A stretch of DNA of 60,677 bases, filler included, from Hausera hauseri (GCA_046269625.1; 13 parts of 13 records of this genome joined end to end with filler, not necessarily neighbours in it); one strand, 5' to 3'. Positions 1 through 60,677 are shown, counted from the whole stretch's first letter. Notes: a model not told the origin generated them from the letters alone. A program made the numbers and translations.

Positions 1-59
1 GAAGATGGATTTTATCATATTTTTCATATTTTTGCAAGAGACGCAAAGTGGGTATATAC

Positions 60-700
60 AACGAATTGACTAGGAAAAGATCTTGCCCAATGTCTAAATT
101 CACAGTATTTTTCTGATGGCATTTCGTATAATGTGTTTGATACAGTGACCGAAACACATTGGCAGGTGAGTCACACAGGAATTTTCCGTCCTAAATCCAT
201 TGTATTTATGACACCAATGTTTACATCTTATCATTAACTTTGAATTATTCAGGTTCAGAAGCCATTCTAAACTAGTTACCGCTAAATAGTGGTAATTTTC
301 GTCTTTCTCAACCAAAAGCAAATTAACCAAGGTACCATTTTCATTACAAGACCTATATACTATATCGATAAAGGGATTTTTGATCGCCAGTGTCAAAAGC
401 CACACCAATCTCATCATGAAATAAGAATATATTGATGGATAAATGCGGATTCTGACGCTCAGATTTCGAAATATTAACCAATTTCATTGGCATTTCCTCT
501 AAATCATGTGTTAATTCACCTAAAAACGTGATGTAGTTATTAACCCTATGTCTATGATCCTTTATTTGTGAGTATTTTAAAACAGCTAAAATGCTGTATA
601 GAAAATATGAATTGTCATAATTGTGCACGTTAACTACAGCTTTTGAACGACATAAAACTTCCGTTGAGCAAATATATAGGATCTTCCATTCTAGTAAGAC
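60..700 (-). pseudogene. Degenerate N-terminal part of a Polinton/Maverick PolB polyprotein, more divergent than the other three copies
   Basis: VVNVHNYDNSYFLYSILA...LSINIF...VNLLLV...HY.AVTSLEWLL...CHK.NGF...HLPMC parallels CINVLNDDNKCFMYAIL...SINVIG...DLLLL...HYIWIK in the 13-17 kb copy; frameshifted. Confidence 0.65.
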
Positions 701-1071
701 AAGGAACTTACCCTAATTAATTGGCAGCAAAACTCTAAAACTTTGATCAGTGTAATGCTTTACCTTACAATTAAAGCACGGATTCCCCTATTCAATGATA
801 ATAACAACAATTTAACCTATTCCCCAATACAAAACTTTTCAAAAATATCAAACAATAAATCATAATCACGAATTCACTGAAGAAGTGACCACCACTTGTG
901 AACAATAACAAAACTCTGTAGAGTTGAACCCGTTGGTTTAAATCCGAAAATCAAAAAATTACTTAAGTATTTGAAAAAAGAAGTTGCAATACGCAAAACA
1001 TCAACCAGACAGCAAGAAACGCCGAAATGATAATCTCAAACCAAAGACAGAAAGACATCGCAGCAAAATAG

Positions 1072-1506
1072 ATGGGGTCAGCAAAAAGGCTCGGTGAGCC
1101 GATCATCCGAGAGCACGACATGGAAGCTGCATCGATGCTTTCGACGACATATGCTCGATTCAATGAAGTTATAGTCTGTTGGAATAAGAAGACAGCCGAG
1201 TCCAGGGTTTCCTTTAAAAACACAGAACACGGTAGTCATCTCGTTAAAGAAATCATCGACTCCATTCCGGGGTACCAAATCTCTAAAGTATTCAACCCGC
1301 GCACGCCGAAGACTAGGCACAGATGGACAGCCTTGCTTCAGCCTGTGAACCAGCCTCTAGAGACAGCCCATGCACTACTCGGTGGAATGCCGACACACGC
1401 CGAAGACTACGACGCGCCCACGATCTATAAGCTCCGTACCGGTCCTCTTCGCATTACCGAACGATACGTGAGCTGCTGCAGCATAGCCGTTTCGTACGGT
1501 ACTTGA
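1072..1506 (+). CDS. 144-aa ORF of unknown function; N-terminal part weakly piggyBac-transposase-like
   Basis: Open GC-richer frame; HDMEAASMLSTTY...CWNKKT loosely resembles the piggyBac W-x-D...MLST...RWxKK segment. Confidence 0.25.
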   Translation: MGSAKRLGEPIIREHDMEAASMLSTTYARFNEVIVCWNKKTAESRVSFKNTEHGSHLVKEIIDSIPGYQISKVFNPRTPKTRHRWTALLQPVNQPLETAHALLGGMPTHAEDYDAPTIYKLRTGPLRITERYVSCCSIAVSYGT

Positions 1507-2827
1507 CGACATTGTCGAGTGACGACCTCTACACTCTTCCTACTGCCACCCTAGACCAGTTTTATGCCGACGGAGTATTTATTGTGATATTGAATGTCGA
1601 AGATTATTAGATTAAGTATCTCATATGTAGCGCCAAATGGATAAAATTGCATCTACATAAAACTGACCTATTGGTGCCACACTCGACTGAAACTGGCCTA
1701 GTGCACCGGCACTTTTGACATCACATAATTTGTTACAAAGAAGACTTTTTATAATCACCAAATATTGGATTATCCCTGTAGTATAAAAATATCGGCATTT
1801 TTTGACGTACGTTTTCGCCAACATTTACTACAAAGCAAATGTTTCGGGACCATATTCGCTTTTCACTATACCGAACAAATAAGTATTTTCGTGATAAAGT
1901 TTTATTCATGAAAGATAAATCGACGAATGACAGGAAAAATAGGACCGATGAATAAGTCTGTATTACCAAAAATTATGTTTCAGAATATTGATCAACAATA
2001 TGGAAATGTTATTGTGAAAGTTATGTACCTTCTTAAAACAATTTCCTGATAAAAATTTTTTAAGGCCAGTGACCTCGACTATGGTTCCTTTCCTTGGAAA
2101 CCTTTAATCGACAATAAGTGAGAACGATCAGCTGCCGGGGTTCGGGGATGCAAGGGAAATCATCGACCTTGTTTAATATTTCCTTGCGGTGGCCACGGTA
2201 GGTAAAAAGCGCATCATCTGTGTGATTCGTTGAAGATATCGGTTTCATTAACTAAACGTCTTAGCCAATTTAAATGGTTATAATAATCAAAAACTTTAAC
2301 CAGACTTTGTTGGTGCGTTGAAATGTTAAATTTTGTATTTCTCCGCACCAACATAGTGATATTGTATTCTGGTAAATTACGATGTCTGGAATACATTGTG
2401 AATGACGATCTATTCTTTTATTTAGTTCTTTATCGTAGGTTTTCAAAATAAAAGTTGAATTATGTAGTAAAAAATATATTTCTTAACATTCAAAAAAATT
2501 TCTACTTTTCATTCTTAGTTTTCGTTACCTTAAAACAAAACTATATATACAAAAAAATACAAAACTTGGCGTCCCGCTCCTGCTCGCGGAACCCCACCAC
2601 GGTCGCTCAAATATCGCTATTCATATCATACATTTCAATAAAGAAATATTTTTCTGGATTTTAATTCAATTCATTTTCAAAAATTCATCCTCAGAAAAAC
2701 AATTCAATTCCTATATGCAATTTTTTATGTTCGTTGAAAACATTTTTCATAAAACTAAATGCTACAGATTTGATGGTGATATTGCTTTAATGAACATTCC
2801 GAAATATATTAAAGATGATGACACTAC

Positions 2828-4073
2828 AATACCCCCCTCGTGACAAGGTCAGAATTCTAAGGATAAAAAGAAATAGTAAGCGAACGTAGAACGAAATAGT
2901 TTGAGCTAACTATGTGACCTTTGTATGTACAAGTCGTTGTATTCCATCAGCATTGAGCACTTTACTATAGGTACTGAACGTGACCGATTTGTATTTTTTT
3001 GTATTGTTAAATCTGGTTGACAAATTGGTGGAGGCAGAACTATGTCAGATGTCGTAGTTGAATTTGGTGTACTGTTCAGAGACGAAGAAGGACTGGAGGT
3101 GAGAATGTAGTAGAAAGAGGAGGAAAAATTTGGAGATTAGTGGAAGGAGTTTGAGGAGTAAATTCTAGTAACGGGGTAGGTGCAGATGCAGGAGCAGAAA
3201 CAGAAGGAAATGTAGGAGTCAGAAAATTTGTCGAAGTTTTGATTGGAGAAGTGTCATCCACAAAAAAGGCAGGTTTCACATTATTTATATGGACTGCTTA
3301 TTCCTTTCCATCCTTAAGGATTATCGCGTTGTGGTAGTGCAGTTGAATTAGCTTATAGGGTCCTAGATACTACGGTTTAAAACCACAAGGTGTTTGATTA
3401 CATAACCAAACGAACTTTGCAGAATACAAATTGTCGGGCAAATATGTTTTATTGTTATGTAGTATTCTACAGAACGAGTCTTTACTGACTTCAATGAAAT
3501 GGTCCTGTGCAGCTTTAATCTTTTCATCTGTAGGCGTATTATCTAGTGCGGTTAACTCGAACAAGGAGCAAACAGGTGTTTTAAATAATGCTTCGGTAGG
3601 TCAGCATCCTGTGGACGTGGATGGTGTGTTACGCCAACCGGTCAGAACCAAAGGAAGAACAGTCCAATTACTGTTGGATTTAGCGAGGATCTTTAGCGAA
3701 ATTTTTAGTGTTCTGTGGAATCTCTCAATAAGACTGTTTGATATTGGATGATAAGGCATAGTGTGTATATGACGGATTCCAAATCTATTGAAGAGTGATT
3801 TGAATAGGTTGGACTCGAATTGGAGGTCTTGGTCCGAAATGATAAATCTAGGAGATCCGAACCTGCTGATCCAAGTGCCGATGAAAACTTCGGCTATATT
3901 ATCCGTGTTAGTGCTTCGTAGAGGGACAGCTTCTGGCCAACGTGAGGTGCGATCCATTATGGTCAAAATGAATTGATGACCGTTGTCAAGAGGAATAGGA
4001 CCGACGATATCTATATGTACGGACTCGAAGCGTGATGTGCAAGGGAAATGATATAGTGGTGGCTTTAGATGTT
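2828..4073 (-). mobile_element. Gypsy LTR retrotransposon 3' end: degenerate integrase, PPT and start of 3' LTR at 2828
   Basis: VHIDIVGP, MDRTSRWPEAVP, ISDQDLQFES, YHPISNSLIERFHRTLK and GPY motif; PPT GAGGGGGG then TGTAGTG. Confidence 0.92.
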
Positions 4074-4173
4074 NNNNNNNNNNNNNNNNNNNNNNNNNNN
4101 NNNNNNNNNNNNNNNNNTTAATTAATTAANNNNNNNNNNNNNNNNNNNNNNNNNNNNNNNNNNNNNNNNNNNN
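4074..4173. other. Artificial contig linker (N-run + TTAATTAATTAA + N-run, 100 bp). Also at 8794-8893, 13013-13112, 17055-17154, 23083-23182, 27451-27550, 32292-32391, 36504-36603, 40717-40816, 44875-44974, 50170-50269, 55551-55650
   Basis: Twelve identical 100-bp blocks with a six-frame stop core, the usual pseudomolecule spacer. Confidence 0.98.
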
Positions 4174-4323
4174 TACTAAATAAATGTGTTATGAAATTAG
4201 TTGGTCTTAACCTATATAGTAGTTACTTAGTTTTACTTGGCCTTATCCTACATCCCACATTACTTGATCAAGAAGACAAGACGATATTTCTATACAAGAT
4301 TTATTAACAATGAATTACAATAT

Positions 4324-6828
4324 TTACAATTCCACATGTCCGTGAGGTAGTGTGTAGATTCCATCGCTCAGGATCTGCCTCTTGTCATCCACCCAATCTA
4401 GGCTTTGCTTCTGTAATATTACTGTATGAATGTTATAATCCCTAGATTGGATCCTTCTCATTTGCAATATGATGTGAGTCTGCTCCTGCAGAACTCTCGC
4501 ATAGTCCTCCAAACTGATATTATTGGCCAATGTAGCCCTTTGAACCCCCTTGGCTCTCTTTTTGATCTGGCCACATACGTCTAGAGCATACATTTTGGAT
4601 CTGGGGCCTACAAATCTCGAGATGATTGCTCCATTTACCTCGTCTTTGAATTTCCGTAGGACTTTATTATTGACAATTGAATAGTTGGGATGTTCCTTTG
4701 GATAGTCGAGGTATGCATATGTTGGGCTAATTAGGCAAAGTCCTGATAAATATCATCTGTATGAATCTGATAGATGAAACTATCAGTATTCATATACATC
4801 AGCTACATGGACTTGAACTTGGAGACCATGATGTCATAATGGAATTTGTACGTCAAGGTCTTTGATAGATCTAATATTGCCATACCCACATATATGGGCT
4901 TGTTGAATACTAATGCTGTTTTCATCATATGGATTCCTACCAAGTTCTCCGTATACATGGTGCTGCTGTGGAAGTTAGGCTTGGCAATGAACTTCATTCC
5001 CCGCTTCCAGTCATATAGTAGCTCGATGTTGATCCTATTGTGTATATTCTTCATGGTCTTGTCAAAAACGCTGTTGTTATATAGTTTGAATTGATCCTTT
5101 ACAAAGTCGTTCTTGGCATTGGTCCGCAGCTTAGTATTAAGATCTATGTATGTCTGCAGCCACATGGACTGGCTAAACTGCACGGCTCTATGGATCTTAG
5201 TAATACGAAGTCCATATCTAACTGCCTGCTGGAGATTGATATAATGAACTACATACCTCTTCCTATTATCCAGATGACAGAGTAGCTTTCTCTGCTTTCC
5301 ATGGGGCGGAGGCTTGCTCTCAGGGAAGAAAGACAGTTGTTGATGCCCTGTGTGGATAGAAGCCGGATATTCCATATCTACCTCCGCTATGTATCCCGTA
5401 TCTTCAGTGGGATCCAGGTCCAATATAGGGATGTTTTCAGGATTCTTGACCCATTTGAAGTTATCATGTGGCAATGGGGCGCTCATTGCCCAACCGTACA
5501 AGTTGCTGGCATTTAGGTATGATATATATGACGATTCCTTTGTTGAGTCGTATTCGGCCATACACTTGTTGTTGGCCTCGCTGTACCGGTGGATGGCCTG
5601 GCATATTCCACCTCTAATGCCTCTGTCAATCATGAGGATCATTTTGTAATTCTTTATGATCTGCAGCCTAATACTAGTATAGTGCAGCATTGCTGCCCAA
5701 CTCATCCCTGCAGCCGTAAAAAATAAGCTGGATCCAATGCCTGGCTCTTCATTGTAACATCCATGAAACTCTCAAAGACATCTGTCAGCAGCAGCACGTC
5801 CGTCTTGAGGTAAATATCACTGTATTCCCCTATTGTTCTGCATTGAAATGCATGCCAGACGTTCTGAGCATGCTGCTAGTCCTCATTACTGATATCACAG
5901 TCCGATAGCTGGCTATAAAAGCCATCCTTGGGCGGTAATGAGGCTTCATCCAGTGTTTCCCATGAAGTTATGTAGTCATAAGGAAACACTCCTTGCCTCT
6001 TAACCAGGTCAAATGTAGTGGGGAAGAATCGCTTCATCTCCTTGAGTTCTTCTGCTGGGAGGTTCTTTACTAAACTATCCAGTAAAGACAACATGAAGCG
6101 AAAACTCTCTATGAAGCGAAGTCAGATTTTACCAACATGCTTCGTAAATGTGATATACTTCTCCTCACTGTTTGGATTACATTTATATTGCCATCAATGT
6201 TGCCTAATCCTCGGACTATGAAATGTGAGTCATAGCCACTGAGATTGTGGAACACTACATGCACATATGTGCAAGTTTTGCAACGCAGATTGCAGTTGTT
6301 GCATGTTTCCCTCGATATGCACCTGTAAAATGGCAGTGATTTTTGACTTTCCAATTTTCCTTGGTGAATGACTTGTCGCACAAGTAACATGCTGTTACCC
6401 TGTACCATTCATCGTCTTGTTTCCACGATATGCTCATTGTATCCTTATGCTGCTGAAGCATGGTTTCAAGCCTATGAGCCATGTCTTCAAGCCTCTTCAT
6501 AAAATGTGCTGCTGCACCTAGACCTCTGAATAGAAATGGTTCACTGTCCAATCCTTTGGCATACATGCAATATGATGAGAGTTTATGATCTTGGTATGCC
6601 GTTGTGCTACTATGTTGAGGACTGGGACTGCAACTCTGAACTGGCCTGACAATAGCTTCAAATTCGCAATAGACGACAATTGGGACCTTCAGCTTCTTCT
6701 CGACCTCCTTGAATTTAATATAGTCCTCCTTGGGGAATTCTGGCCTGATACAATAATCGTTACTGCAGTACATATTGTGCTCTACAAGCCTGCCCACTGC
6801 TGTATCACCGCTGAAATGAGATATGCAT
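4324..6828 (-). pseudogene. Polinton/Maverick protein-primed family-B DNA polymerase (copy A), 5'-truncated, with stops and frameshifts
   Basis: ExoI VYCEFEA, ExoII FHNLSGYDSHF, EndoVII-like CYLC...HCHFTG, polymerase motifs YLNASNLYGWAMS, KLYNNSVF, YMNTDS, C-terminal DDKR...TLPHGH. Confidence 0.93.
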
Positions 6829-8793
6829 TGTAATTATCTATCATTTTGTTTTTTTGAAACAATGGAATGTCATTTGAATTGGCAATTTCTGTTGTCATAC
6901 TCTCTTAACTATTCCGGAAGTGATGTTTGACCGATAGATTCTCATTTAAACTTTCTTTCAGTCAAACATTATTCGACGGATTACGGACGTGATGGGATTG
7001 GATTTGATACAAATTGAAATGGGGTAAATAGTTTTTCGTATGACTGTTAGAAACCGCTGTACAGTTGGATAAGGCTATGTCATTATCGGCAAAGAATATT
7101 GGCAAATTATTCTCTGATTCTATGCACAAAGAATCGGAATTTAATAGAACCGTTGGTGTGTTAGTATCTCCAAATTATTAATGAAGAACGTAGGAATTTC
7201 TGGTCTGGGAATTTTGGGAGTACGACAAGAATGTATCGAACCGAATGATAATAACCCGTCGACGGCTAATTCCTCCAATGATTTTTGTAAATCCATTTAA
7301 TCAAAGAAATATAAACAATTAGCAAAAATAACTACATAATCGTACTGTCCTAGAATGAAAAGTCTATAATTTTCAAAATTCCACCAAATGTCTTTATATT
7401 TAAACAAAAAGGTTTTACATAAAAATGTTTCGCATGGAAATCATCGATTGGGTGAATGTGGGCACCACATCACCCCCCCCCGTGGCAAAATTAGTTTTGC
7501 CAGGCAAGACCCAACGTCAGTCTTCTGGTGACCAACACGTCGGTGGATTGTGACCGAGAAGAAATACGTTCGGCAGGAATTCTTCGACTTCTCTCCAATA
7601 GGACGAAGCAATGTCGATGAAGCTCGCAATGGCAGCGCCGTATATTTCGGTACTGCCACGTGATGCAATGGACATAGTTAAAAACAGTGCACGGTCCTTT
7701 TCTTTCCACCTGACTTGGAGATTTTGTGAATAACGATCTAATGAACTTTGGATATAGACCACAAAATGTTCCATAATTTCTCACTGGATGAGCTTACAAA
7801 GTGTTTTGATTAAATCACATGCCAGTTTCAGACGTATGTATGCATTGGATCCGTAAATATCCCGACAAATATATTCTGGTGAGTAAGTACAATGAGAATT
7901 GTTTGAACAATTGTCGGTTTTTAGAATTTTATTCAGTGGTCGATCAAACGACGAATCACTGTCATTACAGTCGGATTTACGAAAACATTTGTAAGATTTG
8001 TGAGAAGGCAAATAGCTTGGGCTATGAGATTTGTGAAACAGACCTGTTTGTTTAAGTTGTGATTATTTGAATTTCTTAGTATTATTCGACTCGACGGGAG
8101 CGGCACTGAAAGTATCCGATGTATCGACTGCGTCGTCAATGGAGAAGAAAAATAACTCCTGGATTTCGCCAAGATGCAGATAACGAATATAAAACTCCGA
8201 TTGTTATTCTTTGACTGTGAGGCAACTAGTCTCTCCTGGGTTAACCGGTTGATGGAAGACGGTTGGTCCTAATAGATCCGTGACCGTTATGCAATGTTGA
8301 GCCTCTTCTCGCTGTATGGCAACTGCACACAGGTGGGGGATTCTGAAAGTCCATGGCGTTGTCATTAAAGAACCTTTGAATGATAAAGTCTATTGACGGT
8401 TCAGTGAGCTTAAGAATGGCATTATAAAGTTGAGCATATTGATTGGTGTGGTGAAGAATGTCGATGATATTTGTTAATTTAGTTTAGACAGAAGCAGGTA
8501 AATGAAAAAACAGGCTATTGGCTTTGGATAAGGAATTAACGACGTTTTGTGATTTGGGCCTCAATTGATGAAGTTTAACCATGTTTGGGTAGAATTTTGG
8601 CTATTGAGGAAGTATTCTGTGCAGAGTAAATGCGTGGGGAGTGTGTTCTGTGTTGAAGTAATTGAAACACTTTGTTTGGGTAAGTAAGTGATAGAGATCG
8701 GTGGTTTGGTGGGTTTGTCCGTGGTATCAATAATGGGTGATGAATCCATGCCACCACAGATACGAAGTGTATGTAAAGGTAGGTATAGGATGA
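6829..8793 (-). mobile_element. Internally deleted Gypsy element: gag remnant about 8250-8790, PPT 7471-7481, putative 3' LTR 7469-6829 abutting PolB copy A
   Basis: 8400-8750 translates to CTEYFLNSQNSTQTWL...KANSLFFHLP...YAQLYNAIL...SIDFIIQRFFND, matching the gag at 20879; G-run PPT then TGTGGTGCC; ...ATTACA at 6829 where PolB resumes. Confidence 0.65.
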
Positions 8794-9449
8794 NNNNNNN
8801 NNNNNNNNNNNNNNNNNNNNNNNNNNNNNNNNNNNNNTTAATTAATTAANNNNNNNNNNNNNNNNNNNNNNNNNNNNNNNNNNNNNNNNNNNNAGAAAAA
8901 TAGAGGCTAATTATTAACTTTTTTATTTAAAATTCAAAATTGATTGTAAATCCAATATACAAATTTATATCTTTGCTTACAACGCTAATCAGAATTATAG
9001 CAACAAAGTGCAAAAATTCAAGAAACAAAAAATCAACAAGACATAAAACAACCAAATGGTGCAAGGGAACATTGTGAAAGTGTAAAATTACGTTGAATTT
9101 GATTCGAAACAAAATTTTATTTATGTCCTGCTGAAAAGAAATATTGTAGATGCGTGAGATGACGTAACGATATAATGAAACGATGTTGTAAATATACTGA
9201 TTAGCAATTCATTTGGTTTTGGAGAAGTTTTGATGATTCAACAAAATGATAGTCCTTCACCGTTTGATTTGATAGACGATTTGATAGACGATCCTAAACG
9301 AGTCACATGTCGGCGAGATTGCAATTCCCGCTTAAAGTTGAATTTTCGCCTCTGAGGAAACGAGCTGTGCCCGCGACCGCAGTACCACAATGGATGATCA
9401 CCAAATTCTGAATATTCGGTGTCCATTCGAAATAACTACATTTCTACGA

Positions 9450-10260
9450 AGTTAAGTTCATCCGAAAGTCGTTGCAGATTTCATCAGTTGTCGAAATTGA
9501 GCATTTAATATCACTGTATTGAGGTGCTATCTGAAATATCTCTCACTGCATAATCTTAATTTTCTCGAAGCCATTGATGTATTTGTTAAAAGCTTCAAAA
9601 TTCCAGAGAATTCAGCAAAAACCGATTTTCTCATTAGTCAATTTGCTCATTATTATATTAAACATATTCAGAAGTGTCCTAGCATGGATACTGCCACCTT
9701 AGTTGGTTTGGGACGTATCATGATTTTACTGCAATCAGTAGTGTCCAAATGCAGATCATCTTTGTTGGCTTTCGGATCAATGTCTTGCTGATTTTGTAAA
9801 ACAAGTTTAGTATTGCTTTAAAGGCCAAGAACTACCGTATAGTATGGAAACATTACAGAAAATGTATATATTCCTTACTCGGTCTGGTCAAAGTCCAGAT
9901 GATGCCGCCAGTAAACTTGTCAGTAAAATCGAAAATATCGAAGAACCGAAATCGAAATCCTGTTACAATCCAAAAAGTGGGAAAGTCGCCGTTGGTAATG
10001 CACATTTCTTGCAGCCATATCGACGTTTGACATATTTCTGTTATGTTCAACAGACGGACAGGCCAAGCAAACGGTTGAAAAAGTATGAGCATTTACGCAG
10101 CATTTTCATTTTCAATGATTCGTTAATTATTATTAAGCGACTACCAAAAAATTTAACACGGTCCATAATGCATTTTCGAACCGACGCGAAATTTCAGTGC
10201 AAATCTATCATCAGTCTTCTGAATTACCGTATCGAGAAAGTCATCGGAACTGGTAATTTG
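9450..10260 (+). pseudogene. IQSEC: IQSEC/BRAG-like ARF-GEF fragment (Sec7 + PH), intronless and disrupted
   Basis: Sec7-like LEAIDVFVKSFKIPENSAKTDFLISQFAHYY...ILLQ; IQSEC-type PH start QPYRRLTYFC...HLRSIFIFNDSLII; in-frame stops and a frameshift near 9790. Confidence 0.75.
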
Positions 10261-10879
10261 GATTTTCTGAATGTTATGTCATTTTTCGACAACTTCAGTC
10301 GTCGATTACCGTATTTTAGCGAATTTAAGCCACGAACTATTCGATTTGGGCAATCATTTTCCTACATACCAAGAGATTTTCCCACCACAGTTATTCGAAA
10401 AGAACTAAAATTAAAGCGACGGACTGCTTCGCCAGACATAAAATATTTTGTTTTTCATAAATTCTCTTTTTGGGTAAGTTCGAACTTGAAAATCTCCCTC
10501 TCCCCTGAAATATTTCTCCGTCAGATTTTTCACTTTTATAGTGATTATGATACCGGGCAAAATAAATTACCTGTTGTTCGTGAAAAACAGCCAAACATTT
10601 TATCCGGTAATTTGACAAATACGGACCGTATAATCTCTGAACTTTGGACGCAGCGCTAGTTCAATTTGCAGAAATTCAGTGAATACTACAGATGGAGTAA
10701 TATTAATTAAAACATCAATTAGATTGATTGATGTGAATCAGACTTATTCGAGCCAAACAGCGGCCCATCGCAAAAAACGTTACGTGCAAACTTTATTGTT
10801 AGAACTAAATGAGCAAGTTGGGTAATCCGATCGGTACCTATTGTGTGATGTGTATATAGGTGTGTATGTATTGAATGTA

Positions 10880-12379
10880 CCCGCCCTCGCAAAAGTCAGC
10901 AGTCAAGTATGAAATTGACATACTTTGGTATAATTATACAGGTACAATACAATCGAACGATGGTATGCAGTGTTATATAATAAATCAGTATTTTGTAGCA
11001 TTACCTTTCATACGGATCACCATTCGAACTCGTTTTGGCATGGAGTCATTATACATAAACACACAGACACGCATGTCAAGCTTACGGAGGGAGAGTGTGT
11101 GTTAACGTATAACCAAATTCAAGAAACAAAAATAAACTGCTTACTCACGCAGTGTGTGTATGTGTTAACGTGTTAAAGGAAATTCAAGAAGACAGAAAGA
11201 CTAATTACTCATGCAAACAAAGCATTGACATTACTGCATCGTGTCATTGAAGTACACAAGCTATTCATTTTTATTTACAATGCCTCATCGTAAGGAGCTT
11301 ACCGACTTCGAGAAGGGCGTCATCAATGGCTGTTATTAGTCGGGAAAGAGCCAGAGTGAAACGGTCAGCCTGACAGGTCATCCCAAAAGTACAATGGACA
11401 AGTTCCTCAGAAATTATCGGCAGACGGACGCATGTGAACAAGCCACGATCAGGTCGTCCAAGAATACTTACCAGTCGTGCAGAAAGGCAACTTGAGACTT
11501 GTGACAGCACATCGTCGCACAACGTTATCAAATATAACATCTGCCTTCAGTGTGAGCCCTGCAGGATTAGCATTGCCACCGCTGGGCGTGTATTACATCG
11601 TCATGGGTTTTTCGGCAGATTCTGTTCCAGGAAGCCATTAATTACGGAGAATAATCGAAAACGTTGCCTGAGATGGTGCCTGGAAAGACGGAATTGGACT
11701 GCTGAGCAGTGGCGCTCAGTAATTTGGAGTGATGAGTCGCGTTTTACGCTTTTCAAGCCTGATTGACGAGAGACCTGTTTTCGGCGTGTAGGAAGAGGTT
11801 CTACCCTAAGTGCATTCAGCCTACTATGAAACACGTCGGAGGCTGAATCATGTTTTGGAGCTATTTCACAAGCAGTGAAACCGGACATCTGGTTAAATTC
11901 AGCAGCCACATGGCTTCAACAGAGTACCGCGAAATCCTGGATAATGAGTTAGTACTCTTTCTTCCTGAATTGGCGGGACTCGCTTTCCAACAGTATAACT
12001 CACCCGTACACACCTTACATGCCATGACAGTATTTCTCCAGGACCATTGAATTTGGGTATTGGATTGGGTTTCTCAACGCTTTGACCTCAATCCTATCGA
12101 GTTCCTGTGGGACGTGGTTAGTCACAAGGTTCGCAAAAGGTCTCCAGCTGCTCGAAATTTGGTTAAGGTGGAATGCCACTTGCACGAGGAATGGTCACGA
12201 ATCTCTCCAGAATTTCTTCTCCGCTTGGTAGTTTATGCCAAAATGAGTTCGAATGGTTATACGTATGAGTGGTAATGCCACAAAATACTGATTTATTATA
12301 TAAAACTGTATTGTATCTGTATAATTATACCAAAGTATGCCAATTTCATATTTGACTGCTGACTTTTGCCAGGGCGGGG
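10880..12379 (+). mobile_element. Full-length Tc1/mariner DNA transposon with roughly 150-160 bp TIRs and TA target duplication
   Basis: TIRs 10880-11042 and about 12235-12379 (CCCGCCCT.GCAAAAGTCAGCAGTCAA...); TA at 10878-10879 and 12380-12381. Confidence 0.95.
11280..12291 (+). pseudogene. Tc1 DD34E-type transposase, disrupted
   Basis: MPHRKELTDFEKG, RSGRPR, KPLIT, W.SVIWSDESRF, FQQYNSPVH (catalytic D mutated), DLNPIE, ...NATKY*; several stops and frameshifts. Confidence 0.93.
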
Positions 12380-13152
12380 TAGTTGTAGAAGTGTGCTTCT
12401 TATATACATGGGCATACGTTAGTAATAGGTGATGTTTGCGAAACAGTTAAGCTCCATGATTAACGATAGAAAAGATGGAAATATGTCGTTAGACAAAAAT
12501 TGCAGATATGTATATTTGGTAGCATTCGCCTAGAGGATAATAATTGCTTTTTTGCACACCTTTCGTCCACTTATAGTTGATTTTTCAGGAACAAAAACCA
12601 TAATTATTTCTTGAGCTATAGTATGAATAATTACCATTAAGCAGTAATCATTGTAAGAATTTTGTTGAGCCAGTTATTGAAGCTCATTCTAAAATATATA
12701 ATCAATTTGGGGTCAATTTTCAACAGATTTACTGGTATTTGTACCACTTTCTTTAGAGACTTATAAAAAATTTATTGATTTAATGTGATCTATAATTTTA
12801 CCTTTTTAAGTGTCCTTCATTATATAATGGATTTTCGGCGAGTAACACGTAGAGAAGAGCCAACTGTGTTACAGTTGGGGTGGCCCCTATCTTCTCCCAC
12901 TATAACAATATTAGATTCAACTTATATTCGCTCTATGAGCAGGTTAGGATTACTCGTTCTCGAGTAATCTGCTTGTGCCTTAAAAATTTAAATACGTTAA
13001 CTGTATACTGCGNNNNNNNNNNNNNNNNNNNNNNNNNNNNNNNNNNNNNNNNNNNNTTAATTAATTAANNNNNNNNNNNNNNNNNNNNNNNNNNNNNNNN
13101 NNNNNNNNNNNNCAACATTTATTAAACAAAAAATAACAATGAATAACAATAT

Positions 13153-16100
13153 TTACAATGCCACATGTCCGTGAGGTAGTGTGTATATTCCATCGCTGAG
13201 TATCTGCCTCTTGTCATCCATCCAATCTAGGCTTTACTTATGCAGTGTTACAGTTTGTATATTATGATACCTAGATTGGATCCTTTTCATTTCCCATATA
13301 ATGTGAGTCTGCTCTTGCAGAACTGTCACATAGTCCTGAAAACTGATCTTGGCCAATGTAGCTCTTTGAACCCCTTTTGCCCGCCTCTTTATTTGACCAC
13401 ATACATCTAGGGCGTACATTTTAGATCTGAGAGCCACGAATCTCGAGATTATTGCTAAATTCACCTCATCTTTGAATTTCCCAAGGACTTTCTTGTTGGC
13501 AATTGAATAATTTGGATGTTCCTTCGGATAGTCCGAGGTATCCATGTGTTCAGCCAACTGGGCAAAGTCCTCATAAATATCCTCTGTACGGATCTGATAG
13601 ATTAAACTATCAGTATCCATATACATCAGCTGCATGTACTTGAACTTGGGGGCCATGACGTTGTAGTGGAAGTCATACATCAAGGTCTTTGACAGGTCGA
13701 GGATTGCCATATCCACATATATGGGCATGTTGAATACCAAGGATGTTTTCAGCATATGTATGTTGACCAAGTTCTCAGTATGTATGGTTCTGCTGTGGAA
13801 GTTGGGCTTGGCAATGAGCTTCTTTGCCCGCTTCCAGTCACATAGTACCTCAATGTTAATCCTGTTGCGGATATTTTCCATGTACTTGCCAAAGACCGAG
13901 TTGTTGTAAAGCTTGAACTGGTCCTTCTCAAAGTCGTTAATGGCATTTGTCCGCAGCTTCGTATTGAGATCTATGTAAGGCTGCAGTCACATGGACTGGC
14001 TGAACTGCCGGGCTCTATGGATCTTGGTAATACGAAGTCCATGTCTAACTGCCTGCTGGAGATTGATGTAATGGATTACATACCTCTCCCTATTACCAAG
14101 ATGACAGAGCAGTTTTTTATGCTTTCCATGGGGCGGAGGAATGCTCTCAGGGAGGAAAGGCAGCTGTTGATGCCTTGCGTGGATGGATGCCGGATATTCC
14201 ATATTTATATCCAGTATGTAGCCCGTATTTCCAGTGGGATCCAAGTCCAATATAGGGATGTTTTCAGGATTCTCGACTTATTTGAAATTATCATATGGCA
14301 ATGGGACGCTCATTGCCCATTCAAACAAGTTTTTGGCATACAGGTGTGATATATATGAGGATTCCTCAGATGGATCATACTGGGCCATATATTTGTTGTT
14401 GGCCTCACTATACCGGTGAATGGCCTGACATATTCCCCTCTAATGCCTCTCTCGATCATAAGGATCATGTGTAATCCTTAATGATCTGCAACGTAATACC
14501 AGTATATCTCAGCATAGCTGCCAAGCTCATCCCTGGAGCTGTAAAGAAATGAGCCGGATACAAAGTATGGATCTTCATTGTAACATCACTGAAGCTCTCA
14601 AAGACATCTGTCAGCAGCAGCACGTCCGTCTTGAGGTACATGTCGCTGTATTCCCCTATTGTCCGGCATTGGAATGTCTGCCAGACGTTCTGAGCATGCT
14701 GGTAGTCCTCATTACTGATATCCCAGTCCGACAACTGGCTATAAAAGCCATCCTTGGGCGGTAATGAGGTCTCATCCAGTGTTTCCCATGATGTTATGTA
14801 GTCGTGGGGAAACACTCCTTTCCTCTTGACTAGGTCAAAGTTAGTGGGGAAGAACCGCTTCGTCTCCTTGATTTCTTCTGCAGGGAGGTTCTTAACTAAA
14901 CTGTCCAGTGACGAGCTCATGAAGCGGAAGCTTTCTGTGAATCGAAGTCGGATTTTTTCCACATGTTTGGTAAAGGTGATGTATTTTTCCTCACTATTAG
15001 GAATGACATCAATGTTCCCATCAATGTTGCCCAGTTCCCGAACAATGAAGTGGGAATCATATTCCCTGAGATTGTGGAACACTACAGGCACACATGTGTG
15101 TGTTTTACAACGCAGATTGTAGTTGCTGCATGCTGCCCCTCGATATGCACCTGCAAATGTCAATAATCCTTGACTGTATGATTATCCTTGATGAAGGACT
15201 TGTCGCACAAGTAACATGTTGTTATCTTGCGCCATTCTTCTTCTTGCTGCTTCGACATGCTCATATTAGCCTTATGCTGCTGAAGCATGTTTTCAAGCCT
15301 ATGAGCCATGTCTTCAAGTCGTTTCATGAAATGTGCTGCTGCACCTGGACCACTGAATAGAAATGGTTCATTGTCCAGTCCTTTTGCATACATGCAACAT
15401 GATGAGAGTTCATGATATTGGTATGCCTTTGTGCTGCTATGTTGAGGATTACGGCTGCACTGTGAACTGGCCTAAGAATGGCTTCAAAGTCTTAATAGAC
15501 TATTATTGGGACCTTGATCTTCTTTTAGAACTCCATGAATTCAATGTATTCCACCTTGTGGAATTCTGGCCTGATGCAGTAATTGTTGTTACAGTACATC
15601 TTGTGCTCCTTCAGCTTCTCCACAGCTAACTTTCCGCTGAAATTGGAAAAGCATCGTTTGCATATTTCGATTATTGTTGTGTGTTTCGTAATTTGGCATC
15701 TGACTAGACGCTCAAAGATCTTGATCCAAATATAATGTTTCTTTTCTCAATCGTCTAGCAGGAGCAGATCTCTATGATCTTTCAATTCAACATCACATAT
15801 CTGCATGGGATAGAATTTGTCCTCATCATCCAATCCAATGACGTTTATGGACATGTGGTTGTTTCGACTGAACCTCTTGACTTCATCTATGGATGGAGAG
15901 AATGTGATACACTGGAAGTCATTGTTGTGCTGCACATCCTTATATAGCCAAACTCGATCTGCTGCATGTTTTGATCCAGTACGAGTTTACATAAAATGGC
16001 ATACATGAAACACTTGTTGTCATCATTAAGGACATTGATGCATGTCTTTTTATTAACGATCCATTCTGAAAGCTGTATATCGGAGCTGCCCCGCATGGGA

Positions 16101-16830
16101 GAGTACATGTGCACATACATAAGCAGTTTCTGTATGGCTACCAGAGTCCATTTACTCTTCTTTTCCTGGCTCTCATCGGCTTCACGGATCAGCTTCCTGT
16201 GTTCCTCATTAAGCCATTCCACTATATTGGTGTTTTCCAATATGGGTCTATTTTTGGTCTTGAAGGCCCTTTTGGATTCCTCGCCATCAACATTGGTGTA
16301 TGTGACCTCCAGTTTCATATTCACTTTAAGGGCTTTGAGCTCAGCCATTCTGTCCTGAAGAATCCCCTCTGTTTCTTCCTTTATGTATAAGAGGAAATCT
16401 CGGAGAGTTGTTTGACCAGTTGCCTCAATAACATGTTTGCAACATTTTCTCTTTAATGCTTCCGCATCCACTGGCCGCTGTCTTTGGCTTTTTGATGGAG
16501 CCGGTGAGTCTGATTTGGCCGTGCCTAATGCTGCTACGCCTGATGGGCCTGGTACGCATAATACGGCTGCGCGTTTCAATTCGCTAATATTCTTCGCAGC
16601 TGCTGCACCAGATCCAGCAGCATAATGCGAAGCAGAATACTGCGAAGCATCATACTGCTATGCATCATACTGCGAAGCAGATGCATCAATATTATGTTGC
16701 TCATTATAGATGCCTTCTTTGATTTTGATGCTAAGTGACTCAAATGATCTTTGTGATCATAATAGAACTGTATGTAATCTGCACCGCATACAGTCTCGCA
16801 TCCCGGACATATGTAATGTTGGATCATTTT
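13153..16830 (-). pseudogene. Polinton/Maverick PolB polyprotein (copy B), near full length, disrupted
   Basis: N-terminal Cys/His module, terminal-protein-like region, EndoVII-like Zn motif, ExoII FHNLREYDSHF, YLKTDVLLL, KLYNNSVFGK, YMDTDS, DDKR...PHGH. Confidence 0.94.
16615..16690. repeat. Short degenerate ~15-bp tandem repeat (CATACTGCGAAGCAG-like) in the PolB N-terminal linker
   Basis: Repeated tgcgaagca/catactgc units. Confidence 0.7.
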
Positions 16831-17453
16831 GGATTTGTGTCCATAATACCGCTGAATCCTTTCATGACACTGTTGCGGATTATGTGCTTTGGATGTGCAA
16901 TAAGTGTGAGGAGGAAAAATTTTGGAAAAAAATGTGGAAAAGCTGCGGAAATTCTTAAAGGATGGGGATGTGAGTAGGAATTTAAACGAATATTGATGTT
17001 TGAATTTAATTCAAAGTCAATTAAATAAATAGCCAATATAAAGTCGAGAAATTCNNNNNNNNNNNNNNNNNNNNNNNNNNNNNNNNNNNNNNNNNNNNTT
17101 AATTAATTAANNNNNNNNNNNNNNNNNNNNNNNNNNNNNNNNNNNNNNNNNNNNTTGACAGACACAAATTGATGGATTTTAAATTGTTGGCAAATGTATA
17201 CGTCGGTAACAATCACGTATTGCCTATTACCTTGTAATGGACAATTGTACATAAATGTAAATATATATACATAATTGATAAAAAAATCAATAATTTTGTA
17301 ATTTCAAATACATAAGCGTTCTCTTGGATTTTCCTTTTGGATTCTTATCGTAATTGTGGATTTTTTTCTTAACCAGATAAAACTACAAATTGGTGTCAGA
17401 TATCATAAAACAACTACAATTGGAAACCAAATCACATAATTCTGCTATCACGC

Positions 17454-20541
<3,088 letters not shown>

Positions 20542-20878
20542 TAAATTCACTTCTTTCACCTACTATTCCTTTACCTGCCACCGCTATCCTGATTGCACGT
20601 TCATATCTTTTGTTTTCATGCACACAATCCGCGCTATATCCTTTTATACTTTACTATTCCCTTAGAATTGTTGCGCTGCAACCCTCCTTTCTTATTTTCA
20701 ATAATAATAAACAATAACTATTAACACTCCAATCAATTCCACGGCACTGCTGCTATACAATTCACTGTCTTCCTCACTCGACACTGCCAATTTTTATATC
20801 ACACATCAAGGCATCACTATGCATCCTGGCGACTCACTTTTGTCTGTTGTATGCAACAATCGCTAAGTAATCCACTTC

Positions 20879-23082
20879 ATGCTCCATTTTCGCCTCCGGG
20901 GTGGATCGGATTCGAATCCATCCAGCTCAGATGACAAATCCACGAATACGGGAAACACCTATTGTTTGCCACACTCCCAACAGACCCGAGGTTTGCTGAA
21001 TTTGCCTTGTGTGGAGTTTTTTCTTGATAAGAAAAACTCCAGCAAACCTTGGCTCCAATTTCACCAACAGTGGCTCAAGTCAAACAACATTATAGACTCG
21101 TTTGTACGAGCAAATAGTCTTCTAATTCTTCTTCCTGCCAACATCAAGCACCAAATTAATAACATTTCTGAACTGCTACAATCACCAACACCCTATGCGA
21201 CACTCTGTGACGCTGTACTGCATGTCACAGATTCTTCAATTGACAATATCATACAAAAATATTTCAATGACTACGCAACAGGGAACCAAAAACCGTCCGA
21301 TTTTCTCAAAACAGCCATTCTCCAACTTAGTGCACTAGGAGTGACCCCAACAAATAACGCACATTTAATTTGTCGTTATTTCCTATCGTCTCTGCCAACC
21401 CCAATCAGAGCCTTGCTGACAGTCGTTGACGAATCCACTGAATTAAAAAACTGGCAATTATGGCTGACAAATCTTTTAAAATTCTTAACACTAGCAGTTC
21501 CCTCCCTGTTGCTGCTGCGACCACATGTACTTCAACCACAGATACAACATTCTTTATTCAGCAATTGCAGACGATGCAGCAACAATTTGATATGCTACAA
21601 CAATCAATCTTGGCCATTACTACAAAACTGAGTAATCTCGATGGGCCTCGACGAAGTGGAACCCGACCTTCTCGGGAGCGAAGCTCTTCAAAGCATTATT
21701 TTAGGTCCATTTCACCTGGAAGACGCATAACTTGTTTCTACCACATGAGTTTTCGAAAGGAAGCAAGGAAATGTTTCTTGGGTTGTCGATACTTTAGTGA
21801 GCGATACGCTATAAACAACCCTATTTGTGTATACCATAACAAATATCAATCACAGGCCAGATCATGTGTGCCTGGTTGTAGACATTATAAAAAAAATCTA
21901 GCTTTTCTTCCTCTTCTTCCTTTCCTCCAAATCCTCCAAAAAACTTATAACGCCGCCAGATGTTACTGCACCTTCTGGCGCAGGCAACTTCGCTCAATCT
22001 TCTGGCCGTTTCAACACCGCCTCTGCAGTCTTTCTGTTGAAAGCTGCACTTTTATGCAGCGATAGTTCACACATCGATTTTCTTATAGATTCAGGAGCTG
22101 CCTTTTCACTCCTTCCGTTGTCCTTCGTTCCTACCTCGACTATGATTTCCTGTCCACCGCTTTTCACTGAAAGTGGACAACCGTTGCACGTTGCAGGAAC
22201 CACGGAATTGACTTTTACATTCGCCAACTTGCCAGATAAGTTTGCCTGGAAGTTCCACGTGGCCAACATTAAATCTCCAATAATCGGCTCAGACTTTCTT
22301 GCCGCCCATGATTTATTGGTAGATTGTAAATACAGCTGTCTTCTAATCAGAAACTCGATTTCAACTTCAAACATTTGTCTCGCAAATGACTTAGCAAGCA
22401 ATTCATTGAACTCATCGGGAAACATATTGAACGTTTCTTCATCTATTAAAAAAACTTCAGATAAAGTTGACAGACCTTCAATTATGAGCGAAAATCTTAT
22501 ATCTATTTTGAAACAGAAATCCAAATTAGGTGTCGACAGTAGCAATGCCAGTTGTTTTTCTTCAGTCATTGCAGCTGTTCTTTCTAAAGATACGCCTCAA
22601 TCATTCTTATCTTTAGACTCCGATCTTAGATCGTATATCACAATATAATGCTTTCGAATAGTTAAAAGAGACATCAACTTCAAGATCTCACCCTCAACTT
22701 ATCATCACATCGTAACGGAGCATCAGAGGCCTAACAAGCAGAAGGTCAGACTTTTGTCGCTACGCAGACGTAAAGCTGTGGAGCAGGAGTTTAATGAACT
22801 GAAAAAGTCTGGCATCGTTCGGCGATCGAATTCACCATGGGCCTCTCCTCTTCATGTAGTGGTAAAAAAAGATGGAACCTATAGTCTATGTGGCGACTAT
22901 CGCCAATTAAACAATATTATTATTACAGATGCCCATCCACTACCATTCATCAAGGATATTCTTCATAGCCTCAGCAACACCAATACTTATTCTACTATTG
23001 ATCTTCACAAGGCCTACCATCAAATCCCTGTTGCGCCTGATGACATTCCAAAAACTGCTGTCATCACACCATTTGGCCTTTA
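20879..23082 (+). mobile_element. Gypsy LTR retrotransposon 5' internal region: gag, aspartic protease and start of RT (frameshifted)
   Basis: gag with two C-x-Y-H...C-x3-C motifs; protease FLIDSGA...IIGSDFL; RT SPWASPLHVV, CGDYRQLN, IDLHKAYHQIP, KTAVITPFGL. Confidence 0.94.
21938..21980 (+). promoter_or_regulatory. Putative gag-pol -1 ribosomal frameshift signal
   Basis: AAAAAAC at 21938-21944 followed by a CGCCAGA/TCTGGCG stem; the homologous copy has A_AAA_AAC immediately before the gag stop (31783-31789, minus strand). Confidence 0.7.
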
Positions 23083-26000
23083 NNNNNNNNNNNNNNNNNN
23101 NNNNNNNNNNNNNNNNNNNNNNNNNNTTAATTAATTAANNNNNNNNNNNNNNNNNNNNNNNNNNNNNNNNNNNNNNNNNNNNTTGACTGCATGTGGGGAG
23201 CGAGCAAGGACCGGAATTTGTCTATTACTTAATAAGTTTTGCTAAACCAAACGAGATTGTCTTAGAAAGAAGACTAAATTGTATCGAAGTTTGAAGTTAT
23301 TATTCAAGTGAATTAATCTATTTCATACACTCTTGGTGCTTTGAACTTTTTCAGTCGTGTTTCATTGAAAACTTCAAATTTCTTGCTTTGACTTTTACGG
23401 GTCTTTGTTAAAAAAATAAAATGAATCGTAAATTGACGATGAACAACTCGTAATCAACGTATAAACCAATATCCCAATTGTGTACGATTTATGTAATCAC
23501 ATTTAAATTTTCATATGCAAAGTTATTTGAATTTTTGCAGTAGCAGCTCAAAATGATCAATAAAATATTATCGACGTTTTTTCGATTTCTTAAAGTGATT
23601 AATTAGATATATTTTATTCGAAAAATTAATGAACATGTTGAATATATCTGGAACTACTGAATAAGTGCTGAATAAATATGGCAACTAAAATTTTGTCGAA
23701 AATTCGTAAACGATTTTTTTGTTTGAACTGAACCAACGTTCTATCTTAATTGTTAAGTGGATGCTTTTAAGTTTTAATGTATTTACCTAACGGTCAGTTT
23801 ATTGATGTTCTGAGGAAACATTATTGACATATTACTAGTGCATTTAGAATTCTTATCAACAATTAAATGAGACAACAAACAATAATCTAAACTTGAACAT
23901 GGGCTTGAAATGGTGCGTTATTTTCTTGACATGGCAGAAATTTTAATAAATACATTTTCTGTTTATGATTATCATTTGTTGCACTTGCAGATTGAAATTC
24001 GATTACCCGTCATTGGGTTTCTTCTGGATAGTTAGGGTTTCTGCAACTAAATACGATTTACAAGCACTTGTATAGTATACAAAATAGAATCGATCAGAAA
24101 ATGAACTAATCAAATTACGTTGTTTGATATCTGAGCCAAAAATTTAACCTTAAATTTTCCAAAAAATATCAAATTGGCATATTGTTAATTTCAGGCATTT
24201 TCATGATAATAAATGTATGACAATTATGCGTATAATAATCGTTGCAATAAGTTGTGAAAAAAGCATTTTGCAAAAGTAATTCATAGCTATTTAATCGAAG
24301 TTATTATCTTTCGAAAAGTTCTGATTGATTTTGCAAATGAAGGTATTTTTTTAAAGAAACGGATTTTATTAGAGCGTTTGCCTTTAAAACCAACAATCCG
24401 TTTGTTGAAAAATAAAGACAGTAGGAAGTATTTAGGTGCCAAGCGAGGTTTTTAAAGTGGTGGTGTATTTATTGCAGTATCAATTCTAATCGTCCTTAGA
24501 ATATGTAAACCATGGGTTAGGAGTAAAGAGTGGATTGGAGCGGCTGGAGCAACAGCCATTGTAGAAAAATAGTTGATAAACAAAAAAGTAAAATCAAGGG
24601 TAAAAATATTTTAAAATTATTCTTAAGTCATCACCTAAAAATCGTTTAGCAGTAATAAAATCATTTCCATCATTTGTGATGGATGATTTTATTGATATTT
24701 TACAAAATATCGTATATTTGTGATTCGTGCATGAGAGGAAATGTACAAATATTCTTTAACATATCGTATCTGGACGAAATAAAGCTGAGAAAAGCAAACG
24801 ACTCATACAGAAAGGTAATAGTATTTATGAATGGTTATTACCACATGCCATATATCGAGCTCAGAAATACTCTACTAACAAATATATCGGTAAATTGGAA
24901 GATTATAAACAATAGAAAGGTAATATTTTATCTATTATGAGAAACGCCTATCCTGATCTTCTGCTACGAGATCATTAAAATGAAATATCCATAATGTGGC
25001 CAACAATAAATCATATTAGTAAGGAGGATAATTGATAAATCTTTCAAAATAACTTCGTCCTTCACATTGTATAATTCTTCTAATATTTTTTATAATTTCT
25101 AATGATTTTCTTTTCCTAAAATAAGTAGTTTCCTTTTGGCATTTTAAGAGTCGAGAAAGGTTTTGAAGGTTTTGAAACACAATAGATAAAAATAGAAACG
25201 AATCGTTTAATAAAACTGGCATGTTATATTGTCATTCTTTAGTGATCGATATGTTTACTAGTATGGGCTAATTTTAGCATCTTAATTAGGATAGATTTTA
25301 CTTATTGTGACGTAAAACATAGGTAGGCTATAGTTTAAAAATATTGTATAACATGTATGTTTTAGTACCAGGTGTTCCACTGGCTATTCATTTTCAGTTT
25401 CTTGCATTACTAAAGTTCAATATAAGTTAATTGTTTTAAAACATTGTTTTTAGATTGTTATTAAATCATTAGGAAATAACATTTTGTGCTAGGAATATTG
25501 TTAAATGGGACATGTTTTATCTTGTAATCATTTCAATGAAAGTGACACCAATTGATAATTTATAATTTATCGTTTCGCGGGTTGATATGATGAGAATTTA
25601 GAATTTTAAGACATTGTGCATATTATTACTCTTTCTGTTGATTAATATTTCAATTATGTTGATATAAATTTGATTTACTCGCGATTTGGTGAGTAATAAC
25701 TTCTAATATGTAATGTTCTTATTCAACGTCACAATCCGACCGATTCGAAATGAGACAAACCAAAAGCCAGAATTACTTTACTAAATTCGAATCCGAATTA
25801 CTAATAAGCGATCAAAATGAGTTATAATTTCAACTGTCACTATCCAATCAACTCATATATAACAGAACAATGCAGAAAAGAGGGTTACGAAAAATATTGA
25901 CATTCGAAAATATTTAATTTTTCGATGAGTTACGAAATTATTTTATTATAGGAATAAATTATTTTATGTCCAACTATTGTTGATATCGTTAATAACACTG

Positions 26001-26738
26001 TGATAAGTGACTGTTCAACATTTTAATTCAATTCGTAATGCATTTTTTTAATAATCACAATTTCTATTAATTTACGTAAATTCAATTTAGAATTTATATA
26101 TTAATAAATTTTAAACATGAAGATCGGCCTTTATGTAGGTTCGGCTTATATATTAAATAATTGTAATGATAAAAGCTTACTTTGATATCCTTCGAATGAA
26201 GTGGTATAGTTTTTGTGTTCTTATTTTCGCATATTTTCTAATTTATATTTGTTAATTTTTATTGATTCTAAAATTTAATTTTTTCAACAAAATATAGATC
26301 ATTAGTCTTCGCTGTTTTTGTTGTCAATATGATACTTGATTTCATTCATTTTAATTGCATCCTTATCGTCGTTATATGGTTTAGGCCACCGATGCCCAAC
26401 TAACAGCTCGCAGGTCAGATGCTGCCCATGAAGCTTCAAAATCTGGCCCATAAATATCATGAAAATTATAAATTTCTTGAAAGATATTCAAGCAAAATTT
26501 TCATTTAAGATCTAGTGATTTTGTTAACATCGATCAATTGATTACTGTTGTAATGCAGCCGTTCTGACTTGTTCCTTCTTGAGATTGGTTGAAGCAGGCT
26601 ATTAGTATCATTCCAATTATGAACAAAGACTCATTACGACTTGAGCTGGTCGAATTCCAAGAAAACGCATAGCAATTTTGGTTGGAGGCTATTTATTTTT
26701 ATTATATTTAGGAATTTCTGGTATCTGAAATGTAGGAC

Positions 26739-27168
26739 TGCTCAAATTTTACTTCTTGAAAAAGTTCATTTTTATTCTTTTGCATTTACGGACTTTGTAT
26801 TTTGCGACACCGAAAAACCGACCGCACCATTGAACTGCCCGTTGCCGAGTTGACCACAAACCGTTTATTTCTCGGCGGTAACATCAGTGGTTTCATTGAA
26901 ATTTAAACCACGTTTCATTTCGCCTACCTTTTCATCTTTGACCGACTTTCTCACATTATTTAAACACGCGAACCCCGTGTTTCCCATATTCTAACGCCCG
27001 TACTCTACACTTTTTCTTATCCATTACTGCTCAATTTTGCTTCTGGAAAAGTTCATTTTTTTGTATTTGCCGGCTTTGTGTTTGCGACACCGAAAAACCG
27101 ACCGCACCTTTGAACTCGCCGTTGTCTAATTGACACGAAACCGTTCATTTCTTGGCAGCAGTGGTTCT
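26739..27168 (+). repeat. Imperfect ~150-bp direct repeat (26739-26895 and 27028-27168)
   Basis: Both copies contain AAAAGTTCATTTTT...TTTGCGACACCGAAAAACCGACCGCACC.TTGAACT. Confidence 0.85.
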
Positions 27169-28340
27169 ATTTCTCGTGTTTTTTCCCCTCCTTGAGGCAG
27201 AAACCCTCTTTTTCCTAGGTAGGTGATTACGCAGGGTCCAGGCCAACCTTGGACTTTGGACCGAACACCTAGACAAATCAGTCAATAGCGATCGAACTTT
27301 TCAAATAAACACCTGGCTGCATTCGGTACTGTGCAGCATAGTGTTCTAGCGGAAAATGTCCCGTAAGGTCCTTGGGAAAAAATCATGAATTTTTCCCACG
27401 GTAGCGCGTCATGCAATACGTGTGATTAATAAATAATTAACGAATAATAANNNNNNNNNNNNNNNNNNNNNNNNNNNNNNNNNNNNNNNNNNNNTTAATT
27501 AATTAANNNNNNNNNNNNNNNNNNNNNNNNNNNNNNNNNNNNNNNNNNNNCCATTCCACAGTCACCTGATTTTTTGTTGAGCATCTTTTGTTTTCCAATA
27601 TTCTCTCTTACATTTCGGCGAATCTCTCTAACATTCTTTTCTACGGAACTTATACCAGTACCAGCCATTTATGGAGAATCTTGTGGATCACATATTCCTG
27701 GTTGCTGTGCTGCTACAGCATTTGTGACTGGAGCAGAACTATCTTGTAATAATGACCGACAACTTGGGTGACGAGAAAACCGTCGACTTTCATTGTTTAT
27801 AGATGTAATGGATTCAGATCTTTAAGGTGACTGAATGATATCTTTTTACTATCTGCTTTGGCTGAACAAGATTCTCTTTTTCCGGGAATTTCAGCGACCA
27901 TAAATTTGTTACTTTGCAGTTCTGGTACATGTAGTTTATAGCGCAATTTTATTCCTTGAGTTTGAGTAACAAACGAATGAACATTAGGAGGTGGTTGGAT
28001 TCTTGGGCAGTAGCATGGATTGACTAACGAACAAAAATCGATTATCATCGGTAAAAATTCGTATGATAAAACTCGGAATTTGGCATTTACGGTCTCTTCG
28101 TACATAATAGTTCCTAACAGTTGCGACAAGAAATGACGAAATTGTAATCATTATCCTGTTCAAATAAAAGCATCCATTGGATTTACAAAGTTTTTTAAAA
28201 TTCTTTTTCACTTCTTTTGAGGCAAATTTTATTCTATTTTCATTAATAAAATACACAGTACCGTAAGTCTTGAAAGCCAATTTATGACTGCATAACTCAG
28301 GGCAGCTGGACTGTGATGGCGTCCGAGTCCTGAGCAGCAT

Positions 28341-31300
28341 ACTATCCCCGTAGCAGAAGTGAAGCAATAGAATTAAGGATGTAAAAGAAGCAAAAACGTG
28401 GAATAGTTTTTATGAGCTATTGCGTCTTTGTTTGGACAAGGCGTTGAATCTTATAAATATTTTGTTCTTTGCTGAATTTGCTGAAAGTGACTGTCTCGCT
28501 TTGTTTGACATGCTGTTTTAATGTTTGTTGAAGTTGTTGGGGTGAAGTTAACTTTTGATTTGACATTTCAGCAAGTTGAGAACTGGTCGGTATGTCACTT
28601 AATATAGCTGTTAGAGTTGTTGTAGGTTTTAGAGTAGCAATTTGTCGCGTAGGTAGAGTGCAAGAAAAATTGAAGGAGTGAAGAAAATTTTGTGTAGACT
28701 TAGCTGAGGATTCAGGTGTGTCATTGATAAAAAATGCGGGTTTTAAGTTGGTTATGTGAACGTTTTGTTCTTTGTCGTTTTTGAGTATTGTAACCATGTG
28801 TTAACTTAGGTTTAGAACTTTAAATGGTTCTAAGTAGTTTGGTTGGAATCCGGAAGGTGAAGGGTTTTTTAACCACACGAGCTTTTCATTAAATAGTGAA
28901 TCAGGTAAGTATGTTTTGTCACCATGTATTATTTTGCAGAAAGAGTCCTGGCTTAACTGGACGAAGTGATTTTGTTCAGACCTAATGGTTTCGTCAGTTG
29001 GTGTGTTGTCCAAATCGGTGAGTTCAAAGAGCGCACGAATTGTAGTACTAAAAAGTGCTTCAGCGTGTGCGCAACCAGTGGTAGTAGAGGTCGTGTTGCA
29101 CCACCCGAGTAAAACAAAAGGGAGAATGGTTGTCCAATTCTTATGAATTTCGGCCAGAATTTTTAGGGAGATTTTAAGTGTGCGGTGAAAGCGTTCAAAT
29201 AAGCTGTTTGACTGGGGGTGATATGGAGTTGTGTGTATATGATTTATGCCCAGTCGATTAACTAGAGACTTGCATAGTTTCGATTCAAATTGAGGACCGA
29301 ACCGACTAATCCAAATCCTTATGAATGCATCGGCTATGGAGTCTATATTAATAAAGCGCAAAGGGACGGCTTCAGATAAACGAGACTCACGGTCCATCAC
29401 TGTTAGGATGAATTGGTGGCCACTATTGGAAGGTAATGGGTCGACGATATCTAAATGTACAGATTAAAAACGAAACGTGCAGGGAAATTGAAATAAGGGT
29501 GGCTTGAGATGCTTAGGTACTTTGAATTTTTGGCAAGCCACACATTGTCTAACCCAGCCTTGTACGTCAGACCTCATCGATGCCCATGTTATGTGACGTT
29601 TGAGGAGGCGGAATGTAGCCTTCGTACATAGGTGATGTAACGAATGGATATGGTTAAATGCTATTTGTTGTAGAAAAAGTGCCAAGATTTCCAAATGTTT
29701 CCCAGGTGTCGACGTGTCCATGGCTACTCCATCGATTATTTGGACGGATTTGCACTGTTTAAGAGTTTCAGTGGACAAGGAGTTTTAGATTAATTGTTCC
29801 TTAGAGAATATTGGTGTGACACTAATAGCACCAACTGACCGTGATAAGAAATCGGCTATTAAATTGTCTGTCAGAAACATGGCGAATTTTAAAGTTGAAT
29901 GTTGACAGATATGGGAAATGGCGTTCTTGTCGACGTGATGATTGTTTCATGTTCATTACGTGAACGAGAGGTTTGTGGTCCGTTTGAATGGTGAAGGAAC
30001 GAGCGATAAGTAAATGTGAAAAATGTTTCAGAGCTAAAACAATGGCCAGGAGTTCTCTATCGAAGGTGGAATAACGGCGTTCTGGTGGCTGGAGCTTACG
30101 TGAGAAGAATTCTAGCGGTTCGTTTATACCTTGAGAGATTTGGTTAAGAACCGTTCCTACTGCTGTAGTTGATGCATCGGTTTTCAAAATGAGGTCGGCA
30201 TCAGATTTTGGGTAAACTAAGATCTCAACCCTCTTAAGCTTGTCGCGGACTTCATCAAACTGGTTAACAAATTCTGGTGTCTAATATATGAGCTTTTCCT
30301 TCGGCCCTCTTCTTAGTTGAGCGAAAGGAGCACTTAACTGGCTACAGTGTGGGACGTATTTATGTACAATATAAAATCCCGAGGAAAATACGCATGTCAG
30401 TAGTGGTTTTTGGTAGCTCGATGTTTCGTAATTGATGAATTCTATCAGGCTGTGGACTGTGTCCGTCAAATGTGATGACGTGGCCAAAAAATTGACATTT
30501 TCCTGGAAGAAGAAACACTTATAAAAGTTCACTTGCAAATTGTAGTTGTGAAAGCGTTGGAAAACTAGTCTGAGATGTTATTTGTGTTGTTTGGGTGATG
30601 CCAATGCGACTAGTATGTCATCGATGTACGGATATACAAATGGCAAGCCTGAAAGGACTGAATCAGTGTGCCGTTGAAAAGTTTGTGCTGCATTCTTTAA
30701 ACCGAACGGCATGAATGCGTATTCTAAGAGACCAAAAGGTGTTATTATGGCCGTTTTTAGATGTCTTCGGTTGCTACCGCTATTTACTGGTAGGCTTTTT
30801 CGAGAAATATGGTCAAATAGATTGTTGTCTTGTGTAAGTAATGTAATATATCTTTAATCAAAGGTAGAGGTTAAGCGTCCATGGTAGTGACGTTATTTAG
30901 TTTGCGATAATCGCCGCATGGACGGAATGTGCCATCTTTTTTGGGACAACGTGGAGTGGTGATGCCAACGGTGATTTTGATCGTTTTATTATGCCAGCTT
31001 GTTCGAGTGCAGAGAGTTCCGCTTGGACTGCCTGTCGACGGCATGGTAAAAGTGGGTGGAGTTTCTGCTTAACGGATTACGGTTTTCTGTGATGATATGA
31101 TGAAACGCCGTGTTATCCGGTCGAAATGCTGGGTCTTTTTAATTGTATAGAAACAAGACTTGACTAAATATTATTGCATTTCTTGGCTAAGGGTAGTAAA
31201 GGTTTGATTGGACTTAATGTGAGAAATGGTAGAAATCGGGCCGTCTAAATCGGACTTCAACAGAAAAGTAGGACTGTTTATATTGGTTTTATCAGTAAGG

Positions 31301-32291
31301 TTTTTATTTACATTGGTTAATGGTTTCTTCAATATTGATTTTATAGTTGAGATAGGCTGCATGATCGATTGGTTATGTTTAGAGGTCGGCTTTGTTGAAC
31401 TGCTTTTAATGATCCGACGTTGTCTACAATCTACAATGATCTTATAGAAGGATAAGAAATCAGACCCAAGTATTGGAGATTGTATGTCTGCACCGATGAA
31501 AGTTCAATTGAAAATGTCGGAAAATAGTAGCAATGTGAATGAAACTTTGTCTGTGCCGAATACATATAAAGCTTGGCCGTTAGCTGTGTATAGTTTAGTG
31601 TTAGATGGTGAGATGAATGGTGTTTTGATGGATGGTAGTAACAAAGTCAATGAGGACGTTGATTGGTTGATTAGGTTTGGATGTTAAGGAGGCTTTTAAT
31701 GTAAAAACAGCGTATGTACGGCTATTAGAATAAAGACTTTTGCCTGTGCCAGTATGTGCCAAAACATCTAGCGGCTCTATCAGTTTTTTTGGATAGTAAA
31801 ATTTGGGGAGTCGCGAGAATTACGATGGAATTGGTTATGTCGACTGGAAAACGTGCAGCCGTTGATGCAGTTTCGGGCTTTATTGATGAACCTATTATGG
31901 TAAATACAAACGATGTCGGATTTTTGAAAAGATGGTGTAAAGAATTTACATCCCAAGCAACATTTGTTGGATTGGTCCTTAAATTTTGTGTGATAATAAC
32001 ACACCATAGGTCGAGTAGGGGACCTAGTGGATCTCGAATTTTGCGATGAAGCACGGCTATGATTCGGTGTAAATGGACCTCGTCGAGGCATGGATAAATT
32101 GTCCAATTTAGAAGTTAGAGCAGAAATGGCTTGGTGTATTTCCATGTTTTCAGCCCGGAGAGCGTTTCTTTGGTTATTCAGCGCTACGATATTAGCATTG
32201 GGTGGAGTTAAAGTTGGTTGTAATGTGGCTGCGACAATAGGAGTATGGCGTGTATGTAATATTTCATATCTTTTATCAGCCAGTTGTGCTA
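28341..32291 (-). mobile_element. Gypsy LTR retrotransposon (gag end, PR, RT, RNase H, IN; degenerate) with PPT and 3' LTR start at 28341
   Basis: PYIDDILVA, KTDASTTAVG, YSTFDRELLAI, TDHKPL, HHCC zinc finger, YHPQSNSLFERFHRTLK; PPT CGGGGATAG. Confidence 0.95.
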
Positions 32292-32534
32292 NNNNNNNNN
32301 NNNNNNNNNNNNNNNNNNNNNNNNNNNNNNNNNNNTTAATTAATTAANNNNNNNNNNNNNNNNNNNNNNNNNNNNNNNNNNNNNNNNNNNNTGGTGTAGG
32401 TAATGGAGTTTACAAAACAGTAATGTACTTACGCAGAGAATTGATTTCTTTAAATACATCGTGGAAATCAGAGAATATGGACAGCTGCTTAGAGGCCTGA
32501 AAAACAGAATCAAATGTATTAACAGACAAAGAAA

Positions 32535-32923
32535 TTAATTTAGTTTAGTTTAGTCGAAGTGTCAACATCTTCGCACATGGATATATATCCATAAGTGCTC
32601 CGTTTTCCTCCATTGTGGAGGATCTCAGCACTTACTCAGTTGCACTGGTTAGGACCCTGTAGGTTGGGTAGATTTTTACTACAAAAAAAACCCCGGCAGC
32701 GGTCGTTAGGCCATCACTATTTTAATTTCCATCCGCCAAAGGATTTTTAACGTGCACGACAATATCCAAGACGTCCGATCTCACCACCCAGAGATTAGTG
32801 TATTTTTTTTTTTTACTAGAAGATACAGGAGAAAAAAAAATTGTTAGTGTTTCCATCGGAATTTGAACCCCGTACATCTAGCACTCGGGGCGGACGACTT
32901 ACCTCGAGACCACTAAGATCCCT
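32535..32923 (-). mobile_element. tRNA-derived SINE with a Meta/MESC-like core and (ACTAA)n tail
   Basis: Head GGGATCTTAGTGGTCTCGAGGT (A box) ... GGTTCAAATTCC (B box); central GTGCACGTTAAAAATCC; tail ACTAAACTAAACTAAA. Confidence 0.7.
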
Positions 32924-33129
32924 TTAAAAAAAAAAATTGCTCGAACACATGTTATCTTTATCAAGTACAAATGTTATCGATATTTGATTTATGTTATCTT
33001 CGATTTCTTCATACACGCTATGCAAATTCTAAAGTCTACCGACAAGGGGACTCCACGGGGTATTACAGTTTCTGTTAATTAAACATTCTTAATAAGCACG
33101 TGTAACGTGGTGCAACATGTGGTGAGCAA

Positions 33130-34980
33130 CTAGGTGTTTAGATGAGGTGTCTCGGTTTATGATGTATCAGGTTCCTGCTGAAACGTTAATGTATTCTGCG
33201 TTTTCAGTGTCGCAGTCTGGTACCTCGCATTACGGTTGGTGAGTGACATGAAACAATATGAATGCTAAAGCACAGGAAATTGAAATAAATGCATTATTAA
33301 AGTGTATAACACTGATAATTATTTTTTGGTTTCCACTTGTCAACTTAAGTTCTTTTTGGATAATAGTGTGACATTTTTTGGATCTTTTAAAGATTTCAGT
33401 TGATGTAACTTTGTCTCTCCTCATCTCAAGTAGCGCAACGGTGCAGTGTATTTCACAAGCTGCAGTGGCTGTTGTTTTCATTTCTCCACTAAAAAGTCGC
33501 ACAGCATCGTTGTGGATCTTGATGAGGCTTTAGTTTTGCTGCAGAGTACAAGCAATGTAATACCATACTCTAAACACAGATCGAACATAGTCAATGCACA
33601 AACATCTCCGCGCATCCTTGTCTGAAACCATTAAGTGCTAGTAAGTATTTTAATTAGGCCTAGCTGAAGTTGTTTTGTTGCCTTTCTTGCTGGATGCCTA
33701 CATGGTTTTTGAAGTTAAATTGACGGTCTATTTATATGACGAGTTATGTATGAAGTTAGTCCTTTTGTAATTTCTTGTTATTTAGTCTGGCGTCTTCTGT
33801 TTCGTTGACAATCTTGAAGCCTTTGGTAAAAACATTTTTTGAACAGTTTACATATTTAATTTCCACGTGTTGCATTTGTCGCTTAATCCAATTAAATTTT
33901 CGGTAAACGTCTCTACAGCTCTGTCAGTTTCCTTATGTGTCACATGTCACATTGCTAAATGATCAGCATAGATGGACTTTGTTGTTGTTAGAACAGGCAC
34001 ACACACACACACGCACGCACGCACGCACGCACGCACACATACACATATAGACATAAAAGGATACTGCCCATAGATGACTTCTTTAGATGAAATAGCATCA
34101 TTTAATTTTGTTTGAATGATTGTGTTTGTTGATCAATACAATTCTAAAGAATTATATCCATTGTATTTATTGTACGTTTGCTATTTTGAAATCTATCTTG
34201 TATGCGTTGAGAGAATGGGAAAAGCTGATCTTCCGTACAGCTGCGTTTTCTGAAACCAGATTATTCATGGCATAAGGTGTTTTTGTTTCTACTTAGCAGT
34301 CAAATCTTGTTTTGATCACAGGCAACCGGACTTTGCTTTTATTTATTTTTTTTTTCTTCAAAATATGCATCCCTCAGATCACTTGGGATTTAGCCAATTA
34401 CTCGCATGCTTCCATTCCCATCTTTTTAAGGTTCTTGATCATTTCATTATATAATATATTAGCTCGTGGTAATTTTCTTTCTTTTTTTCCAAGTTTTAAT
34501 TTTCTTAGTGGCATGTTTCAGTTACAGCATACTTTATTTCGTGGGCCCATTTTTAGATTTTATTTTCCAACAATTCAGACGTACTCTGTCTTCACTTTGC
34601 TCTATTCACTGAGACAAACTAGCGGTTGAAATTCTCTGCTATTTCTGCCGGTCGTATCACTTCACTTTCTAAATTCAGTGATTTTTTTGATTGGTGCACT
34701 ACTTCTCTCCCGACATATTATGGAGTAACTTCCAAGCTTTATTTTCATCCTGCCATAGGTCTATTTCGCGAATTTTCGCGTCACTTCTCCTTTTTTGTTT
34801 TTCTCATTAGAAGTTTAACATTTGCACATCTTCTTTTATATCTGATGCTATCATTTTGAATTGATTGCTCAAAAGTGACTCTTCTCTGATTGCAGCTTGT
34901 ATTTCAACATTCCAGTAGCGACGATAATTCCTTGTGCAACCTCTCCGAATACCTTTAGCTGTGGCACTGAGAAGCACTTC
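33130..34980 (-). mobile_element. Degenerate non-LTR retrotransposon ORF2 (RT region)
   Basis: RGCTRNYRRYWN; SGFRKRSCTEDQL; SIYADHLA (YADD box); downstream HNDAVRLFSGEMKTT..AACEIH. Confidence 0.8.
33998..34045. repeat. (CA)n/(CGCA)n microsatellite
   Basis: Direct reading. Confidence 0.95.
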
Positions 34981-35870
34981 TTCGTGCTTATGGGAGCATG
35001 CTGGGTCATATATGGTCATATTTTCTGTTAAGGCTGGGTATCATAAGGGTAGGTTAGGTCGTCTTCTTCGGATGGTGATAGCATGTTTCTTCGGGTATCA
35101 GCATCATGTTCCTGTTATATAAGGATGAGGAATTTAACAGCGTTGTTAGGGATATTAGTGATCATCAGGTGCCCGCTCGGATAAGGAAGGGGAAGATAGC
35201 TGCGCTGTTTGGTTAGTCATCAGCAGTAGGTGGCCTGTCATATACGGAAGGGGCAGTTAACAGCGACAAGAAAATGTTGATGCTTGTAAAAAACCAGATG
35301 ACTAACCCCAAAACGACTTTGCTATCTTTCCGTTCCTTATACAACAGGGCACAAGATGATGCCTAATATCCATAACTCTCCTTTTCCTTAAACGACAGGA
35401 CACGTGATGATACTGACTAAAACCCATAACAACAGGACACATCATGATGATGACTAGCCTGACAATGCAGATATCTTCTCCTTCCTTCTATGAGTGGGCA
35501 CCTGATGATGACTAATACTCCTAACAATAGGTCACATGATGATGATGACTAACCTGACAACGCTTTTAACTGCCCTTTCCTTATATGACAGGTCACCTAA
35601 TGCTGATGACTAAGCTAACAACGCAACTATCTTCCCCTTTCTTATACGAGTGGGCACTTGATGATGATTATTACCTTTAACAATGCTGTTAACTTCCCCG
35701 TCCTTATATGACAGAAACATGATGATGATAACCGAAGAAACATGCCATCACCACCCCAAGAAGACGACCTAACCTACTCACAGCACCCTTATGATACCCA
35801 ACATTATCAGAAAACATGACCCTGTCATGGCTCAACAGGCTCACGTAAGCATGCATAAGCATGAATAAGA
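34978..35870. mobile_element. Foldback/MITE-like element with ~290-bp imperfect inverted arms built from internal subrepeats
   Basis: About 34978-35266 is the reverse complement of about 35560-35870 (e.g. GGGTATCATAAGGGT..GTAGGTTAGGTCGTCTTCTT vs AAGAAGACGACCTAACCTAC..ACCCTTATGATACCC); GATGATGACTAA subrepeats. Confidence 0.75.
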
Positions 35871-35884
35871 CGACATAAACTACC

Positions 35885-36415
35885 TCCAGCGCCCTTATGA
35901 TCATTATCATTAGGCGCCACACTGCGAAGCGCAGGGCATCATGGATCTCCATTTCTCGTGATGCCTGGTGTTCCCAGTCATTTCTGTTGTTGACCTAATG
36001 AGCCATTCTCGCAATCCATCCAAACACTTCATTCTTTGCCGCCTACTTCTTCTATATCCTGGTATTTTGCCCATGAGGACTAAGTTCTCCAGACCTTCTC
36101 TTCTTAAAGTATGGCAAATCATTGATGTTTGTCTCTTTCTGATTTTAATGATGTGTTATTTCTGTGTCTGCTTATTGGGGTGTTTTTTTTTTTTTTTTTT
36201 TGCTGTCCAAGGGATTTTCAACATTCTTCTGAGAAATCACATCTACATTGCTTTTAAAGAATTTTCTAATTTTTTACTCAATGTCCAAGATTCGCAGACA
36301 TACATCAGTATAGGTTCATTATAACACTGCAGAACTCTCTTTCTCAATGGTCATGACAGATGTATTGTACATAATGTGCTTTTGATTTTCTGGAATGCTG
36401 TTTTTGCCTGTGCAG
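35885..36415 (-). mobile_element. RTE-clade LINE 3' end
   Basis: CHTLRREGLENLVLMGKIPG.R.R.RQRMK..D...W...R.HEKWRSM, stop, then (TAATGA)n-like tail. Confidence 0.85.
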
Positions 36416-36603
36416 GAATTAGTCATTTCTTTGTTCAGTGTAAGTATACAGTAATCGATAAATCTAGATAACTGCACAAGCGACCACGAAAATCTTCATT
36501 TCCNNNNNNNNNNNNNNNNNNNNNNNNNNNNNNNNNNNNNNNNNNNNTTAATTAATTAANNNNNNNNNNNNNNNNNNNNNNNNNNNNNNNNNNNNNNNNN
36601 NNN

Positions 36604-39600
36604 TGGACATTTTCGCGAAGCAATTGTTGCCCAACAAATTCAGGAAAGGCGACGACGCGGAGAGGTTCATTCAAGGATGTAACAAATTCTTTAAATATAT
36701 GAACACTCCGGCGGCGAAGCGGGAAATCAGGGCTGAATGCCTCTTGTAGGAAGAAGCACTAGAAAGATACGAGACAGTAGATGCAAAAATAACTGGATAT
36801 CAAAACCGCCTACGGAAGGCTTTCGCCCTATCCTCAACGCTGTGCGAAGATCTGAAAGAAGCGCTCGAGTACAGAATGAATGAAGCGGAACCGGAGGCTT
36901 ACTTCGAGGCAATCGTGAAACTCTTGGATAGAGTCATGAAGCAGAATCTTTCATGCGAGGCTCTGAAAGAGGAACTATTGTCCCAATGTTGTAACCGTAG
37001 AGAGATGAGAAGAGAGATATGCCTCAGTGACAAACGAGACGCAGAAACCATAAAGGAGAAAATAAGGAAAATACACAAGGTAAAGATTAAGACAGAAATC
37101 TACACAGTCAAGGAGTATCTGGGATCGGTAGAAAAGCTACCAGGATGTGGCAGCACAAAATATCAGGAAACCCGTTACTAGAATCAACACGACCTAAACT
37201 AGAACATCAAATAGTAGATTATTGTTGGACATGCCAGAAGGAAGGACATACGAGCAGAACTTGCACCATACTGAGACCGATTAAGTGCTTTGGATGCGGA
37301 AAAGGACACATAAGCAGGCAGTGTCCCCGAAGAAAGCCAGTAAGATATTACGGATGTGGTCAGCTAGGGCACATCAGACGAAATTGTACAAAGCTTAGCT
37401 GTGCGAGATGTCACCATAGGGACATACCCAAAAGGAGTGCTACACCAGGCTGCAGGGGAAAAGAGGATCAGGATGGGATGCATACAAAGTGAAAAGAAGG
37501 TATGGATAATCTGAAGAAAAGACGGGGGGACGTCGCAAACGTAGAGGAAGAAGAAACAGAATCGGAACAAGAGTCAGTTGCCCCAAAAGGCCGAGCTTCG
37601 GTAAAAGTGGAGCAAATCGGGGCACTACAATAGATTCAGTCTCCCAAAATATCGTTATATAATGGTGGTGGTATATCACACAGTATAGACGGATCAAGAA
37701 GGGGACACGGAGATATTGATGGATAAAAGGACACAGGAAAAGTACGGAAATTTATGAAAACGGGAAATTTCCAGGAAGTATCCTCCAACGGAATGGAGAA
37801 AAGTAAGAACGATACGCAGATCTTCACGCTAGAAGAATTGTAAATCGAAGAGATATCATACAGGAAGTTTAGTGGACGACCAGGTAACAAATTAATCATA
37901 CAAGACAGATGGGAAGATTGCTTATTGGACACAGGGCCCAGGGTAAACGTATTAAACATAAAGATCGTGGATAAACTTGCAAACACACACATAGAGAAAT
38001 CAGATACCACACCACGATGTGCGAACAATAGCTCCTTAGATTGCCTGGGCACACTGATAACAGACGTAAAAATCAAGGGTCTAAGGAGACGTGTAACATG
38101 TCTGGTAGTGTCGGAATTACGCCCAGAAATAATAGGTAATGTGGACCTTCAAAAGGCATTCGGAATAGAACTGGGATGGAAACGCACGGAAACGAAAACA
38201 TTACAGAAAGATATATGCAACCTAGAAGCCAAGTTCGGCTGTAAGGTTACTAACCAATAACGAGTCAACAGGGCGAAGAAAGCTCTTCAGGTGAGTGACA
38301 ACAAAGAGCTACTCAACATTATACAGAAATAGTCAGAGGTATTCATGGCCGACAAGTGCACATCTCTTATCAAACACCGAATAGACACGACAGGAGCGCC
38401 GATTAATATCAAACCTCACAGGCAACCGGTAAACCTAGAAACAAAGATCGACGAGACCATCCGAAACCTATGGGAAAACGACATTATCAAGCCATGTAAC
38501 TCAGCATGGAATACACCAATGATATGCGCATGAAAGAAAGATAAGAGCGATGTCAGAATATGCCTGGACTTCAGACAGCTGAATCTTATAACGGAACTGC
38601 AGGCCTTCCCCATGCCTAACGTGGAAGAGATATTGGACAGGTTATAGGGGACCACGTTTTTCACGTCAATCGCCGTTTGAAGTAGGGCATCCGGTGCTGG
38701 TGCAAAAGGAACCCTGAACAAAGGAGAAAGACAAGAACGAAGGCCCGTACATGATCGTTGAGAAAGTTCACGACAGACGATACGTACTGCGACATGAAGA
38801 TGGCCAAACCTTGGAGAGAAGCGTACAGAAGCTACGAAGATTCTTAAAAATGGGGATTTGGGGATATAATCGAGAATGGAAATTCTAAATTAAAATTAGA
38901 AGCACTTTTAAATTCTATAAATTCCACCATGAATTTAAATTACAAATGTAATATTAAAAGTATAATTTTATTTTGGAATTTTCGAAAAGTTTGTTTCCAA
39001 ATGAGAATTTTGAGATACAATAAAATGTTCAACAACTGGTGTTACTTTGCAATGAGTAATTACAAACGATGAATTCTGCTTTAACGGACATGCCAGGGGG
39101 TGGAGATTTTCCAACGCTACACAAGTTGGGCGACGATGTGGACGGCGTTATGCCCCCTCGTCTTACATGGCGACTTACGCCACAATGGACATTTTTGTGA
39201 ACCAATTGTTGCCCAACAAATTCAGTAAAGGCGACGACGTCAAGAGATTCATTAAAGGATGTGAAAAATTCTTTAAATATATGAACACCACTGCGTCGAA
39301 GAGGGAAATCATGGTTGAATGCCTCTTGGAGGAAGAATCACTTGAAAGAAACGAGGCAGTAGATGCGCAAATAACTGGATATCAAAACAGACCACGGAAG
39401 GCTTTCGCCCGATCCTCAACGCTGGGCGAAGATCTGAAAGAAGTGCTGGAGTACAGAATGAATGGAGCGGAACCGGAGGTTTACTTTGAAGCAATGGGGA
39501 ATCTTGTGGATAGCCATGAAACAAGATCTTTCTCGCGAGGTTCTAAAAGGGGAATATTGTTCCAATGTTGCAACAAGAGAGATGAGAAGAGAAATATGTC

Positions 39601-40716
39601 TCAGTGACAAACGAGACGCGGAAACCATAAAGAAAAAAATACGCAAGATACACGAAGTAAAGATTAAGACAGAAGAAGGCAACACGGTCAATGAGTATCC
39701 ATAGATCGGTAGAAGAAGCTACCAGGAAGTGGCAGCACAAAATATCAGGAAATCCGTTCCTAGAATCAAAACGACGCCAACTAGACCACCAAATAATGGA
39801 TTAAAGTGCTGGACGTACCAGAAGGAAGGACATACAAGCAGAACTTGCAACACATAGAGACGGATAAAATGCTTTGGATGCGGAAAAGAAGAACACATAA
39901 TCAGGCAGCGTCCCGAAAGAAAACCAATAAGATGCTACGGATGTGGTCAGCTATGGCACATCAGAGGAAATTGTACCAACCTTAGCTGTGCGAGATGTCA
40001 CCATAGGGGACATGCCGAAAAGGAGTGCTACACCAGGCTGGAGAAGAAATGAAAATCAGGATGGGATATATACAACGTCAAAAAAAAGTACGCGGATAAT
40101 CTGAACAGAAGACGGGGGAAGTCGCAAACGTAGACAAAAAAGAAACACAATCGGAACAAGAGTCAGTTTCCCCAAAAGGCAGACCCTCGATAGAAGTAGA
40201 GCAAATCGGGGCACTACAATAGATGCTGTCTCCCAAAATATCGTTATGTGTAATAGTAGTAGTATATCAAACAGTATAAACGAATCAAGAAGAAGGGGAC
40301 ACGTAGATAAAGTGATGGAGAAAAGGAAACAGGAAAAAGTATGGAAATTTATGAAAATGGAAAATCTCCAGGACGTATCCTTCAACAGAATAAAGGAAAG
40401 TGGGAACGATGCACAGATCTTCACGCTAGACGAATTGCATGTCCAACAGGTATCATATAGGAAGTTTAGTGGACGACCAGGAACCAAATTAACGATAGAA
40501 GACAGATAGGAATATTGCTTATTGGACACGGGGCCGGGATAAACATCATAAGCAAAAAGAGCGTGGATGAACATGCAAACACACACATGGAGAAATCCGA
40601 TACCACACTACGATGTGCGAACAATAGCCCCTTAGATTGCCTGGGCACACTCACAACGAACATAGAAATCAAGGGTCTAAAGGGACGTGTAACATTTCTG
40701 GTAGTGTTGGAATTAC
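36604..40716 (+). mobile_element. Two tandem copies of a second Gypsy family sharing one central LTR; both decayed
   Basis: gag (QLLPNKF.KGDD..RFI) with four zinc knuckles, protease LLDTG, RT start CLDFRQLN, then direct jump to integrase GPY tail; gag restarts at 39167. Confidence 0.9.
38857..39123 (+). repeat. LTR (~265 bp) between the tandem elements
   Basis: Preceded by purine tract AAAAATGGGGA, contains AATAAA, ends ...CTACACA, followed by AGT-TGG (PBS-like). Confidence 0.7.
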
Positions 40717-40892
40717 NNNNNNNNNNNNNNNNNNNNNNNNNNNNNNNNNNNNNNNNNNNNTTAATTAATTAANNNNNNNNNNNNNNNNNNNNNNNNNNNN
40801 NNNNNNNNNNNNNNNNAACTATTAATTTCTTTTATTTTATTCATATAGTATATTCATTATTATACGTATCTAATCATGTAATGTATATAAAT

Positions 40893-40952
40893 AAATACCA
40901 ATGGTAATTATACCAATTGTAATTATACCAATGGTAAGAATGCCAATGGTAG
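40893..40952. repeat. 15-bp tandem repeat (ATACCAATGGTAATT), about 4 copies
   Basis: Direct reading. Confidence 0.85.
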
Positions 40953-41179
40953 TTGTGCACGTAACTATACAATTTATACATTTCATTCAGTATAAATTTC
41001 TTTTATACTTATTATTTAATTTTGCCCTATTCAAATCTGAAGTTTCTAATTGTATATTACCATTTTCATGTAATAAAAATCATCTGATGAAGAAAACATT
41101 CCAGGTAATATCCACCAGAATAATGAAATTATTGATAACTTTTTTCCAGTTTTCGGTTAATTACGTTAATTAACAAGTA

Positions 41180-41540
41180 AAGGGTTTTGTGATACTCGGC
41201 CGATAGGCAAAATAGAACCTATGTTTTCCTTTTGAAAAGTTTACTACATTTTTAAAGAAGAAGGAATATACATTTTATTGGTTTTCGTATGGTCTAGTTA
41301 CAATATTCCAATGACATGATGATGGTCCTATTATTATTGCTAGTAATTTTGAAAATGTTAGTCCATTTAGCACCATGAAGAAATGGGAAGTAAAAACCCA
41401 ATTTTACATAAATGTTGAATAATGTATAATAAATGAATGTATAATAAGCAATGGGTGTGAGGGTAGCATTTAAACAGCACTTATTGTGTAAGCTTGTCTC
41501 ATTTGAGCGTTGTTATGGTATAAAGCATTGGTTTTCAGAG
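41180..41540 (+). pseudogene. piggyBac transposase remnant
   Basis: FQ*HDDGPIIIASNFENVSPFSTMKKWEVKTQFYINV...YNK..GV matches W-x-D-N...ASN...V.RW...YN..MGGVD. Confidence 0.65.
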
Positions 41541-41742
41541 CTATATGATAATATAATAATATATATGATAATTCCAAAACGAGAACTACTAAAGTTTATT
41601 AAAAATTAAAAAAATTGAAAATTTCGATATTCAATATTTACATACATACACATCTATTACATTATTAACGATATTTTCTGTATTAGGAGGATCCAACTTA
41701 AAATTGTCATGAGTAATAACTGCAGCCTGTTCTAGCGCGTTT

Positions 41743-42758
41743 TTATATAAGTAATATTTTTTTCATACTTTTACATCGAACTCGACGCCAAAATCCTTTA
41801 GGTTTTTGGCAGTATTTTTTATTAACCCAATTTGGATAAAGAGACCAATTCATCATCGAATGATCGATAACTACTAATCTCGATAAATGTTTTCGTTCAA
41901 CTTCTCCAAGAGACTTGACGTATTTCTCAAAGATTTTCGTCAAAAAGACATTTCCAGTCAACGTATCGACAGAAGTAGTAACATTTTCAGATGGCAGTGA
42001 AGAAATTACTTCGTTAAAGAAGTGATGATGTGGTATACATGTCATGAAGTTGAGCATAGTTCGGTAAGGTACGTTGTACAAGATTCGATCACGCATATTG
42101 AAAGAGCTAAGTTTGCATAATTGACTGTGCATTACTTTAAAAAGGGCTACATACACATGTTGTTTATATCCATACAGATTCCACCGAATTCATAGAGCAA
42201 CATGTATTTGGCAATGTTGAATCGACTATCGCTACGTAAGTGGCTTTGATATTTTTCCATTTGTGCTTGAAAGTAAGTCATCACAAACTCATACAATGTC
42301 GACTCTGTCCACAAAAGAAACATCGTGTATTTATTAATCCGAATGCATTAACGAATCAAATCAATATAATGATAAGGCACTTCTTCAGTTTTTTATACAT
42401 AACGAATCAGTCGTGGAATACCATTAGGATAAAGACTATGCTGGCTTTGTTTCATAAGCAGAGCTATTGAAACCGCTGAACAATTAGATCTATATAATAT
42501 TGGGGAATAAGAATCCCTAATGACACAAATACGACTTGATTTCGGTGGATAATTCTTGTTCTGTTGAGGATTCATTATATGGTTTTTGAAGTTCGGTTTG
42601 ATCGGAGTGTCAATATGTATCGAGTGGTTCTGGCACAATTTAATTTGTAAGCCTACTGACTGATTTCGTAATTTGATGGGATAAATGAAATTAACAATAA
42701 ATGATCCAGTAGCAACTATCACAATAAGTAAGAAGATTGTTTTCAAAAACGCACGCAT
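41743..42758 (-). pseudogene. GT32 (Gly_transf_sug, SUR1/OCH1-like) type II membrane glycosyltransferase, intronless with in-frame stops
   Basis: N-terminal TM; IPRLIRYV*KTEEVP...LWTE...FV...RFNIAKYMLLYEFGGICMD...FM...HHFF...LTGNVFLT. Confidence 0.8.
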
Positions 42759-43270
42759 TATGATGCTGTAATGTTTTTAACCAAAGTTTAATATGACATT
42801 ATGGATTATTGATAGGCTTTATTTTCACTCTTATTTCAATACATACGAATCAACATTTTCCTGTCACAAACTGATGTTTTGCCCGTGAGCTGTCACAATT
42901 TAATCTCCATTTGCGTTATCTGTACCTGCAGAATTATGACAACAGAAAAATAGGGCAAATATTCGATGCGTATTTTTACTTCGGTAGAACATCAAAATCG
43001 ACTAATGCAATTTCTTGGTCTTTGATTTTGGTCATTGTTAAATGAATTATTTCGACCTTTTCACGAAAGCATACATCGCTGTAGTAACTGTAATCCAGTT
43101 TCATGTTGTATGTAAAACATCTTTCAATTTTGTTGCGATTTAAAGTGGAATTTCTTTCTTGGCATTCGATTACGACTTCTTGCATTAAGTTTTGTTAGGC
43201 ATTCGATGTCTTCAATTCCGAAAACATACTTGTAGTCTTATCTCGGCGACTCCCGAGTCCACGGCACCAC

Positions 43271-44874
43271 ACTACTCCCCGTTATTAAATGACACCGTCT
43301 GGGCGAAAGCAAGAAGTCAAAGCAGTGAGGTGTAAACGGACAATTGAAAGAAGCTAGTTTCTATGTGATTGGATCATAAAAGTGGAAAGAATAAGTTTTG
43401 TTAGCTATTGCATCTTTGTATGGACAAGGCGTTGAATTTTGTCTACATTTTGTTCTCTGCTGTATTTGCTGAAGGTAACCGTCTTGCTTTGTTTAACGTG
43501 TTGTTTAATTGGGTGTTGAGGTGGTTGAGATGAAGTTAGATTTTGATTTGACATGTCAGCAGTTTGAGAACTAGTTGGTATGTCATTTTGCGTAGTGTTT
43601 TGAGGTGATGCAGGTTTTGGAGGAACGGGTTGTCGTGTAGGTAGAACGGGAGAAGAATTGAAAGAATCGAGAAAGTTTTGTGTAGGCTCAGCTGAGGGTT
43701 CAGGCGTGTCGTTGACAAAAAATGCCGGTTTCACGTTAGATATATGAACGTTTTGTTCCTTATCATTTTTTAATATAGTAACTGTATGAGAGGTAACATT
43801 GAGGACTTTAAATGGTCCTACGTAGTTTGGTTGGAAACCCGCAGGTGAAGGATTTTTAAGCCAAACGAATTTTGCGTTGAATAAAGAATCGGGTAAATAT
43901 GTCTTATCGCCATGTACAATTTTGCAGAAAGAATCCTGGCTTAGCTGAGCGAAATGATTTTGTGCCGACCTAATGGTTTCGTCAGTTGGTGTGTTGTCCA
44001 AATCGGTGAGCTCAAAAAGTGCACGAATTATGGTACCAAAGAATGCTTCAATAGGTGCACAACCAGTGGTGGTAGACGGCGTGTTGCGCCACCCGAGTAA
44101 GATAAAAGATAGGATGGTTGTCCAATTCTTATTAGTTTCAGCCAGAATTTTTAATGAGATCTTGAGAGTGCGATGAAAACGTTTTAATAAGCCGTTCGAC
44201 TGGGGATGATATAAAGTTGTGTGTATGTGATTTATGCCCAGTCGATTAACTAGAGATTTGAATAGGTTCAATTCAAATTGGGAACCTTGGTCTGTGATTA
44301 TATGGCGAGGTGAACCAAACCGGCCGATCCAAATCCTTATGAATGCGTCGGCAATTGAGTTTGTGTTGATGGAGCGCAAAGGGACGACTTCAGGCCAACC
44401 AGACGCGCGGTCCATCATTGTTGGAATGAACTGGTGGACGGTATCGCAAGGTAACGGGCCAACGATATCTATATAAACTGACTCAAAACGGGATGTACAT
44501 GGGAAATGAAATAATGGCGGTTTAACTATTTAACAACTTTGAATTTTTGACAAGCTACGCATTGCCTTACCCAGTTTTGTACATCAGACTTCATTGATGG
44601 CCATGTTACGTGACGTTTGAGAACACAAAATTTAGCCTTGGAACCTGGGTGATGCAAAGAATGAGCATGTTGAAATGCAGTTTGTTTAAGAGTGGGTGCT
44701 AAAAGTGGCAAGTGTTGTCCAGGTGTCGAAGTATCCATGGCTATTCCATCGAAGATTTGCACGGATTTATATTGTTCCAGGATTTCGTTGACAGGTAGAT
44801 TTTGAATTAACTGATCCTTTGAAAATATTGGTGTGACGCTAATTGCTCCAACTGACCGTGATAGGAAGTCAGCT
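43271..44874 (-). mobile_element. Gypsy integrase (337-aa open C-terminal part), PPT and 3' LTR start at 43271
   Basis: HHCC finger, ITDQGSQFE, YHPQSNG..RFHRTLK, YVGPF; PPT GGGGAGTAG then TGTGGTGCCGTGGACTCG. Confidence 0.95.
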
Positions 44875-45736
44875 NNNNNNNNNNNNNNNNNNNNNNNNNN
44901 NNNNNNNNNNNNNNNNNNTTAATTAATTAANNNNNNNNNNNNNNNNNNNNNNNNNNNNNNNNNNNNNNNNNNNNTTGTGTAAAATTTAGATGGTATTTAC
45001 TTACATTGTTTTGAAAACGCAGACAATTCAGCAACATTCGTAGTAAATAAATGATGTGAGGGCTTTCTCTCATCGATGAAAGTCAATCTTGCGAATCAAT
45101 GAGAGCAAGTGTCGGGACGTAATCAGGTTAGCGCTGGCGTGCTTTATAGCGCTCTCTTCAGTCTGTAAAAACGAAGTAAATACAACAAAAAATAATTTTA
45201 TTCTGCGCATGTTCGAAACAGTCTGCATGAATGCTGCCTTTTGGAGATATTATTAGAGAACTGCGTAGTGTAATTTCCTGCCCATGCGCAATTTGGTCTG
45301 CGACAGCGTCAGTACAATTTAACGGTTGCGAAAAAAAAATACCAAATGGGAAATAAATGAGCAATTGCGTACCTAGGCAGTGCCTAATTATCTTACCTGG
45401 GCGGGACATCACTGAGTTATTCCACAATCAAATTTGTGTGGTTGTAAAGCATTACATACTGGACAATAAATAGTGATTTGCCAGTCTTACCTATACCATT
45501 AATGGCTTATCTTGCCTTTTTTAAAAGTTACAATGATAGCTGTGGTTGTGTTCCTTCTCGTGCTCAAGTTTGAAATACTCATATTATAATGATATAACAC
45601 CCATTGCGCTTAAAATGTCGAATTCAACTTTATTGTAACCTGTTAGTTAATATATGTTCCAAATCAGTCTAGCATGTGACAATTTTTAAAATCTTACTTA
45701 ATATAGCAAATCTCGAAAATAATATATATTGATAAT

Positions 45737-48700
45737 CTAATTGTGTCGCTTCGAACTTCTCGAAGACCGTCGAGCCGGTAAACTTTTAGGACACAACAGG
45801 AACTTCTTTGAAATCTTTCGATTTTCGGCTTCAGATGTGGCTGTTAAGAAATAGGCAAGGAAATCTAATCGATAACAAAGATATGCAGATAAATCTGGTA
45901 GATGAGGTGAGTTGGACACATTGATAAGAATATGGGTAATGTCTTCAGGTTTGGGAAGTGGATTAAACGGATAAACAATACCACCACCACATTCGATTAT
46001 GTTTGCAAACTTTTGCAGTTTTGGTTCATTTTCAACAATACACACTTTCCATTCCTTATAAGCTTTTTCTCCACATTCCCGTAATCGTTTACCAGCAATG
46101 GCTAATTTTGATTCGAGACTATCAGATGAAATACCGGATAATTTCAAATATTCTACCATTCGACAGCCGCCAATTTCATAATCAATTTCATCAACCCATT
46201 TTCCTGCAGCAATACACGAGTCAAGATAAGACTCGTGCATGATCCATTTACCAGAACTAACTGCAGCCATAAATTTTTCATTACGACTTGGAGCTGAGAC
46301 AATCAAATGAGTTACAGTCTTACAATCGTCTCCCAATTCAACTTGTCCACCTAATTTTCGGATTTCACAAGAATAGAATTGAATTTTACTCTTGTCCTTT
46401 ATGTTGAACATTACTACTCGATTAACAGTTTCTGTATCACCCATAGTCTCATCAATATAAGAAAATTCGGTGTCATCCATAATATTCTGTGGAACGTCTT
46501 CAATTTCTTCGGTTTGTACGACATTCTCGTTGACTTTACGTTTTCTATCAACGAATTGTTCCACATCAACATCCGATTTACGTTTTCTGTTTTCAGTTCC
46601 ATTTACAGAACCCGTGAAAAGGTACTTCGTTTCATCGACACGATAAAATTCATTTTGGCATTCTAATAGCCATCGATAACTGACCAGAATCTTTTTATCA
46701 TTTACAGCTCTTTCGAATTCTTCTTTGTGACGATCGGTTATCGACTCTTCGTCGATTACAACGTGAGTTATGGTCTACATAATGTCGCAATAAAAAGTTA
46801 TATGTGTGTATGTAATGGGCTAAAGTCAGAAACCTAAAATCATACATTCGTATCGGACGTCAATTACAAATGAGAAGAGAGGAATCAAAATTTTTAATTA
46901 GTTTAAATAGTATCGTGTAATTTGCCGTCGAGTAAAGTCGATAAAATTACAGACGATGTCGAATTGTGTTTTTTGGGGATTAATGAGTTATTGCATAACA
47001 ATTGCAAATTTTGTGATGCGTGTGTGAATTGGACACGACACTTATGAAAATATTTAACAAAATTTAATTTCCCTTTCGTCGAATGTTTCATAAATTAACA
47101 AATGACGATTTTCAAGGTTTCATTGGATTAAATGATCAATTTACCTGAGGATTATAAACCCACGAACTTTGTCCACCGAATCTCTGAATTATCTCGTCCA
47201 AATTCAAATGTCCAACGGAACTCGACAAAAATACAAACACACCGTCTAAAATCGGTTTTTGATTGGCTGGTGATTCGGATAAACTTTCATCTGAAAACAA
47301 TTTGTGGGTCATCAATGTTTCAAACCCGCAATAAAGAAAATATGGATTTTGGCATTTGTTCAACTTACCCACTCTAAAACCTTATAAATTGAACATTATC
47401 TTCAAAAAACTCCAAATCGTGTGGGGAATATTGAACAAGTGCCCAAATCGTTCAACAAGCGTACATCCCATAGGATGTCGAGAAAACCTTATAAATCGAA
47501 TATTAAATCGAACGTTACCACGAAAAAATTCTAAAGCACGTGGGGAATATTTAACAAGTGTCCAAATCGTTCAACAAGCGTACATCCCATAGGACATCGA
47601 TAAAACCTTATAAATCGAATATTAAATCGAACGTTACCACGAAAAAATTCTAAAGTATGTGGGGAATATTGAACAAGTGCCCAAATCGTTCAACAAGCGA
47701 AAATTTGACAATAAGAATTTTAATGTAAAATTCGAATGAGAAGCACAAATTGAACATAACGACTTACCCAACCAGACAGGTCGAAGTGAACATTGTTCCT
47801 GCATTCGTTGAGCACAGTTTTTCAATGCAAATTCCATTTCCGGTGTGGAAATTGTCATTTTCGGTATGATTCGACAACGAAACTGTTCTGGAGTTTTGTT
47901 AGCGTCCAAAAATTCATCAAGATTCCATTGAGACTGTCGACTAGGCGTCGACATTCGAATTGGTGACTCAAGAAGTCCAGTGGATTCGTCCAGATTTTCT
48001 CGGCGAGCAACATTCACTGGTAGCGATTTGGGTTCAAGAGACAGTTTATGGGCACGACCAGCGACGGTGGCAACTGGCGGACGAAATGCAGCAACAGTTT
48101 CATTGAGATGAATGTCAGAGAATACAGAACAAATTGACATGTTTGGATCGCATTGCAAAGCAAATTCAGCCGTGTCGACGAGTCGACAAGACTCCAAACA
48201 ACATTCGATCCAGTGTTTGGTGATTGCCGGCACTTTCCACGATCGTGCTGACGGGAATTTCTTGTTGTCCGGTTTGGAGATGATCAGATGAGTCGTTGCA
48301 CGAATATTTCGAGTTGGGATGGATTTTTTCGACATTTGATCCTGCGGTGTGGCACCGAATTGCCGACAGATCATTTTCCATAGATTACGTTCGGTGGCTG
48401 AGTAACCGCTGAATGAGAGGACGCAACTGCGGAATAGGTCCGATGGAATGTTCTTTTGCACGATTGGCTTGAATAGTCGGTCACTGTCTATTGGCAAAAA
48501 TTGGTTTTCTTCGATAGATTTATCTATAAAATATTCCGTAATGACGAAATTCCCTGTCGATAAATCAGGTAATCCATCAACGATAGGTGGACAAATGATA
48601 TAATATCCTGTTTCAGGTGTGAGGAGAATTTGACCACTATTCTCGGCGATTTGCTTTGTCAATTCGACTCGACGATTATCGTCAATATCTGATGAAAATA

Positions 48701-50040
48701 CGAATTTCCGTCTGGCGAATAATCCGTCGTCAAATACCACTGATTCGTCGGGGATTAGACTGTCAACTATAGTTGTTTTATCTCCATCAACAAATGTTAT
48801 TTTGCCTTCCTCAACAACCGTCGGTAATTCCATATCGAAATCATTCAATCCATCGAAAGATCCAAACGATTTATTCTTCACTGGAATGATAAATCCATCT
48901 TCCGATAGCAATACCTTGGATTTTAGACTTTCTTCAATCCAACTAAAACGAATGGTTTTTACATGTTCTGGACAATTCCCAACATTTAATTCGTCCTTAA
49001 CCAAACGGTGTGTTGCACTTTCAACAGAATCGGCAACACTTCCGCCATTAAATCGAATATTATTCGTCCATTCTCGCAAAAATCCTTCATCAAACCCGTC
49101 AAAGAATACAACAATGTCTCGAAAAATCCCGATGGTACTCAACCGTGTCTCGTTGATTCGAGAAACATTTGCGTCGAAAATTTCACTGCCAAACGAATCG
49201 AGATTAACACGGTCATTTTCGTCTTTTAACGATGATGTTAAATTATCGTAGACGAATTTGTATTTTTCCTCATCCAAACAAACACCCGTTGATAACGAAT
49301 CGTCCAACCACGACAAGTTGACAATTGGAATTTTCCATCGACGTGCATAGAGGATTTTTTCACTGCTGTTATCTTTGGCTATAAGGTGTGTACAGCGACC
49401 GCAAACTAGATCGGGCATACATGTGCCACCATTGGATTCGATGCGCGATTTTAATTCCATTCTCTCGTTATAACTCATGCCGGTCAGGCAGATGGACAAC
49501 GACGACAGAGTTCTTACACGATATTGTTCGATAATATTGGCATCCATACCGTAAATCGGATGAGTTAAACAAGACGTCTGCCATAAATGTGTTACCCAAT
49601 CCGGATGGACAATTGGCACATTTCTCTCAATACAAACTTGACATTTACTACCTCGCATTGTTCGCGTCAACAGAATGTTAACAGATTCTGTTAGAGGTCC
49701 AGAAAGTACCATCCATCAATTCGATATAGTTTTCTAATTTCTCCCGTTCGCATATGTCTAACGATGAAACTGATATGAGGTAATCATTCAATGATGAACT
49801 GTATAACGAAACTTTCGATAAAGGACAGTCAATACTAAGATAATACAAAATGGCTTGTGGACTAAACAATAAATAATCGAATTGTAACAAATGTTCATAA
49901 ACTTCGCCCTCAAAGGTACTGAGAATAAATGCATAATTCGGTTGTTTTGAATGAAATCGACTGAGTACTTCATTTTCGTTTATTAATGCATCTGTGTCTG
50001 TGGCAGATCGAAATCTTTGCTTTAATTCATTGGCCTTAAA
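45737..50040 (-). CDS. TOPBP1: TOPBP1/Dpb11 multi-BRCT scaffold, 5'-partial; exons about 50040-47768, 47290-47145, 46774-45737
   Basis: Ordered BRCT0/1/2/3/4/5/6/7/8 (CTHLIAK..SEKILYARRWKIPIV..W; THLII...KF..ARSW.VPAIT..W; THLIV..PSRNEKFMAAVSSGKWIMHESY); GT-AG introns 47767-47291 and 47144-46775 join in frame and rebuild BRCT6; one frameshift near 49703. Confidence 0.92.
47421..47700. repeat. 119-bp tandem repeat (about 2.3 copies) inside a TOPBP1 intron
   Basis: GTGGGGAATATT.AACAAGTG recurs at 47421, 47540 and 47659. Confidence 0.9.
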
Positions 50041-50269
50041 TAATACTCTTTCAAGTTAATTACATTTTTCTTCGCTTCTGTATTTAGCCTCTGTTAAAGA
50101 AATCAGTTGATCCTGAAGTCATAGAAACTCAGCCGATTAAATACTTGATCAATCATTTGTCACATAGGANNNNNNNNNNNNNNNNNNNNNNNNNNNNNNN
50201 NNNNNNNNNNNNNTTAATTAATTAANNNNNNNNNNNNNNNNNNNNNNNNNNNNNNNNNNNNNNNNNNNN

Positions 50270-50467
50270 CACTGGATAGCAGTATATGTCTCACCAGATA
50301 TTATTCAAGTGTTTGATCCACTTGGGATGTATTACCCATCATCGCTTGTGACGAAATTGGAACGTATGCGACAACCCGTCATATACAATGATATTATGCA
50401 TCAGAATACATTGACATTTCTATGTGGGAATTATTGTGTGGACTGGCTTAGACGCCAACGTACATAA
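50270..50467 (+). CDS. C-terminal part of a Polinton adenain-like cysteine protease (missed by the ORF track)
   Basis: HWIAVYVSPDIIQVFDPLG...YNDIMHQNTLTFLCGNYCVDWL* carries the H...D...Q..CG.YC signature. Confidence 0.85.
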   Translation, partial: HWIAVYVSPDIIQVFDPLGMYYPSSLVTKLERMRQPVIYNDIMHQNTLTFLCGNYCVDWLRRQRT

Positions 50468-50513
50468 AATTGTTATAAACGTTGTTGTGTTAATAAATGT
50501 TTTTGTTGAAATA

Positions 50514-51042
50514 ATGTCTGTCTTATTTATTGACTTTGAGGGATTTGTGGATAATAACAATGAATTCATCATAAACGAGCTATGTATAATGCCAATGGAT
50601 AATATGTTTCAGCAACTACACTATGTATTTGCGTAAGTGAATTTTAGTATAGTACATATGATTTATGTTATTTTTAGGTCTACACTACATTGTTGCACAA
50701 ACAAGGCGCAAGCAAGAAATGCTTATTTGACAAACCATCATCACAAACTGACTTGGGAGGAATATAATACCCAGTTTTGCAGAGATTGGCTTATGCGAGA
50801 TATTGGGAATATATACCGTAAATAAATCCATGTTCTATGTCAAGGACCATGCTGATGGTCGAAAGAAGAAGATACTTAATAGCATATTTCCAGATTTGCG
50901 AATATATGCATATGAATGTACCAAATTGGTAACTGTACCAAAGAACGTTACATGTATTTATCGTGAACATGCTTCACACTGCGCTTATAAAGTGTTTAGC
51001 GTTATGTCAAAGTTATATTGTTACGAAATAAATGTGTTATGA
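50514..51042 (+). pseudogene. Polinton accessory gene, DEDD-like exonuclease fold, with a 45-nt GT-AG intron (50633-50677); frameshifted
   Basis: IDFEGF...FIINEL...HYVF|...YLT.HHHKLTW...YVK...KK..L...C..REH.SHCA; GTAAGT...TTTTTAG intron removes an in-frame TAA. Confidence 0.65.
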
Positions 51043-51219
51043 AAACTAGTTGGTTTTTTATAAGGTATAAAGTATATAATGAAAAAACATGTATTGAATA
51101 ACAATCACATAATAATCGTCTCATCACTGTCACTGTCACTGTAAGGTTCTGTGTCTGGTAAAAATTCATGTATGGGTTTTATCAGGAGCCCTACCCATTT
51201 TTCATACAGGCACTGGTCT

Positions 51220-51387
51220 TCAGTTTGTGGTAACAAACTCACACTTTGTTCTGCATAGCCAGCAAGACAATTTATTTCATAACCATTTCTGCAGACAGCC
51301 TATACAGAAGGTACGTGAATTACATGTTGCAATTCTCATAGTTTTGTCAAGCATCTGCTCCCACCAAATCGGACAAGTTTTCGACAT
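51220..51387 (-). pseudogene. Small RING-finger (C3HC4-type) gene, disrupted
   Basis: MSKTCPIWWEQ...TCNSRTFCIGCLQKWL*NKLSCWLCRTKC; acidic tail DSDSDE in an adjacent frame. Confidence 0.7.
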
Positions 51388-51623
51388 TTTGAAATAATGA
51401 AAGATTAATGCAAGTAAATGTCGTACTGTATTGATTTTTTATTCAAATTTCAAATTTATTGATTATATTGATCTTACTTTGTCTTAATCTATATAGTAGT
51501 TACTTAGTTTTACTTGGCCTTACCCCACCTTTCACATTACTTGATCAATAAGACAACAACACGATATTTCTATACAAGATTTATTACATCAAAAAATAAC
51601 AATAAACAACAATATGTACATAT

Positions 51624-54600
51624 TTACAGTGCCACATGTCCATGAGGTAGTGTGTGGACTCCATCGCTCAGGATCTGCCGCTTGTCGTCAATCCAATCTA
51701 GGCTCTTCTTGTGCAGTTCTACTGTTTGTATGTTATGATCCCTAGATTGGATCATTTACATTTTTGATATTATGTGAGTCTGCTCCTGCAGAACTCTCAC
51801 ATAGTCCGCAAAACTGATCTTGTTGGCAAATGTAGTTCTTTAAATACCCTTTGCTCTATTTTTGATTTGGCCACATACGTCTAGAGCATACATTTAGATC
51901 GTAGTGTCACGAAACGGGTGATGATCTTTCCATCTACCTCGTCTTTAAATTTACCGAGGACTTTCTTGCTGGTGGTTGAATAATTTGGATGATCCTTCGG
52001 GTAATCCGAGGTATCCATGTGCTGAGCCAATTGGGCAAAATCTTCATACATGTCCTCAGTATGGATATGATAGATAAAACTATCAGTAGCGATATACATC
52101 AGCTGTATGGACTTGAATGTTGGTACCATTGTATCGTAATGGAAGTGGTACATTAGGGTTTTTAATAGGTCCAATATTGCCATACCCACATATATGGGTT
52201 TGTTGAATACTAATGCCGTTTTCAGCATATGCATGCCTACCAAACTCTCAGCATATATAATGCTGCTATGGAAGTTAGGGTTGCCAATAAGCTTCTTTGC
52301 TCGCTTCCAGTCACATACTAGCTCGATGTGTATCCTGCTGCGGATATTCTTTATCGTCTTGCCAAAAACGCTATTATTATACATCTTAAATTGATCTTTC
52401 TCGAATTCGTTCTTGGCATTTGTCCGCAGCTTGGTATTCAGATCAATGTAGGACTGCAGCCACATGGACAGGCTGAAATGTAGGACTCTATGGACTTTAG
52501 TAATGCGGAGCCTATGTTTAACTGCTTGTTGGAGATTGATGTAGTAGACTACATACCTCTCCCTATTACCTAAATGACAGAGCAGCTTTTGCTGCTTTCC
52601 ATGGGACGGTGGCCTGCTTTCATGGAGGAAAGGCAGCTGTTGATGCCTTGTGTGGATGGAAGTCGGATATTCCATATCCACCTCCTGTATGTAGCCCGTA
52701 TCTCCAGTGGGATCCAGGTCCAGGATAGGGATGTCTTTAGGATGCTCAACCCACTTGAAGTTATCATATGGCAATGAGGCGCTCATTGCCCATTTATACA
52801 AGTTGTTGGCATCCAGGTAGGAAATGTATGATGACTCCTTTGATGAGTCGTATTCAGCCATATACTTGTTATTGGCCTCACTATACCGGTGAATGGCTTG
52901 GCATATTCCTCCTCTAATGCCTCTTTTGATCATAAGGATTATGTCGTAATCGTTAATGATTTGCAGCCTGATACCGGTATAGCGCAGCATTGCTGCCCAG
53001 CTCATTCCTGCAGCGGTGAAGAAATGAGCCGGATCCAAAGTATGGCTCTTCATTGTGACATTCCTGAAACTTTCAAAGGCATCTGTCAGCAGCAGCACAT
53101 CGGTTTGGAGATATATATCACTATATTCCCCTAATGTTCTGCACTGGAATGCCTGTAAGACGTTCTGAGAATGCTGGTAGTCCTCATTATTGATATCACA
53201 ATTCGACAGCTGGCAGTAAAAGTCGTTCTTGGTCGGCAATGGAGACTCATCCAGTGTTTCCCATGATGTTATATAGTCATAGGGAAACACTCCTTTCCTT
53301 TTAATTAGATCAAAGGTATCCGGAAAGAATCGCTTCGTTTCCTTGAGTTCTTCGGCAAGCAGGTTCTTCACTAAACTGTCAAGTGAAGACGACATGAATC
53401 GGAAACTATCGATGAAGCGAAGTCAAATTTTACCAATATGCTTAGTGAAAGTGATATATTTTTCCTCACTGTTTGGGATCACATCTATATTGCCAGAAAT
53501 GTTGCCAAATTCTCGGACTATGAAGTAGCTGTCATAGCCGCTGAAATTACTGAATATTACAGGCACATATTTTCATGTTTTTCAGCGAGGATTGCAGTTG
53601 TTACATGCTGCGCCCCGATATGCACCCGTAAAATGGCATTGATCCTTTACTTTTCCATTTTCCTTGGCGAAGGTCTTGTCGCACAAGTAGCATGATGTTG
53701 CCTTACGCCATTCTTCAGCTTGTTTCCACGACATGCTCATATTATCTTTTTGTTGTTTCAGCATGTTTTCAAGCTTATGAGCCATGTCTTCAAGTCTCTT
53801 CATGAAATGTGCTGCTGCACCTAAACCCCTGAATAGATATGGTCCACTGTCCAATCCTTTGGCATACATACAATACGATGATAATTTATAATATTAGTAT
53901 GCCGCTGTACTGCTATATTGAGGATTGGGACTGCATGTGTGAACTGGCCTGAGAATGGCCTAAAAGTTGCAATAGACGGCAATTGTGACTTTGATCTTCT
54001 TTTTGAATTTCTTAAATTCGATATAGTCCTCTTCGGGAAATTCTGGCCTTACACAATAATTGTTGTGACGGCACATTCTGTGCTCTTTAAGCTTGTCCTG
54101 GGCTTCTTCACCGCTGAAATTTGACAAGCATCGTTTGCATATATCGATTCCGTGTTTATGCTTTGTTATTTGGATCTGACTAGACGCTCAAAGTTCTTTA
54201 TCCAAACATAATGTTTCTTATCGCCATCGTTTAGTAGGAGCAGATCCCTATTATCTTCCAATTCAGCATCACATATTTGTAAGGGGTAGAATTTGTCCTT
54301 CTCATCCAATCAAAAAATATTGATGGACATGTTGTTGATGCGAGGGAATGTGATACACTGAAAGTCGTCGTTGTGTTGGAGATCATTACATAGCCAAATT
54401 CGATCTGCCGCATGTTTTTGATCCCGTAAGAGTTTACATAAAATGGCATACATGAAGCACTCGTTGTCATTATTATGGACATTGATGCAAGCATTTTTCT
54501 GCTGAATCTATTCCGGAAGCTGTATATATGAACTGCCTCGCGTGGGGTAGTATCTGTGTACATATATAAGCAGTCTCTTGATGGTTGCTAGAGCCCATCC

Positions 54601-55210
54601 ACTCTTCTTACCTGGCTCTCATCGGCTTCACGGATCAGCTTCGTATGCTCTTTATGCAGCCAATCAGCTATATTTGTGTTTTCCAATATGGGCCTATTTT
54701 TGGTCTTAAAGACCCTATTTGATTCTTCAGCATCGACATTGACGTATGTGGCCTCAAATTTCATATTAATCTTAAGGGCCTTAAGCTTAGTCATATTGTC
54801 CGGGAAGATTCCCTCTGTTTCTTCCTTTGTATATTCCAGGAACTCCTTGATGGTTGTTCGCTCAGATGCATCAATGACATATTTGCGGACTTTATTATTT
54901 AATGCAGAGCCATCAACTAGGCGCTGTCTCTGGCTTTTTGGTGGTTGAGCCGCAACACCTGTTGAGTCTGAGGCATCTGATTGAGCTGATGGGCGTTTTA
55001 CTCTTGCAAACTGCATTGTGGACTGCACTGAGAACTGCACTGCGGACTTTACTGTGGACTTTACTGCGGACTGGACAACTGGCCAATGCTCATTAAATAT
55101 GATCTTCTTAGACTTTGATGCAAAGTCCGTCAGATGATACTTATGGTCTTCATAGAACTGCATGTAATCCCCATCATATACAGTCTCACATCCGGGCAAA
55201 TAAAATAAAG
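51624..55210 (-). pseudogene. Polinton/Maverick PolB polyprotein (copy C), near full length, disrupted
   Basis: CYLCDK...CHFTGAYRGAACNNCN, YLQTDVLLL, YLDANNLY.WAMS, KMYNNSVFGKT, YIATDS; 3' flank conserved with copy A (4200-4320 vs 51480-51600). Confidence 0.95.
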
Positions 55211-55268
55211 ATTTCTATTGAATTTGTGGCTATAATAAATCCTCATGGTATTGTGGCAATTCTCGAGG

Positions 55269-55505
55269 TTATGTATTGTACATGTGCAATACATATATGT
55301 ACTGCACCTTTTGTTTTCCTTTTGGCATGTTAGACATTGCTGGAATATTGGTATAGAATATTTCTTTTTTCAATTTGACGAAGGATATCAAGTGTTGTTT
55401 ATGTACGTCGTAGAATTCCTCGTACGCTGTCCTGCACACTACCTCACATGTAGGGCATATATAGTATTGGATTCTATTGAACATGTGGCCATAGTATTTG
55501 ATCAT
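55269..55505 (-). CDS. Second, upstream copy of the PolB N-terminal Cys/His module
   Basis: YICPTCEVVC...FYDVHKQHL vs PGCETVY...FYEDHKYHL (55199) and YICPGCETVC...FYYDHKDHL (16827). Confidence 0.6.
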   Translation of the reverse strand: MIKYYGHMFNRIQYYICPTCEVVCRTAYEEFYDVHKQHLISFVKLKKEIFYTNIPAMSNMPKGKQKVQYIYVLHMYNT

Positions 55506-55864
55506 GGTACTATGGCAGGTTTCTGGATCATGTATTGGAGCCAGACATTCNNNNNNNNNNNNNNNNNNNNNNNNNNNNNNNNNNNNNNNNNNNNTTAATT
55601 AATTAANNNNNNNNNNNNNNNNNNNNNNNNNNNNNNNNNNNNNNNNNNNNATATATGTACGTTTTGGAAGAAAAGATAGATAGAGGAAAAGACATGTTTA
55701 TTTTGTAAGGAAAGAGAAATGGAGAATGTATATGCCATTTCGGGGGTACAGCGTGTCACTCGGGACCCGGCCGCAACCAAAATCGTTACGAGTAGGAATT
55801 CTGTATATTCATTAGAGGTATATGTTTTAAGTATAGTGGACAAATGTGAAGTTGTAGTGCTGTC

Positions 55865-56480
55865 ATATACATCAGCGTATTTATTTTTTTGAACATTTTT
55901 ATGACACTTTCATCTCGGCTCAACAGATTTTGTTGTAAAAACGGTCGGACGTACGTTACGTCGATATTACAAAATATTTGCTGCATCGCGTGCCGACCCT
56001 TCATTCCGATGATTTCTTCAAATCTGGTAAGAACGTGGTTAATCATCGATTCCGTTACTTGATGAATCAAACTCAATTCATTCGGTTTTTTGATTTCAAT
56101 ATTAAACATTTTGACAAGGGGCTTTATAGTAATGCTCATGGACAAAATAGTAAACAACGCAATGAATATGGTGATGTCTTGTACAGCGTTTTCATTTATT
56201 TTCGTGTTAGGAGGAATTAATAACGATAAACAATATGCAATTCCGCCACGCAGACAGCCATACGATATGATAAATTATTTGTTACTCTTAATACGCCTTA
56301 CATTTAAATCCAAATAATTAATAATGAATAAAATAATGTAAAAATGAATCTACCGTAGAGGCATAATAGTAAACTCCGTAAAATAAACCCAAAATACGAC
56401 ATCCAACTGAAAATTCTTTCCGAAACAGACACCTCAATTTGGAATAAGGAAACATATTCACTTAAATTAGCCAGTATTTT
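55865..56480 (-). pseudogene. SLC9A: Fragment of an NHE (SLC9A) Na+/H+ exchanger: last TM helices and proximal tail
   Basis: LANLSE...LLLCLYGRFI...FIISYGCLRGGIAYCL...FTILSMSITIKPLVKMF...NHVLTRFEEIIG..GRH, cf. NHE YGGLRGAIAF, QGMTIRPLV, DHLLTGIEDI.G. Confidence 0.85.
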
Positions 56481-56559
56481 CGATAATCGTTTGAGTCGTT
56501 TTTCATTGTCGATCCAACAAATCCATTTTGACTTATCATTACGTTCACGTTCGATTTGA

Positions 56560-57325
56560 ACGGCCTGTGAAATTGCTACATCTACAATATTATTAGCAAT
56601 ATGAAGTAATTCGACATATTTCTCTTTCCAGTGGCAATGATGGCTGCAGTCATTAAAAGAACATTCGGTAATATCATCTAAAATACTCTGAGGGTTCTGA
56701 TAAAACCTGAGATATGAACTGTAATCGATAGGATAAAACCTGGATAATTGAGATACAGTTTAAGATCAAAACTGAAATCAATTGCGGCTAATTCAATGAG
56801 CTGATTGTGAATATTAGGAAAGCAATCACAAGGTATTGTAGAATCTTTAGTATGAAACTTCCTATTTATATCTGAATTTTTATATGCTGTCGCGAAGTAT
56901 TCGTGGAGCCTTTTCTCTATTAGAGCCATTCGAATTAGAGCTCTTAACATAGCATAATCTGTGTTTATATTATCCAGTTCCTTTATGATTGATATACAAT
57001 TATTTCCAATATTTGTACAATTTCTGTTGAATAATTTCCACGGATGACCTTTGACGTTGTTTGGAAATGAAATGAATGCACCCTTTAAATGAAAGTAAAT
57101 CACATGTTTGAGTATTGTACAAAATTTCAAAACATCGTCGAATAAATCGTCTAACGTTTCTTTAAAACATGACTTATCCAATAGATTTTTGACAGAAAGA
57201 CTTAAAACGGCAATAATGTTATTTCTGATGATTAGTAATGCTTTTTCCATTTCGCAATTGTTTATGTCTTCTGACACCATTGTTATTTCGTATTTCCAAA
57301 TAAGCAAAAATTCCAAAATGAGCAA
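56560..57325 (-). pseudogene. RUNDC3: RUNDC3 (RPIP8)-like RUN-domain coding sequence, intronless and 3'-truncated
   Basis: RNNIIAVLSLSVKNLLDKSCF.ETLDD...NNCISII....N....RALIRMALIEKRLHEY...RKF...LAAIDFSFDLK matches RUNDC3 SVKTLIDRSCFETIDD, RAWIRVALMEK, AIDFSFCLK. Confidence 0.85.
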
Positions 57326-57513
57326 AAGGATAAATAATTCAGAAAATAAGGCGATTTCTAATTATCTATTTTATTTTTTTAACTTCATAACAAAATCAAT
57401 TCATTTTTATAAACCACAATTTTTTTAAATAACGCAGTAAAAACTAACAAATTTAATACAATTTTTCTGAAACAAACGGTGAGAAAACTTAACATTTAAA
57501 GTCAGGCCATAAA

Positions 57514-58510
57514 TCATCTGTGTAAACAAAATTGATGGGATTTCAGTAATAGCAACGAATTTCTATTAATTGAATTGTATCTATCATAAGTCTTTAATTT
57601 GAAATTTCTTTTGCGTCCGGATACGTGTATAATTACTGTTCTTCTATCTGTTGTGATTTCGTAATATTTGGAAAAATTCCGAACAATTATTAATAATGGA
57701 AAACCGATGGCCAAAACGCAGGCAATTGCACAAATACTACCGATCAATTTTCTCCAAGGCGTAACTGTCAAAACATCACCATATCCCACTGTTGTCATTG
57801 TAATCAGTGCCCACCAAAACACATCTGGGATACTACGAAAATGTGACATATCTGATTCGAGTTCTGCGATTTAGACAACACTTGCAATTAGAATTACGCA
57901 TATCAACAAAAAAAACAGTAACAATCCCAACTCTTTAGTACTGGCCTGCATAGTTTTGCTAAGAATTCTCAAACTTTTCAAATGGCGCGATAATTTAAAT
58001 ATTCGGAAAATACGAACTAAACGAACTACTCGCAACCTGGTCAGTGTATCAATTTGTTGTTAATTGCCTTCGCCTGTAATGAGTAATTTAACCGTCACAT
58101 ATTATGGTAGTATCGTGAGCATATCGATTATATTTATAATGGATTTGAAAAATCGTAATTTATCTGCAGATGAAAGAGGTCGAATTATTAATTCCACTAC
58201 AAACCAGATTATACAAATTTTATAAATAACGAACAAAGGATTTGTCAACTCTGGTTTAACATCTTTTTCTATTCGGGTTATGTTTTAGTTGATTTTCGAA
58301 TTACTTTGTTTATGTATACGATACCGCCACCGACGTAATAATCATAATAACTGATAACACGGCAATTGCACTTTCATTGAGTTCATTTTCATTGCACTTT
58401 CATCTATTTTTTCCAATAGTATATCGACAGGAACATCGAGGGGTTGACGAAGTTTTCCACAACTTTGATAATAATAAAGAATTCCATCGAAACTCGATCG
58501 ATTTCTGTCA
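57514..58510 (-). pseudogene. KCNA: Shaker/Kv1 voltage-gated K+ channel, decayed and intronless
   Basis: T1 [25 protein letters not shown]; S4 [18 protein letters not shown]; pore SIPDVFWWALITMTTVGYGD; several stops, frameshifts and deletions. Confidence 0.92.
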
Positions 58511-58749
58511 AAGGACAAATTTGTTTTGTCCAAAACCACTATTTATCTAGCCCCTTCGCTTTTGGATTCTCTTAGGTTTTCTGTTCATTGTACGACTCAT
58601 AAATAGACTAAAGTAAGTTCCAAATGTATGGACAAAATTTGAATCACCAATATCCAAAACCAATATTAATCGTCGACCAATATATTCATTCAGAACCATC
58701 ATGACTTGCGGCAGCTGCATTGTGGTGGCGTTCGAGTCCACGGCATCAC

Positions 58750-60677
58750 ACTACCCCTCGTTACGGAAATGATACTGTATTAATGGAAAGAAAGTAGTAG
58801 AAGACAAAGTAGTGAGGTGTAGAAGAACTATTGAAAGAAGCAAATTTTTGATGTAATTGAAACAGAAACGTGGAAAGGATACGTTTTGTGAGCTATTGCA
58901 TCTTTGTATGGACAAGACGTTGAATTTTGTAAACATTCTGTTCTCTGCTGTATTTACTGAAGGTAAGCGTCTTGCTTTGTTTAATGTGCTGTTTAATTGT
59001 CTGTTGAGATGGTTGAGATGAAATTAAGTTTTGATGGGACATGTCAGCAGCTTGAGAACTGATCGGTATAGCGTTTGGTGTAATGTTTTGAGTTGATGCA
59101 GGTTTCGGAGTAGCAAGTCGTCGTGCAGGTAGAATGGGAGAAGAATTGAAAGAATAAAGAAAGTTTTGTGTGGATTCAGCTGAAAATTCCGGTGAATCAT
59201 CGACGAAGAATGCTGGTTTTACGTTATTTATGTGTCTGTTTTGCTGTTTATCGTTTTTGAGTATGGTAACTGTGTGTGAACTTAGGTTGAGGACTTTAAA
59301 TGGTCCTAAATAGTTTGGTTAAAATCCTGTAAGTGAAGGGTTTTTTATCCAAATGAATTTTGCGTTGAATAATGAATCAGGTAAGTATGTTTTGTCTCCA
59401 TGTACTATTTTGCAGAAAGAATCCTGGCTTAACTGAACGAAGTGATTTTGTGCAGACCTAATTCTTTCGTCAGTTGGTGTGTTATCCAAGTCGGTAAGCT
59501 AAAAAATTGCCAGAATTGTAGTACCAAATAGTGCTTCAGCAAGTGCACAACCGGTGATGGTAGAAGGCGTATTGCGCCATCCGAGTAAGACAAAGGAAAG
59601 ATGGTTGTCCAATTCTTATAAGATTCGGCCAGGATTTTTAACGAGATCTTGAGAGTGCGATGGAAGCGTTCCAATAAGTCGTTCGACTGGGGATGATATG
59701 GAGTTGTGTGTATATGATTTATGCCCAGTCGATTAACTAGAAATTTGAATAGGTTCGATTCGAATTGGGAATCTTGGTCAGTAATTATGTAGCGAGGTGA
59801 ACCGAACCGGCTAATCCAAATCCTTATGAAAGCGTCGGCAATGGCATCTGTATTGATGGAGCGCAAGTGGACGGCTTCAGGCCAACGAGACGAGCGGTCC
59901 ATCATTGTTAATATGAATTGGTGGCCGTTATCGGAAGGTAATGTGCCAACGATATCTATATGAACTGACCCAAAACGGGATGTACATGGGAAATGAAATA
60001 ATGATGGTTTAAGATATTATCAACTTTGAATTTTTGACAAGCTACACATTGCCTAACTTAACTCTGTACATGGCCATGTTACGTGGCGTTTGAGAAGACG
60101 GAATGTAGCCTTGGAACCTGTATGATACAAAGAATGAACATGTTGAAATACAGTTTGTTGAAGAGAAGGTGCTAAAATTGGCAAATGTTGTCCAGGTGTC
60201 GAAGTATCCATGGCTATTCCATCGATGATTTTCATTGTTTCAGAATTTCGTTGGAAGGTGAATTTTGGATTAACTGGTCTTTTGAAAATATTGGTGTGAC
60301 GCTAATTGCTCCAACTGACTGTGATAGGAAATCAGCTATTAAATTATCTGTCCCTGATATATGGCAAATTTTAAAGTTAAATGTTGAAAGATAGGATATA
60401 TGGCGTTCTTGTCGCAGTGATGGCTGTTTCATTGTCATTACGTGAACGAGAAGGTTGTGGTCAGTTTGAATGGTGAAGAAGCGAGCGATAAGCAAGTGTG
60501 AACATTGTTTTAGAGCTAAAACAATAGTCAAGAGTTTTCTATCGAATGTAGAATAGCGGCGTTCTTGTTGCTGCAGCTTGCGCGAAAAAAATTCTAACGA
60601 TTCATTTATCCCTTGGGATATTTGATGAAGAACCGCTCCTACTGCTGTAGTTGATGCATCGGTTGTTAAAATGAGTT
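58750..60677 (-). mobile_element. Gypsy RNase H-integrase region, PPT and 3' LTR start at 58750
   Basis: TDASTTAVG, RYSTFDR, TDH, MDRSSRWPEAV, YHPQSN..ERFHRTLK; PPT GAGGGGTAG then TGTGATGCCGTGGACTCG. Confidence 0.95.

Follow-up and report, generated by a model that had tools for sequence, protein, structure and literature searches.

A Ty3/Gypsy retrotransposon family of Hausera hauseri (GCA_046269625.1) carries host sequence in two places. Behind approximately 36 conserved nt, its LTR is a mosaic of sense host-mRNA pieces, and a second cargo slot, the leader, was found behind the primer-binding site (PBS). The leader frame runs into a predicted ubiquitin-fold (Ubl) domain ending in Gly-Gly, directly ahead of Gag. 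We observed defined LTR bounds, sense and spliced cargo, an open frame from the PBS ATG that is continuous into the Gly-Gly domain, and near-neutral drift of the cargo. We consider it probable that this is a CsRn1-related Ty3/Gypsy element whose LTR and leader are patchworks made by RT template switching, that the leader stays in frame through the Ubl into Gag, and that a cut occurs at the Gly-Gly.

LTR bounds and the conserved tip

In the window, the whole stretch of 60,677 nt that we analyzed, N44-12nt-N44 spacers separate 13 contigs. The five polypurine tract (PPT)/LTR junctions listed by the first-pass annotation (2828, 7469, 28341, 43271, and 58750) were all confirmed, exact to the base, on the minus strand, and at each of them a purine tract leads into TG. 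The similarities it described were also confirmed: the roughly 50 nt common to 58750 and 28341 form a 48-nt alignment at 79%, the 18 nt or so at 43271 correspond to a 43-kb/59-kb alignment that ends at 43254, 18 nt inside the LTR, and the approximately 9 nt at 7469 are 9 nt in common with 43271. The 28-, 43-, and 59-kb copies can indeed be aligned at the DNA level, with upstream internal regions 78–83% identical over 1.5–1.9 kb. Two of the five junctions, those at 2828 and 7469, belong to sister families.

The PPT of the 59-kb copy (58751..58764, minus strand) is recognizable from its sequence. Exact matches to PPT plus tip number 51 in the same genome, and 56 tip matches are preceded by a non-G dinucleotide (flank type); reversed-pattern controls gave 0 for both. 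The LTR, of the Ty3/Gypsy type and 0.4–1.8 kb long, truly starts with the tip at its 5' end, since the tip is preceded by a PPT (51) or by flank (56) and the LTR ends before a tRNA-Leu PBS or a 5-bp duplication. The PBS was located 372–1470 nt behind the tip (13 copies) and 5-bp duplications flank two solo LTRs, of which one contains an N gap (n = 2, a small sample). In the 59-kb copy the 1470-nt LTR (57281..58750, minus strand; TG...AATAACA) has a conserved tip of approximately 36–40 nt and a variable remainder, and abuts a PBS (57270..57280, minus strand) that includes an ATG (MVSE) and whose complement matches the 3' end of tRNA-Leu(CAG) genes in this genome. The LTR end at 57281 had been overlooked. 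The LTR of the 43-kb copy (41511..43271, minus strand; approximately 1761 nt) has a probable end, set by eye, at CATAACA, followed by non-PBS flank, while the LTR start of the 28-kb copy (27551..28341, minus strand) reaches the contig end and holds two sense ORFs without a Pfam match.

Three other placements were rejected. A 30-bp LTR formed by the tip alone conflicts with conserved bases that go beyond nt 30, with cargo common to PPT-preceded and flank-preceded tips, and with LTR ends found at a PBS or duplication 372–1761 nt from the tip. The GC-rich gag-start motif is not the right end of the LTR, as 18/18 pattern matches and 22/24 similarity matches continue into gag and 0 into flank. An LTR extending into gag was discarded for want of a common endpoint among 40 scored gag copies. 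A U5 profile located LTR ends poorly because those ends are barely conserved. Approximately half of the long PPT-type contigs read as PPT-LTR-PBS tandems; terminal overlap was absent in the five tested, and identical LTR pairs, if collapsed, could look like such contigs.

The fold-back noted in the 58750 tip is present, and is weak (−7.7 kcal/mol); in 17 of 99 tips the family pattern is lost before nt 30, where the second arm of the fold-back ends. Over the 99 tips, loss of the pattern is spread across 13–45 nt with a median of 36, as looked for at about +20 to +50. The fixed capture point proposed inside U3 is therefore an overstatement: breaks form a zone over approximately 30 nt, and we infer that this zone more plausibly marks where a retained cis element ends.

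The elements have the gag-PR-RT-RH-IN order, a PPT before a TG...CA LTR, a PBS after the LTR, and the target-site duplication of Ty3/Gypsy. Integrase is encoded on the minus strand in the 59-kb copy (58893..60016, in two pieces, 80–81% amino acid identity to the 43-kb integrase) and in the 43-kb copy (43405..44529, Pfam rve). We class the family as probably CsRn1-related; its Gag is similar to DUF7041 proteins. In the available portions of its description, the CsRn1 clade (PwRn1, AgCR; PMC2582038) shares the CHCC Gag, DUF7041-bearing relatives, and the PR-RT-RH-IN order. However, the elements studied here have two CHCC (Cx2Hx9Cx3C) motifs in each of two window Gags (31855..32001, minus strand, in the 28-kb copy), a PBS complementary to tRNA-Leu(CAG) rather than tRNA-Trp, a 5-bp rather than 4-bp duplication at two solo LTRs, which is a small sample, a Ubl domain before Gag, and cargo-filled LTRs.

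Host cargo within the LTR

The 59-kb LTR contains a Kv potassium-channel cargo in sense orientation (57514..58542, minus strand), spread over four frames, with Pfam BTB_2, Ion_trans, and Ion_trans_2 on four sense ORFs. The 43-kb LTR holds a glycosyltransferase-like sense cargo (41746-42776, minus strand; Pfam Gly_transf_sug, E 4e-4, below cut-off). The suspicion that the LTRs carry host cargo is supported by three lines of evidence: sense bias, a spliced piece, and cargo common to both LTR positions. When strand bias was checked, Pfam matches occurred in 14/157 sense versus 2/92 antisense LTR ORFs, and both antisense matches fall below the curated cut-off. In one LTR, two parental exons of DPP3 are fused exactly at GT/AG, the only fully two-sided splice junction shown. 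Fifteen clusters have the same cargo in PPT-preceded and flank-preceded LTRs, and the cargo is therefore not flanking DNA.

The claim that a different sequence follows every tip did not hold, as 92 tips with at least 200 nt downstream group into 55 clusters. Nor is the cargo as copy-specific as was thought; cargo blocks pass from copy to copy and are rearranged among them, and lineages have them in common. The first block behind 43271 was found again at approximately 40 places (40/65 candidates scored), and a flank-preceded LTR on C230395 matches the first 946 nt of the 59-kb LTR at 93% identity. Sense-strand breaks per kb were 7.30 in the LTR interior, 2.81 in the leader, and 2.73 in gag-pol, against about 10 in antisense.

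Leader cargo and the Gly-Gly domain before Gag

The PBS ATG opens at least 100 codons in 18/32 copies versus 1/64 other frames (11/22 versus 1/44 in the first set, 7/10 versus 0/20 in new copies); 3 of the 14/32 copies without 100 open codons reach the contig end first. Copies share junctions and these counts are thus not independent; the first set has 10 independent junctions, 9 of them in frame (p 4e-4). Pfam matched 32/93 sense and 0/24 antisense leader ORFs, with 20 kinds of gene represented, and breaks are about as rare in the leader as in gag-pol (2.8 and 2.7 per kb).

In the 59-kb copy a RUN-domain fragment (56678..57280, minus strand; Pfam E 3.5e-14) keeps 200 codons open from the PBS ATG, and the PBS-RUN junction recurs in C69495 at 92%. 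It is followed by a Na/H-exchanger fragment common to many copies (55786..56274, minus strand; Pfam E 0.0013, and 2.7e-11 in L257), with 47 matches in the genome. The first-pass annotation had missed that these pieces occupy a second, in-frame slot behind the PBS. The GC-rich gag-start motif and the start of the Ubl (55651..55782, minus strand) end at the contig end; 22/24 copies of the preceding 141 nt continue into the motif. Elsewhere, the frame of the PBS ATG stays open for 603 codons and enters the Ubl domain in C67018, leader ORFs are unbroken for 840 (C69495) and 874 (C843635) codons, and 560 aa are open through the Gly-Gly into Gag (C825416). A 1.35-kb deletion in TTC30-like cargo leaves the frame intact.

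Cargo had dN/dS values of 0.61–0.79 versus 0.23 for Gag, 0.21 for IN, and 0.29 for RT, with equal stop rates; values were lower for RUN, at 0.39 in 2 copies, and for Kv, at 0.55 in 5 copies, and the band-3 and DPP3 rows were excluded for wrong frame. The cargo protein drifts near-neutrally. BRO1 leader cargo reads through two one-sided exon boundaries, and two PBS junctions have candidate microhomologies of 4 nt and 3 nt with the donor sequence. Parental genes were not found for most cargo; for band-3, helicase, THOC5, and DUF5578, the matches were other element-like copies. A search for TopBP1 homologs, meant to place the organism, gave no match.

The predicted Ubl model had a pLDDT of 82 (>70 in 2/5 models) and its best Foldseek matches were ISG15/SUMO/ubiquitin at a TM of approximately 0.77 (ISG15 0.77), which predicts a beta-grasp fold with a C-terminal diglycine. 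Own-family Ubl sequences fall below the Pfam cut-off (best E 0.044, 3/24) and a PDB sequence search gave no match; the 24 rows were chosen by the Gly-Gly pattern, so Gly-Gly is invariant there by construction. Among distant public double-CHCC Gags with an extension of at least 60 aa, xGG precedes the Gag core in 27/28. Of 29 public relatives scanned, 7 matched Pfam ubiquitin (P0039, E 3.7e-23, is near-authentic ubiquitin) and 5 have host domains upstream, and public proteins carry cargo, Ubl, and Gag as a single chain. The residue after Gly-Gly is not proline in 28/29 parsed relatives; the remaining one reads GG-G-P. The gag-start motif is predicted to pair with PPT plus tip (z −1.0 to −4.6, 15 copies), with no cognate advantage (−30.8 versus −29.9 kcal/mol) and no covariation found between tip and motif.

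A sister element lies on the plus strand (17390..20905), with a PBS at 17390, sense cargo ORFs at 17409-20544 comprising a KAP fragment (Pfam E 3e-26) and a 639-aa ORF that has no match in Pfam or Atlas, and RLRGG at 20891 before Gag. Its Gag, protease, and RT start follow (20906..23082, double CHCC at 21733-21879). The sister copy at 7469..8793 (minus strand) is internally deleted: its tip and PPT are preceded by Cse1 fragments (Pfam E 1.6e-7), a gag stub, and a Ubl end reading RICGG, with no integrase. It alone has cargo replacing internal ORFs, and most copies keep gag-pol behind the cargo. The sister family at 2828..4073 (minus strand) has an integrase with 61% amino acid identity to the 43-kb integrase, a PPT, and a different tip.

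The leader could instead be a separate uORF, captured by the same template switching and kept open against nonsense-mediated decay or silencing, with Ubl-Gag starting at its own motif ATG and the Ubl acting as an expression or folding leader. Many copies do have an in-frame ATG behind the motif, most Gag relatives lack a long extension (<90 aa in 121/154), and the 571-aa leader ORF of C727656 stops with no gag detected after it. We nevertheless regard this as unlikely, given that the motif ATG is changed to GTG or ATA in several copies, leader ORFs cross the motif stop-free in C67018, C69495, C825416, C624064, and C902200, and the public proteins are single chains. Since many copies have the motif ATG in frame, Ubl-Gag could also be produced without cargo, and a transcription start or splice may lie behind the leader cargo.

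Selection of the cargo for an effect on the host, as dominant-negative fragments or as small RNAs against host genes, is in our view improbable. The Na/H-exchanger block is very widespread, some cargo has links to silencing or defence (Tudor, Sin3, Not1, THOC5, and a Helicase_C fragment), and the available part of a study on Drosophila telomeric elements offers a precedent (PMC13534243), but the cargo samples housekeeping genes broadly, is truncated and overwritten, has a dN/dS of 0.6–0.8, and would need no open frame for a small-RNA role.

Proposed mechanism and known systems

In the template-switch reading that we prefer, co-packaged host mRNAs would be copied in during minus-strand synthesis, and replication would be limited to products keeping the tip, LTR end, PBS, and gag-start motif, so that breaks would pile up just inside these. 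Ribosomes would begin at the PBS ATG, and leader cargo would therefore survive only if sense and in frame, while LTR cargo would be untranslated and hence decay more quickly. Host proteases cut after the ubiquitin of pestivirus ubiquitin inserts; here a host deubiquitinase or the element protease may cut after the Gly-Gly, which would make Gag indifferent to the upstream sequence. Pairing with the gag-start motif may explain why conservation of the tip extends past the integrase site.

A broader proposal, which we hold to be evenly balanced, is that of a ubiquitin-insulated cargo bay in an old, diverse double-CHCC Gypsy clade. With the cleavable Ubl linker in place, translating any host coding fragment ahead of Gag would cost nothing, each replication cycle would sample, fuse, and express in-frame host chimeras, and the LTR would form a second bay with only approximately 36 nt and its end fixed. 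LTR-element gene capture has so far been known as an occasional, carrier-killing accident; in this family, which retains gag-pol, it seems to be the normal condition. Its chimeras have already passed a filter for sense and frame, the two points at which retro-chimeras usually fail, and if the proposal is true the family is a machine that propagates itself, shuffles exons, and has its own filter for reading frame. It provides a testable way of making fused host proteins in quantity, and would be a standing factory of them if the Ubl cut is real. Among the entries listed from an open-licence library we found no retrotransposon reported to have a Ubl ahead of Gag together with variable host cargo in frame, no report of mRNA being captured within U3, and none of ubiquitin fusion as an insulating design principle for a retrotransposon Gag; subscription papers, repeat databases, and supplements may hold reports of the first two. 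Little of the LTR needs fixing, family-based repeat libraries will miss such LTRs, and annotation will present the copies as bizarre fusions of host genes.

Comparison with other systems draws on the available portions of the papers cited. In animal LTR-mediated retroposition, mRNA pieces are joined at microsimilarities into multi-gene chimeras over repeated copying rounds, and BLASTOPIA has one recurrent switch site (Tan et al. 2016, PMC5131818). Our cargo likewise comes from spliced mRNA (one two-sided and two one-sided junctions). However, cargo there replaces internal ORFs of sporadic copies, whereas here it is the normal family state, inside the LTR and ahead of gag-pol, with the leader frame-locked to Gag through a Gly-Gly Ubl domain. 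The planarian giant Gypsy Burro/GYPSM1 (PMC6431247) also has host-like domains, including a Ubi2/SUMO-like one, in frame in its Gag polyprotein, but its Gag is N-terminal with CCHC knuckles and largely fixed domains downstream; our family departs from the Burro description, with cargo that is upstream of Gag, copy-variable, and drifting. Cytopathic pestiviruses (PMC2850149, PMC13517609) have host-RNA inserts, often mosaic, and ubiquitin directly before a viral protein, although as rare dead-end events in an RNA virus rather than a heritable, clade-wide retrotransposon feature. Drosophila telomeric retrotransposons (PMC13534243) are active elements that repeatedly capture host gene fragments, but they are non-LTR, take 140–235 bp of piRNA-pathway genes, and act through a small-RNA mechanism, in contrast to the kilobases of general genes kept in frame here. 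In the CYC5:CYC3 pairing of Ty1 (PMC4974528), sequence downstream of the PBS likewise pairs with the RNA 3' end, whereas the pairing here is predicted, without covariation.

A DNA-level origin, through ectopic recombination or repair at copies ('tinkering loci', described in the available part of bioRxiv 10.64898/2026.08.09.743762) or insertion in host genes, would make the long frames young coding fragments. Some host genes are intron-poor (TopBP1, TTC30-like), so intron absence is weak evidence for most cargo, but the strict sense orientation, PBS-ATG frame lock, exact splice junction, and cargo in both LTR positions make this origin highly improbable and already largely refute it. Chimeric contigs from a fragmented short-read assembly of 909,086 contigs, in which a collapsed identical LTR pair could yield both the tandems and solo LTRs, are a barely credible source, as random joins would lose the frame, the tip-Kv, PBS-RUN, PBS-PTR2, and polB-CCT junctions recur in copies 2–13% diverged, and single contigs from a public run, which may be the source sample, span three junctions of the 840-codon ORF.

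Limits and content of the LTR

The 13 contigs that make up the window are mutually unrelated. Checking the window sequence bore out the five junctions between polypurine tract (PPT) and LTR reported at 2828, 7469, 28341, 43271 and 58750, all on the minus strand, and also the lengths of tip that the first-pass annotation had described as shared between them. A 301-nt query spanning the 58750 junction was searched against the organism's own genome (869 Mb, 909,086 contigs); out of 153 candidates, 40 matches were scored, and almost all of these end 13–53 nt into the LTR. Exact tip matches in this genome numbered 51 after a PPT and 56 after a non-G dinucleotide, with 0 in the controls, and the upstream flank was unrelated in 38 of 40 tips fetched from the latter set. 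Across 99 tips the family pattern is lost at 13–45 nt (median 36). The pattern ends over a range and not at a single position, and the earlier proposal of a fixed capture point inside U3 is overstated.

The 92 tips with 200 nt or more downstream fell into 55 clusters, 15 of which mix PPT-preceded and flank-preceded copies. Because of this mixing, the variable DNA is assigned to the LTR itself and not to flanking DNA behind truncated LTRs. Sequence behind the conserved tip does vary, as had been noted, but it is lineage-specific rather than strictly copy-specific.

On its right side the LTR ends in an AT-rich stretch, mostly closing TAACA; an A or T and then TGGTGTCAGA come next. In 13 copies the distance from the tip to the LTR end and primer-binding site (PBS) is 372–1470 nt. 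The PBS is complementary to tRNA-Leu(CAG) genes of the same genome; usually just its first 10–12 nt are retained, after which the sequence diverges anew. The GC-rich gag-start motif was ruled out as the right end, since it always runs into gag. Two flank-preceded LTRs have a CA end plus a 5-bp duplication. Within the window, ends were found for the 59-kb LTR (58750–57281, minus strand) and the 43-kb LTR (probably 43271–41511, minus strand). Of the long contigs with a PPT before the tip, about half reach a PBS; such PPT-LTR-PBS contigs may represent genuine tandems or else LTR pairs that were collapsed. Among the copies elsewhere in the genome, the tip and gag-start motif of L123 (169–510) are just some 67 nt apart, the LTR interior, PBS and leader being deleted; L091, L096, L105 and L138 contain copies nested in further copies of the family or in different Gypsy elements, one case being an inverted pair.

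We scanned all 249 ORFs of at least 55 aa in 86 tip-downstream regions against Pfam. Most had no Pfam identity. Matches were found for 14 of 157 sense ORFs versus 2 of 92 antisense ORFs, both of the latter below the cut-off, in agreement with the predicted sense-strand bias of host coding sequence behind the tip. The sense matches represent eight genes: a Kv channel, DUF5578, LITAF, PHD, BTB, DPP3, a phosphatase-like and a transglutaminase-like gene. Rather than retaining an intron, the DPP3 cargo found in the contig C56788 LTR has the parental exon ending before GTAAG joined exactly to the exon starting after TTGTAG. The mostly sense orientation fits capture from mRNA. As blocks were found in both slots, LTR cargo may be recycled cargo of the leader, the stretch from PBS to Gag.

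An open frame through the leader

The PBS starts with ATG (TTG in a few copies), translated MVS(E/D). The frame from this ATG was open for 100 or more codons in 11 of 22 copies, and the two other frames in 1 of 44 cases; for 10 further copies, picked by a pattern stopping at the PBS, the counts were 7/10 and 0/20. PBS copies share junctions, and the first set comprises 10 independent ones, of which nine are in frame (p 4e-4). Frame breaks, counted as the minimum number per kb, were 2.81 in the leader (n=52), 2.73 in gag-pol blocks (n=58) and 7.30 in the LTR interior (n=23); antisense strands gave about 10 and shuffles 9.5–13. From the similar leader and gag-pol rates, it looks as if the leader was as open as gag-pol when inserted. 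Contig C67018 holds the entire path: flank, an LTR of 1159 nt and a frame that starts at the PBS ATG and stays open for 603 codons, into the pre-Gag domain. The frame extends for 840 codons in C69495 and 874 in C843635, and one 560-aa ORF in C825416 runs from cargo through Gly-Gly into Gag.

Where the PBS was out of view, the 2 kb before the gag-start motif was taken as leader, which may include other DNA. Among 117 leader ORFs of at least 90 aa, 32 of the 93 on the sense strand had Pfam matches, representing 20 kinds of gene, and none of the 24 on the antisense strand did. Single ORFs often hold two or more genes (LRR with sterol-sensing, polB with CCT, helicase with Na/H exchanger), and one TTC30-like cargo is 1.35 kb shorter than its parent through a deletion that keeps the frame. 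Simple pairwise dN/dS for three cargo blocks was 0.79 (12 copies), 0.61 (18 copies) and 0.73 (5 copies), against 0.21–0.33 for Gag, RT and IN, at similar stop rates; RUN gave 0.39 (2 copies) and Kv 0.55 (5 copies), two rows read in the wrong frame being left out. The higher cargo values at similar stop rates suggest that selection targets the reading frame and, it seems, much less the cargo protein.

Leader sense ORFs of 639 and 132 aa at 17409–19692 (plus strand) of the window, also present in several other copies, had no match in Pfam or Atlas. A Helicase_C fragment, RIG-I/Dicer-like by eye, occurs in at least five copies (L257:1426–2448, L269–L272). In L205 and L206 the final leader block, directly ahead of the gag-start motif, matches an ankyrin-repeat-like ORF, a probable further cargo source.

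Predicted ubiquitin-like domains and Gag relatives

The Gag core is preceded by at least one domain of about 75 aa with L-x-G-G at its end, the pattern by which these rows were selected. Their Pfam scores were below the cut-off, and a PDB sequence search returned no match. The best predicted model (pLDDT 82) is a beta-grasp with ISG15, SUMO and ubiquitin as top structural matches (TM ~0.77); the remaining models had pLDDT of 71, 58, 57 and 52. The sister element at 17390–23082 of the window has a PBS, sense cargo and then RLRGG before Gag. The family's ubiquitin-like domains are of three sequence types, and L079, L200, L232 and L234 carry two different ones in tandem.

Among 1.84 billion representatives searched, 150 relatives of Gag were listed. 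Two CHCC motifs are present in 43 of 154 Gag proteins; 28 of the 43 have an extension of at least 60 aa, and 27 of these 28 have xGG shortly ahead of the core. Of 29 long relatives, chosen by hand, seven have a Pfam ubiquitin match (P0039, E 3.7e-23) and five have host domains upstream (CNOT1+Rrp44, cohesin HEAT, histone H2A, 5'-nucleotidase, RING); MVSE stands near the start of two long public relatives. Gag cores are 24–51% identical to the window family's across 15 relatives, some of which may be from the same organism, and the ten looked up come from ENA and JGI contigs. A more distant double-CHCC Gag at L245:5041–7290, close to public relative P0031, has a 750-aa open frame with RLKGG before the core.

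Proposed mechanism, related systems and other features of the window

The mechanism we propose builds on what was observed of the element, namely its limits, the sense orientation and splicing of its cargo, the frame lock and the drift, its steps being inferred from established retroelement biology. During minus-strand synthesis, reverse transcriptase would jump to a co-packaged host mRNA or sibling RNA. Only products retaining tip, LTR end, PBS and gag-start motif would replicate, which would account for the apparent fixed points. Ribosomes starting at the PBS ATG would have to reach Gag, selecting for sense and frame in the leader and not in the LTR, and Gag would be freed by a cut after Gly-Gly. 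The PPT and tip would pair with the gag-start motif, which may be why the tip is kept longer than the integrase site; for 15 of the 17 scored copies the predicted pairing had z of -1.0 to -4.6, with no cognate advantage. Ty1 offers a parallel, as its ends pair as well (PMC4974528).

The data allow a different route, in which Ubl-Gag is translated separately: in many copies the gag-start motif comes with an ATG in the Gag frame that would permit this. That the whole structure is an assembly artefact is unlikely, as copies that have diverged from each other show the same junctions, and in a public run, which may be the source sample, individual contigs span three of them.

The proposed mechanism works like LTR-mediated retroposition (PMC5131818), although the window family keeps gag-pol and has two other cargo slots. 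Its Gag is CsRn1-like, but its primer and duplication length do not fit the definition of that clade (PMC2582038). The Burro polyprotein places host domains and a SUMO-like motif after Gag (PMC6431247), whereas cargo and Ubl here precede it. The closest analogy for the Ubl linker is the ubiquitin inserts of pestiviruses (PMC2850149, PMC13517609). Searches of an open-licence library gave, at listing level, no account of such a layout. There is a real chance that the element is a distinct system.

The window also holds three decayed Polinton-like copies (4174–6833, 13113–17054 and 50270–55550, minus strand) with a protein-primed DNA polymerase B, 80–84% alike. A TopBP1-like gene at 45737–50055 (minus strand), with very long ORFs of 693 and 345 aa and apparently intron-poor, gave no homolog in a word-index search. 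A Tc1-like transposase remnant flanked by inverted repeats of about 160 nt (10880–12378) adjoins an IQSEC-type PH fragment (9811–10659). A second Gypsy family with a CCHC Gag forms a head-to-tail duplicate at 85% identity (36604–40716, plus strand), and nested direct and inverted repeats of 80–300 nt at 34977–35859 resemble a foldback or MITE cluster.
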